From positions 64,001 through 128,000 of IMG/VR virus record IMGVR_UViG_3300028048_000066: a stretch of DNA of 64,000 nt; one strand, given 5' to 3'. The notes below the pieces were generated by a model. The model was not told the origin of the DNA. It saw only the letters and a program-made list of their open reading frames with translations, and did not search any database. This DNA comes from a virus (taxonomy: Duplodnaviria > Caudoviricetes). Shown piece after piece: positions 1 to 64,000 of this stretch. A program made the translations under genes and the position numbers. Numbering within the stretch: position 1 is the first letter of the stretch; each line of letters opens with the position of its first letter.

Positions 1-228
1 AAGGTCCAAATGTTCCCTAATGCAACATATGAAAAACTACATATGACAGAGAAGCAATACAAAGCAGTAAGGTACTATTGTTGTGGTATATTTAATAATG
101 AAACCTTAATCAAATGTTATAGGTTTTTACTTGACTTTGATAGAAGAATTAAAGAGGGTGAATATTCCAATATGTCAAACAATAGAATTATAGACCACAT
201 TATAAATAATATAGTATTTAGGAAATAA
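1..228 (+). CDS. 5'-truncated protein, C-terminus weakly resembling DNA polymerase III delta (HolA)/clamp-loader subunits
   Basis: Frame is open from base 1. The tail FLLDFDRRIKEG resembles the LxxxDxxIKxG end of HolA-like proteins. Weak, by eye. Confidence 0.3.
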   Translation, partial: KVQMFPNATYEKLHMTEKQYKAVRYYCCGIFNNETLIKCYRFLLDFDRRIKEGEYSNMSNNRIIDHIINNIVFRK

Positions 229-229
229 T

Positions 230-1249
230 ATGAAGATAGCAGTTTGTGGAGATGTGCACTACTGTGTTAATAGTAGTGTTATAAGAAGTAGAGGTGAAAA
301 GTACTCTACAAGAATTGAGAATTGTATTAAGTCAATCAACTGGTTTGAACAAGAGATTACAACAAAGTGTGACCTAGTTGTATATCTAGGTGACTTCTTT
401 GATTCTCCTGTACTTAATGATGAAATTATTACATCCCTAAAAGATATTGAATGGAACAAGAGTTTAGTTCATTTCTTCTTGGTAGGTAATCACGAATCTA
501 GTGTTGGTAGTTTAGAATACAATTCAGCAAAGGATTTAGAGAGTGACCAATTTAAGATTATCAGTGAACCGTTTTACTTTGGTATTTGTGGATTATTCTT
601 TTTGCCATATATAACAGAAGATAATAGAAGGTCATTACAAGAGTATGTGAAAGATATAAGACCAAGAATTCTCTTTTCACACAATGATTTAAAGGGCGTT
701 CAAATGGGTGCTATTACTTCAAAGACAGGATTTGACCTTGAGGATATTTTAAGTAATAGCGACTTATATGTAAATGGACACATACACAACGGTAGTTGGG
801 TTATAAAGGATAGAATCTTAAATCTTGGTAATTTAACAGGACAAAATTTTGGTGAAGATGGTTATGTATATAATCATAATGTAGCAATAATAGATACAGA
901 TACACTCAATGTTGAATTTATTAAGAATCCGTATGCTTTTAATTTTTATAAGTTTGAGGTAAACACAATAGATGAGTTCAATGCTTATATGAATAAGATT
1001 AAGAATAAACCAAGCAGTATTGTAAGTGTTAAGTGTAATGAGAACATTTTGAAGGATGTAAATCAAGAACTAAAGAAAAGCAACCTAGTTTGCAGTAAAG
1101 TTATATCATTCTCTAACAATAACTATACTACTACAGAGTGTGTTGATGATTTTACTGTGGACCATTTAGATGAGTTCAAGAAGTTCTGTTTAGTAAATAT
1201 TGGGAATAACGACACAGTAATTAGTGAGTTGAATGAGGTGTGTAGATGA
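230..1249 (+). CDS. sbcD: SbcD/Mre11 (T4 gp47-like) nuclease, calcineurin-like phosphoesterase
   Basis: Motifs GDVH, LGDFFD, VGNHE, FSH, NGHIH; overlaps the downstream Rad50-like gene (ATGA). Confidence 0.85.
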   Translation: MKIAVCGDVHYCVNSSVIRSRGEKYSTRIENCIKSINWFEQEITTKCDLVVYLGDFFDSPVLNDEIITSLKDIEWNKSLVHFFLVGNHESSVGSLEYNSAKDLESDQFKIISEPFYFGICGLFFLPYITEDNRRSLQEYVKDIRPRILFSHNDLKGVQMGAITSKTGFDLEDILSNSDLYVNGHIHNGSWVIKDRILNLGNLTGQNFGEDGYVYNHNVAIIDTDTLNVEFIKNPYAFNFYKFEVNTIDEFNAYMNKIKNKPSSIVSVKCNENILKDVNQELKKSNLVCSKVISFSNNNYTTTECVDDFTVDHLDEFKKFCLVNIGNNDTVISELNEVCR

Positions 1250-3108
1250 ATATAGAATTTGAGAAAATTATATTGCACAATTTTTTATCATTTGGGCACA
1301 GCGAGATAGAATTAAAAGATAAAGGTTATTGTGTTGTTAGGGGTATCAATGAATGTGAGAATGATAAAGCATTGAGTAATGGCAGTGGTAAGAGCAGCAT
1401 CTGGAGTGCTATTACTTTTGCTTTAACAGGGGAAACAATTCAAGGTGTAACAACAAACCTAAAAAATATTTATGTGGATGAAGATAGTTGTTATGTTACA
1501 CTTGACTTCAACTATGATGGTGTAGCATATGAAGTAACTAGAATAAAAGCACCTAAATCTGATTTAAAGGTAATTGTAAATGGTGAAGACAAGAGTGGTA
1601 AAGGTATTAGAGATGGTGAAGCAATATTAGAATCATATCTTCCTGAATTAACTAAGGATTTACTTGCATCTGTAATTATATTAGGTCAAGGAATGCCAAA
1701 TAAGTTTTCATCATTTAGTCCAAGTGGTAGAAAGGAACTCTTGGAAAAATTATCAAAATCAGATTTTATGGTGGATGATATAAAGGTAAGAGTGTCTAAT
1801 AGAATAGATAAGTTAAGAAATGATGTAAACCTTCTTAATATTGATGGTGCTAGATTACAATCCAAGTTAGAAGATGAAGAGACAAGACTCAATGGTTTGT
1901 TAGGCACAACCATTAAGGATGTGAAAGATATTGATGACAAGATTCACGGACTTGAAGTTTGGATTGATAAAGATAAGACAGCATTAGATGATTGCTATGC
2001 TTATGTAGATGATTGCAAGACCAAAGTTGACAAGTTAGATAAAGAGTATAAGCAAACACTTGAAGATGGTGTAGAGAGTGAAAATAAGGAAGAAGATGAT
2101 TTCAGAGTTAAGATTAAACCACTTACAGAATCTCAAGCACAACTAAAGAGTAAGATTGAGTTTACTAAGAGAGAACTTATCAAGATGCAAAACATTACAG
2201 ACATCTGTCCTACCTGTGGTCAAAAGATTCCTAATGTTGTTAAACCAGATACAAGTGGAATTGAGAAAGAACTTAAAGACCTAAACATTGAATTAACAGA
2301 GGTTGGAGAAAGCATAGATGCCTGTGAGCAAGAACATATATTAAAAAAGAACTCTATTAGAAATAAAAACAAAGCAGATAGGGATGCAGTTTCTTTGCAA
2401 ATCAGCGACTTAAAGAATGTAATTTCAACACAAGAAAAGTCCATTAAGGAACTTGAAGCAGAATTAAACTCTATGATAAAAGATAAGGAAGACCTTCAAA
2501 GAGAGAAGGAGTCATACGAGAACAGTGCCAAGACATTGAATGAAAACATTGAGTCTAGTAAGAAACTCATTGAGAAATACAATACAGAATTGACAACAAT
2601 AAGCAATAAGACAGAAGAAACTCAAAAGCATCTTGATGTAGTATCAAAGATGGAAACCCTAATCAAGAGAGATTTCAGAGGATTTTTACTAATCAATGTA
2701 ATAGAGTTCATCAATACAAAAGCAAAAGAATACTGCAAATATGTGTTAGGATATGACGACTTTACCTTTGCTCTTAATGGAAATAATATAAATATATCTT
2801 ATAATGGTAAAGAGTTTGAGAATCTGAGTGGTGGAGAGCAACAAAAGATAGACTTGATTTTACAATTAACTATCAGGGATATGTTGAAGACACATTTGAA
2901 CTTCTCAACAAACATTTTAGTATTAGATGAAATTACAGACTTTTTGGATAGACAAAGTTGTGATAATATAATAACAATGATAGCAAACAAGTGTAGTGAT
3001 GTGGAAAGTGTATTTATTATTAGTCACCATCCAGATGAACTACAGATACCAATGGACAGTGAACTTTTAGTTGTAAAAAATAATGAGGGAATAAGTGAGG
3101 TGAAATAA
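1246..3108 (+). CDS. sbcC: SbcC/Rad50 (T4 gp46-like) SMC-type ATPase
   Basis: NFLSF, Walker A NGSGKSS, coiled coil with zinc hook CPTCG, signature LSGGE, Walker B LVLDE, ISH. Confidence 0.92.
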   Translation: MNIEFEKIILHNFLSFGHSEIELKDKGYCVVRGINECENDKALSNGSGKSSIWSAITFALTGETIQGVTTNLKNIYVDEDSCYVTLDFNYDGVAYEVTRIKAPKSDLKVIVNGEDKSGKGIRDGEAILESYLPELTKDLLASVIILGQGMPNKFSSFSPSGRKELLEKLSKSDFMVDDIKVRVSNRIDKLRNDVNLLNIDGARLQSKLEDEETRLNGLLGTTIKDVKDIDDKIHGLEVWIDKDKTALDDCYAYVDDCKTKVDKLDKEYKQTLEDGVESENKEEDDFRVKIKPLTESQAQLKSKIEFTKRELIKMQNITDICPTCGQKIPNVVKPDTSGIEKELKDLNIELTEVGESIDACEQEHILKKNSIRNKNKADRDAVSLQISDLKNVISTQEKSIKELEAELNSMIKDKEDLQREKESYENSAKTLNENIESSKKLIEKYNTELTTISNKTEETQKHLDVVSKMETLIKRDFRGFLLINVIEFINTKAKEYCKYVLGYDDFTFALNGNNINISYNGKEFENLSGGEQQKIDLILQLTIRDMLKTHLNFSTNILVLDEITDFLDRQSCDNIITMIANKCSDVESVFIISHHPDELQIPMDSELLVVKNNEGISEVK

Positions 3109-3956
3109 TGCTATATTCAGCAAAAGGAAATGAAAGATATGTAGATTTAGCAAAATATTTTGATGACCATTTCAATACACCAGATAGAGATGATGAGAAA
3201 TGTTATCGTGCTATGTATTTAATTTATTATATGTTAGCGTGTAAGAAACAATATTTTAGAACATATGAAGATTATGATACTTTTGCACAATTTGCAGCAA
3301 CAACAATCTATATAAGATTTATGAAGAAACTAGAGAAAGGTGAGAAGATTAGGTCTTTACTCAATTATGCAAAAGCATCGGTTTATCCATTGAGTTTGAG
3401 TTATAAAAAACAAGAGTATAATGAAATGAACATTGCTAAAGAAGACCCAGCACTACTCTGGACATATCAAATCAAGATGAGAGAACAAGTTCAAGACCAA
3501 TGTAACGAAGGACTTCAGGAAGACACAATAGAGTCATTTAAATGCATCCCAGCAATGATTAGAGAGGTTATTGATGAAACACCTTATAGAGATGATAAGA
3601 TTGCTTATATGCGATTATATAAGTCTTGCTTGATAACTTTAATCAAGTCGTTCACATTGGGCAGTTATTCTGAATCTGTTGTAGAGAAGAGAAATGAAAG
3701 GGATATGAACATTAGTCCAGAGTTCTTACTCAAAATCTTCAAGAGAGAACAAGAAAATGCTTTAACATTGTGGAGATTAGAACCAGAGATTAAAGATTAT
3801 GTTGACTTATTAGTTAAGAAAGTAATGAAAAAAATGATGAATGAAATTTATGATGTTGAACAATCTTATGCATTATCAGTAGACACATTAGATAATATAT
3901 TGAAATCACAAGATTCAGCAACTCAACAACAAGATGATTATTACGAGGATATGTAA
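3108..3956 (+). CDS. Candidate divergent phage sigma factor (region-2-like; T4 gp55 analogue)
   Basis: Helical segment LIYYMLACKKQYFRTYEDYDTFAQFA...SLLNYAK aligns by eye with sigma region 2; next to the gp47/gp46-like pair, as gene 55 is in T4. Confidence 0.35.
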   Translation: MLYSAKGNERYVDLAKYFDDHFNTPDRDDEKCYRAMYLIYYMLACKKQYFRTYEDYDTFAQFAATTIYIRFMKKLEKGEKIRSLLNYAKASVYPLSLSYKKQEYNEMNIAKEDPALLWTYQIKMREQVQDQCNEGLQEDTIESFKCIPAMIREVIDETPYRDDKIAYMRLYKSCLITLIKSFTLGSYSESVVEKRNERDMNISPEFLLKIFKREQENALTLWRLEPEIKDYVDLLVKKVMKKMMNEIYDVEQSYALSVDTLDNILKSQDSATQQQDDYYEDM

Positions 3957-3957
3957 A

Positions 3958-4353
3958 ATGGGTGTAAGTAAAATTAGAACAAAATTAGAAGAATTAAATA
4001 AAACAGATGTATACTCACTAATGTTATTTGTATTATATAAAACAACAGATATTCCAGAGTATTCAACATTAAGCGAGTTGTGCTATCTATTAGACCAAAA
4101 GTGTTTATCAAATCTTTTAGAATATTATGGTGGAAAAACAATAACTATTCCTACAAAAGAAGAGATGAAAAATGTATTGAATGCACTATTGCTTTATCAG
4201 TTAATCAACATTGAAGGAAAAGAGTATAAAGATGCAGTAGAAGAAATCAACTCACCAGAATACAATGAGAGTAAAACTGTGGAAATATACAAAAAAGTGG
4301 TTGAAATTATGGAAAAATATACATTTATTAGCAGAGAGGGTGGAAATGTTTAA
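3958..4353 (+). CDS. Mor-family-like transcription regulator
   Basis: LLEYYGGKTITIP matches the Mor-family GG-x-x-I-x-IP motif; ATG 3958 directly follows the upstream stop. Confidence 0.45.
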   Translation: MGVSKIRTKLEELNKTDVYSLMLFVLYKTTDIPEYSTLSELCYLLDQKCLSNLLEYYGGKTITIPTKEEMKNVLNALLLYQLINIEGKEYKDAVEEINSPEYNESKTVEIYKKVVEIMEKYTFISREGGNV

Positions 4354-4573
4354 AAAATTGTTGTATAATATATTAGATGACCTTGATACTTTTCTAAGTC
4401 CAGAAGATGCATTTGAGAGATGTGTTTTGTACAAATTAGACAATCAGTTCAATAATTATATGAAAGAAGTTGACCTGCTTTGTAATTATTTGTTGAAGAG
4501 GGACTCAAAGAAAGTATTAAGAAGAGTAGCACTTAACTACAAGGCGGAGAGCAAAAATGAAAAAGAAGAATAA
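4346..4573 (+). CDS. Hypothetical protein
   Basis: ATG 4346 with GAGG RBS; overlaps both neighbours. Confidence 0.6.
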   Translation: MFKKLLYNILDDLDTFLSPEDAFERCVLYKLDNQFNNYMKEVDLLCNYLLKRDSKKVLRRVALNYKAESKNEKEE

Positions 4574-5492
4574 AGAATTTAATTTAATAGAGATTGGTAA
4601 CAACTTTAAGAGATTAGCAGACAGCGTAATCAACTTTATTCAGGTTGCTAACAAGGTTCACATCTATGATATTAAATTCATTTCAACAAACATTTATAGT
4701 ACAGATGATTTTGAAAGGTGTGAAACACTTGAAAATGCTTTAGTTGAATTTAGAATTAAAGAACTAAAGGATTGGTTATTTGGAATATGGATTGACTATG
4801 ATAAAGGTTTGTGGTTAGATTATGATAACGATGATGGTAACTATAGAATATTTCTTTTTGCACAAGTGGAAGATTATATTGACAAGTTTAGACCATCATA
4901 CTCCTCTTTTGTAGAAGATGGGATTGTTCCAGGTGAAATGTTTGATGACATAGTTGCTAATGAAGATATAAATGTAAACAAATATCCAAGACTGGATTTT
5001 CCTACCGTTTACTATGAAATCTATGATATGATAAAGTATATGAAAGAGAACAAGAGTCTTGCTTGGTATAAAGACATTAGTTATTATGTAGATTACAACA
5101 GAACATACCTAACAAGATGTGGTGCTAGATTATTGAAGAATAAGATACTATTTAAGAAGTGGAGAGAAAAGAAGATTGGTGAATACATTGTAAGAAGAAA
5201 GATTAAGTTGGTTGAGAAGTATGTATTGCCACTATTCAATGGAAGTTATTTAAAGTATATTGGTGACTACTGCCACCCAAGTTATGAAATAAGAGTTCCA
5301 CTAACAGAAGCAAAAGAGCAATTCGGTATTATAATAAAAGGTACATATGAGATTATGCAAGAAGAATTAAGTGATGAGTATTTTATTAAGGTTGGTAGGT
5401 TAGAGAATCTTGAGTTTAAACTTATAGGTTCAACATATAATACCAACTCAGTAGAAGATTCAAGTTTTTATGTTTATAATGATAAAGGTTAA
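4557..5492 (+). CDS. Hypothetical protein, paralog of 17797..18771
   Basis: Shared blocks FRIKE.K.W.FGIW, FAQ.E..IDKF.P and P.YEI..P. Confidence 0.7.
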   Translation: MKKKNKEFNLIEIGNNFKRLADSVINFIQVANKVHIYDIKFISTNIYSTDDFERCETLENALVEFRIKELKDWLFGIWIDYDKGLWLDYDNDDGNYRIFLFAQVEDYIDKFRPSYSSFVEDGIVPGEMFDDIVANEDINVNKYPRLDFPTVYYEIYDMIKYMKENKSLAWYKDISYYVDYNRTYLTRCGARLLKNKILFKKWREKKIGEYIVRRKIKLVEKYVLPLFNGSYLKYIGDYCHPSYEIRVPLTEAKEQFGIIIKGTYEIMQEELSDEYFIKVGRLENLEFKLIGSTYNTNSVEDSSFYVYNDKG

Positions 5493-5511
5493 TATTTTTA
5501 GGAGATAAATA

Positions 5512-5841
5512 ATGAGTTATATTTTAATGGATGATGTATCTAATTTACTAAACATTAGTACAAAGTTATTAGGCAAAATGCAGGATGCAATTATGTATAG
5601 TATTAACGATGCAGTTAAGGAGACCGTAGTAAAGAACGATGGCATTTGTGAGATTGATGTAGGCATTGGAGACCTAGTTATTGGTCTATATGACAATGAT
5701 TTGAAGTTTAAGTTTATTCCTAATGCTAAATTAAGAGAAAGCATAATCTCCACGATTAAGAACGAAGAAAATATGCTTGAGATTAAGTTAGAAGAGAGTC
5801 TAGCAAACAAGTTAGAAAAAGTTTATAAGGAAATAATTTAA
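5512..5841 (+). CDS. Hypothetical protein
   Basis: AGGAGA RBS; 109 aa; stop overlaps the next start (TAATG). Confidence 0.7.
   Translation: MSYILMDDVSNLLNISTKLLGKMQDAIMYSINDAVKETVVKNDGICEIDVGIGDLVIGLYDNDLKFKFIPNAKLRESIISTIKNEENMLEIKLEESLANKLEKVYKEII
5724..5738 (+). promoter_or_regulatory. Putative late promoter variant inside a CDS (TGCTAAATTAAGAGA)
   Basis: First 11 nt identical to the repeated intergenic motif; about 100 nt upstream of the 5841 gene. Confidence 0.35.
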
Positions 5842-6353
5842 TGGAAGATATTGATAACAATTTACCAAGCACCACAACAGATAGTGTTATTGAAGATTCA
5901 TCTGCTAAGATAAAGGAAACAGATGAGAATCTATTAAACCAAATAGTGAAGTCTGAAAATGTTGATGAAATTAAGGACTTGACTAAGTTGTTTAATGTTA
6001 ATCAAAACAAGAAAAACTTGGTAAGAATAGCAAAGTTAAATGACCTTCTTGATAAGGTGAGTGACAAAGCAATAGAGAGAATAGATTTGTATGCAGATGA
6101 CATTAGTGATAAAGATTTACTTGGTTATATGCAAACAGTTCAAAATGTAATTGAAAAGTCACAAAAGAGTGTAGAAGCAATAGACAGTACACCTATGATA
6201 CAAATCAACCAACAAAACAACATCAATGTTGAAGGTGAATTGTCCAGAGAATCAAAAGAAAAAATTCTAAATATAATCAATGTGTTTAGAGAGATGACAA
6301 CATCTGTGGAACAAGCAGAAGTTGTTGAAGACAATGAGAAAGGAGAAGAATAA
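5841..6353 (+). CDS. Possible terminase small subunit-like protein
   Basis: 170 aa, long helices followed by IQINQQNNINV, like the NN-rich strand of T4-type TerS. Inference only. Confidence 0.3.
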   Translation: MEDIDNNLPSTTTDSVIEDSSAKIKETDENLLNQIVKSENVDEIKDLTKLFNVNQNKKNLVRIAKLNDLLDKVSDKAIERIDLYADDISDKDLLGYMQTVQNVIEKSQKSVEAIDSTPMIQINQQNNINVEGELSRESKEKILNIINVFREMTTSVEQAEVVEDNEKGEE

Positions 6354-6580
6354 TGGAAAACAAAGTAGTAGATTTTAATATTGAAGATGAAGCACCAGTA
6401 ACAACAAATCCAAAGGAAGAATTAAAGGATTTATCAGAAGAACACAAAGCAATTATTGAAGACTTTAATAAGTTATCAAAAGAATACCAAACATTAGTAG
6501 TTGCTTTTAATAGATTGTTAGATGAATATAATCAACTTCATATTAGATTATTATTAACAAATCAAGAAGAAAACAAATAA
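6353..6580 (+). CDS. Small coiled-coil hypothetical protein
   Basis: AGGAG RBS; TAATG coupling. Confidence 0.65.
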   Translation: MENKVVDFNIEDEAPVTTNPKEELKDLSEEHKAIIEDFNKLSKEYQTLVVAFNRLLDEYNQLHIRLLLTNQEENK

Positions 6581-6599
6581 TAAGGAGATAAGATAGCAA

Positions 6600-7859
6600 A
6601 TGACAAGAAAAGAGTTTTATGCTTATGTTGAAACATTTAGACAACCTGATGGAACATTTGACAAAGATGATATTTACACCATTGGTGTTACATTTAAAAC
6701 TAAACTATACAAACAAGATAGAAAGTGGCAAGAACTTGTAGATAAGATTGGTTGGCCTAGTTCAGCAGAGAGTTTAAGAGCATTTGTAAATCATAGAATG
6801 CAAACTGCAGGGGTCTTACCTAAAGACATTATGAGAATCAGTTATGATGGTATAATTGGTGGTGGAGTGTCTGAAGAGACCTTAAACAGTATGACAATAG
6901 AACTTGCTAAAGAAAGACAAAAGATTAGGGATGAAAGAACAGCATTTAATAGAGATATTAGAACAACAGCAAGAGAAGAAGTTTTTGTTGAAGCAATTAG
7001 AGACACTGTTTCTCAATTAAAAGAATTAGAACCATTAAAATATGTTCCTGTTCATACAGACCAAAAAAATCACGAAGCGGTTTTATTGTTGTCCGATTTA
7101 CATATAGGTGTAAAATGTGATAACTGGTATAATACTTATAATACAGAAATTGCAAAAGTTAGACTACAAATGTTAGTTGAAAGTGTTATTTCAACTTGTA
7201 GACTTTACAATGTTCAAGTACTAAATGTATGCAACCTTGGAGATATGGTTCACGGAATTATTCATACAAACGCAAGAGTTGAAGCAGAACTAAATGTTGT
7301 TGACCAAGTTTTAAAGGCAGCAGAACTTATTTCTGAAGTATTGAATCTATTACAAGAAGCAGCACCAAAGATTGTATATAGAAGTGTTATTGATAATCAC
7401 TCAAGAGTTATTGCAAACAAAGAAGAGGCATTAGATAGTGAACACTTTAGTAAACTTATTGATATGTTTTTAATGGAAAGATTAGGACACACATCAATTG
7501 TATTTGCTAATGACAATGTAGATGATGGTGTTGGTAAGTTTACTTTAATGAATGGTAAGAAAATTATGTTCTCTCACGGACATAATGACAGCATCAATAA
7601 AGTATATCAAAACTTTACTGGAATGATGAAGGAATATATAGACTACATTTTCTTAGGACATTATCATTCACCAAAAGCAAAGAGTTTCCAAGATACAATG
7701 GTGTTTGTAAATGGAAGTATTGTAGGAACAGAACAATATGCTTTTAATAAGAGATTATTTAGTAGTCCTTCACAAACATTATTAGTATTTGATACAGAGA
7801 AGGGTAAGAATAGTTTAATTAACCAAACAATTGACCTATCAACAGGTAAAGGAAAATAA
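6600..7859 (+). CDS. Metallophosphoesterase (calcineurin-like) with N-terminal helical/coiled-coil region
   Basis: LSDLHIG, LGDMVHG, DNHSR, SHGH, LGHYH, VNGS motifs. Confidence 0.8.
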   Translation: MTRKEFYAYVETFRQPDGTFDKDDIYTIGVTFKTKLYKQDRKWQELVDKIGWPSSAESLRAFVNHRMQTAGVLPKDIMRISYDGIIGGGVSEETLNSMTIELAKERQKIRDERTAFNRDIRTTAREEVFVEAIRDTVSQLKELEPLKYVPVHTDQKNHEAVLLLSDLHIGVKCDNWYNTYNTEIAKVRLQMLVESVISTCRLYNVQVLNVCNLGDMVHGIIHTNARVEAELNVVDQVLKAAELISEVLNLLQEAAPKIVYRSVIDNHSRVIANKEEALDSEHFSKLIDMFLMERLGHTSIVFANDNVDDGVGKFTLMNGKKIMFSHGHNDSINKVYQNFTGMMKEYIDYIFLGHYHSPKAKSFQDTMVFVNGSIVGTEQYAFNKRLFSSPSQTLLVFDTEKGKNSLINQTIDLSTGKGK

Positions 7860-8225
7860 ATGTCAAAGAAAGATTTAGTTCAATATTATTTACAAGTCCA
7901 AAGTCAATATTTTGAAATGTTAAAAGATTTTAGGGATGTAAATGATGAGGTTAAGAAAGGATTGGTTGAGCAATCTGTGGTTGATAATTTAAAACAAGAA
8001 TTAGATGTAGTAAGAACAAACTACGAAAGATTATCATATGAATTATTCTTATTAAATCAACCAAACAAAGATTCAAAGAAACCACTTGATGAAAAAGTTA
8101 ATAAAGAGTGGTATGATTATTTAGAGGGTTCTTCAAAAGAAGCAATCCTTGATGAAAACAGAGATGCATTAGCAGACTTTAAGAAGTATGTAAGGGAGAT
8201 GAAAAAAGAAGATGGCAACGATTGA
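7860..8225 (+). CDS. Hypothetical helical protein
   Basis: Contiguous with neighbours; RBS present. Confidence 0.65.
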   Translation: MSKKDLVQYYLQVQSQYFEMLKDFRDVNDEVKKGLVEQSVVDNLKQELDVVRTNYERLSYELFLLNQPNKDSKKPLDEKVNKEWYDYLEGSSKEAILDENRDALADFKKYVREMKKEDGND

Positions 8226-8484
8226 TGAATTTTTAGATAAATTAGGAATTGCAGGAGAGTATACAACAACTGATGGTGAGTATACTTTATTACTTGAAAA
8301 CAGTGATGAGTTCCAACAAGTCTATTCAATTTTATCTTCATCAGATTTAGTTGATTTAGATGTAGATGATGTAATCGTAACAGAACACGCAAACATTTTA
8401 AAATATATTGCTGATGATTATGATTTAACATTAGAGTGTGATTTTGATAGCGATACATATAAGTTAATAGTAGAGGAAGCATAA
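8212..8484 (+). CDS. Small acidic hypothetical protein
   Basis: 90 aa, D/E-rich; overlapping operon structure. Confidence 0.65.
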   Translation: MATIDEFLDKLGIAGEYTTTDGEYTLLLENSDEFQQVYSILSSSDLVDLDVDDVIVTEHANILKYIADDYDLTLECDFDSDTYKLIVEEA

Positions 8485-9203
8485 TGGGAAGACATAAGAA
8501 GATTATAACAGATTTAGAGAAGTTAAGCACAAGAGCAAGTGAAACTATCTTACAAGATGAAGAAAATCTAAACCAAACAATTAAATGGATTAAAGACATC
8601 TTATATGCAGATGATAACTTAGTAGCATTAGCAGCACCACAAATTGGTGTTGATTCAAGATTATTCTGTATTAAGTTTAGTGGTGGGGATATTAGAACAT
8701 TTATTAACCCTATGATTAAAGGTAAAAAGGGGATGCACCTTTCAAGAGAGAAATGTATTAGCATTCCAGGTAAAGAGTTTATTATTCCAAGATATGATGA
8801 AATAGAAGTTATTTATCAAACACCAACAGCAAAGATAGAAGAAAATGTTATGAAGGAAGCAGTTGGGGAAGTATTTCAACAAATGATGCACCTTCTTGAT
8901 GGTGTTTTACTTTCAGACTTAGGTTTAGAGGTTATAGAAGGTTGGGATGAAGCATCTGAGGAAGAAAGAGAAGAAGTTATCAAAGTCTACTTAGATGGTC
9001 TTAAAGCAGCAAATGAAGGACTTAAAAAAGAGATTGAAGAAAATAAAGACACAAAGGCACTAAATGATGCTATTGAGTTTATGAAGGGTGTGGAACTTGG
9101 AACAGTTGAAACCTATGAAGAAAAACCTCAACTTAACAGGGAGCAAAGAAGACAACTAGAAAAACTTAAAAAGATAGAAAGAAGAAAATATTATAAGAGG
9201 TAA
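8484..9203 (+). CDS. def: Peptide deformylase homolog with degenerate active site
   Basis: VALAAPQIG, FINP, EKCIS (vs EGCLS) and FQQMMHLLDG (vs QHExDHLxG); charged C-terminal extension. Confidence 0.8.
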   Translation: MGRHKKIITDLEKLSTRASETILQDEENLNQTIKWIKDILYADDNLVALAAPQIGVDSRLFCIKFSGGDIRTFINPMIKGKKGMHLSREKCISIPGKEFIIPRYDEIEVIYQTPTAKIEENVMKEAVGEVFQQMMHLLDGVLLSDLGLEVIEGWDEASEEEREEVIKVYLDGLKAANEGLKKEIEENKDTKALNDAIEFMKGVELGTVETYEEKPQLNREQRRQLEKLKKIERRKYYKR

Positions 9204-9207
9204 TATT

Positions 9208-9426
9208 ATGGCAGATAGTAAAGAAATGATTTATGACTTCTATGGTAAAATTATCGGAAGTATTGTAACAAAATCAGATGGAGATAGAATTGCATATGAT
9301 TTCTATGGAAAGATTTTAGGTAGATATAGCAAGACATATAACAGAACATATGACTTCTATGGAAAGATTGTATCAACAGGAGATACAACATCTGCATTAG
9401 TATGGGCAAATTATAATAAAAAGTAA
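9208..9426 (+). CDS. Small beta-repeat protein (3x YDFYGKI)
   Basis: Three copies of YDFYGKI, encoded by near-identical TATGA(C/T)TTCTATGG repeats. Confidence 0.7.
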   Translation: MADSKEMIYDFYGKIIGSIVTKSDGDRIAYDFYGKILGRYSKTYNRTYDFYGKIVSTGDTTSALVWANYNKK

Positions 9427-9441
9427 AGGAAAGGTGAAAAA

Positions 9442-9891
9442 ATGAAATTCTATGCTGTAGCAAATAAACCAAATGTATCAAAGTTAATATTGAATGATGA
9501 TATTGATGACCTTGTTATTTATACAATAGTAGGTAAATTAAAACATTGTAATGAATATGTAAATAAATTTATAAAGATGAAAAATTACTCTCATTTCTTA
9601 AATTGGTGTGATGCTCACTCAATTAACCCAGAAGATAGATATGCCTGGGGTAAATATTGTAGTGTTGTAGTTAAAAACCAATTTAGAGGATTTTATGTTT
9701 CTCCATTAAAGTTAAATAAATATTCACTTGCAGCGGTTTTGAGATTCTCAAATAGTTGCGTTCCTGTTGGGTGTAGTTATGAATCACCATCAGAAATTAG
9801 AACATTTATTACTGTTCATTGTAAAGATGAAAACTCAAAAGAACTTGTAGAAAAATTAAAAGAGATTGAGGATTGTTTACATAGTATTTAA
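9442..9891 (+). CDS. Hypothetical protein
   Basis: AAGGTGA RBS; 149 aa. Confidence 0.65.
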   Translation: MKFYAVANKPNVSKLILNDDIDDLVIYTIVGKLKHCNEYVNKFIKMKNYSHFLNWCDAHSINPEDRYAWGKYCSVVVKNQFRGFYVSPLKLNKYSLAAVLRFSNSCVPVGCSYESPSEIRTFITVHCKDENSKELVEKLKEIEDCLHSI

Positions 9892-9892
9892 T

Positions 9893-11752
9893 ATGATAGA
9901 CCAAGAGCATAAAATCTTAATCATCGTGGAATCGCCAAATAAGGTGCAAACCATTAAATCTTTCTTGCCAAAGAACTATGTTGTAATGGCAAGTGTTGGG
10001 CATATTATGGAAATAAAGAATGGTGGTTCTTATTTTAATACTGGCATTGACCCTAAAAACAAATTTAAGACAGATTATGCAGTGTCACCAGAGAAGAAAG
10101 AGGTTGTAGATAAGTTAAAGGAACAATTAAAGAATTCAGATTTTGTTTATCTTGCAACCGACCCAGATAGAGAGGGTGAGGCAATTGCTTGGTCATTGAA
10201 AAAGTTCTTGAGCATACCAAAAACAAAGTATAAGAGAATAACTTTTCACGAAATTACCAAAAAAGCAGTATTAAAAGCACTGGAAAATCCGTCAGACATT
10301 GATGATGACCTTGTAAGTGCAGCACAGGCAAGACAAAAACTTGATAAATTGCTTGGATATAGACTTTCAAGCATCTCAAGAAAAGAAATCAATGCTAAAA
10401 GTGTTGGTAGATGTCAAAGTGCTGGTCTTAAACTCATTTGTGATAGAGAAAATGAGATATTAAACTTCAAACCTGAGACTTATTATGACTTATATCTTAA
10501 TTTTTCTAAGAGTGGTGAGGAATATAAGGCAAAATATGTTGGAACAAGAGAAAAGTTAGTAAAAAAACTTAAATCTAAAGATGAAGTTGCAAAAATTGTT
10601 GAAGATTGCAATAAATTGAATAAATATACAGTTGAAGACATTATAAGAAAGGAAAAATTAGAAAATCCTAAAGCACCATTCACAACAAGCACATTTCAAC
10701 AGGAAGTATCCAATAAATTGGGCATTGGTGTAAATGATGCGATGTCTTATGCACAAAAATTGTTTGAAGGTATTGAAGTAAACCATCAACACATCGCTTT
10801 AATCACCTATATTAGAACTGATAGCAATGAATTTGCACCAGAGTTCTTACCAATACTTGAAAACTATGTTAAAAAACACTTTGGATTAGAATACTATGCT
10901 CCAATGAGGAAGTATAAGAAGAGTGATTTAGCACAAGAAGGTCACGAAGCAATAAGACCAGTTGATTTAGATATGACTCCAAGTATGTTAAAGAATTTTG
11001 TTAAAGATGAAAAATTATTAAAGATTTATACAATCATATACAACAGAACAATAGCAACAATGATGGCAAGTGCTGTTAAGAGTGAAACAACATATTCAAT
11101 ATTCAATGGTGACCACAATTTCAATTTAGTTTCTACTGAATTAGTTTTTGATGGGTTCAAAAAGATTTACACATATAAGGAAGATGATGAAGAAGATGGT
11201 GTAACACTTGTAACATTTGATAAGGGTGAAACATTACAAAACACTAAATTGGATTGTGCAGAAAAACAAACAAAACCACCTGCGAGATATAAAGAATCAA
11301 CATTTGTAAATGTATTAGAATCTACTGGTATCGGTAGACCATCTACTTATGGAAAAATAATAAAAACATTATTAGACACAGAAAGGGGTTACTGTGAAAC
11401 AAAAGACAAGTGTATAGTACCAACAGAAAAGGGTATGGAATTATCAAAGTGGTTAGATAAATCATTCTCAAGTTTAATTAACATTGACTATACAAGTGAA
11501 TTAGAAAAAGATTTAGACCTTATTGCAAAAGGCAAATTAAATGACCAAAAGTTCTTAGAGGATTTCTATAACAATATGGAATCTTCAGTAAAAGAGATGA
11601 ACAAGACAAAAATGGTACAAGATAAAAAATATATAATAGGAGAAGTTAAATGCCCAATCTGTGGTAGTGATATGTATCTAAGGTCAGGCAAATTTGGAGA
11701 GTTTTGGGGATGTTCTCAATATCCAAGATGTACAGGAATAGTTAAAAAATAA
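9893..11752 (+). CDS. topA: DNA topoisomerase I (type IA) with a C-terminal zinc ribbon
   Basis: TOPRIM IVESPNK, SVGHI, ATDPDREGE; SVGRCQS; catalytic ITYIRTD; HEAIRP; GIGRPSTY; C-terminal CPIC...FWGCSQYPRC. Start moved to ATG 9893. Confidence 0.95.
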   Translation: MIDQEHKILIIVESPNKVQTIKSFLPKNYVVMASVGHIMEIKNGGSYFNTGIDPKNKFKTDYAVSPEKKEVVDKLKEQLKNSDFVYLATDPDREGEAIAWSLKKFLSIPKTKYKRITFHEITKKAVLKALENPSDIDDDLVSAAQARQKLDKLLGYRLSSISRKEINAKSVGRCQSAGLKLICDRENEILNFKPETYYDLYLNFSKSGEEYKAKYVGTREKLVKKLKSKDEVAKIVEDCNKLNKYTVEDIIRKEKLENPKAPFTTSTFQQEVSNKLGIGVNDAMSYAQKLFEGIEVNHQHIALITYIRTDSNEFAPEFLPILENYVKKHFGLEYYAPMRKYKKSDLAQEGHEAIRPVDLDMTPSMLKNFVKDEKLLKIYTIIYNRTIATMMASAVKSETTYSIFNGDHNFNLVSTELVFDGFKKIYTYKEDDEEDGVTLVTFDKGETLQNTKLDCAEKQTKPPARYKESTFVNVLESTGIGRPSTYGKIIKTLLDTERGYCETKDKCIVPTEKGMELSKWLDKSFSSLINIDYTSELEKDLDLIAKGKLNDQKFLEDFYNNMESSVKEMNKTKMVQDKKYIIGEVKCPICGSDMYLRSGKFGEFWGCSQYPRCTGIVKK

Positions 11753-11780
11753 AAATTTTCAAAAAAGTTTTAAAAAACAG

Positions 11781-11809
11781 TTGACAATTTAAGTTCAAAG
11801 TAGTATAAT
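11781..11809 (+). promoter_or_regulatory. sigma70/sigmaA-type (early) promoter
   Basis: TTGACA-17 nt-TATAAT with an upstream A tract. Confidence 0.85.
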
Positions 11810-11842
11810 GTAACCAGAATTAAATGAAAGGAGATTTAGTAT

Positions 11843-13403
11843 ATGGCGGAAAATACCTTATATGAACAATTGATTACAGAATTTACACAGGGATGTAAAG
11901 AAAGAGCAGAGTTTGCAAAACAAATTACATTTAACAACAACCCATCAGCATTAGTACTTGAATTAAGTAAAATATTAGGTTCTTATACAATAGGATTTAT
12001 TAGTGCCTGTAAGATTTTTGCTCGTCAAAAAATACTTACAGTAGAAGAGTTTAGTAATTTATGTGATGAAGTTAGTAGAATTTGGAATTGGGAATTAGCG
12101 AGAGCAAAAGAAGAAAGAGATAGCGAGGTTCAAAATGATGAGCAATAACGCAGTGGATTATATTTTTGAAAAAGAATTAAAATTAGCAGACCTCATAATG
12201 TCTTTATCTGATGATGTTGAGGGTTATGTATCAAATGACATCAAAGCAAACAATTTCTTCATAATTACTAGAGAGAAGAATGATGGAAGATATTACTTTG
12301 TTATACTTGAACCAACAAAGAAGCATATGAAGATTATTTACAATGAGTTCACAAAGTTCGCAAGATATTTTAACTTTATTGGTGAACCAGAAGTAGATGA
12401 CATATACGATATTACAAGTCTAACAAGTGCAGATACAATGGAAGAACTATACAAGAAATTTCTATTTGTATACAAGATGTTTAAATAGGGAGAAAATAAA
12501 TGAGATATAGTTTTTATTTTTTGATTATGCATATTGGTTTAATGCTTTTATGGTTAGTATGTATATTATCGTATGTGCTTAACTATGATGTTTGTGTACA
12601 ATATTATGGTTATGAGACAGTTGTTGTTTGTATAGTATTTAATTCAATATGTTTTATAGCAAATGGAGTAAGTGCAGCAACAAATATAATTTCAATTAAA
12701 AAGAATCAAATGTAAAGGAGATAGATATGAACAAATTTTTATATGTAGGTAAAAAGATTCAATTATATCCAGGTGATGAAGATTATAAAGAAGGCATCAT
12801 AGAAGATGTAGATGATTTAGGTTGGGTAATTAAGATTACAAAAGTTATCAATAGAACTTCTTTCAGATGTGGATATGTAGCAGGTGATACAATATTTATT
12901 AGTATTAGCACACCATTCAAGTTTAAATATCTTGATGACACAGATGAAACAGAATAAGGAGATTTATTATGGGTGACATTAAGGTGTGGTATTTTAATAA
13001 TGTGGTAATTGAAGATATTGACAAAGTAATTGAGAAAGGACTTTGGGAAAAGTGTAAGAAAACAATTCTTTCTGTAACTAATCTTACAAAGGTAGACAGA
13101 GAGTTTGTATCAGCACAAGATGCAGACGATGATTATTTTATAGATGATGTTAATATTGCCTGTAAAATAATTGCAGAGATGAGCATATAAATAGTTTACA
13201 AGTAAACTAATTTAGGAGATATTATGAGAGAAAGAGAAGATATAATAACAAAGATTATTGGAATATTCTTTATAGTGATGATAGTATTGTTAGCACTTGC
13301 TATGATAGGGATAGAGATTTACATTTGGGTAACCTATGCTAACACACCAGTAGAAGAACTTCCAAGTTGGGTATTATTCTTTATGTTTGGGGGTAAGAGA
13401 TGA
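11843..13403 (+). other. Run of small hypothetical genes: 11843..12148, 12135..12488, 12500..12715 (membrane), 12727..12957, 12969..13190, 13224..13403 (membrane, not in track)
   Basis: Each has an AGGAG/GAGG RBS; tightly packed; two have hydrophobic segments. Confidence 0.7.
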
Positions 13404-13651
13404 CAACACACATATTAAAAATTAAAAATGAATATTGGGCAGAAGTCTATGAAGGTGCAAAAACATTTGAGTTAAGAAAGAATGACAGAGATTTTAAGGT
13501 TGGAGATATTATACAATTCAAACTTGTAGATTCAGATATAGACATTAGTGAGTTCAAGTATAGAATCACATACATACTCAAAGATGTTCCAGAGTATGGA
13601 CTTGACAAAGATTACTGTATTTTAGCAATAAAGGAGATAATAAAAAAATGA
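13400..13651 (+). CDS. DUF3850 / ASCH (PUA-like) domain protein
   Basis: H.LKI...Y...V..G.KTFELRKNDRDFKVGD motif. Confidence 0.85.
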   Translation: MTTHILKIKNEYWAEVYEGAKTFELRKNDRDFKVGDIIQFKLVDSDIDISEFKYRITYILKDVPEYGLDKDYCILAIKEIIKK

Positions 13652-14228
13652 CAAGTGAACAAATATTAGAAGAATTAGAAAGAAAATATAACGAAGCAAT
13701 AGAAGAAGGAAGAAAAGCATTTTCGGAATGGTTTTATATGTCACCAGAAGAACTGAAAAGAGAAAAAGAAGTATGGAATGATGTAATGAGATTAAAAGGA
13801 CAAAGAGATGCTTATTTGTATATGATAGACTATATAAAACAAAAAGAAGGTGTAAAAAATAAGATAAAAACAAGTAAAGATTTCGTTGAGTTAGTAAACA
13901 AACTATTAGAAGAATCAAATTCACTAACAGAGATAAAACTACCTAATGGTTCAATATGTAGTACCGATGTAGGATATGTAGAATCATTTTGGCATCAATT
14001 ATTAGAAAGTTTAGATGATTGATGAATGGAAATAAGACAAGGAGAATAAAAATGGCAGATAGATTTAAGAATATAGAAGAAGTAGAAAATGAAAATGAAT
14101 GGGTAAGGGAAGTTATTGGGAATTTTATTTATGATTATTCTGATTACGATTGGGCTAATAATACTCAAATGCCTATGTTAGTAAAGTTAGCAAATTATTG
14201 GTATGAACTTGGAAGAAAGGGCGAATAA
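13648..14228 (+). other. Two small hypothetical genes: 13648..14022 and 14052..14228
   Basis: RBS-supported starts. Confidence 0.65.
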
Positions 14229-14254
14229 TAAAAAGATAGAGAAGGAGAAGGAAA

Positions 14255-14899
14255 ATGGAAAAGGAATATCAAAAAATTGGAAATGTATTTAAGTTTGATG
14301 AAAAGTTCAGAACAATCGTAGGATTAAATGAACCATTTGAAACACTAAAAAATATTATCTGGCAAGGCACAGAGAAAATTGATGGTACTAACATTAGAGT
14401 TCATTGGGATGGACACGATATAGAAATTGCAGGTCATACAGATAAAGCACAAATACCAACAAAACTAAAAGAATATTTAGAGAACTTATTTTTAACAAAA
14501 GAAATGGAATATGTCTTTGAACAAATCTTTGCAGAGAAAGAAGCATATATCTTTGGTGAAGGTTATGGTACTGGTATTCAAAAATATGGTGAAGATTATA
14601 TTGGAGATGGTAAAGTAGGTTTCATTATTTTTGATATTAACATTGGTGGGTTTGACTTAAAGAGGGAAAGTGTAGATGACATTGCTGGTAGATTAGGAAT
14701 ACCTTCTGTACCAGTAGTATTTGAAGGAACACTAGACCAAGCAAAAGAATATGTATTAGAACATCATATGTCAACTCTAAATAATGGTAAGCACGAAATG
14801 GAAGGTTTGGTATTAGTTCCAAAGGGTATTCAATTATATGATAGTAAAAGACATCTTATTAAATGTAAATGTAAATATAGAGATATTATAAAAGGATAA
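14255..14899 (+). CDS. RNA ligase (Rnl2-like nucleotidyltransferase)
   Basis: Motif I TEKIDGTN, FGEGYG, FDI, EGLVL, KCK. Confidence 0.85.
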   Translation: MEKEYQKIGNVFKFDEKFRTIVGLNEPFETLKNIIWQGTEKIDGTNIRVHWDGHDIEIAGHTDKAQIPTKLKEYLENLFLTKEMEYVFEQIFAEKEAYIFGEGYGTGIQKYGEDYIGDGKVGFIIFDINIGGFDLKRESVDDIAGRLGIPSVPVVFEGTLDQAKEYVLEHHMSTLNNGKHEMEGLVLVPKGIQLYDSKRHLIKCKCKYRDIIKG

Positions 14900-14917
14900 A
14901 GTAAAGGTGAAAAAAAA

Positions 14918-15456
14918 ATGAAAGCGTATAGAGTAGCATACAGAGACCACGATGATGGATATTATAAAATTACGGAAAATGGCGAAGAATATTATGATAG
15001 TGAAGAAAAAGTTCTTGCAAGTCATCCAGATGCTAAAATACAAGTCTATAAACCTTACATTACTGATAAGGGGAAGTATAGAAAAGAACTAATAGCAGGT
15101 GAAAAGGTGTGGCGTGGTTGGATATATGAAGAAATAGAAATAAAATAAGAATATAAGGATGGAGAAGTAATATGAAAAGAAATAAGATTAAGGTTTTAGA
15201 TAGAAAAGAGTTTTACGAGATGGAAGATAATTTTTGTGAATGGTACACAGAGTTTACATTAAGAGAAATAGAAGATAAAGACAAAAACAAAACATATGAT
15301 GTAAGAAAATATGCCTATTGGACAGACCAAGCAAATGAAAGTAAGTACTATGACTATAAATGCTTTAACACATTGGAAGAAGCAAGTACATTGTTTAGTA
15401 GCATAAAGAAAGAGAATGATAAGAGATTTAGAACAGAGTTTGACCCTTTATGGTAG
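14918..15456 (+). other. Two small hypothetical genes: 14918..15148 and 15172..15456
   Basis: RBS-supported. Confidence 0.65.
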
Positions 15457-15494
15457 TAAGGTTGAAAAAATCAGACAGTTTACAATTGAACTAA

Positions 15495-15509
15495 TGCTAA
15501 ATTAAGTGA
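15495..15509 (+). promoter_or_regulatory. Putative phage late promoter (TGCTAAATTAAGTGA)
   Basis: Intergenic copy of the repeated 15-nt motif. Confidence 0.65.
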
Positions 15510-15616
15510 AACATAAAAGGCAAGATATACACAAGGTTTAGAATACTAACACAAAGTCACCCAAAGAGATAGGACTCAAAGGGTGATTAAAACTATTAGG
15601 ATAGGAGATGAGAGAT

Positions 15617-16021
15617 ATGTCAAACCAAAAAGATTATGGATATTATTCCAAGAAGTTAAACAAACCTTTTGATTCTCTTGATGAGTTGAGAGAAGCAGAA
15701 GAGGAAGAAGAAAGAAAGGAAGCACTAAAGCAACAAGAGATTGAAGATAAGAAATCCCTTGCAAAGAAAGTTGAGGATTCTTATAAGTCCTATATTGAAG
15801 TTCTTAATGCAAGTAAGGAAGAACTCAAGAAGGTTCAAGAAGAATTGGACAAGAAGGTTTCAGACTCTTACAATGAGTATGTAGAAGCAAAGAATGAGTT
15901 TATAGATAAGTATGGTTCTTTCCATATGACCTATAAAGACAAAGAACCTAAAGTAGATACAAGTTATTCAAATCTTCCAAGTGTATTCTCAACTATATTT
16001 GAAGATTTCTTTAAGTTCTAA
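15617..16021 (+). CDS. Coiled-coil hypothetical phage protein in its own transcription unit
   Basis: AGGAG 9 nt before ATG 15617; YYSKKLNK...FIDKYGSFHMTY; bounded by the late motif and a terminator. Confidence 0.75.
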   Translation: MSNQKDYGYYSKKLNKPFDSLDELREAEEEEERKEALKQQEIEDKKSLAKKVEDSYKSYIEVLNASKEELKKVQEELDKKVSDSYNEYVEAKNEFIDKYGSFHMTYKDKEPKVDTSYSNLPSVFSTIFEDFFKF

Positions 16022-16055
16022 AATAAAGTAGCAAATCTAAATCTTGTATATATAG

Positions 16056-16088
16056 AAGTGGTGAAAATAAAAATTTCATCACTTTTTT
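16056..16088 (+). terminator. Intrinsic terminator
   Basis: AAGTGGTGAAA/TTTCATCACTT stem plus T tract. Confidence 0.8.
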
Positions 16089-16098
16089 ATTTTACCCA

Positions 16099-16127
16099 TT
16101 GAAATTATAAAAATATTGTGGTATAAT
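16099..16127 (+). promoter_or_regulatory. sigmaA-type promoter with extended -10
   Basis: TTGAAA-17 nt-TATAAT, TGn before the -10. Confidence 0.75.
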
Positions 16128-16133
16128 ATATGT

Positions 16134-16317
16134 GACAGGTGTGTGAGTAAAACCTCCGATTTTGTGTGATTATTATGTGATTATTAAATGGTAAGCATAA
16201 ACAAACTACTTACACACCCTTGCTTACCTCAACAATGAATAATAAATAAGACGGTTATAGTCATTTAAATGCTCCAGAGAAAAGGATACTTTGATTTAAT
16301 ATCAGGTGTCCTTTTTT
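16134..16317 (+). ncRNA. Candidate early small RNA (~185 nt) with pseudoknot potential and an anti-SD ACCTCC
   Basis: Promoter and terminator with no RBS-supported ORF between them; pairings 16138-16149/16207-16218 and 16190-16197/16221-16228. Confidence 0.55.
16280..16317 (+). terminator. Intrinsic terminator
   Basis: AAAAGGATAC...GTGTCCTTTT stem plus T tract. Confidence 0.75.
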
Positions 16318-16321
16318 CATA

Positions 16322-16336
16322 TGCTAAATTAAATGA
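16322..16336 (+). promoter_or_regulatory. Putative phage late promoter (TGCTAAATTAAATGA)
   Basis: Consensus motif directly after a terminator. Confidence 0.65.
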
Positions 16337-16440
16337 TTGAATGTTGATGGGGAAGTCCTTATCCTTTCAACTTCTTCATTTAACATACATATATAAAGGT
16401 TCTATCTATGTTGAGTAATCCATAGGTAGAACTTTTATTT
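16337..16440 (+). ncRNA. Candidate late small RNA (~100 nt)
   Basis: Late motif, a hairpin containing TCCTT/TCCTTTC, then a terminator at 16395-16440; no ORF. Confidence 0.45.
16395..16440 (+). terminator. Intrinsic terminator
   Basis: AAAGGTTCTATCTATG/CATAGGTAGAACTTTT 16-bp stem plus T tract. Confidence 0.8.
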
Positions 16441-16462
16441 TTAGAAACTTATTAAAAAGTGC

Positions 16463-16491
16463 TTGACATTTCTATTTAAAAGTAGTATAAT
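16463..16491 (+). promoter_or_regulatory. sigmaA-type promoter
   Basis: TTGACA-17 nt-TATAAT. Confidence 0.85.
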
Positions 16492-16520
16492 AGTATAAGA
16501 AATAGATAGTGAGGTGTACT

Positions 16521-17123
16521 ATGAATCAAAACGAGATTAGAGAAAAGTATTTGGATATGTTGAGTGCAAAATACAATGGAGTTGGCGATTTAGTATTCAG
16601 CGATTTTGATGATATTTTGAATTTAACAGAAGGATATGTAAATGCAGTTATTGATGTTAAATCTGCATTAGGTATTAAAGATAGAATTGATGTTGAATCT
16701 TTCTATAGAGATGCTAGAAAGTTTTTTGTGAGTAAACAAAAGCAATACTAGAGGTGAATTATGAACAAAGAAATTATTGAAGTAACAACTTATGAGCAAC
16801 TTGGAGAACTTTACGACCATAATGCAATGACTTGGGAAGGTCTTGTTGAAGAAGATTTTCAAGAAGCAATTGATAGGTGTGGTGATGAAGGTGCGAAAGG
16901 ATATTTAACGAAGGGAAAAGTTATGAACGAGATTTGTCATCTTGAAGGTAAATATGCTTATCCAGATGACTTGAATATTTTTTCAGTCTATCCATTTAAG
17001 GGCATTGCTTCTAACTATTGTGCGAGATGGATGGATAACATTATTGATGGTATTGCATATGATGTAGGAGACTACCACCCATTTTATTATCCAGCATCTG
17101 TTATTGAGGTTAGCAATGAGTGA
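16521..17123 (+). other. Two small hypothetical genes: 16521..16751 and 16761..17123
   Basis: GAGGTG RBSs. Confidence 0.7.
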
Positions 17124-17499
17124 TAAAGATATTGTAGAGAAATACGACAGACAATTAAAAGCAAGGATTATAGCAGTTGATTTTGACAATACTATAACCT
17201 TGCCTTGTCCTTATCCATACACAGGTGAGTTAAATAAGACAGCAAAGAAGTATTTAGACAAGTTGCACAATAAAGGTTATAGATTGGTTCTGTGGTCTGC
17301 TAGAATAGAAAAAGACTATGAGGAAGCATATAACTTATGTGTGAATGAATTTGGTATGCCTTATATTGAAAAAGACACAAATGATTTAGTTCACGGTGTA
17401 TCTGGAAAGTTAATAGCATCCTTCTATATTGATGACTTAGCACATCCAGGAAAACTTAACTGGAGAAAATTATACAAATATATTACAAAAAATATTTAA
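17116..17499 (+). CDS. HAD-superfamily phosphatase-like protein
   Basis: IAVDFDNTI (motif I), LWSAR (II), K...FYIDD (III/IV). Confidence 0.8.
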   Translation: MSDKDIVEKYDRQLKARIIAVDFDNTITLPCPYPYTGELNKTAKKYLDKLHNKGYRLVLWSARIEKDYEEAYNLCVNEFGMPYIEKDTNDLVHGVSGKLIASFYIDDLAHPGKLNWRKLYKYITKNI

Positions 17500-17505
17500 A
17501 ACACA

Positions 17506-17534
17506 TTGAATTTCTTTGGTTTTAATTGTATAAT
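17506..17534 (+). promoter_or_regulatory. sigmaA-type promoter
   Basis: TTGAAT-17 nt-TATAAT. Confidence 0.7.
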
Positions 17535-17565
17535 ATAGTATAAAAATAAATGGAAGGTAGATTAG

Positions 17566-17793
17566 ATGGTTAAGGTTGAAATAATTAACAATGGAGAAGG
17601 ACACCATAACAACATTACTTGTATATCCTGTATGTCACAAGATAATGAAATATCCTATGGGTTAAGAATTTTCAATCCGTATGGTGAGAGTAAGATTTTG
17701 TTGTGTAAAGAATGTTTAGACCAATTAAAAACAGAGTTGGAATTTTTAGAAGTTGTTAAAGAAGATTCAGAAGATTTAAATGAGGAAAAATAG
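17566..17793 (+). CDS. Small zinc-finger protein
   Basis: CISC...CKEC. Confidence 0.65.
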   Translation: MVKVEIINNGEGHHNNITCISCMSQDNEISYGLRIFNPYGESKILLCKECLDQLKTELEFLEVVKEDSEDLNEEK

Positions 17794-17796
17794 TCT

Positions 17797-18771
17797 ATGG
17801 CAAATTTAGTTGAAGCATTTGATAAACTTGGAAAGATTTATAATGATGGTGTGGAAGAGAATGATAATAAATATCCTTTCCTTCCAGAAGCATACAAGAC
17901 ATTAACAGAGAAGTTTGTAGCAAAAGTTGAAGATGAATTAAAAGTTCACATTATAGATTTAGAATATCTTGATGGGTATTATATTTTTGGTTATGGCACA
18001 AACTCTGTTATTCATTTTAGAATCAAAGAGTGTAAAGGTTGGAAGTTTGGTATTTGGTGGGATTATAATGAAGAAGAACACTTCAAATATAGTGGTGAAC
18101 TTTTTGCACAATATGAAAAAGCAATAGACAAGTTCAAACCAGAAGATTCAGAACTTGTTGAAAACATCCAAGTAAGTGAAGTAGAAAACTTTGAAAAGGA
18201 TAGTGCTTGGACTACAATGCCAATTAAGATGATTAAATATATCAAAGATTATCCTGCATTTGCTTTCTGCACTCATTGGTCTGGTTGGAGTGGTAAGTAT
18301 GATTATATGCCATATCGTAAAGCAAAGAAAGAATTAAAGTGGTTCAATAGAAGTGATTATCTTTGTGAGTTAGCAAACAAATGGTTGACTAATAGAGTTA
18401 TAAGATTTATTAAGTGGAACTTCTTAAGATACTTACCAAAGAAATGGGAGATTGTTGATAGAGGCGATGCTTGGTATCCTAGATATGAAATAGTGATGCC
18501 AATGAGTGCATTTGAAGATGCAACTGAAAAAGATTGTGGGATTTGGAGATTTGATGAGACAAATATTCCTAATGCTGAAAGAAAACTAAAGAGATTAAAG
18601 AAGTTTGATAAGTTAGAAAAAAAGTTAAGCAAGATGAAAATATTTAAGGGTGGTATGTCTTATATCAATGGTACAAGAAACATTAGGGCGTGTATAAATG
18701 TTTATAATGACAAAAAATTAAAAGAGATGGTAAAAACAAAATTAAAAGAGATGATAGAAGAGGAAGAATAA
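17797..18771 (+). CDS. Hypothetical protein, paralog of 4557..5492
   Basis: FRIKECKGWKFGIW, FAQYEKAIDKFKP, PRYEIVMP. Confidence 0.7.
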   Translation: MANLVEAFDKLGKIYNDGVEENDNKYPFLPEAYKTLTEKFVAKVEDELKVHIIDLEYLDGYYIFGYGTNSVIHFRIKECKGWKFGIWWDYNEEEHFKYSGELFAQYEKAIDKFKPEDSELVENIQVSEVENFEKDSAWTTMPIKMIKYIKDYPAFAFCTHWSGWSGKYDYMPYRKAKKELKWFNRSDYLCELANKWLTNRVIRFIKWNFLRYLPKKWEIVDRGDAWYPRYEIVMPMSAFEDATEKDCGIWRFDETNIPNAERKLKRLKKFDKLEKKLSKMKIFKGGMSYINGTRNIRACINVYNDKKLKEMVKTKLKEMIEEEE

Positions 18772-18772
18772 G

Positions 18773-19027
18773 ATGAAAGATTTGGTGAAAGGAAAGAGAA
18801 GAAGCAAAATTTATTTTAGACCAATTGTAGTCACCACAAACTTAGACGAGTTCAAAGACTTAACAGAAAGATACAGAAGATATAGAAGAGTGTTTCTAGT
18901 AAGTGAACATAGATATAATAGTTTCACAGGTGAGCAAGTTAAATATTCTTATTTGGAATTAAGGACTATCAATAAAGTATTTAGATATATGAGTTATACA
19001 TTACCACATTTTGAGGAATTCAATTAA
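18773..19027 (+). CDS. Basic hypothetical protein
   Basis: Contiguous with the upstream gene. Confidence 0.6.
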   Translation: MKDLVKGKRRSKIYFRPIVVTTNLDEFKDLTERYRRYRRVFLVSEHRYNSFTGEQVKYSYLELRTINKVFRYMSYTLPHFEEFN

Positions 19028-19143
19028 AGCGATGACTTCGTGTAATCGTATATATGCAAAAATAAGACGAGATTGAATAATGTGTCTACAATGTTTCTAA
19101 AATTCATTGTAGAGCATTTTAATAAGCGAGAGAGGTATAATAT

Positions 19144-20136
19144 ATGAAATATTTCGTAACAAGTGATGTACACAGTTTCTATACACCTTTTATAGAGGCA
19201 TTAGAGAGTTCTGGATTTGATGTAAACAACCCAGAGCATATTCTAGTAGTTAATGGTGATTTATTTGATAGAGGTGAAGAAACAATTAAGTTGCTTAACT
19301 ACATTAAAGCATTGCCAAAAGAAAGAAGGGTTTTAATTAGAGGTAACCACGAATATCTTTTAATGGATTTACTAAATAAAACATATCCAGAAAGACACGA
19401 CTGGTCTAATGGAACTGTATTTACTTGCTATCATTTATATACAAACTTATATCCAAAATCAGAATTAGCGAGAAGATACAAAGATGTGAGAGCATTAGAA
19501 AAGAATTGGATTGCATTGATGGGTTGGAAAGAAGTTCAAGCATTTAACTATGTGATGGAGATGATACTTACAGAACCAATGTGGACTAGAATGTGCAATG
19601 AAATAAAGAAGTCTGGCATTATAGAGTGGGTAAAAAGCGATGAATGGGTTGACTATTTTGAGGTTGATGATTACATTATTACACATAGTTTCATTCCAAC
19701 AGAGAAAAGAGTCTCAACATATTTTGATGATAGATATGATATAATTGAAAACTGGAGAGAATTGAAAGGAAATGCTTGGATTGATGCTACTTGGGGTTGT
19801 CCTTATAGATTGTTTGATTTGGGATTATTTAATAGAGAGATAGAAAAAGGTAAGACATTAGTTTGTGGTCATTGGCATTGTTCTGCTTTTCATTTACATT
19901 ATGAATCTAAATATAGCACACAAGATAGAAATAACTATGAAAATTGCTTAAATGAAATATACTGTGGAGATAATCTTATAGCAATAGATGGTTGTACAGT
20001 ATTAAGTGGAATAGTAAATGTGTTAGTTATAGATAATGGTAAACTCTATGACCAGCACCAACAAGAACTTACAAAAGAGTTAAGTGAATCCAGAGTACAA
20101 TTAAAGCATCCTATAATAGAAACAGTTACAGTATAA
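19144..20136 (+). CDS. Metallophosphoesterase (phage Ser/Thr phosphatase-like)
   Basis: SDVHS, GDLFDRG, RGNHE, THS, GHWH, IAIDG. Confidence 0.88.
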   Translation: MKYFVTSDVHSFYTPFIEALESSGFDVNNPEHILVVNGDLFDRGEETIKLLNYIKALPKERRVLIRGNHEYLLMDLLNKTYPERHDWSNGTVFTCYHLYTNLYPKSELARRYKDVRALEKNWIALMGWKEVQAFNYVMEMILTEPMWTRMCNEIKKSGIIEWVKSDEWVDYFEVDDYIITHSFIPTEKRVSTYFDDRYDIIENWRELKGNAWIDATWGCPYRLFDLGLFNREIEKGKTLVCGHWHCSAFHLHYESKYSTQDRNNYENCLNEIYCGDNLIAIDGCTVLSGIVNVLVIDNGKLYDQHQQELTKELSESRVQLKHPIIETVTV

Positions 20137-20277
20137 AATTTTCCCCTTTACAATCCCTTTATTATACTACTATATATCTCTATTATAGTACTAGGTAAAG
20201 TAATTTTTCCAAAAGAAAAATTACAATAAAAAGAAAAGGTAAGGGCATTAAAGAAATAAATAAAAAGTAATTAAGGA

Positions 20278-20306
20278 TTGAAATTATTTAAAAAAAGTGG
20301 TATAAT
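20278..20306 (+). promoter_or_regulatory. sigmaA-type promoter with extended -10
   Basis: TTGAAA-17 nt-TATAAT, TGn before the -10. Confidence 0.75.
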
Positions 20307-20376
20307 ATTATTAGTAACCTCAGCAACTTCAAAAGAGTTGGAAGTATAAAATAAAGTTTTAGAAGGAGAATGAAAT

Positions 20377-21473
20377 ATGTCAATTTATAGTGGCAAGTAT
20401 GATTTAGCAGACCACATTGCAGGTCAAGGTGGTTGGTTTAACAAAGAAGGTAAACCAGTAGAGTTTGGTGATAAAGATACTTATGTGTTTTGTTCAGATG
20501 AGTATAGAGACTTTTTAGCATTTAAGAAAAAGACAGGTGGAGTTATTCATCAACACATTAAAGTTGAGGTAACCCCTTGGAATTTAGATTTTATTAAAGA
20601 GCATTGTAAAGATTTTGACTATATCAAGAATGTTGAGAAAGTTCCAGACAATAGAACAAAAGAAGGTTATAGAGAAAAGACAACCTTTACTTATTACTAT
20701 TGGAAACAAGAACACAATGACTTAAAGAAATTAAACAAGCAAGGTGTATATATTACTCTTGATATTCATTTCAATACAATTTTAGATTTGATTCCATACT
20801 ATCCTTATTTAGTTGGTGTTTGTTATACTGATAATGATGGTAGACAGGTTGTTTATATTTCAAATCAAAGTTTCGTTATTAAAGAAAGAAATGAAATGTT
20901 ACGAGGTGGATTTGAAGACCTATGGGAATATTACAATAAGAAATTACAAGACCATTATAGAGAAGTTGTTTTAAGATATTTTAATCCAGAAGGTAGGGAA
21001 CATATAGAAGAATTAACCTTTGATGAAAATAGACAATCAAAAGTATCTAAACCTATTGATGAAAACTTTGATGTTGAGTGGGATACTAATAAACCACATT
21101 GGACATCACCAAAAGTAATAGATTATGATAAAGGTATTATTGAAATGTCAGAAGAAGATTATAATTACTATTTAGGTAAGACAATGAAAGTTAAATATGT
21201 AGAAAAGAAAGAACACGAGGTGCATTTATGGTAAGTAAAGACAGAATAAAATTAAGAGAAATTACTGAACAAGTTAGCGATTTTATATGGATGCTAATAG
21301 AAGTAAGTGGTGACTTGAAAGATATAGAAGATAACAATGAAGATACTGAAGAAATTAAATGTGAATTGGATAATGCAGATGAGTATTTGAATATGGCAGT
21401 AAGACATTTAAGCACTTTCTGTGAATCTATTGATAAAGCATACAATATAGTTAAGGGGCAAGAGAACAAATGA
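20377..21473 (+). other. Hypothetical genes 20377..21234 and 21228..21473
   Basis: RBS-supported, overlapping. Confidence 0.7.
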
Positions 21474-22105
21474 GAGAAATTAAGTTTAGAGGAAAAAGAA
21501 TAGATACTGGTGAGTGGGTATATGGATACCTTGTCAATAGTGGGCATCAAATAAATCCATATGAAGAGTTTTGGTGGATTGCTAAAAATCGTTATGATAT
21601 TGGAACAGTATTTAATGAAGAAAGTTGTGATGATACATTTATCTGGAATAGAGTAGAACCAGATACAATAGGTCAATATACAGGTTTAAAAGACAAGAAT
21701 GGTATAGAGATTTACGAAGGAGATATTATTAAACTTTCAGCCATTAGAAAAGATTCTCGCACAGGAAAGGTTGAATACGACATTAGTTCTTGTAGTTATA
21801 GAATTACTGGAGATAAATTTAATTATTCACTAGTTATTTCAAAAGAAGATACTGAAGTTATAGGCAACATTTACGATAATCCAGAACTTTTTGAAGATAA
21901 TAAAATGGAAGAAGATATAATTACAGAACAATTCGGAGCAAACCAAACAATTATTGACACAGATGAGGAAAAATGTGTTGGAGATGTTAGACCAGAAGAT
22001 ATTCCTTATGATGAATATATGCAGGTTGTTAGAGAGAATGAAGAACTAAAAGAAACCATTGTTAAATTAGTAAAGAAATTAAATGGATGTTTATTTTTTG
22101 ATTAA
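21470..22105 (+). CDS. YopX-family protein with an appended C-terminal module
   Basis: MREIKFRGKR...WVYG...TIGQYTGLKDKNGIEIYEGDII...EVIGNIYDNPEL; tail shared with 27673..28065. Confidence 0.9.
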   Translation: MREIKFRGKRIDTGEWVYGYLVNSGHQINPYEEFWWIAKNRYDIGTVFNEESCDDTFIWNRVEPDTIGQYTGLKDKNGIEIYEGDIIKLSAIRKDSRTGKVEYDISSCSYRITGDKFNYSLVISKEDTEVIGNIYDNPELFEDNKMEEDIITEQFGANQTIIDTDEEKCVGDVRPEDIPYDEYMQVVRENEELKETIVKLVKKLNGCLFFD

Positions 22106-22110
22106 GGAGA
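21960..22110 (+). repeat. Dispersed repeat, copy 1 (copy 2 at 27923-28072)
   Basis: 62 nt identical, then high identity through the stop and the following RBS. Confidence 0.9.
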
Positions 22111-22116
22111 ATAAAA

Positions 22117-24594
22117 ATGAAACCAATGATAATACCATATAATGAAAAAACATTCACACCAGAAGAAGTTAAAGCGGGAATGGTGATAGAATTTATAGAC
22201 TTTTTAATGAAACAAGATGCAAAGTCAAATGAAATTAAAGATAAAAAAAGAAGTTCAAATTATGGTTATACGAATATTAACATAATAAGTAGTGATGGTT
22301 ATTATGTGACTGTTCAATGGTGTGAGGTGTTATTTAATGATGATTCACCAAAGTTTGAGTTTGTAAATGAAGGTGAAACAGTCGCAACAGTATTAGAACT
22401 TCCAGATAATTCTACTATACTTTGTTGGGATGAAGATGATGCAAAAGAAACATTAGATGAATTCCTTAAAGAACATCCATATTACAAAAAGAATGAATAT
22501 GGACACTGGTATAACGAGAATGAGCAAAAAGAGTGGGAAGAATGGGTAAAGAAAAATAATCCAGAATATGCAGAAGTGTTTGATATAAAGGATGATTTAA
22601 GCAATTTACATATAGGTGACCATACAGACCATACAGAAGATGGGTATGATATAGTGGAGTGTATTGCTAATGATGAACAAGGTGAAAATTGTGATAATGA
22701 TTGTGATACTTGTAAATATAATTTAAATAAGAAAGGTGAATAATTATGAGTGATAAAAATAAAAAACAATATAAACAAGATATTAAAAGACATCAAAAAG
22801 AATTAGTTAAGATTGCAAAGTCTACATACCCTTGGGACTATTTTTATTCATTTGATTTTATCATTGAGCATCTTAAAATGATGAAAGATTATTATAATGT
22901 TGGTTATAATGTTTGGAGTATTGAAGAGGATGTGTTGGAAAGAAAAGAAATTATAGATAAATTACTTTATGAGTATGATTCTTATCTTGACTTACCAAGA
23001 ATTGAAAGAGAAAAAATTGCAAAAAAGTTGGGTGTAGAAGTAGATAAAGTAGAGGACAACTTTAATCGTATTGAAACAGAAGAAATAATCAAATTAGATG
23101 GTAAAGAAACTAAATGCACTGGTATGAAGTTTGAAGAAAAATATTATCCATATGAAGTGTGGACAAATTATATTAGAATGGTAAGCAAAACAGAAGAAAA
23201 ACACTTTGATAATTTTATAGAGTTAATGAAAAGTGGATTTAGAAAATTATGTGATTAAGGAGTATACTATGGGATGTAATTATTATTTAGAACATAAAAA
23301 CGGAGATTATTGGAATTTACCTAAGTCAGATAAACTTGGTGAAAAGGTAAACAGATTAGTAGTAAGTTCTAAAAACTATGGTTGGAGAACACAAACTTTA
23401 TACATTGATGATTTAACTGAAAAGACTTATAAATTACATATTGGTAAAAAGTCTGCTGGTTGGAGATTTTCTTTATGTATGTATCCTTTCTTAAATATTT
23501 ACACATTAGATGATTGGAAGATAAAACTAAATAAGAAAGATTCATATGTAGTTGTAGATGAATATGGGGATGAGGTTAGTGTTGAAGATTTGCTGAAAGA
23601 AATTGAAGATAAAGATGAAACATTATTAGCACACACAACAAGTTTTTATGACACAAGAGATAAAAGTGGTTTTGATGACTTCTTACCAACAATCTCAACA
23701 TATATCAACACTTCAGGTGGATATGATTTAACACCTGATTGGGATTTTTGTTAATTTAATGGTGGTATTTTTCTATGTCACTGTAGATGGAGAGGAAAGG
23801 AGAAAGAATTATGAAATTAAAAAAGTATCAAGTAGTATTTGTAGATGAGTATAACAATTGGTATCTTATTGGTTTCTTTGATAATTTATTAGATGCCGAA
23901 CCAGAAGTAAATAGTATGTTAAAAGACTATAAGATGATAGATGATGATGGTGAAGAAGTAGAGTGTCAATTTGGTAATGATACACTATTAGGACATTTAG
24001 AAGAATATCCTAGCACTTTCTCTATGTGCTTTGATAGAATTATTGAAGTAAGTGAGGGGTGTGTAGAAGTTAGAGGATTTATATTTAATGAGGTAGAAGA
24101 TGAAGATTAGAAAGTGGGAAGAATTTTATAGAATCTGCAAAGAGTATTTAGATTTAATTATAGAAGCAGCACAAGATTCCGTAGTATTAAGTAAAGATTC
24201 ACAAGATAAATTTAAGTTCTATTCAGAGTGTATTAAGAATTTGTTTGCACTTATATATGATAACTGGGACTATGTTGAATGCACACCTGATTTCTTTAAT
24301 ATTGAAACAACAAGTGAAGATAGAGAGAAGTGGAAAGATGACAATGAGGTTTGCACATTTGAAGGTATGTGGGAATTCTTTGGATATAGGATTCCAGTAT
24401 ATGTAGATGATAATGGTCAACAAATGTACATCAAGTTTGAGATGTGTGATGGAGATGTTGTAGAATTATATAATGGTGCATATAATATTTCCAGTGATGG
24501 TTGTGCCTATCAAGTATTAGAATTCATTGAGAGAGACATTATAAATCAACTCAAAATCTATATTAAAAAAGTATCTGGAATTGATTTTGATTAA
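22117..24594 (+). other. Run of hypothetical genes: 22117..22743, 22746..23258, 23269..23754, 23811..24110, 24100..24594
   Basis: RBS-supported starts (some moved from the track to the RBS-preceded ATG). Confidence 0.7.
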
Positions 24595-24610
24595 AAGTTT
24601 TAAAAAGTTC

Positions 24611-24639
24611 TTGACATTTGTGATTAAAAGTTGTATAAT
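24611..24639 (+). promoter_or_regulatory. sigmaA-type promoter
   Basis: TTGACA-17 nt-TATAAT. Confidence 0.85.
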
Positions 24640-24666
24640 ATATATAGTGAGAAAAAGGACATCAGT

Positions 24667-27600
24667 ATGAGAAAGGAAGATATTGATATTTATTTGAATA
24701 AAGATGTTTTAGTGACCACATTTAGTGAATCTTTGCTTTGTGGTCATTTAGAATATAATACAAGTGAGATGTTTAGAAACAATAATTATATGCTCACTAA
24801 TACAGGTAGTGATTATACATACTACTTTAATGAAGATGTAGTAGAGAATATAAAAGAAAAGAAAGGAGAATAAAAATGGCAAAAAAGAGTTTAGAAACAA
24901 GATTATTAGAGGATGCAAACAGTTTACTCAAAGAAGAGTATGATATTTCCAATGACAATGACAATGCAGAAGTTCTTGTTAAAGAAATGGCACTTTTGAG
25001 AAAACTCATTGAACAAGTTGTATTTATGCTTAAGAAGTATAAGAGTGGTAAATAATATAAATGACATCTCATACTGTAAAGATGTTATATTATATTAAAG
25101 GATGATGAGAAATGAAAAAGAAATTAAAACCGATGAAGGACTACAAATTAAGTGAAGTCAAAGACATTTGTATTAAACAAAAACAATCAGCACATAGTTG
25201 TGTAGGATGTATGCTAGAAGAGTATTGCGATAAATACTTTGGTTTTTCTTATTCACCATCTATGTGGGATATTGAAGAGGGTAAAAAGGATGGAATTAAC
25301 AACAAATAAATGTAATGGTTGTATATATTACACAAAAATAAATACTTACACAACATCTCCATCTACAACACGAGATGAGTTAGTTGAAAAATATGGTGAA
25401 TATTATACCTGCTCTAAACCTTATACTGTAAGGTGTCCAAGAGAAAGTGGTTGTGTTGTAGAAATACCATCTACATCAATAATCGTAAATAGATGTATTA
25501 TATGTGATAAAACTACTTCTAATGCGGAAGAAATGATTTGTGATGAATGTAAGAATGCAATAAAGAAATTAAAGGAAATGTTAGAGAATGAAAGATTATA
25601 AGTTAAGTGAAATTAAACAAATTTGTACAGACCAGGTAAGTTGCGAAATGTGTCCTATTAGTAAATTATGTGATGGTTGTTTTTATGATACGATAAGACT
25701 TCCTTGGCAGTGGGATTTAACTGAATTAGATAGAGAAGAAGAAACTTTTTATACAACATCAGCATCAACATCGGATGAACCATTAGTAGTAGAAGTAAAA
25801 ACTCCAGATGAATTTATTATCTATAATGAGAAAGGAGAATAAATATGGATATTAAACAAAAAAGAATAGCAGTTAGTTATGATGATATATTAAAGTTTAA
25901 AGCAAATGTAACAGTAGAACAAGTTACAGAAGGACTTATATCTCAACTTGCTCGTCAGTTTGACAATGCTATTTTCTATACCAGTTTTGAGTATATTAAG
26001 AATCAAATAACAAAACTAGAAAAGAAAAAACCAATTACTAAAAAAGGAAAAATAAAAAAAGAGACTGCTTTGGTAGGTTTAAACACAGCCAGATTTACAA
26101 TGGAGTACTATATTAGCGTAAACAAGGATTATTTTGAACTAATAAATAGTAACGAGAAACTTTAATAAGAATAAGTGAGGTGGAATAAATATGGATAAGA
26201 TATTATATATTTGTTTAGGTATTCTTGCTATATCAACTATTTTAATGACAATCATTGACCTTGCTATATATAAAGTTAAACTAAAAATTAAGATGGAGAA
26301 AGAAAATGATAACAATAACTAATAAAGAATTAGGTGAAGAAATTAGATATATAATTTTAGAGTTTGTAAACAAAGCAGGTGGACAAACAAAATATGTTGA
26401 AGAACTTTGTGATATATTAGATGAAAGATTGGTAGAATTAGACATATTAAAAGAAAAAGTTTTATTAGATTTCGTAAATTATTTAAACAAATCATTGAAA
26501 GGAAACATTGATGAGACAGTAAATATTATGTGGATAAGTTCACAATTAACTAATTATTTAAGGGAGAATGATTTATGATAAGTAAAGAAGCAATGAATGA
26601 ATTAGGAATAACTATAAATAAAAAATATAAATATAGAAAAATTCCAAGTAATATCCATAAAATGTATAGCACTATCTGTAGAAGATTGATAGCATTCAAT
26701 TATATAAAGAAATTAACTGATGTAAGTTTTGTAGAAACGCCTGATGGTGAATATATTATGTTGATAAACAATATGGATAGTCCAATTACAATTAAGACTA
26801 AGTTTGAATATGAATTGTTAAAAGAAGCATTTGAAGAAGAGGATAAAGAAGATGACAAATAGAGAAAATAAAAGACCATTAACTAAAACAGAAGATAAAA
26901 AACTTAAGCAATTTGAGATGGAAAAGGAAAAAATTGAGTTTTCAATTAAAAGAGCATTAGAAATAATTAGAGAAACAGATAGTGAAAACCAAATGGATGA
27001 AGCAGCATCATTTATAATGTCAAAATTACCAGAGTTTGTGAAAGTAAGTAAACAAGCAAATGTATTACAACTTAAGGTAGATAAATTTTTAAGAGAAAAA
27101 CACAATGAATGGTTAAGAAAAATAGGAGAATAAAAATGACAAATAGAGAATGGTTAAACACTTTAACAGATGAAGAATTTGCAGAATGGTGTATAGTAGA
27201 CCACTTCTACAGATTTAAGCAAATAGAGGGAACACTAGAATCTGGTGAAAAAGTTATTATTGATGTTCCAGAGCAAGAAACATTAAGAGAAATCGCATCA
27301 AGTAATACATCTTCTCTAGGTGGTGTATTAACTTGGTTAAAGAAGGAGAGATATTAAAATGACAGATAAAGAAGCGTTTGATAATATAGTATTTCAAAGA
27401 AGAGGTAGTAATATGCATCTAGGGGATATTTATAAAGATGATATTGCTCAAGTATACAATGCTCTGGAGATATTACAAATTATAAAGGAACATTTGCATA
27501 TTTATGAAAACGATGCTTTTGCTTTTGCCGATGCTTTTGCAATGTATTGGGGTGCGGGTAGTAGTGATTCTGAATATAAAAAATATAATGAAGAAGAGTA

Positions 27601-27670
27601 TAGGAAAAAAGAAAGAGTAAAAGAATGGTGGAAAGGATGGTATTATCCTAATTACAGAAAAGGAGAATAA
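24667..27670 (+). other. Array of small genes: 24667..24873, 24876..25055, 25112..25309, 25290..25601, 25588..25842, 25845..26165, 26191..26322, 26306..26578, 26575..26862, 26852..27133, 27136..27357, 27359..27670
   Basis: Tightly packed, RBS-supported; several are Cys-rich; 25112 and 25588 share MKDYKLSE(V/I)K.IC...C..C. Confidence 0.7.
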
Positions 27671-27672
27671 AA

Positions 27673-28065
27673 ATGAAGTACATTAAGAAACCAGTAGAAA
27701 TAGAAGCAATACAATACAATGGAGATAACCTACAAGAATGTATTAACTTTCTTGATTATGCCAACTATTATACAGCGTGGAATGGAGATGGCGAAAGAAC
27801 ATTATTTATTAAAACTCTTGAAGGAGATATGAAGGTATCTTTAGGTGATTATATTATCAAAGGTGTTAAAGGAGAATACTATCCTTGTAAACCTGATATT
27901 TTTGAAGAATCATATAATAATGCAGATGAGGAAAAATGTGTTGGAGATGTTAGACCAGAAGATATTCCTTATGATGAATATATGAAAATTGTTAGAGAGA
28001 ACGCTGAATTAAAAGAAACTATTATTAAATTAGTTAAAAAAATTAAATGGGTGTTTATTTTTTGA
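27673..28065 (+). CDS. Conserved phage protein (KKPV.IEA.Q...IKTLEGDM....GDYIIKGVKGE.YPCKPDIF) plus the shared C-terminal module
   Basis: Recognisable widespread phage family in the N-terminal ~80 aa; tail duplicated from the YopX gene. Confidence 0.8.
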   Translation: MKYIKKPVEIEAIQYNGDNLQECINFLDYANYYTAWNGDGERTLFIKTLEGDMKVSLGDYIIKGVKGEYYPCKPDIFEESYNNADEEKCVGDVRPEDIPYDEYMKIVRENAELKETIIKLVKKIKWVFIF

Positions 28066-28072
28066 TTAGGGA
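27923..28072 (+). repeat. Dispersed repeat, copy 2
   Basis: Matches 21960-22110, with a 1-nt indel near the 3' end. Confidence 0.9.
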
Positions 28073-28080
28073 GTTTGAAT

Positions 28081-30604
28081 ATGAAAAAGGGTAAGAAACT
28101 AATTAGGACAAATATGAATATCCATAATAATATGTTTCGTATTACTGTAAAATATGGTAAGCAAATATTTAAGTGTTTTTTTGATAGAGAAGTATTTAAC
28201 TGCTATAAAATGGTGAGAAAATAAAATAGAAACTTTAATAAGATAGATGTTTATTTTTTGATTAAGGAGAAAGAGATATGAAAATTGATAAAACAAAATT
28301 AAAAATAGGATTGTGGTATGAAGACAAAGATGGAAATGTTGTGAACTATCCAGAGGATGAAGTTACATCTGAAAGAATTAAAGAATTAGGAATAGATACT
28401 TACCACACAAGTTATCCATTAGAAATTACACATACAATAAACAAGTTTTATGATAACAAAGATACTTGCAAACACCCATTAAAATATCGTAAAAGAACAG
28501 GTGGGTGGATTAAAGGCATTAAAGGTTGTAAATGCACTAAATGTGGTAAAGAGAAAGTAGGTAAATCTTATGTACCATTTGTGTTTATGAAATGGGAAGA
28601 TGGTGCTGATAGTTTTAAATTGTTGACAGGACATACTCATCTTGGTAAGGGTAGTGAAGAGTTGATACTAGCAATGGTAAATAGTGGAGATTATACATTA
28701 AGTGAAGCAATGTGTATTCTTGGCAATTGCTGTGAAAGATGTCTAAATGTTTTGTCATATAAATATTTAGATGGAAAAGATGGGTATCCTGAATATTCAG
28801 AAGAGTGGAAGAAAACAAATACATCTTGTGAATTTTGTGAAGGAGAAGAAAATGACAAGTAAAGAAGCATTATGCGAAATATTAAAAAGAACAGATAAAA
28901 AAGAAAGCGAATACACAACTAAATGTGCAGAGATTATTGTTAGAGATTTAGAAATATTAGATATTATTAAATCACACATTATCAATAAAACTTTTATTAT
29001 GGGTAGCGATTATGATGATTATAATATAATTCAATTTGAAGTGGCTATAAAAGAATTAAAACCATATATTAAAGAAGATATAAAATGTGTGCCTATAACA
29101 GTTGCTAATAATTCTTTTACTTTGATAAAGGAATGGTTGGATAATGACAAGTAAAGAATATTTATTTAAAGTAGGAGATAAAGTAGTATTAAAAGAAAAT
29201 TTGCTTATAGTTGAAATTGTAAAACTAGGTAAGAAAAATGAATATGAAGTACTTTATCCGCATCTTAGAGAAAAAAATACCTTTTGGGTTAAAGAAAATG
29301 AATTACAAGAAAAGCCATATGATTATAATGAAAAAATATTTATGGCATATATAGAATATCGTGTTAAATATTATGATTTATTAAAAAGATTGTATAGTCC
29401 AAGTGTAAGAGATAGATATTAAGGAGAGAAAAATGGCAACTAATTTAACATTAATTAATAAAGATTTACAAGAATCAAAGAACACAATTTTTATTAAAGT
29501 TGATAAAACAGACTTCCAATCATTAGGAAGAATATTAAATGAAATAGGATGGGAAAACATATTACAAATAATTCCATCGGTTGAATTCAATACTACTTTA
29601 TATACAATTATTCACACATAGATAAATAGTAAATTAAAAATAGATAATAACATAAGGAGAAATAAAAATGTTAAGAATAGATAATTATATATTGATTGGA
29701 AAAGATGATATGCCTGATGAATTAAGAGAAAAGCAATCATTTACAATAATGATAGATGAAAATATGTTTAGAACAGCGTATTCTTTTGGTGAAGAGTGTT
29801 GTAAAGATATGTTTGGAGAAAAAATAAAAAGAGAGATAATCAAACGAGTTAATGAAGCACTTGAAAATAGTGAGTATATTAGAGATTTAATGAAGGAGGA
29901 ATAAAAATGAATAGTAAAGACAGATTACAAAAGGTGACTAACCTATTACTAGAAAACAACTTATATGATTTAAGAGTTGAAAGTTCATTAACATCTATAA
30001 GAGAAGATTTAGAAGTATTAAACATTATAAAAAAGTTCTTCTTTGTTGAAGCATATTCAAACAAAAGACTAAATGCAGACTTTTGTAAGATAACTTCAAT
30101 AGAAGATAAAGAAGCAAATATAGACAACTCTGCATTATCTTTTATTGATGGAGATTCATTAAAAATATTAAAGAAGTGGTTAAGGAGAGTAAAGAATGAC
30201 AAGTAAAGAATACGAAAACATTATAGAACAACAAAAGGAAATAATTAAACAGCAGAAATGGATAATTGATATTCTTACAACTAAAATTATTGTGGTAAAC
30301 AATGTAAAAATACCAGATGAATTGATTAAAGATACATTAGAAAACCCAATTAAGTTTAATATAGGTTAAAAAGGAGAATAAAATGAAACCAATATTAGTA
30401 GTAGTTAAAGAAAATAATAAGAAAATAGAATTAACACCTGTGGAATTAAAAAATATGCTTGATAAAGCATATGAGCAGGGGTATAATGATGGTGCTAATG
30501 AAAATCGTATAGTAATTTCAAATGCACCACATACACCAACTCCACAAGTATTTTATGATAGTTCTGGAAATCCTTATCAATATTGTGCTACACCAACAAT
30601 TTAA
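28081..30604 (+). other. Array of small genes: 28081..28224, 28278..28862 (Cys-rich), 28852..29154, 29144..29422, 29433..29621, 29668..29904, 29907..30206, 30196..30369, 30383..30604
   Basis: RBS-supported; three junctions share the identical AATGACAAGTAAAGAA overlap. Confidence 0.7.
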
Positions 30605-30626
30605 GATGAGAAAAAGTAAAAAACCA

Positions 30627-30655
30627 TTGACTTTCTTTTAAAAAAGTTGTATAAT
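30627..30655 (+). promoter_or_regulatory. sigmaA-type promoter
   Basis: TTGACT-17 nt-TATAAT. Confidence 0.8.
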
Positions 30656-30686
30656 ATTAAGTGGTAGTAAAAATAAGGAGATTTAT

Positions 30687-31490
30687 ATGGTAGGATATTT
30701 AATTTTATCGGTTTATGATGGTGGATACAATTGGACAATAAAAAGTTCATTAGGTGATTATACTGCTGATACATATGATAGCACCAAAGTTCCACCTGTA
30801 ATCAAAGATATTGTAGATGAAGTTGTATTGGGTAGAAACTATGTTCCAATCGGTAGTTCTGCAAAAGATATTTTAGAAGTATTTGGAATCTATTTTGATT
30901 TGATTATGCTTTGTGAAGATGGTGATATTAAAATTATCAAAGATGAGATGGGGGTATTCTAATGGTAGACATAGATAAAGTAAGATGTAAAATTAGAACA
31001 ATGCAGGAAATCACAAGACAAAACTATGTTGCAAAGAGAAAAGAGTTTGAAGAATATAAAGTAAATCAAGAAGATAAAGATGACTTTGTAAAGTATGTTC
31101 AAATTGGTTGTGATGCAGCAGCACTTTGTGGTGAAGTATTAGCATATGAAGAAGTGCTAAGAGAGATTAACTTATTTATATTAGGAGATATGACAGCAAA
31201 TGAACAATAAATTTATAAGATTACGCATATTAAAACTTCCTGAGATTGAAGAAGAAATAGAAGAAGAAGAATCTGTAGTAGGTTTTAGTGATAAACAAAA
31301 GAGCAAACCAAAGAAGAAAAGGAAACATAAGAAGGCAGAAGCAGAGGTCATACCAATTATTTTACCGATAGATTGCATCACAGGTGTAGCATTGGTAGAT
31401 AATAAAGTGTGGTTAGATACATTAGATAATAAAACTTTTCAATTAGTAGATGATTTCAATTACATAGCAAAAAGATTAAAAGCAAAATAA
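30687..31490 (+). other. Three small genes: 30687..30962, 30962..31210, 31200..31490
   Basis: RBS-supported operon ending in a terminator. Confidence 0.7.
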
Positions 31491-31514
31491 GATGGACCAC
31501 AAATCCATCTTTTT
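31489..31514 (+). terminator. Intrinsic terminator
   Basis: AAGATGGA/TCCATCTT stem plus T tract. Confidence 0.7.
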
Positions 31515-31553
31515 CAATTTTTGCAATTTCTTGTATACAAGGTTTAAATATAT

Positions 31554-31568
31554 TGCTAAATTAAATGA
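31554..31568 (+). promoter_or_regulatory. Putative phage late promoter
   Basis: TGCTAAATTAAATGA upstream of the 1394-aa gene; no -35/-10 nearby. Confidence 0.7.
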
Positions 31569-31628
31569 TTAAGTGAGTTATACTTAAACTCATTAAAAAC
31601 AAAGTATAAAAGGAGAATAAAAATCGTA

Positions 31629-34600
31629 ATGGGTAAAATCAAAAGTATTTTAAATGAAGATTGTGACAATGGACAAGAAGAAGTCCTAGAACAAGCATTA
31701 GAGCAAGAAGAAAAATCCAAGAAAGAAATGGAAAAGGTTATGAAGGACAGAAGTAAAGATGCTGACCAAAAAGAACCTAAAGCACCAAAGACAAACGAGA
31801 TGGGATTAGTAGAGAGTTTATTAGAAGGAACTCAATATGAACTCAAGGAAGATGTTTATAGTTTGGATGTTAAAGACAGAAAAGAACTTGGTGGAATCAT
31901 TTCTAAATTAAAAGAGAATAAAATCAATTTCAAGATTTCAAGAAGTGTTAAAGAAGGTTTTAGATATACATTAAGTGTTAAGAAGTTAAATGAATCACAA
32001 CAACTTAATGAAATTTATCCTGATGTTTTAATTAAATATGTTGAGAGAGCAAAGAAAGACTTCCCAGAGTTAATTAGTTCAACACAAGCAGAATTAGATG
32101 CAAGTGATTCAAAAGCAAAAGACTATGTTATTTTAGGAAATTTCTGGAATAATTTTATGGAAGATGCTATTGATAAGTGGTCTGATAGTAGTGCATTATT
32201 TTTAGATGATAATTCAATGATGCCAATGCCTGAAAGTGTATGTAAGCAATTCCTTGTACATCTTTTTAATATTAAGAATTTAAATCTTTTATATGATTTA
32301 GATGTATATACTGCATTTGATGAATATATAGGTATGAAAGAAGATGGTGGAATATCTGATGAAGATATAATTAAATACATTGAAGAAAATAAGTGGTTTG
32401 AAAATGAAGAAGAGATAAAAGAAGACATTGATGACCAAGAAGAACCAGATTTCAACACTATGGCAATTGATGATATTTTCTACTATGTTGTAGGTAATAA
32501 TGATTTTGATGTATTTGATGATGAGGGATATTTCACAGATGCAGCAATGGAACACTACAATGAAGTAGCAAATGCATATGAAGAAAACACAGGAAATGTT
32601 TTTGATGCTTTATGTGAGAGAGAAAGATGTTTTAGACCAGATGATGATATTCAAGTTGGTGTTGATGGAACGCATTATGAACCACAAATTGATTATTATG
32701 CTGATACAGATATGAATAATGATATTATAACAGCAGTTGTAAAAGAACCAGGTAAATTAGCAGAAGTTAAGGATATTAAAAACACATTAAGAGGATACCA
32801 AAAGTTAGTAGATGGTTATATTGAATCTGTACCAATGCCTGGACTGGAAGATGATATAGATATTGTTATGAATGATGAGGGAGTTACATTAAATCTCCCT
32901 GCTAATATTGAAGTTCCTGATTATCGTACAACCCTTGTTGGTACTTTAGTTGCAGTTGGTCTCACACCAGATTTAACTTGGAGAAGTCTTACATATGAAG
33001 AGATTGATTATGCTGTTAAATTTTTCAATGAACACGATGTATCTGAGATAAATGGAAGTAGAAAAGCAACAGCAGAGTTAAGAAATAGATTTAACCTTCC
33101 AGATTTACCAGGTTTAGAAGAATCTAAAGAACTCAAGGAAGATGATGATATGTCTGATGAAGAATTAGCAGCAGAAGAAGAAAGAGAAAGAGCAGAGTTT
33201 GAAGCAAAAATCAAAGAGAGAAGAGATGCTATTATAAAGAAGAGAGAAGAGGCAAGAATCAGAAAAGAGAAAGCAGAACAAGCATTAGCAGAGATTGGCA
33301 ATGACTGGTCTTATACAAATCTATTTGATATTTTATATGAATCTGAATCTCTTGCTGGAGAACTTATCAGAGCAATGGATTTTGTTGAAATTAGTTATAA
33401 AGACAACGATGAAGTATTCTATTCTGGTGAAGGTTTAATTGATGATACAGCAAATGCAGCAGTATTTATTATGAAGTATACAGACACCTCTGAAGATGAT
33501 GAATATGGTGGAGAAGAGGATGACAAATTAAATATGTTATTTAAAGATATTGCTGGAGAACCAGACCACAATTTATATATAGATTTTATTGATGATGCTA
33601 AAGTACAATTAGCAAAAGTTATTGCATCACACCCTGAAATGATTGGCGATGATAATTACTATTCATTTAGCCAAGCAGAAGGTGAAGATTATATTATATA
33701 CAATGAATACTATGAAGTTTATGATGCAGAAGCAGATTTACCATACGATTTACAAGTACTTATTAACTGCGATATAATTGATTATCGTGAATTAGAAGAA
33801 ATTATTGGAGAGATGTATTCTAACTATTCTGATGGAGAATCTGCTGATGTAAGTGTTTATGATACATATATTTCAGTTGGTAATATTGGTGAGAATGCTC
33901 TAAATGGTGTTGACCTTCAAAACGAGATTGATAACTACTCCGATATGTTCTATAGCACAATGGATGAAGAATGTGTAGGAGCATTTGACAGGGGTGATGT
34001 TGGATATTTAGTAGATAATGGTGATATTGATAATAAATATAGTTGTGAAGTACTTGGAGAAAAGGACGGTAAAATATATATCAAAGGAAAGGTGATTGAT
34101 ATTGCTGCTTTAGTATATGACACAAGTGCTGATATTCAATATGGTGACATTGCATTTGATGGTGACTTTGACTATGACATTTTTGATGAAGAGGAAGAAG
34201 ATGAAGAGGAAGAAGATGTAGAAGAGTCATTAAAAGAAGATGTAGAATCAGAAGAAACTGAAGAAGAAGTTGCTGTAGAAGAAACAGAAGTTGAAGATAC
34301 TGATGTTAATGATGACGGTGCTATAGATACAGCAATTGACACAGAATTCATTAAATTAGAAAATACAAAATTTAACTGCTATGAAAACCTTGAAGAATGC
34401 AAAGATAGTATGTTGTTTGATTATGGTACTAATATTGCATCACTTTCACTTGAAGCACCAAACGGTAAAATATATTCGGTTGACTTAATGGTTGATGGCG
34501 AAGTGTATGTTGAGTATGACGATGATTATTATCGTAATGCAAGTGACTTCCCTGAGGAATTATACAATATGTTTGTAGATGGCACAGCATATGATAGTGA

Positions 34601-35813
34601 TGATGTTTACATTGATGATAATAACTGGTTTGAAGTATTGTTTTATGTCAATGGTTATTGTTATGATAGCGAGATGTTTGATGGTGATTCTGACCTTTCT
34701 ATGTATACAAAAGATGAACTTAAAGAAGGACTATTTGATTACTTGTCTCATTTTATTGAAACAGAGATTGAAAATGAAGCGGCCAATGAAAGACTAAAAA
34801 AAGTAGAGGCAGAGAGGGAAGCAGAGAAAGAAAGAATTAGAAACACAGCACACAAATATGACCTTCCAGATATATTTGATGACCTTGATGAGTCTTCTAG
34901 TGCTTTCAAGAAGTCAGTAAAACTTGGTGGAGAAAACACACAAGACTATCTTGATGGACAAGCAATAGGAAAAGTAGCAGACCCAGATGAAAAAGCAAGA
35001 CTAATTGCAGTAAAGAAACTTGAAAAATCTGGTAAGTTAGGAAATAGACCAACAGTTGCACAAGAGTTAAAGAGAAAAGTAGACCAAGTTGCACCTAACT
35101 ATGAAAAGAAAGCAGGTAAGTTTGCAAAGAAAACTGGTATGACAGAAGAAACAGAATTAAATGAAATGGCAAAACTTCCTTACTATGTTCTTGCTTACAA
35201 ACTTGGTGAGGTTATGTGGTCAATGAATAATGAAGAAGCATATTACGATTCAGGTTGGTTATATTACTGGGGAGATGATATTGAAACAGTAAATGATGCA
35301 AAAGATTACTTCAATACAAAAGAAGACTATGAAGAATTAAAAGAAGTATTTGAAAGCATCTACAGTGACAAAGAATATCACGATGATGGTTTATTCACAA
35401 ATAGACAAGACATTGTAGATTATGCACACCAAATTGATAAGAAGTTAGGTCTTGAACCAATTAAGAACTATGGTGAAATCAAAAATGAAGGTGGAGATGA
35501 CCCATACGCAGAGTCTTGTGAAAACTGTGAAGAAAAGAAAGAGGAAATCAAAGAAGACCTCAAAATCTTAGCAGACATCAATGATTATCAACCTTGGTCT
35601 GGTGCAGTAGATTTCTATTATGAAATTGTTGATGCAGACAAGTTATATGATTTAGAGTTCATACTTGAAGACATTTATCCAGACGGTCTTACAATGACAC
35701 AATTAAATGACTTATTATGGTTTGAAGAAGATTGGTTAAGAGATATGTTAGGTATGAAAGAAGATAAATCAGAAGACGATACTGATGACATTGATGATAG
35801 ATTTTTAGACTAA
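31629..35813 (+). CDS. Very acidic 1394-aa multi-domain putative internal virion protein (contains a DUF3846-like domain; many L/I-x-E sites)
   Basis: Late motif and AGGAG RBS; DUF3846-like block at 32724-33035; linkers ESLLE, LNESQQLNE, LEESKELKED, EESLKED, LNEM, IKED. Confidence 0.75.
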   Translation: MGKIKSILNEDCDNGQEEVLEQALEQEEKSKKEMEKVMKDRSKDADQKEPKAPKTNEMGLVESLLEGTQYELKEDVYSLDVKDRKELGGIISKLKENKINFKISRSVKEGFRYTLSVKKLNESQQLNEIYPDVLIKYVERAKKDFPELISSTQAELDASDSKAKDYVILGNFWNNFMEDAIDKWSDSSALFLDDNSMMPMPESVCKQFLVHLFNIKNLNLLYDLDVYTAFDEYIGMKEDGGISDEDIIKYIEENKWFENEEEIKEDIDDQEEPDFNTMAIDDIFYYVVGNNDFDVFDDEGYFTDAAMEHYNEVANAYEENTGNVFDALCERERCFRPDDDIQVGVDGTHYEPQIDYYADTDMNNDIITAVVKEPGKLAEVKDIKNTLRGYQKLVDGYIESVPMPGLEDDIDIVMNDEGVTLNLPANIEVPDYRTTLVGTLVAVGLTPDLTWRSLTYEEIDYAVKFFNEHDVSEINGSRKATAELRNRFNLPDLPGLEESKELKEDDDMSDEELAAEEERERAEFEAKIKERRDAIIKKREEARIRKEKAEQALAEIGNDWSYTNLFDILYESESLAGELIRAMDFVEISYKDNDEVFYSGEGLIDDTANAAVFIMKYTDTSEDDEYGGEEDDKLNMLFKDIAGEPDHNLYIDFIDDAKVQLAKVIASHPEMIGDDNYYSFSQAEGEDYIIYNEYYEVYDAEADLPYDLQVLINCDIIDYRELEEIIGEMYSNYSDGESADVSVYDTYISVGNIGENALNGVDLQNEIDNYSDMFYSTMDEECVGAFDRGDVGYLVDNGDIDNKYSCEVLGEKDGKIYIKGKVIDIAALVYDTSADIQYGDIAFDGDFDYDIFDEEEEDEEEEDVEESLKEDVESEETEEEVAVEETEVEDTDVNDDGAIDTAIDTEFIKLENTKFNCYENLEECKDSMLFDYGTNIASLSLEAPNGKIYSVDLMVDGEVYVEYDDDYYRNASDFPEELYNMFVDGTAYDSDDVYIDDNNWFEVLFYVNGYCYDSEMFDGDSDLSMYTKDELKEGLFDYLSHFIETEIENEAANERLKKVEAEREAEKERIRNTAHKYDLPDIFDDLDESSSAFKKSVKLGGENTQDYLDGQAIGKVADPDEKARLIAVKKLEKSGKLGNRPTVAQELKRKVDQVAPNYEKKAGKFAKKTGMTEETELNEMAKLPYYVLAYKLGEVMWSMNNEEAYYDSGWLYYWGDDIETVNDAKDYFNTKEDYEELKEVFESIYSDKEYHDDGLFTNRQDIVDYAHQIDKKLGLEPIKNYGEIKNEGGDDPYAESCENCEEKKEEIKEDLKILADINDYQPWSGAVDFYYEIVDADKLYDLEFILEDIYPDGLTMTQLNDLLWFEEDWLRDMLGMKEDKSEDDTDDIDDRFLD

Positions 35814-35844
35814 TTAAAAGAAAGGAAATAAAGGAGAATATAAA

Positions 35845-37071
35845 ATGAAACTTTTAGAAGGAAAATTAACATTGAATGAAGAACAAGTTGAATTAAAACC
35901 ACTTGAAGAAACTAAATATTCAATCAAATATTGGTATGATGAAGATGCAAGAGATTTGGGTGAACCAGATGACTATGATGAAACATTTGATAATCTAGTT
36001 GATGCAAAGAAACAAGCAGATAGACTTTTTGATAAGGAAGGTTATGCAAGTGTAGAAATATATGATGAAAATGATAAAGTTGTATATGGAAGATACCCAG
36101 AAGAGTATGAAGAATCATTAAAAGAAGCAAAGAAGAGCATTAAAGAAGCAATAAAGGTTGAACACCCAGATGATTATGATTTTAATGATGTTGTAAAAAT
36201 ATTCTATGACCAATATTATAAAACATATAAGCATTCACCAAAAGATGAAGTAAAAGAATTTAAGAAGTTTGTAGATTTCTTAATTAAGTCTGGATTACTT
36301 GACAAAGATGTAGTTAAATCTTGGGGTGAGATTAAATTAGAATCTCTTAAAGAAGCAAACGATGATGATAAGAAAGATGACAAGAAGAAGGATGACAAAA
36401 AGTCTTCAAAGAAAGATGATAAGAAAGAAGATGAAGAAGACATTGACATTGAAGATGAAGTAGATATTGATGTAGAAGATGACAAAGACCTTCCAGATGT
36501 AGATGTTGATGATATGCTTTCATTAGATGATTTAGATATTGATGCCGAGAATGATTTAGATATTGACATTGATGCAAATAATGAAGAAGATGTGCCAGAA
36601 GAGATTGTAACAAATGCAAAAGCAATGAGTATTAGTGATATAGTAAGAAATGAGTTTGATTCTATTGATGCTCTTAAAGGTGTTATTGCAACTTTAACAT
36701 TAACAAACGATGATATTAACGAAGATGATGAGAAAGTCATTGATATTCTTAATGAAATTGTTGACCTTAAACTTGAAACAGTCGGTATGCTAAACAAAGC
36801 ACTTGAAATCACAGATGGAGATTTAGTTGATTCTATGTTAGATGGTGCAGATAAAGCAGAAGAAATTATTGCTGATACAGATGATGAAATTACAATAGAA
36901 GATGATATTGAAGATGTATTTGGTGCAGGACAAGATTTAGAAGTATCAGATAACTTTGATGTAGAAAGAGATAACAAAGAAAAGGGTCTATTTGATTTGG
37001 ATGATATTGATGCATTACCAGATGAAGAAGAAGACAATGAGATAATCATTAAAGACAAAAAAACTAAATAA
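35845..37071 (+). CDS. Acidic putative head/scaffold-associated protein with ESLKE motifs
   Basis: N-terminal LLE/LNE; ESLKEA twice (36112, 36340); low-complexity KD tract. Confidence 0.7.
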   Translation: MKLLEGKLTLNEEQVELKPLEETKYSIKYWYDEDARDLGEPDDYDETFDNLVDAKKQADRLFDKEGYASVEIYDENDKVVYGRYPEEYEESLKEAKKSIKEAIKVEHPDDYDFNDVVKIFYDQYYKTYKHSPKDEVKEFKKFVDFLIKSGLLDKDVVKSWGEIKLESLKEANDDDKKDDKKKDDKKSSKKDDKKEDEEDIDIEDEVDIDVEDDKDLPDVDVDDMLSLDDLDIDAENDLDIDIDANNEEDVPEEIVTNAKAMSISDIVRNEFDSIDALKGVIATLTLTNDDINEDDEKVIDILNEIVDLKLETVGMLNKALEITDGDLVDSMLDGADKAEEIIADTDDEITIEDDIEDVFGAGQDLEVSDNFDVERDNKEKGLFDLDDIDALPDEEEDNEIIIKDKKTK

Positions 37072-37095
37072 TAAATATAAATAGGAGAGAAAGGT

Positions 37096-37506
37096 ATGTT
37101 TACAATTTCAAACAATAACATAATTACTTTAACCAGAGGTGATGAGGTTACTACTCCTATTTTTATTAACTGGGGAACACAATTAGTCCCAGTAAGATAT
37201 GAACTACAAGAATATGATGAGTTGTTATTCTGTTTATATGAACCAGGATACAAAGAAAGACTTATCCTAAGAAAAGTGTATACAAGAGATGACTTAAATA
37301 AATATGGAGATGTTGTATTACATTTGGATAGAAGTGATACAATAAATCTTTTAGCAGGTTGTTATTATTACGAAGTTGATGTTATTAGAAGAGTAGTAGA
37401 AGATGATTCAAGTGACAGTGATAGTTCAGATTCAAGTGATGAACCTGAAATAGAGGAAGTATATAACACAGTAGTTCCTAGAACAAAATTCTTTATAGTG
37501 GAGTAA
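37096..37506 (+). CDS. BppU-N-like baseplate/fibre-associated protein
   Basis: ITLTRGD...V.L...DT..L..G.YYYEV pattern. Confidence 0.5.
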   Translation: MFTISNNNIITLTRGDEVTTPIFINWGTQLVPVRYELQEYDELLFCLYEPGYKERLILRKVYTRDDLNKYGDVVLHLDRSDTINLLAGCYYYEVDVIRRVVEDDSSDSDSSDSSDEPEIEEVYNTVVPRTKFFIVE

Positions 37507-37510
37507 GATT

Positions 37511-40500
37511 ATGAATTATATTTATGGACAATTAAATCAAAAAGTAGTAAAGATTGAATATGAAGGTATTTCAACAGATACATCTACTACAAGTGTAGAC
37601 AATAAAGGGTGTGCTATTGGTGTAGATGTAAGATGTGTGCCATATTCTTTACTTATAAATGACGAAGGAAGACAAACATCCTACAATGGAAGTAGTGAAG
37701 TTGCATTCTCTTTGCATAATTATACAGTTTCAAAGTTAGATGATGCAGGAGAGGGCAATGTTGCTGCATATGAACTCAAAAAAGACGGTGTAAAAATTGG
37801 AGATACTATTGAAATTCCAACACAAGCACCTATTACAAGTGTTTCATTAGATGAAGATGATGGACACTTCACTTTAATATTCACAACAGCAGATGATTCA
37901 TTTGAAGTAAGTGCAGATGACCTTATTATGAGTTGTGAAGGAAGTGAGTACATACTTGTAGACAGAGTAGAAGGAAGTAACACATATACAATATCATTAA
38001 ATATTGATGATTTAAAGAGTGAGTTAGATATTAGTGGTATTGAAGGTGACATTGATTCACTACAAGACAGAGTAGATATTTTAGAAAGAGATATAGCAAC
38101 AAAGCAAGATGCGTTAGAAGCAGGTGATAATATTTCTATCAGTGGAGGCGTTATAAGTGCTGTAGACACAACTTACAGTGCTGGTAATGGTTTATCATTA
38201 GATGGAACTCAATTTAGTGTAGACACGACTACAATCGCTACAAAGGGTGATGTAGATACAAAACAAGATGTATTATCAGAAGCACAACTCAATGCAGTCA
38301 ATAGTGGAATCACAACAGCAAAGAGAGAAGGATATGATGCTACAGTTACAACAGTAGGAACAATTACAACAACAACTTTACCTACAATTAACAATAGTAT
38401 TACATCTTTGGGCAACCAAATTGATGAAGTTAAAAATGACTTAGATACAGTAGAAGGTGACATTGAAGATGAAGTATCAGATAGACAAGATGCAGATGAT
38501 GTATTAAGTGGAAGAATTGATGATGCAGAAACAGCAATTGCAGGAAAACAAGATACATTAACAGCAGGTGCTAATATTACAATTGAGAATAATGAAATTA
38601 GTGCAACAGATACTACATATACAGCAGGTACAGGATTAGATTTAACTGGTACAGAGTTTAGTGTTGATGAAACAGTTATTGCTACAAAACAAGACTTAGA
38701 ATCAAAGCAAGACACATTAACACAAGCACAACAAGATGCAGTAGATAGTGGAATTACAGCAACCATATTAAGTGAAATGCAAAGTGATATTGCAGGTAAG
38801 CAAGATACTTTAACCTTTGATGCAGAACCAACAGAAGATAGTACAAATCCTGTAACAAGTGGTGGCGTATTTACTGCATTAGAAGGCAAACAAGACACAC
38901 TTACTGCTGGTGAAGGGATTACTATTGAAGGTAATGAAATCAGTGCAGAAGGAAAAGAATATTTTGCAGGAACTGGTTTATCACTTACTGGTGTAGATGA
39001 AGATACATTTGCAGTTGACACAGATGTAATTGCAACCAAAGAAGATTTATCTGGAAAGCAAGATACATTGGATGCAGGAGATAACATTATTATTAGTGGT
39101 AATGAAATCAGTGCAATTGATACAACTTATGAAGCAGGATTTGGTATTAAGATTGCAGATGACTCAGATGAAGATGAAATAAGTGCAATTAGTATTGATG
39201 AAGGCATTGTTGCTACAAAATTAGATTTAGAAGGAAAACAAGATGTATTAACTGCTGGAGATAACATTACAATTGAAGATGGTGTTATTAGTTCTAGTGG
39301 TAAGATTTATAGTGCAGGATATGGAATTGACCTTGTTGGTTACGATGATACATTCCAAATTGATACAGAGGTAGTTGCAACAAAGAATGATTTATCAGGA
39401 CTTGAAGGGGAAATTTCAGATATAGAGACAGCATTAGATGGTAAACAGGACACATTAACTCCAGAGCAATTAGCAGAATTAAACAGTGGTATTACAGAAC
39501 AAAAGGTTGCAGATTATGATGCACACATTAACAACCAAGTTATTCACTGCACACAAGAAGATAAAGATTTATGGGATAGTAATCATCTTGCACCAGAAGG
39601 TGAATTAAATATTGAGTTCAATGCTGATGTTCCATCTACAGTGGAAACAGCACCACTACAAAACATTTTAGTAGGAGATAAGAACTACAAGATTTACGGA
39701 AGTGGTGACTCTGGTGGTAGTTCTGGTGGTGGAGACAGTGTTATTACAAATGAAACAATATTACCAAGCAGTTTAACATATGCAAATCCAGGCGGTATGT
39801 ATGCAGTTAATTTAGAACCAGAACAAAAGACATATATTCAAGTTGGTGATGCGGTTAAGAATCTTTATTTTGATACTAGAACAACTCCTGATATTGCTAA
39901 ATTAGATTTCAAAGGTGCAGAATATACAACCCTTGTAAGATTTGTTTCTGAGGATAACTACGAATGGAGACAAGTATATACTTATTCATCAGAACCAGCA
40001 GAACCAAAGACTGGTGAATTGTGGTTAGATATTCAATATGATACTGATGAAGAAACTCATATAACAACAGTTACAAAGACATTGAAAAGATTCAGTGGAG
40101 ATATTTGGGCAGTAGTAGAATACACAACAGAACTACCACAAAATCCAGAAGTGGGTCAATATTATATTAGTAATACTAGCAGTAATGTATTTATTTATAC
40201 AACAGTGGTTAGAAACTTACTTGCATCCGCAGGTGGTATGTGGGGAGGTGCAACAATAAGATTTGCTTATGGAACAGAACCAGATGAATTTAAGTATTAT
40301 TTATTGAATGGTGTTATTTATTATTATGACAATGGTGCTTGGGTAAATACACATTATGTATTAGATGACTCAAACCCAGAAGAGGGACAACACTTCCTTA
40401 AAGCAGAACCAAGCAATAAATATACACTTAAGAAATATACAAACGGTGCTTGGTATACAATTTTCTCAGAAAAATCTATTACCTTGCGTGGTACAGATAT

Positions 40501-41491
40501 GAATACAACCTCTTACTATATGGGTTATGATGATGAAACCTCTATTGTTAGATATATTGGTAATAGTAGTTATACAATAGATGTCACAGGAGACCACTCA
40601 GGTCCAATACCAAATACAGCATATGATATTTATGAAATCCCATTTGATGTAGTAAGTGAAGCACCATCTAATATTGGACATTTATGGTGGGAGGAGGATA
40701 CATACTCATCTTTTATTAAAGGTTATGCTGAACTAAGTAGTATAGTGTACAGTTCTATTGACTTGTTAAATGAGGATATAAGCATTTCAGAATCAGAAGG
40801 TCGTATTATAAGAAACAACGGACAACGAGAGAGTGTTGTAGAAGTACCTGTTTACTTTACTCCAATGGGTTCAATTGGATTATTTACTGGTTGGTATTTC
40901 AAATCACTAAATTTAAATGCTGTTGGTGTTGGAACTGAACCTTTCACAGTAAATGTTGAAACTTCTTATAAGTTTAAGGTAGATTCCATACCACAAAATG
41001 TGTTTACAGATTCATTTGCTTATGAGTATTTTGTCCCATCAAGAACACAAGATTTATTCTTTACAACACAGGGTGGTAATGTAAAGAAAGAAGATGTTTA
41101 TGGCATATATACATATTTATCAACATTATTCTTATATAAATGTCTCGGTTTAATTTTACCAATTGACACACATACATATACAATAGAAACAAGTGATTGG
41201 GTAGCAGCAAGTTCAGATTATAGTCCGTTTACATATACATATACAACACCAATAATAATGAATGGACAAACAGTAGAAGATTTAACAATGTTCAAAACTA
41301 TTGAGATTGCACCACAACAAGCAGTTTTAATTGCAAAAACAGGAATTGCTATTGTAGATGTAGTAGATGTTGATGGCGATGCAAATGTTGTATTTGGTGT
41401 ATTAACACAACCAAGTGAAGCAATAGATGTTGTAGTATATAATCGTGGTATAATAGAAGACTTTGTTGGAATGCGTTATGATATGAATTAG
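37511..41491 (+). CDS. Long tail-fibre-like protein with KQD-initiated repeats
   Basis: Nine KQD(T/V/A)L modules and AG.GL.L.G..FSVD repeats; distinct aromatic C-terminal region. Confidence 0.75.
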   Translation: MNYIYGQLNQKVVKIEYEGISTDTSTTSVDNKGCAIGVDVRCVPYSLLINDEGRQTSYNGSSEVAFSLHNYTVSKLDDAGEGNVAAYELKKDGVKIGDTIEIPTQAPITSVSLDEDDGHFTLIFTTADDSFEVSADDLIMSCEGSEYILVDRVEGSNTYTISLNIDDLKSELDISGIEGDIDSLQDRVDILERDIATKQDALEAGDNISISGGVISAVDTTYSAGNGLSLDGTQFSVDTTTIATKGDVDTKQDVLSEAQLNAVNSGITTAKREGYDATVTTVGTITTTTLPTINNSITSLGNQIDEVKNDLDTVEGDIEDEVSDRQDADDVLSGRIDDAETAIAGKQDTLTAGANITIENNEISATDTTYTAGTGLDLTGTEFSVDETVIATKQDLESKQDTLTQAQQDAVDSGITATILSEMQSDIAGKQDTLTFDAEPTEDSTNPVTSGGVFTALEGKQDTLTAGEGITIEGNEISAEGKEYFAGTGLSLTGVDEDTFAVDTDVIATKEDLSGKQDTLDAGDNIIISGNEISAIDTTYEAGFGIKIADDSDEDEISAISIDEGIVATKLDLEGKQDVLTAGDNITIEDGVISSSGKIYSAGYGIDLVGYDDTFQIDTEVVATKNDLSGLEGEISDIETALDGKQDTLTPEQLAELNSGITEQKVADYDAHINNQVIHCTQEDKDLWDSNHLAPEGELNIEFNADVPSTVETAPLQNILVGDKNYKIYGSGDSGGSSGGGDSVITNETILPSSLTYANPGGMYAVNLEPEQKTYIQVGDAVKNLYFDTRTTPDIAKLDFKGAEYTTLVRFVSEDNYEWRQVYTYSSEPAEPKTGELWLDIQYDTDEETHITTVTKTLKRFSGDIWAVVEYTTELPQNPEVGQYYISNTSSNVFIYTTVVRNLLASAGGMWGGATIRFAYGTEPDEFKYYLLNGVIYYYDNGAWVNTHYVLDDSNPEEGQHFLKAEPSNKYTLKKYTNGAWYTIFSEKSITLRGTDMNTTSYYMGYDDETSIVRYIGNSSYTIDVTGDHSGPIPNTAYDIYEIPFDVVSEAPSNIGHLWWEEDTYSSFIKGYAELSSIVYSSIDLLNEDISISESEGRIIRNNGQRESVVEVPVYFTPMGSIGLFTGWYFKSLNLNAVGVGTEPFTVNVETSYKFKVDSIPQNVFTDSFAYEYFVPSRTQDLFFTTQGGNVKKEDVYGIYTYLSTLFLYKCLGLILPIDTHTYTIETSDWVAASSDYSPFTYTYTTPIIMNGQTVEDLTMFKTIEIAPQQAVLIAKTGIAIVDVVDVDGDANVVFGVLTQPSEAIDVVVYNRGIIEDFVGMRYDMN
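38102..39500 (+). repeat. Intragenic fibre repeat array
   Basis: Repeated KQDTLTAG.NITI..N.ISA.DTTY.AG.G and KQD.L...Q..AV.SGIT units. Confidence 0.8.
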
Positions 41492-41503
41492 TAAAGGAAG
41501 ATT

Positions 41504-42352
41504 ATGTCAAAAGTATTAAAATTAAATGGTGAAGTAGTCCATAAAGTAAATGGAAAATATGTGAAGAAAGTCAATGATGATTTTGTTCAATGTGGTGCTA
41601 TCACTATCCCTAAAGGAACAATTATAAATGTTGATTTCAATGGGGATGGTGAGGTTGAACCATATAGAGTTCTTGAATGCAAAATAACTAACACAGCAGT
41701 AGAATGTGAGTTGATGTGTATGTATGATTGGGCAAAATCTAAATATTATGAAGATGGAATTCACGCAACATTTAGTAATGGTGTCATAGGATTAAAATAT
41801 GAGGATTCTTTAGTAGATGAACAAGTTGGTTTATTCTATGACAGATTACTATATAAAGTAAAGCAATCCATTTTACCACAACATAAAGAGCAAGAAATGT
41901 GGGAGTATACTTATTTAGGAGATACACCAGGAACAATTGCGGAAGATGGATACTATGGCACAATCAATTACAGAGATAATGATTACTACAAATTAACAAA
42001 GCAAGAGGGTGTTTTAGATTTAGGTGAAAGAAAAGTATATTTACCATCAGTAGAAAAGATTATGCAATACTTAGGAAAAGAATATGGAGATATTACAACC
42101 TATGAAGAAGTATATGAAATGTTCTATGAAAGTGAAGAGATGGGAAATATCACAGATTCTGTTTGGTTAATGGATGCTTCATTTAGAGGAACACCAGAAG
42201 ATAACCAAAATAAGAATGCTATGTTCTTTGCAAATAGACAATATGGAAACCTAGCAAATTATCATTATCACAATGTATTTGGAGTAAGACCAATATTTGT
42301 AGTTGACTTATTAAAACTTATGGATGTTTATAATATGGTTATAGAGTTTTAG
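41504..42352 (+). CDS. DUF6273-like / C-type-lectin-fold protein
   Basis: VYLPSVE...VWL...A.F....G......N..GVRP C-terminal signature. Confidence 0.55.
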   Translation: MSKVLKLNGEVVHKVNGKYVKKVNDDFVQCGAITIPKGTIINVDFNGDGEVEPYRVLECKITNTAVECELMCMYDWAKSKYYEDGIHATFSNGVIGLKYEDSLVDEQVGLFYDRLLYKVKQSILPQHKEQEMWEYTYLGDTPGTIAEDGYYGTINYRDNDYYKLTKQEGVLDLGERKVYLPSVEKIMQYLGKEYGDITTYEEVYEMFYESEEMGNITDSVWLMDASFRGTPEDNQNKNAMFFANRQYGNLANYHYHNVFGVRPIFVVDLLKLMDVYNMVIEF

Positions 42353-42367
42353 TGCTAAATTAAATGA
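42353..42367 (+). promoter_or_regulatory. Putative phage late promoter
   Basis: TGCTAAATTAAATGA between genes. Confidence 0.7.
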
Positions 42368-42391
42368 GTAAAAACAAAGGAAAGAAAAGAA

Positions 42392-43399
42392 ATGGCAATA
42401 GATTATATTTATGGTAGTTTAGATGAATCAGTAGTTCCAGTATTTTATAATGGTAGTGAAACAAGCACTGCTATTACTACTGTTGACAATGATAAAAGAG
42501 TTATAAAAGTAGATGTAAAGAATAGTTCTAGTTATGAAGGTGGAGAAGGTATTGTTGTAAGTGACAATACTATATCTATTGATGATGAAGTAGTTGCAAC
42601 AAAAGAGGATGTAGCAAATGTTAGAACATACAAGACATTTAATAGTGGTTGGAATTTATCTGGAACAACACAAGAGTTTTGTCAAAGTGTTGAAGAAGAT
42701 ATACTAGCACCAGAAGGAACTGCATATTTAGGAACATTAAATTGTAAAGATTTACCTAATGATATGGTTCAAGCAGAAGCAATTGTAGAAATTATTTCAA
42801 GTGGTGCTAATGGTAAGTGCATTGATATTACTCTTACAAGTTTAGAAGTGTCACCTTATAGATGGACATACTCTTATGGTAGAGTTAATGGTAGTGTAGT
42901 TACTGTTGGTTGGAAAGGTAGTCAAGAAGAATTAGTTAGTGGAACGAATATTAAGACTATTAACGGTAGTTCAATATTAGGCAGTGGAGATTTAACTATT
43001 AGTGGTGGAACAACATTAAATTATTATACTTATAGTTTAGGAACTTCTTTAATTGGTAAAACAAGTAAAATAATAAATATATTAAAAAATGCAAAAGGGC
43101 GTATACTTGGTTATTTACGATTTAGAGTAAGTGAAACGCCTATTGTTGATATGATAGTTCATTTTAATAATGCTGAATATTATAATGATAGTTATGCAAA
43201 CAATATAAGATTTAGAGGTGTACATTATACACAAAGTGCATTATACCTATATGATATTTATTTAATCAATGGCGTAAATGAGGGTATATTTTCTAATTCG
43301 TGTTTAAAAATTGAAAATAATACAATAACAAGTGCATTAAATCTTGGTATGCAATTAGGGGGATATATTGCTTACTTTAATGATACACAATTACACTAA
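42392..43399 (+). CDS. Short fibre-like protein sharing its N-terminus with 37511..41491
   Basis: YIYG.L...V....Y.G..T.T..T.VDN....I.VDV; also the fibre motif LVSGTNIKTINGSSILGSGD. Confidence 0.7.
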   Translation: MAIDYIYGSLDESVVPVFYNGSETSTAITTVDNDKRVIKVDVKNSSSYEGGEGIVVSDNTISIDDEVVATKEDVANVRTYKTFNSGWNLSGTTQEFCQSVEEDILAPEGTAYLGTLNCKDLPNDMVQAEAIVEIISSGANGKCIDITLTSLEVSPYRWTYSYGRVNGSVVTVGWKGSQEELVSGTNIKTINGSSILGSGDLTISGGTTLNYYTYSLGTSLIGKTSKIINILKNAKGRILGYLRFRVSETPIVDMIVHFNNAEYYNDSYANNIRFRGVHYTQSALYLYDIYLINGVNEGIFSNSCLKIENNTITSALNLGMQLGGYIAYFNDTQLH

Positions 43400-43457
43400 T
43401 TATGAACGAAGCATTAGTAAAATTAGATACACAAATATAACGCAAAGGAGATAAATT

Positions 43458-43568
43458 ATGCACACAGCAAGAGAACTATTAGCATATATAGAGCAAAAGA
43501 TTAAAGAGCAATTAAAACAAATACAACAACCAGAAGAAGATAATGATAATTCTTCTGATGATGAATAA
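43458..43568 (+). CDS. 36-aa microprotein (not in track)
   Basis: AAGGAGA RBS; MHTARELLAYIEQKIKEQLKQIQQPEEDNDNSSDDE. Confidence 0.55.
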   Translation: MHTARELLAYIEQKIKEQLKQIQQPEEDNDNSSDDE

Positions 43569-43587
43569 TATAAGGAGAAAATAAACT

Positions 43588-44166
43588 ATGAGCAAAACAT
43601 TTATAGAAAGTATTATTCCTTTTATAACATCAATGAGAAAAGGAATTAGTGATGAAGGTGGTTCTACACCAAAGTTCATTAAGTTCAATAATGGTGATAA
43701 TTTCATTGATTTCCATTTTGATACAACTTCAACACCTACAAAAGATGACTTTGACCTAGTAACTATGGAAGGAGAATTATTTAGTGTAATTGCTGGTTTT
43801 GAATGGCATCAAAAAGATGGAAATATTAAATATGATGGATTTGCAGTTGAGGTTATACCAGAAGGAACAGAAATGGAAGGTGAAGTATTAAAAGGTGATT
43901 TTTTCACAATTATTGACTTTGAAGGTTATGGTATTTATTACAATGATATAGCAGCAGAATATATGAGTAAAGATGGTGAGGTGATAGAACCAGGTTGGAA
44001 AACAGATTCATTTAGATACTTTGCAAAAAACATAAGACAAAGTTTTGATTTAGATGAAGGGTGTTATGGTACAATGATTGATGCACTTGGTGGTATGGAT
44101 GCAAATTATGACCAAGAAGCAAATGGTAAAATATATGGTTTCCTAGATGGAGATATAAAACAATAA
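43588..44166 (+). CDS. Tagged family member 1 (N-terminal IIPFI tag + one FDTT/WNG-type module)
   Basis: Starts MSKTFIESIIPFITSMRKG. Confidence 0.75.
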   Translation: MSKTFIESIIPFITSMRKGISDEGGSTPKFIKFNNGDNFIDFHFDTTSTPTKDDFDLVTMEGELFSVIAGFEWHQKDGNIKYDGFAVEVIPEGTEMEGEVLKGDFFTIIDFEGYGIYYNDIAAEYMSKDGEVIEPGWKTDSFRYFAKNIRQSFDLDEGCYGTMIDALGGMDANYDQEANGKIYGFLDGDIKQ

Positions 44167-44195
44167 GAAAATAATTTAATGAAGGAGATATAATT

Positions 44196-44339
44196 ATGAC
44201 AAAAGAAGAATTTGTAAAAGCATTTAGAGAAAAATTAAGAAAGGCACTAGAAGAGCAAAACAAAAAGAATGCACAAGTAGTTGAAGAAGCACCTAAAAAG
44301 AAAAGGGGAAGACCATCAAAGAAAGTAGAGGAGAAATAA
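44196..44339 (+). CDS. 47-aa AT-hook microprotein (not in track)
   Basis: AAGGAGA RBS; contains PKKKRGRPSKK. Confidence 0.6.
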   Translation: MTKEEFVKAFREKLRKALEEQNKKNAQVVEEAPKKKRGRPSKKVEEK

Positions 44340-44340
44340 G

Positions 44341-45303
44341 ATGAGTAAAAGTTTTATTGAAAAGTTAATACCATTCATTACAAATATGAGAGTAGGTGAA
44401 GGTGAAGATGCACCAGTAACAAGTTTGACACCATTTTCAGTTGGTCAAATAATTAAAGGTTTTGATTTTGGTAATGTTAAGAATGGAGATGTAAGTGCTG
44501 AATTAGATAACTTCTTACTTACACAATTACCTGATTTTGGTGGAAGCGAGTCTACAATTGGCTATTTTATGATTGGAGATGGTGATATTTCATTGATGGG
44601 TTATAATATGAACAATATACAAGAAGGTCTTGGTATTATATTTACTTCTGATAATAATTTGACTGTGTTATATGCAACACAAGATTTTGATATTGAGGGC
44701 ACAAGTGGTACAAAAGGTTTCCAAAACTTAACAGGTGGCAAGTATAATTTAGATTATAGTTCAACTATTGTTGAAGTTAGTGAAAATATTGAAGATACAT
44801 CTTGGAATGGAACACTTATTGGTGCTATTGAAGAAGAACCAGGTCCAGAACCACCAACACCTCCAACACCAGGGGATTTAACACCATTTGAATCAGGTGG
44901 AAGTTTACACGCAGGAGATAAACTTGTAGTAGATTTAAGTGCATCTAATAGTGATATTGTAAATTATTTATCAACATTAACATATGACCCACAATCATAT
45001 AGTTGCTTATTATTAAATACAACAAATGAACCAGGACATTCAGGTCAATCATTTAGAATTGCAGCAATGCAATTTGGTACTCAGTATGTTATTATGGGAA
45101 CAGATGCAACAGGTTACCCATCATCTTTCTGGGGTTATGATACAAGCACAGGTGAAGGTGGTTGGCAATTAAAAGAATTTGATGGAGATAATTATTACAC
45201 AATTAAAGTTGATGGTGGTGTAGAATATTATTCAAATATTGTGCTAAATGATACAGCAGAAGGATGGAATGGTGTATTCATTGGCGTAGAAAAAGGAGAA
45301 TAA
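44341..45303 (+). CDS. Tagged family member 2 (tag + two modules joined by a Pro/Thr linker)
   Basis: Starts MSKSFIEKLIPFITNMRVG; modules end WNGTLIG and WNGVFIG. Confidence 0.75.
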   Translation: MSKSFIEKLIPFITNMRVGEGEDAPVTSLTPFSVGQIIKGFDFGNVKNGDVSAELDNFLLTQLPDFGGSESTIGYFMIGDGDISLMGYNMNNIQEGLGIIFTSDNNLTVLYATQDFDIEGTSGTKGFQNLTGGKYNLDYSSTIVEVSENIEDTSWNGTLIGAIEEEPGPEPPTPPTPGDLTPFESGGSLHAGDKLVVDLSASNSDIVNYLSTLTYDPQSYSCLLLNTTNEPGHSGQSFRIAAMQFGTQYVIMGTDATGYPSSFWGYDTSTGEGGWQLKEFDGDNYYTIKVDGGVEYYSNIVLNDTAEGWNGVFIGVEKGE

Positions 45304-45304
45304 G

Positions 45305-45835
45305 ATGGAAAAAAGTTACATACAAAAAATTATACCTTTCATAGATAATATGAGAGTACAAAGTGAAGGTGGAGAGCCAACACCAGGCAAAGAAGGAACA
45401 CCATTTGAGGTAGGTCAAGTTTATAATTATGCTTATTATAATACAGAATTGTCTTATACACAAATCAATTCTATTTTAGAAAATCTTAATTATGATATTG
45501 GTGATGAGGATTTCAAAATTGCTCAAATTATAATTGATAATGAAGAGAAACCAACTGATTATTTTTCATTAACTGCTTGTAGATTAGATAAATCAATGTT
45601 TGACCCAGAAGCAACTGGTTATGTATATGGGTTTTTAGCAGACAATGATGCTGGTAGTGTTGTAGATGGTTTCATATATATGAGTGAAACACTAGATGTT
45701 GAAGGCACTATAGTTGAACAAGGTTGGCATACAACAACACCAGGACAAATTACATTATCCGATAGAGCAATAGTTGAAGTAAAGAATTGGGATAAAGTAA
45801 ATACAATATTTAGTTCAACACCATTTGAAGAATAA
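45305..45835 (+). CDS. Tagged family member 3 (tag + one divergent module)
   Basis: Starts MEKSYIQKIIPFIDNMRVQ. Confidence 0.75.
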   Translation: MEKSYIQKIIPFIDNMRVQSEGGEPTPGKEGTPFEVGQVYNYAYYNTELSYTQINSILENLNYDIGDEDFKIAQIIIDNEEKPTDYFSLTACRLDKSMFDPEATGYVYGFLADNDAGSVVDGFIYMSETLDVEGTIVEQGWHTTTPGQITLSDRAIVEVKNWDKVNTIFSSTPFEE

Positions 45836-45845
45836 GGAGAAAAAT

Positions 45846-47132
45846 ATGGAAAAGACATTTTTAGAGAGTATAATCCCTTTCATTACTAATATGAGAAAGG
45901 GTGTAAGTGAAGACCAACCAATAGTTAGTTTAATTAAGTTTAAGGGTGGAGATACATTTAAGGATTTCCACTTTGATACAACAAAAACACCAGTAAAGGA
46001 TGATTTTGATAATTGGACAGATTCAGATTTTGGTTCATATTCTTTAATGTGTGGTTTTGATTGGTATTGTGAAGATGAAAAATCACACGAACCAGTGGAA
46101 CTAGACACAATGATTATGGCATATTTCTTCCCAAAAGGTATGCCTATGGGTGAAGGTGTAGTAGTAGAGCAAGACTCGTTTGGTATTATATATGGTGCTG
46201 GTTATCCAATTTATTGTGATGAAGGTATGGCACAGGTGTTATCGCTTATGATGGGTGGAGAAGTCCCAGTTGGTTGGGCATCTGATTCAATGAAGAACGG
46301 ATATACATCTCAATATTATTTACAAGAAAATGCTTATGGACATCTTTGGAATCAAGGAACAGAAGGTGTAGATTATAATAAAGATTGGAATGGAAAGTTT
46401 ATTGGATTCAAAGAAGAAGACTATTATGAACCTGGTCCAGCACCAACAACATATACTATCACAACAAATAGTATAGACAACACAACAATTTCAGGTGAAG
46501 GGACATATGAAGAAGGAACAGATGTTGTAGTTTCTATTCAAGCAAATAATGGATACAGTTTTGTAGGCACACCAACTGCAACAGAAAACGGTGAAGCACT
46601 TGAATTAACAAATGTTGAAGGTGTATATTCAGCAACAATTACAGTTAATCAAAATGTTTCAATAGAGTTTACAGCAACAGTAGAAGAGCAACCAACACCT
46701 ATTACAATCTTACCTTTATATAATGGATTAACTTTACATAATAGCGATAAGTTAGCAGTAGATACAACAAAAGGTGATGAGTTTGCATCTTATTTAGGAA
46801 CACTTGCATATTCAGAAAGTAGATATACTCTAATGACATCACAATATCAAGGTCAACAAGTTAGACTAATGAGAGCAAGACAAGGAGATAACCCAGGTGA
46901 ATATTTTGTAATTATTGGAAATAAACCAATTTACGCAACATATACAGGAAGTTGGAATGGTTGGATGGATGGTGTAGAATATGATGTATCATTCACAGAA
47001 GGTTTCAATAATGTGGAAAATGGTTATTATGCAGTAGACCTTTCAATATTCAGTACTGATTATCAAGATATTTTAGCAATTACAGATACAGACCCAGCAA
47101 CTTGGAATGGTGTTATTATAGGAACATATTAA
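45846..47132 (+). CDS. Tagged family member 4 (tag + module + Ig/B-repeat-like domain + module)
   Basis: ATG 45846 after AAGGAGA; starts MEKTFLESIIPFITNMRKG; central TYTIT...GEGTYEEGTDV...ANNGYSF. Confidence 0.75.
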   Translation: MEKTFLESIIPFITNMRKGVSEDQPIVSLIKFKGGDTFKDFHFDTTKTPVKDDFDNWTDSDFGSYSLMCGFDWYCEDEKSHEPVELDTMIMAYFFPKGMPMGEGVVVEQDSFGIIYGAGYPIYCDEGMAQVLSLMMGGEVPVGWASDSMKNGYTSQYYLQENAYGHLWNQGTEGVDYNKDWNGKFIGFKEEDYYEPGPAPTTYTITTNSIDNTTISGEGTYEEGTDVVVSIQANNGYSFVGTPTATENGEALELTNVEGVYSATITVNQNVSIEFTATVEEQPTPITILPLYNGLTLHNSDKLAVDTTKGDEFASYLGTLAYSESRYTLMTSQYQGQQVRLMRARQGDNPGEYFVIIGNKPIYATYTGSWNGWMDGVEYDVSFTEGFNNVENGYYAVDLSIFSTDYQDILAITDTDPATWNGVIIGTY

Positions 47133-47215
47133 AAATGTATGGACTTATTACATTGATTATGATAGGTGTTACTTGTGTGTGCATACTAATTGCACTATCA
47201 AAATAACACACACTT

Positions 47216-47251
47216 AAAATAAAAGTTGTCCTAGCGATAACTTTTATTTTT
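47216..47251 (+). terminator. Intrinsic terminator
   Basis: AAAATAAAAGTTGTC/GATAACTTTTATTTT stem. Confidence 0.75.
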
Positions 47252-47274
47252 ATGCATTTAGTGTTATATTTTAA

Positions 47275-47289
47275 TGCTAAATTAAATGA
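47275..47289 (+). promoter_or_regulatory. Putative phage late promoter
   Basis: TGCTAAATTAAATGA after a terminator. Confidence 0.7.
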
Positions 47290-47314
47290 TAAAGAAATAT
47301 TAGGAGAAAGGCAG

Positions 47315-47710
47315 ATGATACAACATATTGACCCAATATTAAATCCAGATAATAGGAGAAAACCTTTAGATATAAACATAGAGGATATAATAGTCGGTGG
47401 AACAACAATTCACACTTTTGAAATTCCTCTAAATATTATCACTGATGTTTTATCCCTTGATATTCTCTATGGATATGGAATTGATGTTGTTATAGATAAA
47501 ACACTTAATGATTATCCTAGTGTTAGTTATACAGTTAAAGATGGGGTTACAAGTTTAAAATGTGTGTTAAGTCCAGAAGATACAATTAAGTTTAAAGATT
47601 GGTATAGAGATGCTACAGTTCAATTAAAATTTGTTATGTTTGATGGTGGCACGACAGATTATAGTGACATTTATTATTTAAGGGTATTGAAGACATTAGA
47701 TAATAACTAA
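47315..47710 (+). CDS. BppU-N-like structural protein
   Basis: GTT.HTF.IP...LSPEDT..F......VQL pattern; ATG 47315 after AGGAG. Confidence 0.5.
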   Translation: MIQHIDPILNPDNRRKPLDINIEDIIVGGTTIHTFEIPLNIITDVLSLDILYGYGIDVVIDKTLNDYPSVSYTVKDGVTSLKCVLSPEDTIKFKDWYRDATVQLKFVMFDGGTTDYSDIYYLRVLKTLDNN

Positions 47711-47724
47711 AGAGGTATAGAGTT

Positions 47725-48549
47725 ATGGCAATAAAAGTTAATATCAAAGGAAACTCAACTATACCTGTTGATATGTCAACCAATAATACAAACATTGAGA
47801 TGACTAATAACTGTGAAGTAGCACATAAGATACTTCATAGTGAAATCGTTGCAGAAACACATAGAGCAACTGCAAGAGAAGATGAACTAGATAGAGAAAT
47901 ACACACAAAACAAAATCTTGGGTATATTAAGTTAGATAAATACTTAATGAACCCAGATTGTGGTGTAATTACTGATAGAGATGACTTATTTCAATTAAAC
48001 TCTTATCTAGTAAATAAAGTGTCAGTCAATAATGATATTTATTATCTAACAGTATCAGACAATATAGATTTGGTTTATTTTTGTACAAGTGTATTAGCAA
48101 CTAAAAACCAAATAACTGTTAAAAGAGCAACAGGACAATTTCAAGTAACAGAAGTAGAAGTAGGAACAACTTTCCACAACTTACTTCATAACCTAGATTA
48201 TTTAAGTAGTGGGCATACAGGGTTTGCAGGAATTGAGTTTGGAACAACAGCACAATGGAATAGTAGGCCAGATTATAGGCCAGTAGAAGGTATGATAGTT
48301 GTTTATACTGATTATGCAAAGGATAGTCAAGGAAAAGATGTGTATGGTATAAAGGTTGGAGATGGTAATGCTTATCTCAAAGACAAAGGTTTTATTGCAG
48401 GAAATATAGCAGATATATTAAGAGAGCATATAAACAATGAAGTAATACACATAACAGAAGCAGAAAGACAAAGATGGGATAATAAAATAAATCTTGAAAA
48501 ACCTACAACACCAGGTATGGAAGATTTATTGATATTTAATAGAAATTAA
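47725..48549 (+). CDS. Fibre-associated protein with Mtd_N/hyaluronidase-N-like motif
   Basis: TTAQWN...P.EGMIVVY...IKVGDGNAYL; HINNEVIHITEAER..W. Confidence 0.55.
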   Translation: MAIKVNIKGNSTIPVDMSTNNTNIEMTNNCEVAHKILHSEIVAETHRATAREDELDREIHTKQNLGYIKLDKYLMNPDCGVITDRDDLFQLNSYLVNKVSVNNDIYYLTVSDNIDLVYFCTSVLATKNQITVKRATGQFQVTEVEVGTTFHNLLHNLDYLSSGHTGFAGIEFGTTAQWNSRPDYRPVEGMIVVYTDYAKDSQGKDVYGIKVGDGNAYLKDKGFIAGNIADILREHINNEVIHITEAERQRWDNKINLEKPTTPGMEDLLIFNRN

Positions 48550-48579
48550 AAGATAAAAGTAAAAGGAGATAAAAAATTT

Positions 48580-49908
48580 ATGGCAATTTATACAGACTTA
48601 TCACAATTAGGTAGAGTCCAATTACCAGGTGGAACTACCAAATATGAACTTGTAGATGTAGATGGTCGTTTGATGTTAGCACCTGAATATAGCACTACTG
48701 CATCTTACAGTGTAGGTGACCACATAAGATATGATGGTTCACCTTATGGTTGTAATCTTTATAGAGCAAAAGTAGATATTCCAGCACCAGCAGGAGCATT
48801 TGATGCAACAAAATGGGACAATGTAACAGTTGATAGCGAAATTAGAAGATTAGAAGGTATAATGGCAGGTGGTGTTCATTACAGAGGAAAAACCACAACA
48901 GTATTATATGACGGTGCAACAACAAATCCAATTACAATAAATGGAGCATCTTACACAGCAGAAAGTGGAGATTTAGTATTATTAGATTTAACAAGTGCAA
49001 GTGTTGTAGTAACTTATGCAACAAACACTGCTTATGCAATTCATACATACATTAAGGATGGTGCTTTATATTATATCACAACTGATGCTATTACTGCAAT
49101 AGAAAATACTTCTATTGATGCAATTTCAAGTAAAATAGACCAACTTAAAAATGAACCAGAGTTTTTATTTGATGGAACAAGTTGGGCAGTATTGGGTTCA
49201 ATTAGCGAAGGTCTTGGTGATTTAGCATATAAAGATAGTGCAAGTGGTCCATACACAAGACCAACAGGCAGTGGTTCAGTAACTATTAAGAACTATACAG
49301 AAACAACAAAGTATTTAGTAAGAACAACTATTACAGGAACAAATGGAACAGATAGTGCTACATTAGTAAGTGGTGGTTCTTCAAAGAATCAATGGAAACA
49401 AGATTCAACAAACCCAACAGTTGTTTATGGAACAGCAGATGTAGGCACAGCAGTTACTTACGGAACAGCAAACCCAGGAACAGCAGTAACAGGTGTTGCC
49501 CAAGTAGACTCTCAAAAATCATTTGATACAGATGGTGCAAAAGTTGTTGGTGTAGAAGGGGACTGTTTAGTATTTGATTATGCTACAAAAGGAAATATCT
49601 ATGGAGTTAAAGATGCAACAGGTGTTTCAATTACACCAGCAGTTGCTTCAAATACAACACTAACACCAGCAAAGGCAGCAGATTCTACAAGAACAATAAA
49701 CAACCTTGTATCAGATGGAACACTCACTGGTTCATATACATTAACTGATAAGACATTAGCAAAAGTAGCAAGTTCAGCAACTTATGTAGCAACAGGTGCA
49801 GTTGGTGATAGTGCAGATGGTAATGCAGTTCTTACAGCACTCACACCAGGAACAGAAAGTGCAACAGTCACAGTTGGAACAGAATCAGCAACAGTTACAG
49901 TTAAATAG
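48580..49908 (+). CDS. Thr/Ala/Gly-rich virion fibre/decoration protein with possible carbohydrate-binding repeats
   Basis: YSTTASYSVGDHIRYDG..YRAK (CBM12-like), GGVHYRGKTTT, FDGTSW. Confidence 0.6.
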   Translation: MAIYTDLSQLGRVQLPGGTTKYELVDVDGRLMLAPEYSTTASYSVGDHIRYDGSPYGCNLYRAKVDIPAPAGAFDATKWDNVTVDSEIRRLEGIMAGGVHYRGKTTTVLYDGATTNPITINGASYTAESGDLVLLDLTSASVVVTYATNTAYAIHTYIKDGALYYITTDAITAIENTSIDAISSKIDQLKNEPEFLFDGTSWAVLGSISEGLGDLAYKDSASGPYTRPTGSGSVTIKNYTETTKYLVRTTITGTNGTDSATLVSGGSSKNQWKQDSTNPTVVYGTADVGTAVTYGTANPGTAVTGVAQVDSQKSFDTDGAKVVGVEGDCLVFDYATKGNIYGVKDATGVSITPAVASNTTLTPAKAADSTRTINNLVSDGTLTGSYTLTDKTLAKVASSATYVATGAVGDSADGNAVLTALTPGTESATVTVGTESATVTVK

Positions 49909-49933
49909 TGTCATAAATATAAATATAAAAAAT

Positions 49934-49960
49934 AAAGAGAGTTGAAATATACTCTCTTTT
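49934..49960 (+). terminator. Intrinsic terminator
   Basis: AAAGAGAGT/ACTCTCTTT stem plus T tract. Confidence 0.75.
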
Positions 49961-49974
49961 ATGCTTTTAAAGAG

Positions 49975-49989
49975 TGCTAAATTAAATGA
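49975..49989 (+). promoter_or_regulatory. Putative phage late promoter
   Basis: TGCTAAATTAAATGA after a terminator. Confidence 0.7.
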
Positions 49990-50054
49990 GTTAAAAAGTA
50001 TCTTGAAAATTGATAGATACACCAAACCTTCTTGAAAGTGATAGGAGAAAGCAA

Positions 50055-50264
50055 ATGAGAAAGTCTAGTGCTATTGTTAAAGTAGATAGTGCAGAGAATT
50101 GGGAAAAAGCAAAGAACTATATTCCTGATAATTTTACTATAATAGTTTATGAGTTTGAAGACAACTCTCCTATGGTAAAAATTGGTGATGGTATTCATAA
50201 TGTAAATGAACTACCTTTCCTTTCAAGAAGACAAGAAGTAAAGGAAGACACACTGATTTTATAA
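50055..50264 (+). CDS. Small Mtd_N-like fibre-anchor protein
   Basis: DSAENW...YIP...KIGDG...VNELPF; ATG 50055 after AGGAG. Confidence 0.55.
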   Translation: MRKSSAIVKVDSAENWEKAKNYIPDNFTIIVYEFEDNSPMVKIGDGIHNVNELPFLSRRQEVKEDTLIL

Positions 50265-50280
50265 TAGGAGATTTTTTAAT

Positions 50281-53142
50281 ATGTCATTACCAGTAGGAAA
50301 CATTAAGAGCATTCAAACACCAGATACTGTTAATCACGAGATTATACCTAGAAGATTAAAGGGTAGTGATTTTAGGTATGCTTTTGAATTAAACCAAACA
50401 TTAAAGTGTAGAAAAGTAAGAATCTATTTTGATACAAACTATGAAACACAATTAGGTACTTATTTAGCAGGACTTACTTACGATTCAAGTAATCCTCTAG
50501 GTGTTCCTATTTGTAATTTGATGACAATAACAAACAGTAATTACCCATCAAGTCCTAGTTATTATTTAGTAGCGGTTGATTTAACATCTGCAAGTATGGG
50601 TTATTGTTTAGCAACATTTGATGATTATTCAGCAGGAAGTCAATATCATTTAACAGTTAGATATGCAACTGCAAATGGTAGTGGTTATGGTATGACTTGG
50701 ACACAGGGTTATAATAATCTTGATGCAAGTAATGGTTTTGACTTTGTTAGTGAAGATGCTGCTGATTGTACAGTTGCTTTCTTAAATAATACTTCAACAA
50801 CTTGGAATGGTGCTTATATTTATCCAGATGCTGGTAGGTTAGTATCTGCTGGAACAGAGTTAGAAGTTAAATTACCACCTATAAAACAAGAATCAGTTTT
50901 GGCATTACAAAGTGATTTAGAAGATTTTGTAAAAGAAGATGATTTAGCAGATGTTGCTTTAAGTGGAAGTTATAATGACTTAACTAATAAACCAACAATA
51001 GTTAGTGATGTTAAAGTAAACAATACAACAGTTGTTTCTAGTGGTGTTGCTAATATCATTACAAACACTGCTTATAACGCTTCTACAAATAAAATAGCAA
51101 CGATGGCAGATATTCCATCAGTTCCTATAACAAGTGTTAAAACATTAGATACAACTGCTACAACAGCACAATCAACAAGTGCAAGTGAAACAATTAGTGG
51201 AAGCGGTAGTATTACATTACATAAAGTTGCTAAAACAGGAACATATAGTGATTTAATTGGAAAACCAACAATACCAACAGTAAATAATAACACAATTACT
51301 TTAACACAAGGTGGAGTAACAAAAGGTTCATTTACACTTAACCAAAATAGTGATGCAACCATTTCATTAGATGGTGGTGGAGCAGCAGATTATAATGACT
51401 TAACAAATAAACCAATTACAAACATAGTAAGTGGAACAACATATAGTGAAGGTAATTATTATAGAAAATCTGTTGATACTTATCTTGAACCATTTATGGT
51501 AGGTAGAACACTATCACAAGGAGATAAGATTTACTTTGATACAACAAAGGGTGATGAAGTAAGTTCTTTATTAGCAACACTTCCATATAGTGGTGGTGCA
51601 TATAATTTACTTAGTATAGGTGATGGTAAAGGTATTGGTGCTGTTTCATTAAGTGGTTACAAACTTTTAGCAATGATAGATGATAGTGGTGGACAATATA
51701 TTGGTGGAACTATTATATTTTCAAATAGAGCAGGAACAGTAACAAGTGGATTAACAGTTACAGCAGGATGGCAAAACCTAGCAAGTGATGGTTCTTATAC
51801 TTGGGCAAAGAGTGGAACAAGTACAATACTTTCTTTAAGTGCTGATGACTGGAACGGTATAATTGTTGGAACAAGTTGGAATGATACAAAAGCATTAACC
51901 AAATATGAAATAGGTGATTTACCAGTAGATTTAAGTACAGATGGTATTTATGTAGATGTCTCAAAAGAAAAAGAATTAAGAGCATTTTTAGAGGGTTTAT
52001 CATATGAAGAGGGAGAACCAGCAGGATTTGCATTATGTCAATTATTACAAATAGGTGGTGATGGTGGTGTTTATGCAATTAGAGATGCTACAGGAGATAC
52101 AACAAAATATCTTACTTGTTTATTGATAGAAAGTTTTAGTGTATTCTATGCTACAGATAGTGGAACAGTAATGCCAGACACACCATATGAAACAACTTAT
52201 GGTAAAGGTTTCCAAAACTTAAATTCTGATAATTGTCATTTATATGCATCAGGACAATCGGGAACAGGCACTTTCTCAATTCGTGCTATAGTAAATAGTG
52301 AGTGGAATGGTAAGTTCTTTGGTAGTAATATCTCAAATAAAGAAGGTGCTATCTATAGATATGAAGGTGGGGAATTAAAGAGAGTATTAGTAGAAGGAGA
52401 TGCTGCCGCTTCTGGTGGTGGAAGTGTAGAAATTCCAGTAACAGATGTTCAAGTAAATGGAACATCAATATTAAGTAGTGGGGTGGCAAATTTAGTTACG
52501 GAAACTGCTTATGATGCTTCTTCTAATAAGATTGCTACAAAGAGTGATTTACATAGTCATAGTAACAAGAGTGTATTAGATAATATTGCAACACAAACAG
52601 CATATACATCAAAAGGAACATCAACAAAGGTAGCAACAATAACAACAAATACAAGTGGTCAAGTAACAAGTATTAGTGAAACAAGTATTGCATTCCCAGT
52701 TACAAGTGTTAATGGTTCTACTGGTGCTATTACTGGATTAGCAACAACAAGTCAATTGCCAGATATGACTAATGTTGCTTATAAGAATGTAAATAATAAT
52801 TTTACAACAGGACAAACTATTAGTGGAAATTGTAGAGCATCTGCATTCACGAGTGATAATTCAGGTTGTGTTATGAGTATAGGTAATGGTAATGAAATAT
52901 CATTTGGTATGAGTTCAGGTAATGCAATTTACTTTGGTTATGACAATAGAACGAGTAGCACAGCATTTCCAAATACTTATAACTTCGGAGCAGGAACAGG
53001 AAGTGCAGGGGCAACATCAGGCACTATTAACTGTGGTAATCTAAATGGAAGTAATATAGTAGCATATGGAACAGTTAAGGTTGGAAATACTGCACTATTA
53101 ACTTACAACTCTACAACACAGTCATTAGACTTTACATTCTAG
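50281..53142 (+). CDS. Tail fibre/receptor-binding protein with three FDTT/WNG modules
   Basis: Fibre motifs GSYNDLTNKP, VTDVQVNGTS, VTSVNG; modules ending WNGAY, WNGII, WNGKF. Confidence 0.75.
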   Translation: MSLPVGNIKSIQTPDTVNHEIIPRRLKGSDFRYAFELNQTLKCRKVRIYFDTNYETQLGTYLAGLTYDSSNPLGVPICNLMTITNSNYPSSPSYYLVAVDLTSASMGYCLATFDDYSAGSQYHLTVRYATANGSGYGMTWTQGYNNLDASNGFDFVSEDAADCTVAFLNNTSTTWNGAYIYPDAGRLVSAGTELEVKLPPIKQESVLALQSDLEDFVKEDDLADVALSGSYNDLTNKPTIVSDVKVNNTTVVSSGVANIITNTAYNASTNKIATMADIPSVPITSVKTLDTTATTAQSTSASETISGSGSITLHKVAKTGTYSDLIGKPTIPTVNNNTITLTQGGVTKGSFTLNQNSDATISLDGGGAADYNDLTNKPITNIVSGTTYSEGNYYRKSVDTYLEPFMVGRTLSQGDKIYFDTTKGDEVSSLLATLPYSGGAYNLLSIGDGKGIGAVSLSGYKLLAMIDDSGGQYIGGTIIFSNRAGTVTSGLTVTAGWQNLASDGSYTWAKSGTSTILSLSADDWNGIIVGTSWNDTKALTKYEIGDLPVDLSTDGIYVDVSKEKELRAFLEGLSYEEGEPAGFALCQLLQIGGDGGVYAIRDATGDTTKYLTCLLIESFSVFYATDSGTVMPDTPYETTYGKGFQNLNSDNCHLYASGQSGTGTFSIRAIVNSEWNGKFFGSNISNKEGAIYRYEGGELKRVLVEGDAAASGGGSVEIPVTDVQVNGTSILSSGVANLVTETAYDASSNKIATKSDLHSHSNKSVLDNIATQTAYTSKGTSTKVATITTNTSGQVTSISETSIAFPVTSVNGSTGAITGLATTSQLPDMTNVAYKNVNNNFTTGQTISGNCRASAFTSDNSGCVMSIGNGNEISFGMSSGNAIYFGYDNRTSSTAFPNTYNFGAGTGSAGATSGTINCGNLNGSNIVAYGTVKVGNTALLTYNSTTQSLDFTF

Positions 53143-53152
53143 GAGATAGTAT

Positions 53153-55726
53153 ATGTCATTAGTAGTATGGTTTCCACTAAATAACAATGTAAATAATCAA
53201 GGAACTACAACATTATCTATGACTTCTTTGAGTGGTTCTACCTTATCTAATACTGGTAAGGTAACTAGATATTGCTATGGAAATACAAGTTTTACTGGTG
53301 GTGGTTATGTATCATCTCAACAAATAACATTGGGACAAAATCAGTCTATATTTGCTTGGGTTAAGTTTTCAAGTTTAACAAGTGATAGTTCATTAGGTGG
53401 TTCTATTGCGGGTCAACATAGGTATCCAAGTAATGTAGGAATGGGAATGACATTAAAATATGTTTCATCTACTACTGGTTATTTGAGTGTTAATACTGGT
53501 AATGGAAGTGCGAGAACATTTAACACCTATTGTGGTTCAACACTATTACAAGCAAACACTTGGTATCATTTAGGTTATACTTATGATGGTTCAACAATTA
53601 GATTATATGTAAATGGTGTTTTAGATGGTTCACATAATTTTACTGGAATGTCAACACCAGCAGATTACTTTATGATAGGCTGTTGGTCTTTTAGTGGTTC
53701 TAGTGGTAACAGTGTTTATGGAAACTATAAATTAAATGGTTATATAAATGATTTAAGAGCATATAATCACACTTTATCAATAAAGGAGATTAAAGAACTA
53801 GCAAAAGGTTTAGCATTACATTATAAATTTAATTTTGAAGATTTATATGTTCCAGTAGAGTATATACAAAGTAGTGCATCAAGCACAAATTCTGGACAAT
53901 TTATAGATACTGGGTGGACTTATCCAAATACTGGTATTATTACATTAGAAAGTAAGTTTGCTTTTACAAAAGAAGAAAGTCAAAGAGCATTATGTGGAAT
54001 ACAAAAATCTGGGTATGGTCAACAATTATATGTTTATAGACCATCAAGTTCAACAATACAGACATATTTAGGTGGTGTAGGTGGAACAACCATAAACTTA
54101 CCTTCTACTGGACAAATAATTAACTTAAAACTAGAATTAAATGTTTCAACAACAACTGCAAGTTTTAGTGTAAATAATACAACTTTAACATATTCTTATA
54201 CAAATGATATTGCATCTAATTCATTAAGAATATTTAGTGGAAGGCAAGGAGATGTTATTGAAGATTGTTCTTCCCTTAAAATGTATAGTTTTAAGATATT
54301 AGAAAATGGGAATCCAGTTCGTGATTACATACCTTGCATAAGAAAGTGTGATAGTAAACCAGGATTATTTGATTTAGTAACCTATAATTTCTACACAAAC
54401 TCAGGTAGTGGAGAGTTTACTTATCCTTCAACAACAGTAGTAGCACAAGTTCCAGATGCAAGTGGTTATGGAAATAATGCAAGTTATAAATCTGCTTGTT
54501 CAACAACTGGAACAACTCCAATAGGTAGCACATCTTTGATATGTCCATCTACTGGTGTTTGTGTGCCTTATAATTTACCAATGAATCAATATACTATTGC
54601 TATGTGGTTTAAGTTGGGTGCAACAGGTAAAATGCCATTAGGTTCAAATACAACATCTTCTAATAATAGCAACTTTTATTGTTTTGGTGATAACTCTTGG
54701 AAGTATGTAACAAGTGCAGGTAGTCAAGAATATTATTATCAACATAACGGTGGTGCAGTAAGCACAAGTAACTATGTGTTCTGGGTTGCTACTTATGATG
54801 GAACTAATACAAAAATATATAGAAATGGTGTATATGAAGGAAGTCAAGCAGTTACAACTTCTGGTGCAACAGTAACTTTTAATAATATATCTATTGGTTT
54901 TGGTTTTAGTGATACAAGTTACTGGACTACAAATGAAGTAGCAGAGTTTAGATTATATGCAACAGCATTATCACAAGCAGATATAACTGAATTGTATAAA
55001 ACAAAAGAGAGTATAGATAAAAAAGGAAACCTATATTGTAATACTATAAATGAATTAGGAAATAGTATGAGTTTCAAAAAGAGTGGTATTATAGAGTGTA
55101 ATTCAATAACAGAGGGATTTAATAAGACATCACTACAAGGTGCTTATACTCAATTAGAGTATATCAAAACAAATGGAAATCAAATTATAAATACGGGTGT
55201 AGCAGATACATTACGAACAACAGTTGATTTAGATATGCAAGTTGACTCTGGTATAGGTCAATACTGGTATGGTTCAACTCAAAATAGTGGAAGTATGATG
55301 TATAATGGTTTATATAATATAACAGCATTAGAATATAATTGGTTGACAATTAGTAGAACTTCAAATAATAGATGTATTATGACTCAAAGATTAAATGGAA
55401 ATAATATTACAATTACTATGAATGGAGTAACTTCTACAGTAAGTGTAGGTAGCACTGCACCAACTGGTAATCTATATATATTCGGTTGTAATAATGGGAA
55501 TCGTTATTATGGCACAGGGATATTATGTAGATATTTTAGGATATATCAAGATAATGTTCTAGTAAGAGATTTTATACCAGTAAAAAGAAATAAAGATAAT
55601 GCAATAGGAATGCTAGATTTAGTTCACAACACTTTCTATGCAAATGCAGGAACAGGTTCATTCACTGCTGGTAATGAAATAAATAAAAAGTATGCAATAT
55701 ATACAAATAATATAATAGAAAATTAA
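53153..55726 (+). CDS. LamG/concanavalin-A-like lectin domain virion protein
   Basis: Two LamG-like domains (WYHLGYTYDG..IRLYVNG; ATYDG...IYRNG) and two EYI.S.G.Q.I(D/N)TG...RD(F/Y)IP domains. Confidence 0.8.
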   Translation: MSLVVWFPLNNNVNNQGTTTLSMTSLSGSTLSNTGKVTRYCYGNTSFTGGGYVSSQQITLGQNQSIFAWVKFSSLTSDSSLGGSIAGQHRYPSNVGMGMTLKYVSSTTGYLSVNTGNGSARTFNTYCGSTLLQANTWYHLGYTYDGSTIRLYVNGVLDGSHNFTGMSTPADYFMIGCWSFSGSSGNSVYGNYKLNGYINDLRAYNHTLSIKEIKELAKGLALHYKFNFEDLYVPVEYIQSSASSTNSGQFIDTGWTYPNTGIITLESKFAFTKEESQRALCGIQKSGYGQQLYVYRPSSSTIQTYLGGVGGTTINLPSTGQIINLKLELNVSTTTASFSVNNTTLTYSYTNDIASNSLRIFSGRQGDVIEDCSSLKMYSFKILENGNPVRDYIPCIRKCDSKPGLFDLVTYNFYTNSGSGEFTYPSTTVVAQVPDASGYGNNASYKSACSTTGTTPIGSTSLICPSTGVCVPYNLPMNQYTIAMWFKLGATGKMPLGSNTTSSNNSNFYCFGDNSWKYVTSAGSQEYYYQHNGGAVSTSNYVFWVATYDGTNTKIYRNGVYEGSQAVTTSGATVTFNNISIGFGFSDTSYWTTNEVAEFRLYATALSQADITELYKTKESIDKKGNLYCNTINELGNSMSFKKSGIIECNSITEGFNKTSLQGAYTQLEYIKTNGNQIINTGVADTLRTTVDLDMQVDSGIGQYWYGSTQNSGSMMYNGLYNITALEYNWLTISRTSNNRCIMTQRLNGNNITITMNGVTSTVSVGSTAPTGNLYIFGCNNGNRYYGTGILCRYFRIYQDNVLVRDFIPVKRNKDNAIGMLDLVHNTFYANAGTGSFTAGNEINKKYAIYTNNIIEN

Positions 55727-55742
55727 AAGGAGAATTAAATAT

Positions 55743-56303
55743 ATGGCAATTTTAGATTCAACAATAGTTAATGGTGATTTAAGTGTTAATGGTTCTGGTG
55801 GAAATATAGTATTAAAAAATAGTTCAGAAACACAAACTATTAGCATACCAGGGACTACAACAGTAGCAGGGGGTACAGTATTAACATTAAAAACTAATTC
55901 AACATCAAGTTATTTGGGATTTAGTAATACTTATGGTGTTCAAAGTTATATTGGAGTTAATGCTAATAGGAAACCTGTGTTTTATGATACAGCAGCCCAT
56001 ACTCTTGCTTATGTGAGTGATATTCTAGCATTGAAATTAACTTGGGTTGCAGATGTTACTCTTAAATCAAATCTTAAAACAATAGTAGGGGGTAATGGAA
56101 ATTATTTACTACTGCCACTTCCAGATGCTGTTCGTATATATAATACTGATACATTGGCTTTATGTAGTAGTTATCCTGTTTCTGTTAGTTTAAATTCGTA
56201 TGGTAATTTTTATATAGTGACAGGGCAAGGAGCACAAACATACGTAAGTATATCATCTGCAAACTTTAATGTAAATACTGTTCGTATTTATCAAATAGGT
56301 TAA
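55743..56303 (+). CDS. Small fibre-tip-like protein
   Basis: MAILDSTIVNGDL start; beta-rich. Confidence 0.55.
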   Translation: MAILDSTIVNGDLSVNGSGGNIVLKNSSETQTISIPGTTTVAGGTVLTLKTNSTSSYLGFSNTYGVQSYIGVNANRKPVFYDTAAHTLAYVSDILALKLTWVADVTLKSNLKTIVGGNGNYLLLPLPDAVRIYNTDTLALCSSYPVSVSLNSYGNFYIVTGQGAQTYVSISSANFNVNTVRIYQIG

Positions 56304-56316
56304 GGAGAAAATTAAT

Positions 56317-56811
56317 ATGATAGTTGCATTAGAATTAGATAATAAAAATATAATCAAAGGTTATGTTTGTATCGCAAGTGAAGATTATACAAATCTAATG
56401 GCAGACGATAATCGTTTTACATTAGCAGATGTAGATAGTTTAAGGGATATTGTAGAGTATAAGACCAAGTATGAAGATGGACAATTAATTCAGTTAGAAG
56501 ATTATTGCCAAGAATATTATGAAAACCAAAGAAAAGAGGAACAAAGATTTTTAATTCAAGCACAAATAACTGAATTAAATAACTGGTTTGATAAATATGA
56601 TATGCAAATAAAACAATATGAAAGAAATAAAAGATTAAATATTGAAGGTGTATATCATATAGATGGAGAAGATTATACAATAGATGAATTAGATGAACAA
56701 GCAGTAAATGTAGCAAATCAAATAAAGGAATTAAGAAAACAATTACAAGAACTAGAAAATCCTACACAAGAAATTATAAATGAAAATGTAGATAATAGTA
56801 GTGAAGAATAA
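56317..56811 (+). CDS. Possible tail-fibre assembly/chaperone protein
   Basis: Last gene of the fibre operon; I.EL..W...D....Y.R coiled pattern. Confidence 0.4.
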   Translation: MIVALELDNKNIIKGYVCIASEDYTNLMADDNRFTLADVDSLRDIVEYKTKYEDGQLIQLEDYCQEYYENQRKEEQRFLIQAQITELNNWFDKYDMQIKQYERNKRLNIEGVYHIDGEDYTIDELDEQAVNVANQIKELRKQLQELENPTQEIINENVDNSSEE

Positions 56812-56835
56812 GTCTATAAAGTAGTCAAGTTTTAG

Positions 56836-56866
56836 AAAGAGTTTAGCAAAAGTTAGACTCTTTTTT
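56836..56866 (+). terminator. Intrinsic terminator
   Basis: AAAGAGTTTAGC/GTTAGACTCTTT stem plus T tract. Confidence 0.8.
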
Positions 56867-56885
56867 AATTTTATGCAAAAAGTTG

Positions 56886-56914
56886 TTGACATTTCATCTT
56901 AAAAGTAGTATAAT
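56886..56914 (+). promoter_or_regulatory. sigmaA-type promoter
   Basis: TTGACA-17 nt-TATAAT. Confidence 0.85.
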
Positions 56915-56943
56915 ATAACTAGATAATAAAGGTGAGGTGTCTT

Positions 56944-58074
56944 ATGGTTTACAATATTCCACTTTGTAATGAAGAACTTTTCTTGAAGAAGGTCAAGAGA
57001 ATTATGAAGAAGTGTCATAATGGCGAAGTAGTAGTTTTGCCAATGGACACCATTTTGGTTAAAGATGAAGATAGAAAAATCTCTTACAAGTGTAGACAAT
57101 ATGAAGTAAGAGGTGAATATAAGATTGAAGGTTGGGAATTTGTAGCAGAGATTACTCACAAGGACTCTGGCAATGTTATTAGATGTATCAAATCAGACTA
57201 TTCAGATACAATTGCTCAAAGATATGGTGAAAAGATGTCTACTTGTGAACATTGTGGTAAGAGATTGTTTAGAAGAAATACATTTATTATTAGAAACCTT
57301 AATACAAACGAATTGAAGCAAGTGGGTTCAAGTTGTGTTAAAGAATACACAAATGGATTGAGTGCTGAATTGTGTGCTAATATCTCTTCTTTCTTTGCTG
57401 ATATTGAAGATGAGTTGATGTATAGAGATGAGTTTAGATGTTCATACTCTTCTAATACATACTTTGATAGAATCTCATCCTTGAAACTTATGTATTATAT
57501 TGTTAAGAATCAAGGATATGATAAAGAAACAACAAAACAAGTATTTATTGAAACATATAGAGAGATGGACTATAAAGACATTGATGCTCTTGTAAATGAT
57601 GGAGAGTTGTTAAATGTTTCTAATTGGTTGGAGAATAAATCTAATTCTAATGCCTATTGGTGTTCTTGTAAGACATTATATAAAAGTGATGAAGTAGAGT
57701 TTAGAGATTATAATTATTTACTTTCTATGTTCTCTGTATACTTCAAGGAACAATTTGAATCACAAAAACAAAAGAATGATGCAAAAGACATCAATGAGTA
57801 TGTAGGACAAGTTGGAGATAGAATCACTTTTACAGCACACCAAGTTAGATATTTATTTGGTAAAGGTAAATATAGTTATTACGGACCAGAAGTATACTTA
57901 GTAGAATTGCTTGATAAAGAAGGACACACATACATTTGGTCTACATCTTCTTATATCAACATTGGAGATATTATTAAAGCAACCATCAAAGAACATAAAG
58001 ACTATAGAGGAACAAAGCAGACAGTCATTACAAGAGGCACAATTCTCGGTAATATAAAGAAACAAGAAGCATAA
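56944..58074 (+). CDS. Conserved phage protein with Zn-binding segment and C-terminal OB-like fold
   Basis: CEHC...R.R......QVGSSC; YVGQVGDR...ATIKEH..YRG.KQT.ITR. Confidence 0.65.
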   Translation: MVYNIPLCNEELFLKKVKRIMKKCHNGEVVVLPMDTILVKDEDRKISYKCRQYEVRGEYKIEGWEFVAEITHKDSGNVIRCIKSDYSDTIAQRYGEKMSTCEHCGKRLFRRNTFIIRNLNTNELKQVGSSCVKEYTNGLSAELCANISSFFADIEDELMYRDEFRCSYSSNTYFDRISSLKLMYYIVKNQGYDKETTKQVFIETYREMDYKDIDALVNDGELLNVSNWLENKSNSNAYWCSCKTLYKSDEVEFRDYNYLLSMFSVYFKEQFESQKQKNDAKDINEYVGQVGDRITFTAHQVRYLFGKGKYSYYGPEVYLVELLDKEGHTYIWSTSSYINIGDIIKATIKEHKDYRGTKQTVITRGTILGNIKKQEA

Positions 58075-58193
58075 TACCTCTGTGAGTGATTGTAGAGGCA
58101 TTGTAAGAGCATTTAGAGTAAAAGTAGATAAGTATATCAAAAAACATATAAAATAGATTATAGAGCAAATAAGAAGGTGAAAGGAGAATAGAT

Positions 58194-58559
58194 ATGAAAA
58201 GTAAAGTTTATACATTATATCAATTACCAGCAAATAGTAAAAAACTCTTTAGGTCTTATAATAGTAAATCACCTATTGACATCTTTGATTATGTAGGTGT
58301 ATATCAAGGAGAGATGGATAGTGAAATGAATGACATTAGTATTTGTGATGAGTTGTTTGAGGTATTCAACATCAGACATCCTAATGGTTTTGCTGGACAC
58401 AGTATGAGTACAAGTGATGTAATCTGTATTGATACATTTGAAGGTGATAGTTGTGTGGGTCGTAGTTTCTATTATTGTGATAGTTTTGGTTGGAAAGACA
58501 TAACAGATGAAATAGAAACAGAGAAAAAATATGACAACATTCATTGCATAGTATTGTAA
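58194..58559 (+). CDS. YodL-domain protein
   Basis: YTLYQL...Y..VY.G...LFEVFN..HP..F.GHSMS.SDVI...YYCDSFGW. Confidence 0.85.
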   Translation: MKSKVYTLYQLPANSKKLFRSYNSKSPIDIFDYVGVYQGEMDSEMNDISICDELFEVFNIRHPNGFAGHSMSTSDVICIDTFEGDSCVGRSFYYCDSFGWKDITDEIETEKKYDNIHCIVL

Positions 58560-58582
58560 AATTCTCAAAAAAGTGGTATAAT
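58554..58582 (+). promoter_or_regulatory. sigmaA-type promoter with extended -10
   Basis: TTGTAA-17 nt-TATAAT, TGn before the -10. Confidence 0.65.
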
Positions 58583-58704
58583 ATAAATAGAAGGATTTTT
58601 TATGTTGACTGCAAATCATAGGTGTCAGCATATTAAATCATATAGAAAAAGTATTGGTTCTGCAAAATGAAAAATATGCACAATAAAATAAAAGTGTTCA
58701 CCAA

Positions 58705-58719
58705 TGCTAAATTAAGTGA
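58705..58719 (+). promoter_or_regulatory. Putative phage late promoter (TGCTAAATTAAGTGA)
   Basis: Same variant as 15495. Confidence 0.65.
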
Positions 58720-58774
58720 AATAAAACATTATATAAACATTATACTAACTATATAATGTAAAGGAGAAAAGAAA

Positions 58775-59767
58775 ATGAGAAAAAAAGGACTCTTAGTAGC
58801 AACAATTGTTATGGTACTCGTATTGGCAGTATCATTAACAACAGCAACTTATGCTTGGTTCAGTGCAACTGCTTCTGCAACTGTTGAAACAATCAGATTA
58901 GAAGCAACAGCAGCAGATGGTCTTATCATTGGTGCATTAGGAACAGCAACAGCACAAGCATCCAGAACTTATACTGATTACAGATACGGTGACATTGTAT
59001 GGGATGGTTCAAAGTGGAATGGTGACTCCTATATGGGAACAAACCTTAACTTCCAAATCCAAAATGGTGAAAATGTTGACAATATGGTAATTGGTGCAAG
59101 TAAGGCAGTATCTTATACAACAACATCTATTAGTGGAACAGGTGATGCAGTAGGTACAACAATTCCAGCAAATAGTTGGTATAAGGCAAATGGCGATGCA
59201 GCAACATTGGATACGGGTTCTATTGCAGTAGCAAATGTACAAGAAGACTATATTGACTTTGATTTAGCAGTAACAACTTCTAAAGCAAACAGTGTAAAAC
59301 AAGCATATATGACATTACAAATTGTTCCAACTGCAACAACACAAATCAAGATGGCAGCAGCAATTCACTTCTATCTTGCAATTTATGATGGTACAACAAC
59401 TACAGAAATCACAAATACAATTGCAAATAAAGGAATGAGTGCATATCCAGGAAAAGTACAAAGCAATAACTTTGGTGACAATGTAACAGCAGGAACATAT
59501 GTAAGCACAAATGGAACAACACTTGATACACATCACACAACCGCAGCAGGTGATTGGTATTATATCGTACCACTCTTTGATAGTGCAACAGCAATGACTC
59601 CATTTGAAGACTTAATTCAAATCAAGTTAATTGTTTGGATTGAAGGTACAGATGATGCTTGTATTATTGCAAACGCAGGAACTGGTGCAGATGTTAAGAT
59701 TTTCTTTGACTATGATGCAGCACAAACTTATCAATGGTCAAATGGTGTTATGACATTAGCAGCATAA
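58775..59767 (+). CDS. Exported protein with a SipW-type signal peptide (TasA/CalY-like)
   Basis: MRKK + hydrophobic core + TTATYAWF; Ala/Thr-rich; C-terminal L.VWIEG.D..C. Confidence 0.7.
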   Translation: MRKKGLLVATIVMVLVLAVSLTTATYAWFSATASATVETIRLEATAADGLIIGALGTATAQASRTYTDYRYGDIVWDGSKWNGDSYMGTNLNFQIQNGENVDNMVIGASKAVSYTTTSISGTGDAVGTTIPANSWYKANGDAATLDTGSIAVANVQEDYIDFDLAVTTSKANSVKQAYMTLQIVPTATTQIKMAAAIHFYLAIYDGTTTTEITNTIANKGMSAYPGKVQSNNFGDNVTAGTYVSTNGTTLDTHHTTAAGDWYYIVPLFDSATAMTPFEDLIQIKLIVWIEGTDDACIIANAGTGADVKIFFDYDAAQTYQWSNGVMTLAA

Positions 59768-59925
59768 AAAATTAAAAAGTAGCAAACAAAAACAAATAAA
59801 ACTTTTTTCTTACAAGTATATATAGATAGATACAATACATAAAGGGCAAGAAGCATAGTAGAGTATCGGTGTCATTACATAAGAGAGCAAGAAGCATTAG
59901 TAAGGCATTTTAATGAAAGGTAATA

Positions 59926-59960
59926 ATAAGACCACTCTTAAAAATGGGGTGGTCTTTATT
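59926..59960 (+). terminator. Intrinsic terminator
   Basis: AAGACCACTC/GGGGTGGTCTT stem plus T-rich tail. Confidence 0.75.
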
Positions 59961-59996
59961 TATTTGAAAAAAAATTATCAATGATGTAAAAAGTAG

Positions 59997-60025
59997 TTGA
60001 CTTTTCTTTCAAAAGGTAGTATAAT
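59997..60025 (+). promoter_or_regulatory. sigmaA-type promoter
   Basis: TTGACT-17 nt-TATAAT. Confidence 0.8.
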
Positions 60026-60060
60026 ATAATCAGATTAAACTTATAGGAGATTTATTTTTT

Positions 60061-60474
60061 ATGGCAACAAGAGAAGAAATGAAAAATGAAGCGATTAGAA
60101 GATTACAAGAACTTGATATTTATAAACCATATATCAATGGATTCAAAACAAAGGCACAAAAGGTTTGTTTCTATGAAAACTTTGGTGGATACTGGGTTTG
60201 GCAAGAACCAGAAATTGAAGCAAAGATGAAAGACCTTGAAGAGAGATATGAATGTGTTGTTTATGCTATCACACACGAGTTTGCAGAGTTTGGTGAGTGT
60301 TGGTCATTCTTGTTTGTATCCAAGTATGATGAAGAATGGGAATATGAATTTGAAAGAATGGATAGAGTCAACTTCACTGCCGATGCATATGTTTGGAATA
60401 AGACAGAAGATTTTGTTGAAGGTGGTTCAATTTGTGTTCAATCATTTGGTGGTGGAATCAGAAGAGTTGGTTAA
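60061..60474 (+). CDS. Conserved hypothetical phage protein
   Basis: AGGAGA RBS; VYAITH....GE..S.L.VS...EEW...AYVWN...GG..RV pattern. Confidence 0.75.
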   Translation: MATREEMKNEAIRRLQELDIYKPYINGFKTKAQKVCFYENFGGYWVWQEPEIEAKMKDLEERYECVVYAITHEFAEFGECWSFLFVSKYDEEWEYEFERMDRVNFTADAYVWNKTEDFVEGGSICVQSFGGGIRRVG

Positions 60475-60488
60475 TAAGGGGGTGCAGT

Positions 60489-60782
60489 ATGGATAAGAAG
60501 AATATCGTTATTTTAGTGTTAGTAGTAGTAACAGTAGCATCTTTAATTTGCACCATTGTATTAGCAACAAACACAAATAAAGATAAAGATGATTACAATG
60601 ATTACAATATTGCTTATGTAAAAATTGGAGACAGTTGGAATTTTGTAGCAATAAGCAACTATAAGATTAAAGAGGGTGTAGTAGAATTGACAGATGCAGT
60701 TTATAGAGTAAAAATGAAATTAAGTATGGATAACTGTATTCTTATGAAAGATGATACTATGTATTATGAATTAACACACTAA
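60489..60782 (+). CDS. Membrane-anchored hypothetical protein
   Basis: N-terminal transmembrane segment; ATG 60489. Confidence 0.7.
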   Translation: MDKKNIVILVLVVVTVASLICTIVLATNTNKDKDDYNDYNIAYVKIGDSWNFVAISNYKIKEGVVELTDAVYRVKMKLSMDNCILMKDDTMYYELTH

Positions 60783-60795
60783 TAAGGAGAAGACT

Positions 60796-61089
60796 ATGGG
60801 AGATTTAAATTTTGATGTAGTAGAGAGCAAATTAAGACAAGGTGTTGACAATGTTATTATTTTACCATATTGGTGTGGTAGAACAATCAGGTTGTTTTCT
60901 ATTGGTGATTATGTATATGAAGCATACTTATCATATTTTAACAAGAGTGTAGACGAGATTACACAAGAAGACATTGACAGCATTGATGCAGAAGATTTCT
61001 ATCGCTTCTTATATGAGTACTTTAGAGAAGATGTAGAAGATGATGATTTTGATGAAGAAATTACATTAAGTGATATTGAAGATATGTAA
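60796..61089 (+). CDS. Small acidic protein (paralog A)
   Basis: LNFDVVE...EITQEDID.ID...FY.FL..Y. Confidence 0.75.
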   Translation: MGDLNFDVVESKLRQGVDNVIILPYWCGRTIRLFSIGDYVYEAYLSYFNKSVDEITQEDIDSIDAEDFYRFLYEYFREDVEDDDFDEEITLSDIEDM

Positions 61090-61096
61090 TAAAACC

Positions 61097-61111
61097 CGCT
61101 AAATTAAATAG
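61097..61111 (+). promoter_or_regulatory. Putative late promoter variant (CGCTAAATTAAATAG)
   Basis: GCTAAATTAAAT core in a 46-nt intergenic gap. Confidence 0.55.
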
Positions 61112-61135
61112 AATGATATTAAGAAGAGGTGAATT

Positions 61136-61492
61136 ATGAGTTTGAATTTTGATGTAGTAGAAGAGAAGTTAATGAATGATGATGAGGAAATCATCTTATT
61201 CTATGATATGTTAGATTGGGATGTTGATGTATTAGGTGATTATAGTGGTAGATATGTTAGAAAAGCATATGATGTTGAATATCCTATTTACTATATTAGC
61301 AAATATGTTTATGCTTCATACTTAAAGAAGAAGGCAGAGGACATTACTCAAGAAGATTTAGATAACATTGATGTTGACAAGTTCTATGACTTCTTGTGTG
61401 ACTATTATATTGATGAAGCAATGAATTATGCAGCAGACCATAATAAATATGATGACTATGATGGTGGATGGGATGATAGAGATGACTATTAG
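61136..61492 (+). CDS. Small acidic protein (paralog B)
   Basis: LNFDVVE...DITQEDLDNID...FY.FL..Y. Confidence 0.75.
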   Translation: MSLNFDVVEEKLMNDDEEIILFYDMLDWDVDVLGDYSGRYVRKAYDVEYPIYYISKYVYASYLKKKAEDITQEDLDNIDVDKFYDFLCDYYIDEAMNYAADHNKYDDYDGGWDDRDDY

Positions 61493-61539
61493 TATTTATG
61501 TCAATTAAACCTTACATAAAAAGAGAAAGTTGAGAAATT

Positions 61540-61576
61540 AAGAATCAAGATTTTTTGTAGGTCTTGGTTCTTTTTT
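61540..61576 (+). terminator. Intrinsic terminator
   Basis: AAGAATCAAGA/TCTTGGTTCTT stem plus T tract. Confidence 0.75.
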
Positions 61577-61579
61577 AAT

Positions 61580-61594
61580 TGCTAAATTAAATGA
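61580..61594 (+). promoter_or_regulatory. Putative phage late promoter
   Basis: TGCTAAATTAAATGA after a terminator. Confidence 0.7.
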
Positions 61595-61622
61595 TAGAAA
61601 ATAACGGTAAGGTGAAGTTTAT

Positions 61623-64000
61623 ATGAAGATACTAAAAGATTATAATCCTAAAAATGTTAAGAAAGCATACAAAGTATTTAGAGTAAAAGATGGAAAATTA
61701 TATCCACCTATGGTTGCCAATGCTAATAACGAACCTACTCCTATTGGTGTGTGGTTAGGTGCAGAAGAAGGTGCGTTTGCAGGATTATCTAAAACAGGTA
61801 GACCACAAGTTAAATCAATTGGTAGTGGTACTCTTTCATATAGACCAGGATGGCATTTAGGTGATATTCCAAGAGCAAAACAATTTGATAGATTAAACAA
61901 AGAAACAGGGGAAGTGGAATTCCCTAAAGATTTTGTTTGGGCAGAATGTGAATATGTAGCAGATAAAGACTACCAAAAAGACAGCGATGAACAAGGACAT
62001 ATGAGAATAGGCAAAGATGGTAAACCATATAGAAGTGACAAATATCAACACTCACTTGCTGGACTTCAAAAGATTCCAGACAATGGTTATTACAAATATA
62101 GAACAAACCCTAATCCAGACACTGTACCGTGGGTTATAACAGGTGCTATTAAGGTTGACAAGTTATTAAGTGATGATGAGGTCAACTCTATTCTTAAACA
62201 AAATGGGATTGAACCTATACATAGACAAGGTGGAGATAAATCATTAAAAGAATTAGGTCTTAATGAAAGTTTAATTAAGGAAACAAAGAGTGTTAAGTCA
62301 TTAAGCACAGATGATTTATTGTCAAGATTTAGTGAGAGTGATAGTATTAAAGTTTATGATACTCCACAGTCTGGTTCTCAATATATTCTCCCTAATGGCA
62401 AGTTTTTATTCTGGGGGAAAGATTTTATTCACTCATCTTTAATGGAGTATATTTATGTATCAATTTTAGGTGGAAAGACAGATGATAAAGGAAGGGTTAA
62501 AGACCATCAAAAACTTTACTATGTTATGGACTACTTGGAAGAAAACTTGGGTTGGATAAGAGTAAATGATAATGTTTCTGGTTATCACAGAACTTCTTAT
62601 ATTGCATTAGATAAAATAGCACCAACACAAGACCAATATAACTCATTGGAAATATTTTTAGATGTATGCTATGAAAAAGGCAATGGTGGTGTTGAGATAA
62701 ACAGAATGGATTTAAGAAAAAATAAAACATATTCATTTGATGACTATATTGCAGATGATATTATAAAGAAGATAAAGCAGTCATATTCTAGTGGAGTACT
62801 ATATGAAAGTTTGAAAGAAGATATAAACAATAAAGAGTTATCTAATGAGAAAAAGGAACTTATTGTTAAAACACTCAAAGACCACTTTGGAAAGGACATA
62901 ACAGAAGATTCCCAGTCTTATATATTTTTCCCAAATGGGGATATTATTAGATGTGAGTTCCATCCAGACTTAATTGATTATTTATGTGATTGTGGTTTAT
63001 TTACTGATGAAGAAGCATACATTATTGATGGTATGGGTGCAAGTTTATTTGTTAAGTGGTTTAATTGTGTAAGAGCAACAAAGTGTGTAGGAGAAAACTA
63101 TATTGAATTACCACACGACACTTTAACATCTGCTCAATATTCAAATATATTAGAACTTTTAGATATAATGTCATTAGATGTTGATATTGATGAAGTTGAA
63201 ATAAGTGCATACACAAGTGTTAGAAATGGTGAAAGTAAGTATTATAGTTTCTATGAATATACACCAGATGAAATATTAAAGAAAATTAAGAGATATTATG
63301 CAAGTGGTGTGTTATATGAAAGTTTGAATGAAGATAAACAACTTTCAAAAGAAGAAACACTTAAACTTATGGATGATAAATTTGGTCAAAAAGAGTTATA
63401 TCTTTGGTCAACATATATTCTTCCTAATGGTCATTTCCTTAACCCAGATAATGGTTGGGATGAGTTTGATGATGAACCCGAATATGAACATAGTGATTTT
63501 ATATATAACTACTACAATGATTATGGTGAAACCTTGTTTGATGATTGTATTAAAATGAATGTAAATTATCCATTCTTAACTTTACCTAAACAACCAACAC
63601 AACAACAATGGAATAGAGTAGAGGAAATCATTGATAATTATGATGATGGACTAGATGCAGACGGTGGTGTAGATGATTTATTTGATTGGGCAGAAGTTGA
63701 CTCTGAAAAAGAAAGAGGCATTATAAGAGGGTTTCAAAGACCTTTACTAATTGACCTTGAAGGTATTGGTGCTAAAATTGTTGATGCTTCTTGGGGTGGA
63801 AGAGAAATAGTAAAAGAGATGAAGAAAGCAAAATCTAGTGGTGGTTTTTATGAAAGTTTAAAAGAAGATAAAAACCAAAAACAAACTATAATTGCCTATC
63901 ACGGAACAAATAATAAGTTTGATTCATTTAGAGGTGGTAGAATTGATTGGTTCTCACAAGATTTAGATTTGGCACATCACTATGGAGATAGAATCAAGAA
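61623..64000 (+). CDS. 3'-truncated polyvalent multi-domain protein (>792 aa): RPGWH domain, three YI(L/F)(F)PNG repeats, start of an ADP-ribosyltransferase-like domain
   Basis: Hand-translated; open from ATG 61623 (AAGGTGA RBS) to the window end; YHGTNNKFDSF...WFSQDLDLAHHYG from 63897. Confidence 0.85.
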   Translation, partial: MKILKDYNPKNVKKAYKVFRVKDGKLYPPMVANANNEPTPIGVWLGAEEGAFAGLSKTGRPQVKSIGSGTLSYRPGWHLGDIPRAKQFDRLNKETGEVEFPKDFVWAECEYVADKDYQKDSDEQGHMRIGKDGKPYRSDKYQHSLAGLQKIPDNGYYKYRTNPNPDTVPWVITGAIKVDKLLSDDEVNSILKQNGIEPIHRQGGDKSLKELGLNESLIKETKSVKSLSTDDLLSRFSESDSIKVYDTPQSGSQYILPNGKFLFWGKDFIHSSLMEYIYVSILGGKTDDKGRVKDHQKLYYVMDYLEENLGWIRVNDNVSGYHRTSYIALDKIAPTQDQYNSLEIFLDVCYEKGNGGVEINRMDLRKNKTYSFDDYIADDIIKKIKQSYSSGVLYESLKEDINNKELSNEKKELIVKTLKDHFGKDITEDSQSYIFFPNGDIIRCEFHPDLIDYLCDCGLFTDEEAYIIDGMGASLFVKWFNCVRATKCVGENYIELPHDTLTSAQYSNILELLDIMSLDVDIDEVEISAYTSVRNGESKYYSFYEYTPDEILKKIKRYYASGVLYESLNEDKQLSKEETLKLMDDKFGQKELYLWSTYILPNGHFLNPDNGWDEFDDEPEYEHSDFIYNYYNDYGETLFDDCIKMNVNYPFLTLPKQPTQQQWNRVEEIIDNYDDGLDADGGVDDLFDWAEVDSEKERGIIRGFQRPLLIDLEGIGAKIVDASWGGREIVKEMKKAKSSGGFYESLKEDKNQKQTIIAYHGTNNKFDSFRGGRIDWFSQDLDLAHHYGDRIK

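Follow-up and report, generated by a model that had tools for sequence, protein, structure and literature searches.

Candidate prohead protease sites at the domain junctions of late polyproteins in an uncultured phage with a T4-type capsid protein

Introduction

Three large late genes of an uncultured phage encode proteins in which the same short linker, ESL(K/N)E, returns several times. Why would otherwise different proteins be divided by one pentapeptide? The first-pass annotation of the window (the whole stretch of DNA analysed, 64,000 nt) proposed that the three proteins are strings of effector domains, which the maturation protease of the head cuts apart at the linkers and which are ejected together with the DNA. 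Here we asked where the motif is located, which protease might recognize it and what the proteins might be.

Results

Three late genes encode large proteins with a common linker

The window is contained in a complete phage genome of 148,163 bp that encodes a Gp23-type (T4-type) capsid protein according to Pfam. Cultured relatives carrying these polyproteins were not found. The three ORFs have the coordinates given in the first-pass annotation (Table 1); the third is incomplete in the window, continues for 3,736 nt past the window end to genome position 131736 and encodes a protein of 2037 aa. All 23 copies of the late promoter-like motif TGCTAAATTAAATGA are on the + strand. A copy precedes P0001 and the 61623 gene by 34-74 nt, and likewise the portal gene and the gene for a fused protease-scaffold protein; the motif is thus common to polyprotein genes, the portal gene and the protease gene. 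All three genes had been described as parts of late-motif units, and the motif is confirmed; P0002 starts 31 nt after P0001 and has no copy of its own. The portal, terminase, protease and capsid genes follow the 2037-aa gene downstream at a distance of 3.5-10 kb.

Table 1. Positions of the late polyprotein genes and of their sites and domains in the window.
Feature	Position	Strand	Basis or context
Late promoter-like motif TGCTAAATTAAATGA	31554..31568	+	upstream of P0001
P0001, 1394-aa acidic carrier polyprotein	31629..35813	+	ORF
P0001 N-terminal 10-residue peptide ending I-L-N-E	31629..31658	+	
ESLKE in P0001, aa 866-870	34224..34238	+	
P0002, 408-aa carrier	35845..37071	+	
P0002 N-terminal 12-residue peptide ending L-N-E	35845..35880	+	
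Doubled site ESLKE + KKSIKE, P0002 aa 90-101	36112..36147	+	follows first presumed cargo domain
ESLKE in P0002, aa 166-170	36340..36354	+	precedes conserved C-terminal part
Late promoter-like motif	61580..61594	+	upstream of 2037-aa gene
2037-aa polyvalent protein, first 792 aa	61623..64000	+	ORF, Pfam
Domain A, aa 1-205, phrog_30118	61623..62237	+	
Linker with SLKE, LNE and LIKE, aa 207-220, domain A/B1	62241..62282	+	
Domain B, three in tandem (about 175 aa, unnamed), aa 221-399, 400-570, 571-748	62283..63866	+	
First ART-like domain, start (aa 749 onward)	63867..64000	+	ART-PolyVal, sub-threshold

The motif is strongly enriched in late proteins

The whole proteome contains ten copies of ESL(K/N)E, compared to 0.25 expected from composition and a mean of 0.23-0.26 (maximum 2-3) in within-protein shuffles; ESLKE is the commonest 5-mer among the 46,884 proteome residues. 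The enrichment is significant for P0002 alone and for the 61623 protein alone (P<0.0005 each) and weaker in P0001 (P about 0.03). The broader pattern S-[LIVM]-[KNQ]-E was found 31 times in the late block (4.5±2.2 expected) but only five times outside it, where it is not enriched (5.4±2.3 expected). The six copies listed in the first-pass annotation have exact positions: one starts at 34224 in P0001 (aa 866), two at 36112 and 36340 in P0002 (aa 90 and 166), and three at 62805, 63318 and 63852 in the 61623 product, P0003 (aa 395, 566 and 744). The variants ESLLE, LNESQQLNE, LEESKELKE and LNESLIKE were likewise all found, and the fibre-like proteins (window positions 37511, 50281 and 53153) are indeed without ESL(K/N)E.

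Related phages show the same enrichment, with 12 copies vs 0.27 in G008, four vs 0.23 in G007 and two vs 0.07 in G006, and many metagenome homologues also bear sites of the ESL(K/N)E type. No enrichment of the motif was seen in G001, G002 and G009, which are more distantly related and also have an S77 protease. The codons used at the sites vary, with TCN and AGY for Ser and CTN and TTR for Leu; this mixture of codon families points to selection at the protein level. Two strict matches in a neighbouring protein fall within LRR repeats and are probably due to chance.

The sites are located at domain junctions

The sites are at true domain junctions, as seen from the ends of homology, from stand-alone homologues and from two AlphaFold models. 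Twelve of 33 sites are close to the end of a local similarity (6.6 expected, P about 0.01), and the modules are heavily shuffled within and between genomes. Both AF2 models (P0002 and the 2037-aa protein) have a mean confidence of 55-57, with domain A and B3 unreliable; the sites fall in low-confidence linkers that separate confident domains, as the first-pass annotation had anticipated.

In the 2037-aa protein, domain A is followed by a linker with a pLDDT below 50 (aa 199-222). This domain recurs in four other polyproteins at differing positions, where either an ES[LM]..ESLNE linker or the end of the protein comes next in each case. Every copy of domain B is closed by ESL(K/N)E; B1 and B2 are modelled confidently, and confidence drops at aa 392-404. 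Domain B has 213 homologues, the stand-alone versions of which end 2-12 residues past a conserved L-Y-E. This L-Y-E begins the motif, its Glu being the first Glu of the motif, and most metagenome copies of the domain precede other linkers. The first linker spacing is 182 codons and not 180 as originally counted. The spacings of 171 and 178 codons between boundaries stand, but these sites close three paralogous copies and are therefore not independent events.

Beyond the window, aa 951-1045 match Pfam ART-PolyVal (4.8e-21, 76.4 bits, cut-off 31.2) and aa 1491-1568 match GNAT (23.8 bits, cut-off 23.6), the latter flanked by motif sites at aa 1463 and aa 1588. Weaker ART-PolyVal matches were obtained for aa 749-930 (4.7e-4, below the curated cut-off) and for aa 1589-1882. 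Some junctions have no strict site; at aa 920-950, for example, there is only L-T-E.

P0001 and P0002 are acidic carriers with conserved ends

P0001 contains 26% Asp and Glu and P0002 33%, and both have long acidic low-complexity stretches. The Pfam search identified DUF3846 in P0001 (aa 367-464, 3.4e-16) and no enzyme family besides it, and it matched no family in P0002. Homologues of P0001 retain aa 5-128 and aa 1070-1393 around a variable middle and carry two to nine sites each of the type [ES]-S-[LI]-[KN]-E; the ESLKE of P0001 is kept in its homologue P0164 (77% identical). P0002 consists of an N-terminal peptide, two small presumed cargo domains, an acidic spacer and a conserved helical C module. 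Its model shows a confident domain at aa 21-89 followed by a pLDDT below 50 at aa 90-111, and a helical hairpin with disorder on both flanks as C module. The first presumed cargo domain has a confident α/β fold and also ends in ESLKE in a polyprotein of G008. The junction before the C-terminal part reads ESL[KT]EA in all four aligned cargo-bearing homologues (P0002 counted). The 2037-aa protein, through its ART and GNAT domains, suits the proposal that the proteins are strings of effectors. P0001 and P0002 are not simply that: they are very acidic carriers, conserved at both ends and variable in between, and no effector activity could be assigned to them.

Both carriers start with a targeting-like peptide. 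The capsid-targeting sequence of T4 has 10 residues (PMC9026906), and the N-terminal peptide of P0001 resembles it; homologues retain K-S-I-[LT]-x-E there. In the 12-mer of P0002, 10 of 12 positions are invariant among five aligned homologues, and the sequence after the 12-mer is unrelated. Peptides ending in [LIVM]-[KNRQ]-E at aa 8-14 were found in six of ten candidate polyproteins vs 8 of 161 other proteins (P=1.7e-5). No such peptide is present at the start of the 2037-aa protein.

The genome encodes a single T4-type prohead protease

A six-frame search identified exactly one Peptidase_S77 gene (T4 gp21 family, 53.2 bits) in the genome; Pfam PF03420 matches aa 30-169 of the protease with 50.6 bits (cut-off 27). 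S78 and ClpP proteases were not found in the genome, and the peptidase motifs HExxH and HExxxH are absent from every one of its proteins. Since the polyproteins have no HExxH, they could be processed only by a separate protease. In the alignment to T4 gp21 (PDB 5jbl), GELGHP is opposite GELNAP and VSSRGTG opposite VASRGLG. We take these segments to be the catalytic His and Ser positions of gp21; the crystallized 5jbl chain is presumably an active-site mutant.

The protease is fused to the scaffold, and the scaffold half contains four strict sites (0.29 expected). The capsid protein (Pfam PF07068, Gp23, 9e-31) aligns to mature T4 gp23. Its predicted propeptide has Y/F-L-N-E followed by A/S at about aa 48, which is kept in nine related loci and is compatible, judged by the alignment, with where mature T4 gp23 begins. 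Gp21 cleaves after L/I-x-E (PMC9026906), and the candidate sites in scaffold, capsid propeptide and polyproteins fit this rule. The sequence-level checks proposed in the first-pass annotation were all favourable: there is one prohead protease, of the S77 family, and the motif recurs in its scaffold half, while the capsid propeptide has it as L-N-E followed by A. The polyprotein sites show a preference for Glu at P5 and Asp at P1′, and the scaffold sites one for Lys and Ser; the two sets of sites are therefore similar but not identical. The stricter consensus of the polyproteins may reflect something beyond protease specificity.

Discussion

A model for cargo loading by analogy with T4

We consider it probable, by analogy with T4, that the motif is the recognition site of a single T4-type prohead protease and that the proteins are modular head cargo, which is cut and ejected. 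The putative recognition sequence has the consensus core S-[LIV]-[KN]-E, mostly in the form E-S-L-K-E with D, S or A as the next residue. P0001, P0002, the 2037-aa gene and at least five genes outside the window would encode modular precursors whose synthesis coincides with that of the head proteins. The precursors would enter the prohead core through a short N-terminal peptide ending in [LI]-x-E and perhaps also through the conserved modules at the C-terminal ends of the carriers. The active protease would then cut behind the Glu of every junction, thereby freeing domain-sized proteins of about 10-30 kDa, among them ADP-ribosyltransferases, a GNAT acetyltransferase and domains of unknown function. 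Like Alt and the internal proteins of T4, these would stay packaged and reach the cell together with the DNA. The effector roles are inferred, as are cutting, packaging and ejection, for which T4 is the model.

The same motif could also mark junctions that are never cut and serve as structural cap, flexible joint or recombination joint for module exchange. Such a role might explain the heavy shuffling between and within genomes, the 18 identical nucleotides in one KKSIKE site pair, the overlap of the motif's first Glu with the conserved end of domain B and the P5 and P1′ preferences that differ from those of the scaffold sites. We nevertheless regard it as distinctly unlikely, because the site codons are diverse, with both Ser families, so that DNA identity is not kept, and because a passive linker does not need an invariant pentapeptide in proteins that are 28-67% identical. 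Furthermore, late multidomain proteins of other kinds, the fibres for example, are without the motif, and the enrichment of the four-residue core in the scaffold fits the L-x-E rule of the adjoining protease family. Very improbable is cleavage by another protease, be it an enzyme of the host acting after injection or a phage enzyme that escaped recognition, although Iyer et al. (2017) suggested post-delivery processing of polyvalent proteins (PMC5512222) and although Glu at P5 and Asp at P1′ are not preferred at the scaffold sites. The genome has none of the candidate peptidases searched for (HExxH, S78, ClpP), the core corresponds to the S77 L/I-x-E rule that scaffold and capsid propeptide have in common, and the motif is kept in related phages of 28% to 45% G+C, which possibly have different hosts.

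A reading that accepts the head protease concerns the fate of the products: those of P0001 and P0002 at least could be prohead core or scaffold-like material and not injected effectors. We think this unlikely. In its favour, both proteins are highly acidic, no enzyme family except DUF3846 was found in them and P0002 has a helical hairpin bordered by disorder as its C module. The fragments would be expelled, or be retained as acidic internal peptides, as with T4 gp22, gp67 and gp68; T4 core proteins are cut into small pieces that mostly exit the head (PMC9026906). Against it, the hypervariable middles with their unrelated folded inserts are better suited to swappable cargo than to a structural core, the confident α/β domain of P0002 is also present in the polyprotein of another phage, and the ART and GNAT domains of the 2037-aa protein are left uncovered by this reading.

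Comparison with known systems

The system resembles T4 in the protease family (Peptidase_S77), the capsid family (Gp23), the putative cut after the Glu of L/I-x-E and a scaffold with many sites (PMC9026906), and also in N-terminal peptides of about 10 residues that end in a site and in an ADP-ribosyltransferase among the presumed cargo. It differs in that each T4 cargo protein has a small gene and a targeting peptide of its own and is trimmed only at the ends, whereas here up to about ten domains are joined in one precursor (up to 2037 aa) with a site per junction. The consensus E-S-L-K-E is also longer, and the protease is fused to the scaffold. Eukaryotic RNA viruses offer no more than an analogy: a viral protease cuts one precursor at short conserved junction motifs into independent functional proteins. 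Those viruses and proteases are unrelated and their polyproteins serve gene expression from a single reading frame, while the purpose here would be to load many proteins into the capsid via one precursor.

The giant phages phiKZ, 201phi2-1 and SPN3US encode the proteases gp175/gp245, distant homologues of gp21 with numerous head-internal substrates, cleaved after S/A-x-E or A-x-E; long propeptides are cut repeatedly and many of the substrates are ejected (PMC10052503, PMC9026906). In SPN3US, 13 of the 14 mapped cuts take off N-terminal propeptides that exit the head (PMC10052503). P3 is Ala or Ser in these phages but Leu or Ile here, as in T4, and cutting at the junctions of chained independent catalytic domains is not reported in these two papers.

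Polyvalent proteins combine 2-15 conflict-related domains, are encoded beside virion genes and are predicted to be packaged and delivered (PMC5512222). The 2037-aa protein resembles them: its ART-PolyVal domain is above the cut-off, GNAT adjoins ART as in PMC5512222, and it is encoded among the late and virion genes of a portal-terminase phage. Processing of polyvalent proteins was proposed to occur via embedded zincin-like metallopeptidases, which are present in about 36% of them and not obligatory, or rarely via a C-terminal assemblin-like peptidase (PMC5512222). The phage proteins have no embedded peptidase but a standard (predicted) site for a separately encoded head protease; because such a peptidase is common but not defining, the assignment of the 2037-aa protein to the polyvalent proteins stands. 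Conserved targeting-like N-terminal peptides and a carrier architecture are not described in PMC5512222.

Implications

It is quite possible, though we would stop short of calling it probable, that the whole clade uses one loading syntax, with an N-terminal address, interchangeable cargo domains closed by E-S-L-K-E and, in some carriers, a C-terminal anchor. If so, a single address would load a whole string of domains, and the pieces cut by the protease would presumably be ejected more easily than a chain of 2037 aa. New domains could be inserted without evolving a targeting signal of their own, and the injected proteome of such phages would be readable from sequence alone. Polyvalent proteins in general might then be cut by capsid proteases and not by peptidases of their own.

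A conserved peptide motif in the late block

The source contig is a single sequence of 148,163 bp whose ends overlap by 127 bp; the source collection rates the record as complete, with terminal repeats. The window covers bases 64001-128000 of this contig. It has a G+C content of about 30% and carries 164 of its 171 ORFs on one strand; the late block wraps round the contig ends. A megablast search with 12 kb of the window found no close relative among phage isolates. With tblastn, domain B (see below) and the 408-aa product P0002 had no match among isolates, and domain A, the first 205 residues of a 2037-aa protein, had a single one, in an unrelated Roseobacter phage.

The first-pass annotation had described three late genes for polyproteins with recurring ESL[KN]E linkers. 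All its coordinates are correct; the third gene is cut by the window, and its full product is the 2037-aa protein. ESL[KN]E occurs ten times in the proteome (0.25 expected), and ESLKE is the commonest 5-mer. The strict site S-[LIVM]-[KNQ]-E was found 36 times in the genome, compared with about 10 expected, and only the late block shows the excess (31 versus 4.5±2.2; remainder of the genome 5 versus 5.4±2.3). Fibre-like proteins contain no strict site, in agreement with the earlier observation, and neither do the portal and capsid proteins. A second variant, K-K-S-I-K-E, is shared by P0002 and two large proteins encoded outside the window. At the sites Ser is encoded by both TCN and AGY and Leu by both CTN and TTR; thus the peptide is conserved and not the DNA, and DNA-level conservation of the linker was rejected as the main cause.

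A different repeat, G-K-Q-D-T-L-T, occurs in six copies, approximately 30-130 residues apart, in a 1326-aa fibre-like protein. KQDT is found seven times in the proteome (0.6 expected), the seventh copy immediately after an ESLNE site of a polyprotein outside the window.

The late motif proposed earlier was confirmed as the 15-nt sequence TGCTAAATTAAATGA, which has 23 copies on the plus strand, every one on the coding strand, and none on the minus strand. It is located 10-70 nt upstream of most late genes and precedes the genes for the 1394-aa product P0001, the 2037-aa protein, three other polyproteins, the portal and the protease. It does not resemble a sigma-70 promoter and is probably a late promoter or the binding site of a late regulator. 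Near-consensus sigma-70-type promoters (TTGACA, 17-18 nt, TATAAT) front a few small genes within the late region, so that units of early type alternate with late ones there.

Positions of features in the window and in the whole genome (L001 and L003, stretches of the same genome beyond the window)
Feature	Window	Genome	Description
TGCTAAATTAAATGA copies	31554, 42353, 47275, 49975, 58705, 61097, 61580	16 further	plus strand
Sigma-70-type promoters	~56880-56930, ~60010-60060	~146000, ~147600	
Fibre-like protein	37511-41491		1326 aa
Domain B copies	62283-63866		aa 221-748 of the 2037-aa protein
Shared ~17-residue N-terminal peptide	43588, 44341, 45305, 45825	134313	
L-F-E-G-F-K proteins		1635 (L003:1635-5012), 142858 (L001:17858-19180)	
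Leucine-rich repeat protein		7286-10117	943 aa
Second domain B gene		131726-133720 (L001:6726-8720)	664 aa
Head module	just past window end		weak terminase match, portal, protease-scaffold fusion, capsid protein

Sites and domain junctions

The linkers had been proposed to fall at domain boundaries. This holds for domain B, domain A and a GNAT domain; some matches lie off-junction, two of them inside the leucine-rich repeats of a neighbouring protein, and at some junctions a strict site is missing. Each of the three sites with spacings of 171 and 178 codons ends a copy of domain B. Polyproteins of other phages have domain A at four different positions, followed every time by an ES[LM]/ESLNE linker or by the protein end. 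In the 2037-aa protein the GNAT domain is flanked by sites at aa 1463 and 1588, and a domain common to another polyprotein begins directly after I-N-E↓S at aa 1231 (arrow, candidate cut). In an unselected test, 12 of 33 sites were located at most 12 residues from the end of a local similarity (6.6 expected, P ~0.01).

Disordered linkers between folded domains had been predicted. An AlphaFold model of the first 792 aa of the 2037-aa protein, based on a 45-row alignment, agrees with this: domain B copies B1 and B2 are confident, and pLDDT is below 50 at both linkers (aa 199-222 and 392-404). In the AlphaFold model of P0002 a confident α/β domain (aa 21-89) is followed by a stretch with pLDDT below 50 (aa 90-111) that holds the doubled site, and the third site is at the end of the helical segment after it.

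Domain B is an uncharacterised, widespread domain of approximately 170 aa that is present in three copies in the 2037-aa protein. Among 1.84 billion representative proteins 213 homologues were identified, stand-alone as well as within polyproteins. The stand-alone versions (160-195 aa) end 2-12 residues past a conserved L-Y-E, the start of ESLKE. Copies elsewhere mostly have other linkers, though L-K-E or L-N-E is often found within these. Conserved features are I-L-P-N-G-x-F, a His, I-R-x-N, L-P...T-x-x-Q and a C-terminal helix ending in S-G-x-L-Y-E. Foldseek found no PDB structure at E<=0.001, the top Z of 4.5 in a wide VIA search is within noise, and five stand-alone homologues had no Pfam match. 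Another copy of domain B starts the 664-aa protein, whose gene shares 11 nt with the end of the 2037-aa gene; this protein may be additional cargo or may continue the polyprotein.

Two designs of polyprotein

The 2037-aa protein belongs to the polyvalent proteins as defined by Iyer et al. (2017). It contains ART-PolyVal above threshold, two weaker ART-like regions, the GNAT domain and unknown domains, and the GNAT domain adjoins an ART as described for this class (Iyer et al., 2017; PMC5512222). It has no N-terminal address peptide.

The design of P0002 is different and, to us, more telling. Its first peptide, which ends in L-N-E, is invariant at 10 of 12 positions in five homologues. This peptide is followed in the homologues by unrelated sequence, from nothing to approximately 400 residues, and then by an ESL[KT]EA junction and an acidic C-terminal part that is conserved and includes a helical hairpin. 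Likewise, the P0001 family keeps the first 128 and the last 320 residues around a variable middle, and the homologues of P0001 have two to nine sites each. N-terminal peptides ending in [LIVM]-[KNRQ]-E at residue 8-14 occur in six of ten candidate polyproteins and in 8 of 161 other proteins (P=1.7e-5); only this stricter form is significant, the looser [LIVM]-x-E being found in 18/55 versus 30/116. These peptides resemble the T4 capsid-targeting sequence.

Other N-termini are shared as well. Five proteins with different bodies have a near-identical N-terminus of approximately 17 residues (S-K-S/T-F/Y-I-x-K/S-I/L-I-P-F-I-T/D-N-M-R), which may act as a tag for docking onto the tail or baseplate. 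Two late proteins flanking the head module have in common the N-terminus L-F-E-G-F-K-x-Y-Y-K-K/R-L, which may be another address or assembly element, and an internal domain. The 943-aa late protein contains BspA-type leucine-rich repeats (LRR_5, 1.8e-84) flanked by modules common to polyproteins of other phages, and a second leucine-rich repeat protein (440 aa) is encoded after the capsid gene. Leucine-rich repeat domains are unusual in presumed head cargo.

The head protease and its candidate substrates

The proposal implied a prohead protease, and such a protein was found: a 529-aa protease-scaffold fusion (Pfam Peptidase_S77, 2.2e-13) that can be aligned to T4 gp21 (PDB 5jbl). It is the sole head protease found in the genome, where S78, ClpP and HExxH searches gave nothing. 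The capsid protein belongs to the T4 Gp23 family (9e-31) and is closest (28-34% identity) to those of Bacillus phages SP-15 and vB_BceM-HSE3, Listeria phage LIS04 and a Streptococcus agalactiae phage. T4 gp21 cleaves after Glu in L/I-x-E, trims Alt and internal proteins, takes off 10-residue targeting peptides and cuts up the scaffold (PMC9026906).

The motif had been expected in scaffold and capsid propeptide too. Four strict sites (0.29 expected) lie in the scaffold half of the protease protein, and the scaffolds of relatives are rich in L-x-E↓S/A. At nine related loci the capsid protein reads Y/F-L-N-E and then A/S-F-x-N near residue 48, consistent with the aligned start of mature T4 gp23. 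Since metallopeptidase motifs are absent from all proteins of the genome, any processing of the polyproteins would need a separately encoded enzyme; together with the scaffold sites and the capsid Y/F-L-N-E this ties the motif to the S77 enzyme. Glu at P5 and Asp at P1' are favoured at the polyprotein sites, Lys at P5 and Ser at P1' at the scaffold sites.

Relatives were identified via the protease and via domain A. ESL[KN]E is enriched in G008 (159 kb, 28% G+C; 12 observed, 0.27 expected), where ESLKE is also the top 5-mer, in G007 (149 kb, 45% G+C; 4 versus 0.23) and in the 31.7-kb fragment G006 (2 versus 0.07). No enrichment was seen in G001, G002 and G009, which are more distant; thus not every phage with a protease of this type has the motif. 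Among metagenome homologues of domain B, P0001 and P0002, many have several motif copies; the contigs of two motif-rich polyproteins (P0018 and P0019) end short of the head genes.

A possible route from gene to injected protein

The precursors would be produced late and brought into the prohead core by the N-terminal peptide, perhaps with the conserved C-terminal modules. There the S77 protease would cleave after every junction Glu, and the pieces would stay in the head and enter the cell with the DNA. On this analysis we consider the whole route reasonably probable, and the S77 cutting step by itself somewhat more so. We consider it less probable that the cargo of P0001 and P0002 acts as effectors, because both proteins are extremely acidic (26% and 33% Asp+Glu, respectively) and their products could instead be core material.

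The separate parts have precedents. The protease rule, the targeting peptides and injected Alt are known in T4 (PMC9026906), and head proteins of giant phages are cut multiple times (PMC10052503). For polyvalent proteins, packaging was predicted and self-processing by embedded peptidases only suggested in the founding paper (Iyer et al., 2017; PMC5512222). The proteins described here differ from those in that they have no peptidase and carry at their junctions the candidate site of a separate T4-type head protease. A full-text literature search for this combination retrieved Iyer et al. (2017) as the only pertinent match. We found no description of peptidase-free polyvalent proteins with standard junction sites for a separate capsid protease, together with carriers of swappable cargo, which is the combination that the sequences suggest.

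The finding bears on how giant polyvalent proteins enter virions, and on whether they function as whole proteins or as fragments. The junction sites, with a T4-style address peptide on some proteins, outline a concrete and testable path from gene to injected protein. This would be a natural counterpart to the engineered T4 system, in which foreign proteins are loaded into heads by means of a targeting peptide and a protease site. It also provides a rule by which candidate injected proteins of uncultured phages can be listed from sequence. Many of those listed are unknown domains such as domain B, and anti-defence or host take-over roles are likely places to look for their function.

Follow-up and report, generated by a model that had tools for sequence, protein, structure and literature searches.

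In the anchors of tail fibres and tailspikes, such as the N-domain of T7 gp17 and the N-terminal helix bundle of BppL from the lactococcal phage TP901-1, the N-terminus is matched to the phage and the C-terminus to the host, and the two parts recombine. In branched receptor-binding systems, N-terminal "conserved peptides" of 7-11 residues and longer attach the secondary receptor-binding proteins to a branching domain, a role that is now experimentally validated (PMC6872550, PMC13352976). The internal proteins of T4 have diverse bodies and share only an N-terminal propeptide of 10-19 residues (PMC9026906, PMC3012670). The locus described here belongs to the 148-kb genome of an uncultured phage, of which a stretch of 64,000 nucleotides (the window) was analysed. 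Five small proteins of this genome carry a tag of 17-19 residues at their extreme N-terminus. Four of them are encoded by neighbouring genes in the window (g1 to g4) and one outside it (g5). The features of the locus are as follows (window coordinates unless stated otherwise).

43458..43568, + strand: ORF of a 36-aa microprotein (helix and acidic tail), directly 5' of g1
43588..43644, + strand: tag of g1, MSKTFIESIIPFITSMRKG (ORF translation, tag alignment)
43588..44166, + strand: g1, 192 aa; tag, linker and one knob module (43660-44163) (ORF, jackhmmer/alignment)
44196..44339, + strand: ORF of a 47-aa microprotein (helix and basic KKKRGRPSKK tail), directly 5' of g2
44341..45303, + strand: g2, 320 aa; tag (44341-44397), linker and knob modules 44428-44838 and 44878-45300 (ORF, jackhmmer/alignment)
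45305..45835, + strand: g3, 176 aa; tag (45305-45361), linker and one diverged knob module (ORF, alignment)
45846..47132, + strand: g4, 428 aa; tag (45846-45902) and knob modules 45918-46445 and 46707-47129 (ORF, jackhmmer/alignment)
~46452-46706, + strand: possible Ig-like spacer between the knob modules of g4 (weak Flg_new_2 match under the cut-off)
50281..53142, + strand: untagged long tail fibre, 953 aa, with three in-line knob modules (50398-50826, 51478-51879, 51916-52332)
genome 134313-134819: g5, fifth tagged gene, outside the window (six-frame motif scan)

The N-terminal tag and its conservation

The open reading frames of all four neighbouring genes were verified, the length of g4 being taken from the ATG that gives MEKTFLES. 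Each of the four opens with M-x-x-[ST]-[FY]-[ILV]-[EQ]-x-[IL]-[IT]-P-F-I-x-x-M-R, and the residues M1, K3, I10, P11, F12, I13, M16, and R17 are common to their tags. Directly after the tag, all four proteins contain a short linker rich in G, E, D, and P. When all six frames of the 148-kb genome were scanned, the motif occurred at the four gene starts in the window and at the start of g5 only. The shared tag is therefore not due to chance. A previous sequence-only reading of this DNA had described the tag, the linker, and four neighbouring tagged genes; all of these are real, but the total is five.

As regards the putative late unit of the previous reading, the genes g1 to g4 are co-oriented with the fibre genes, and no terminator-like hairpin was seen between 41000 and 49934. 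A promoter scan gave a result no better than shuffles. The tagged proteins are beta-rich and very acidic, with a pI of about 4.1 (4.2 for g1). Searches against Pfam and PHROGs gave no match above the cut-off for the four tagged proteins or their neighbours; the 47-aa microprotein had a weak AT-hook match under the curated cut-off.

Comparison of the gene starts revealed that the DNA 5' of the tagged ATGs is dissimilar except for the ribosome-binding site. When the 17 codons of the tag were compared among the five paralogues, 42 of the codon differences proved to be synonymous and 52 non-synonymous, and even invariant residues are encoded by varied codons (CCT/CCA, TTT/TTC, ATA/ATT/ATC, AGA/CGT). 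Since conservation starts at the ATG and so many codon changes are synonymous, the peptide itself is under selection, as had been proposed. The unconserved upstream DNA rules out a regulatory-DNA explanation of the shared starts, and the many synonymous differences rule out recent gene conversion as the source of the likeness. By inspection, a Sec, Tat or lipoprotein signal peptide was also rejected, in agreement with the previous reading for Sec: the hydrophobic residues are broken up by E/Q, K/S, and T/D/N/S, the mean hydrophobicity is about 0.1, and neither an A-x-A nor an L-x-x-C site was seen in the tags.

The cargos of the tag across phages were listed from about 33 distinct junctions. 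The tag was N-terminal in all and internal in none, and its core started exactly four residues past the Met in 28 of the 33. The F, I, and M of the core were invariant (33/33) and the central proline was kept in 26, while the cargos behind this F-I..M core were only 11-40% identical.

Cargo domain and its separability from the tag

All cargos are diverged copies of one domain of ~130-170 aa that ends in WNGxxIG (knob domain; pattern L.PF..G....FDT......L..L.Y ... Y.T ... GW.N ... WNG..IG). The modules of g2, g4, g5, the 953-aa fibre, and their relatives were grouped by jackhmmer, and the g1 module enters the family via the N-terminal module of g4. The g3 module was not recovered by jackhmmer and is alignable only as a diverged form, with WD..TIFSS in place of the WNG..IG end; the same cargo type occurs in the relatives P0006, P0007, and P0010. 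A profile search gave 137 representatives of the family, which lies outside Pfam and PHROGs. Every tagged protein found, in any phage, carries a cargo of this superfamily. Each tag is indeed followed by one or more acidic beta-rich modules, but the diversity of the "shuffled cargo" had been overstated: the supposedly unlike kinds of module in different combinations proved to be, by jackhmmer and alignment, diverged copies of one family.

Besides the tagged proteins, the domain forms the three in-line modules of the untagged 953-aa fibre. The protein P0026 combines the N-terminus of this fibre with tail-fibre PHROGs and a Peptidase_S74 chaperone domain. Judged from these sequence matches, the cargo domain is one that belongs to genuine tail fibres. 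Other N-termini in the family are of fibre type, and some members carry N-terminal membrane anchors. Comparison of the knob fold with solved structures gave no match, and the ESM Atlas returned weak, non-specific rows only.

Whether the tag is integral to the fold of the first module was judged from an AF2 model of g5 (34-row alignment, mean pLDDT 86) and from the recombination breakpoints; neither pointed to such integration. In the model, the knob has a pLDDT above 90, whereas the tag (about 50) does not pack on it. In the cluster, DNA homology between the window and the syntenic relative L008 is confined to islands that consist of microprotein, tag, and linker and stop at the cargo junction, no more than ~25 codons past each tagged start. 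The island 43418-43661, which covers the 36-aa microprotein and the tag and linker of g1, is 92.6% identical to L008, whereas the cargo downstream is replaced. The island 44151-44425 includes the 47-aa microprotein, which is conserved in L008. Identical tags were found on three to five different cargos, and the 19-residue tag of g1 precedes three different cargos in relatives. Conversely, the tagged P0145 and P0154 from another phage, which begins with an unrelated 85-aa N-terminal domain (MEFKNGY), share a cargo that is 73% identical and starts immediately after the linker. Because the tag is unpacked in the model, breakpoints fall at the linker, the same tag precedes different cargos, and the same cargo follows another adaptor, tag and cargo are separable. 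These results support the view, put forward in the previous reading, of a modular fused peptide: the tag is an exchangeable N-terminal element under its own selection, and a flexible linker connects it with the cargo. The linker between the two knob modules of g2 is EPGPEPPTPPTP.

Such a short peptide may serve as a self-association element, a short helix through which the knob proteins form homo- or hetero-oligomers. The hydrophobic residues of the tag show helix-like spacing with a best periodicity of 100-110 degrees, and short tag helices appeared at low confidence in both AF2 runs (g5, and g4 as a single sequence with pLDDT 35). Fibre-associated proteins are commonly trimers, which also fits. 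However, the amphipathicity that had been ascribed to the tag is only moderate (mean hydrophobic moment 0.33-0.50, matched by 5-33% of shuffles) and thus insignificant, and the central proline of 26 of the 33 tags is ill-suited to a coiled coil. Tags that are near-identical across paralogues and phages, in front of cargos that have diverged below 30%, fit a fixed external partner better, and in another lineage a folded domain of 85 aa takes the place of the tag. Self-association is therefore considered unlikely.

Genome context and the site of action

The genome is that of a T4-headed rumen phage unrelated to the phage groups with branched receptor-binding proteins. A Peptidase_S77 domain was found above the cut-off at genome 139787-140278 (53 bits), and Portal_T4 and Gp23 matches were found in syntenic relatives. 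No cultured phage has a terminase more than 37% identical to that of this genome, and the tagged locus had neither a DNA nor a protein match in the cultured-phage collection. Scanning IMG/VR with the tag yielded no relatives. Six JGI metagenome matches to a degenerate tag pattern were discarded as chance, with in-frame stops and positions away from protein starts. With Pfam models, neither a sheath nor Baseplate_J nor T4 gp9/10 was detected in the genome; a sheath-like and a baseplate-J-like N-terminus are recognisable by eye only.

The genome contains five tagged genes and its 143-kb relative seven; four of the five and five of the seven, respectively, lie among fibre genes. In three relatives, tagged genes stand amid fibre genes at varying positions. 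One further locus is constant: in four phage lineages a tagged gene always lies between a gene for a transmembrane coiled-coil protein and an LL-H-type holin gene, just 5' of the terminase, portal, protease, and capsid genes. The gene g5 adjoins the holin gene upstream of the terminase.

This constant locus would suit proteins that are not part of the tail, with the peptide anchoring a decoration of the capsid exterior or serving a membrane, lysis-related role. The membrane anchors of some knob-family members point the same way, as does the possible Ig-like spacer of g4, Ig-like domains being frequent in capsid decoration proteins. Against this stand the fibre-gene setting of most tagged genes in both genomes and the tag itself, which on inspection lacks the length and the hydrophobicity (mean about 0.1) that a membrane anchor or Sec signal needs. 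Furthermore, capsid decoration proteins are not known to bind through an N-terminal peptide of this sort. Anchoring outside the tail appears very unlikely on this evidence.

The position of g5 near the head genes, together with the T4-type portal, Peptidase_S77, and gp23-like capsid protein of the phage, also bears on the alternative offered in the previous reading, a capsid-targeting sequence of the T4 kind. Such a tag would bind the scaffolding core, load its protein into the prohead, and be removed by the S77 protease, so that the knobs would be internal and ejected. The likeness to the shared propeptide of the T4 internal proteins is evident, and an [IV]-x-E stands behind some of the tags, such as V-G-E in g2 and G-V-S-E in g4. 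However, only 13 of the 33 junctions have a [LIVM]-x-E among the 12 residues that follow the tag, and g1, g3, and g5 lack it. The tagged proteins are multi-domain, beta-rich, and of pI about 4.1, their genes lie mostly amid fibre genes, and they carry as cargo a knob domain that belongs to genuine tail fibres and occurs behind membrane anchors as well. A better candidate for the targeting signal of this phage is a different N-terminal peptide ending in L-E-E, which marks a polyprotein and the gene following the capsid gene. The unconserved cleavage motif and the tail-fibre cargo thus weaken the alternative to the point of being improbable; the T4-type protease is real, and a small chance of such a role is therefore retained.

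The docking reading and comparison with known systems

We give about even chances to the tag having a docking role comparable to that of the "conserved peptide" on the secondary receptor-binding proteins of branched systems. It would be an autonomous element at the free N-terminus of small acidic proteins with one or two knobs, kept apart from its cargo by a linker like those that join knob modules, and would insert into one conserved acceptor of the tail-fibre or baseplate apparatus. Docked tags may thereby mount a changeable set of accessory knob proteins, probably ligand-binding, on the virion, and recombination in the linker would swap cargos while the plug that fits this phage is retained. 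We infer that the tagged proteins are present in the virion and that the tag binds a partner. The conserved tagged locus beside holin and head genes, rather than fibres, counts against docking. A T4 gp10-like branching domain (PF07880) had no match in the genome; the acceptor may be remote or different. A search for solved structural relatives of the neighbouring proteins found none. From the display repertoire on one virion site that had been proposed, the modular, swappable peptide was borne out; loading onto a single site stays a proposal, since no acceptor was found. Tentatively, and with some doubt, a plug-and-socket arrangement is suggested in which a repeated socket of the fibre apparatus would accept the 17-residue plug of five to seven knob proteins, whether these share it or compete for it, so that each virion would carry mixed, quickly re-assortable adhesins.

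If docking is indeed the role of the tag, the conserved-peptide principle would gain a large example: a single tag would serve between five and seven accessory proteins in each genome, with a new domain family instead of a depolymerase as cargo, and this in phages only distantly related to the Klebsiella and coliphage models. The minimal tag, the linker breakpoints, and the natural swaps supply a testable rule for the re-assortment of binding parts in rumen phages. Should the plug and socket hold true, foreign domains could be mounted on this phage lineage with the plug as a minimal, portable tag. The WNGxxIG knob, confidently modelled and with no structural relative found, is a reasonable target for structure determination.

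Compared with the targeting sequence of T4 IPI-III and Alt, the likeness lies in a 10-19-residue N-terminal peptide as the sole conserved part and in the T4-type head with its S77 protease; here, however, the cleavage motif is unconserved, the cargo is a tail-fibre domain, and the genes lie amid fibres. The T7 gp17 N-domain and TP901-1 BppL resemble the tagged proteins in having a phage-fitting N-terminus and a recombining C-terminal part. Their anchors are folded domains of 30-150 residues, whereas the element described here has 17-19 residues, is predicted to be unstructured, and is common to five to seven paralogues per genome. With the branched systems (K1-5/K1E/SP6, KP32, KP34, Menlow, and PhiK64-1 groups) the locus has in common a short, group-specific N-terminal peptide on divergent, side-by-side tail-region proteins, horizontally exchanged cargos, and several such proteins per phage. 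The peptide sequences are unrelated, and docking is a proposal in the present case. The branched systems have a T4gp10-like branching domain, which was not detected here, and their cargo is a beta-helix depolymerase, whereas the cargo of this phage is a small acidic knob.

Tagged genes and selection on the peptide

The virus record (148,163 bp) is a complete genome with direct terminal repeats, of which bases 64001-128000 constitute the window. G+C content of the window is about 30%, and the genes of the tagged region lie on the plus strand. The four tagged ORFs claimed by the sequence-only reading were present as written, and when the complete genome was scanned in six frames for the tag motif, their starts (g1 to g4) and one further site (g5) were returned. 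The tagged genes, with their copies of the knob (the cargo domain ending WNGxxIG), and the conserved microprotein genes located directly upstream of tagged genes are:

43588-44166, plus strand, g1, one knob
44341-45303, plus strand, g2, two knobs
45305-45835, plus strand, g3, one knob
45846-47132, plus strand, g4, two knobs
genome 134313-134819, g5, 168 aa, one knob, beyond the window, about 24 kb downstream
43458-43568, plus strand, 36-aa microprotein with acidic tail; in the relative L008, 6844-6954
44196-44339, plus strand, 47-aa microprotein with basic KKKRGRPSKK tail; in L008, 8544-8687
L008:9849-9998, 49-aa microprotein, in the relative only

Alignment of the g1-g4 tags revealed the common residues M1, K3, I10, P11, F12, I13, M16 and R17, followed by a linker in which G, E, D and P are abundant. 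Over 17 tag codons, the five paralogues showed 42 synonymous and 52 non-synonymous codon differences, invariant residues were encoded by differing codons, and the DNA 5' of the start codons was alike only at the ribosome-binding site. The peptide itself is therefore selected, as had been proposed from the sequence. A DNA element as the target of selection was rejected because of the limited upstream likeness, and recent gene conversion of the tags because of the many synonymous differences and the different codons of the invariant residues.

The tag as a separable unit

That the tag can be separated from its cargo was supported in four ways: by a structure model, by breakpoints, by mix-and-match of tags and cargos, and by an adaptor swap. 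An AlphaFold2 monomer model of g5, built from a 34-row alignment, had a mean pLDDT of 86 and a pTM of 0.78. The knob (residues 28-168) was mostly above pLDDT 90, whereas residues 1-20 were near 50 and unpacked against the domain. Thus, as far as a monomer model can show, the tag is predicted not to belong to the fold of the first module, which the sequence-only reading had named as the finding that would count against it.

Five tagged genes occupy the corresponding position in L008, a syntenic 28-kb relative whose flanking DNA is 80-93% identical to the window. Inside the cluster, homology largely shrinks to three islands: 43418-43661 and 44151-44425, each with a microprotein gene and the next tag and linker, and 45762-45913, with the g3 end and the g4 tag and linker. 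Every island stops at most about 25 codons past the start. The genes of the 36- and 47-aa microproteins outlast recombination together with the downstream tag, each in a single DNA island. The microproteins might assist the tagged proteins as chaperones or take part in their assembly as partners.

Among 33 distinct tag-linker-cargo junctions from all sources, the core residues F, I and M were invariant, the core began exactly four residues past Met in 28, and no internal tag core was found. One 19-residue tag preceded three different cargos, and another, identical over the first 17 residues, preceded five. Self-association of the tag is disfavoured, since a central proline is kept in 26 of the 33 tags and the amphipathicity noted in the sequence-only reading proved weak. 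The profile search of the tag suggested there was run on proteins of 80-2000 aa: all tagged matches carried knob cargo, and the two untagged matches of the tag-only profile were both knob proteins. Moreover, the tagged protein P0145 and P0154, which starts with an 85-aa MEFKNGY domain and comes from another phage lineage, have 73%-identical cargo, the similarity starting directly after the linker. The MEFKNGY domain appears to be functionally equivalent to the tag. Two proteins of a 114-kb phage (L026, 8001-10022 and 14884-16500), which belongs to the same sample series, share this ~85-aa N-terminal domain and carry knob arrays with no tag. In the window, the 1326-aa fibre (37511-41491) and the 335-aa protein (42392-43399) are a second pair whose bodies differ behind a shared N-terminal adaptor; their matching N-termini read MNYIYGQLNQKVV.. 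and MAIDYIYGSLDESVV.., respectively.

The knob family and its genomic setting

Iterated profile searches of the genome and one relative assigned nearly all cargo modules to one domain of about 130-170 aa ending WNGxxIG. Several modules per protein do occur, as the sequence-only reading stated, but they are not of different kinds. This search of genome and relative missed the g3-type cargo, which nevertheless aligns as a diverged knob form ending WD..TIFSS. The 953-aa long tail fibre (50281-53142) has three knobs. No match to the knob was found in Pfam, PHROGs or the PDB sequence set.

A knob profile search against 1.84 billion representatives identified 137 proteins of 106-2076 aa with up to seven copies. 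At their N-termini these proteins have the tag or a diverged form of it, a fibre-type start (MSLP..IKKIQ.P..YEIIP, shared with the 953-aa protein), the ~85-aa MEFKNGY domain, one of several further fibre-like starts or, in a few cases, a membrane anchor. In one of them, P0026, two knobs come after the fibre-type start, and the protein also gives matches to tail-fibre PHROGs and to Peptidase_S74, an intramolecular chaperone; these sequence matches indicate that the knob is a component of genuine tail fibres. A knob lies near the C-terminus of P0085 (1441 aa), a baseplate-J-like protein of another phage that was compared with the 1204-aa protein at genome 31103, outside the window; a baseplate part can therefore also carry the knob by direct fusion. 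Among knob-family proteins, a membrane anchor or signal-like helix starts L025:755-2053, L025:2070-2285, P0092, P0110, P0119, P0129, P0130, P0133 and P0140, the first two adjoining on one 2.3-kb contig.

The tagged genes of the window indeed lie between fibre-like genes, and a hairpin scan found no terminator-like hairpin in 41000-49934. The sole one in 41000-50400 (49934-49959, two scan rows representing the same hairpin on both strands) is located 3' of the 442-aa fibre gene and 5' of a small gene at 50010 and the long fibre. An 857-aa virion-protein-like product (53153-55726) with two Laminin_G_3 (concanavalin-like lectin) stretches (E 3e-36) is probably a further binding protein of the fibre block.

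In relatives, tagged genes occupy varying slots of the fibre block; a 143-kb relative has seven tagged genes in all. One differing slot, just upstream of terminase, is kept in four lineages (including L018, L019 and L022) with one or two tagged genes each, flanked by a transmembrane coiled-coil protein on one side and an LL-H-type holin on the other; for g5 these neighbours are L006:5774-6307 and L006:6852-7226 (Pfam PF09682, 32 bits). This holin-side slot is the sole hint that suggests a capsid-surface or membrane role of the tagged proteins.

Possible capsid targeting or docking

The phage, whose closest cultured-phage terminase is 37% identical, has T4-type head genes (Portal_T4, Peptidase_S77, Gp23). 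A T4-type capsid-targeting sequence, the alternative offered by the sequence-only reading, is the serious rival, given the T4-like head and given that the internal proteins of T4 have only a 10-19-residue propeptide in common. However, only 13 of the 33 junctions have [LIVM]-x-E after the tag (it is absent from g1, g3 and g5), the cargo domain is one of fibres, and the tagged proteins are multi-domain with a pI of about 4.1. Moreover, another peptide, N-[IL]-LFEGFK-[DN]-YYK-[RK]-LEE, fits the targeting-plus-cleavage rule better. Ending in an L-x-E site, it starts two otherwise unlike proteins outside the window, a 1125-aa polyprotein (genome 1635) and a 440-aa protein directly after the capsid gene (genome 142858; L006:14858-16180), and is a candidate capsid-targeting propeptide of this T4-headed phage.

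The pattern found here has three parts, a phage-fitting N-terminus, cargo that can be exchanged behind it, and a flexible linker at which recombination occurs, and this is the way in which tail fibres and receptor-binding proteins evolve. On this pattern and the precedent of short docking peptides, the tag is read as a putative docking plug mounting accessory knobs, a reading with about an even chance of being correct, in which we infer virion association and the partner. The tag would plug into a common acceptor of the fibre or baseplate apparatus, on which the accessory knob proteins would be mounted. No T4 gp9/10-like domain was detectable as acceptor, and no solved relatives of the neighbouring proteins were found. 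[quoted passage not shown]
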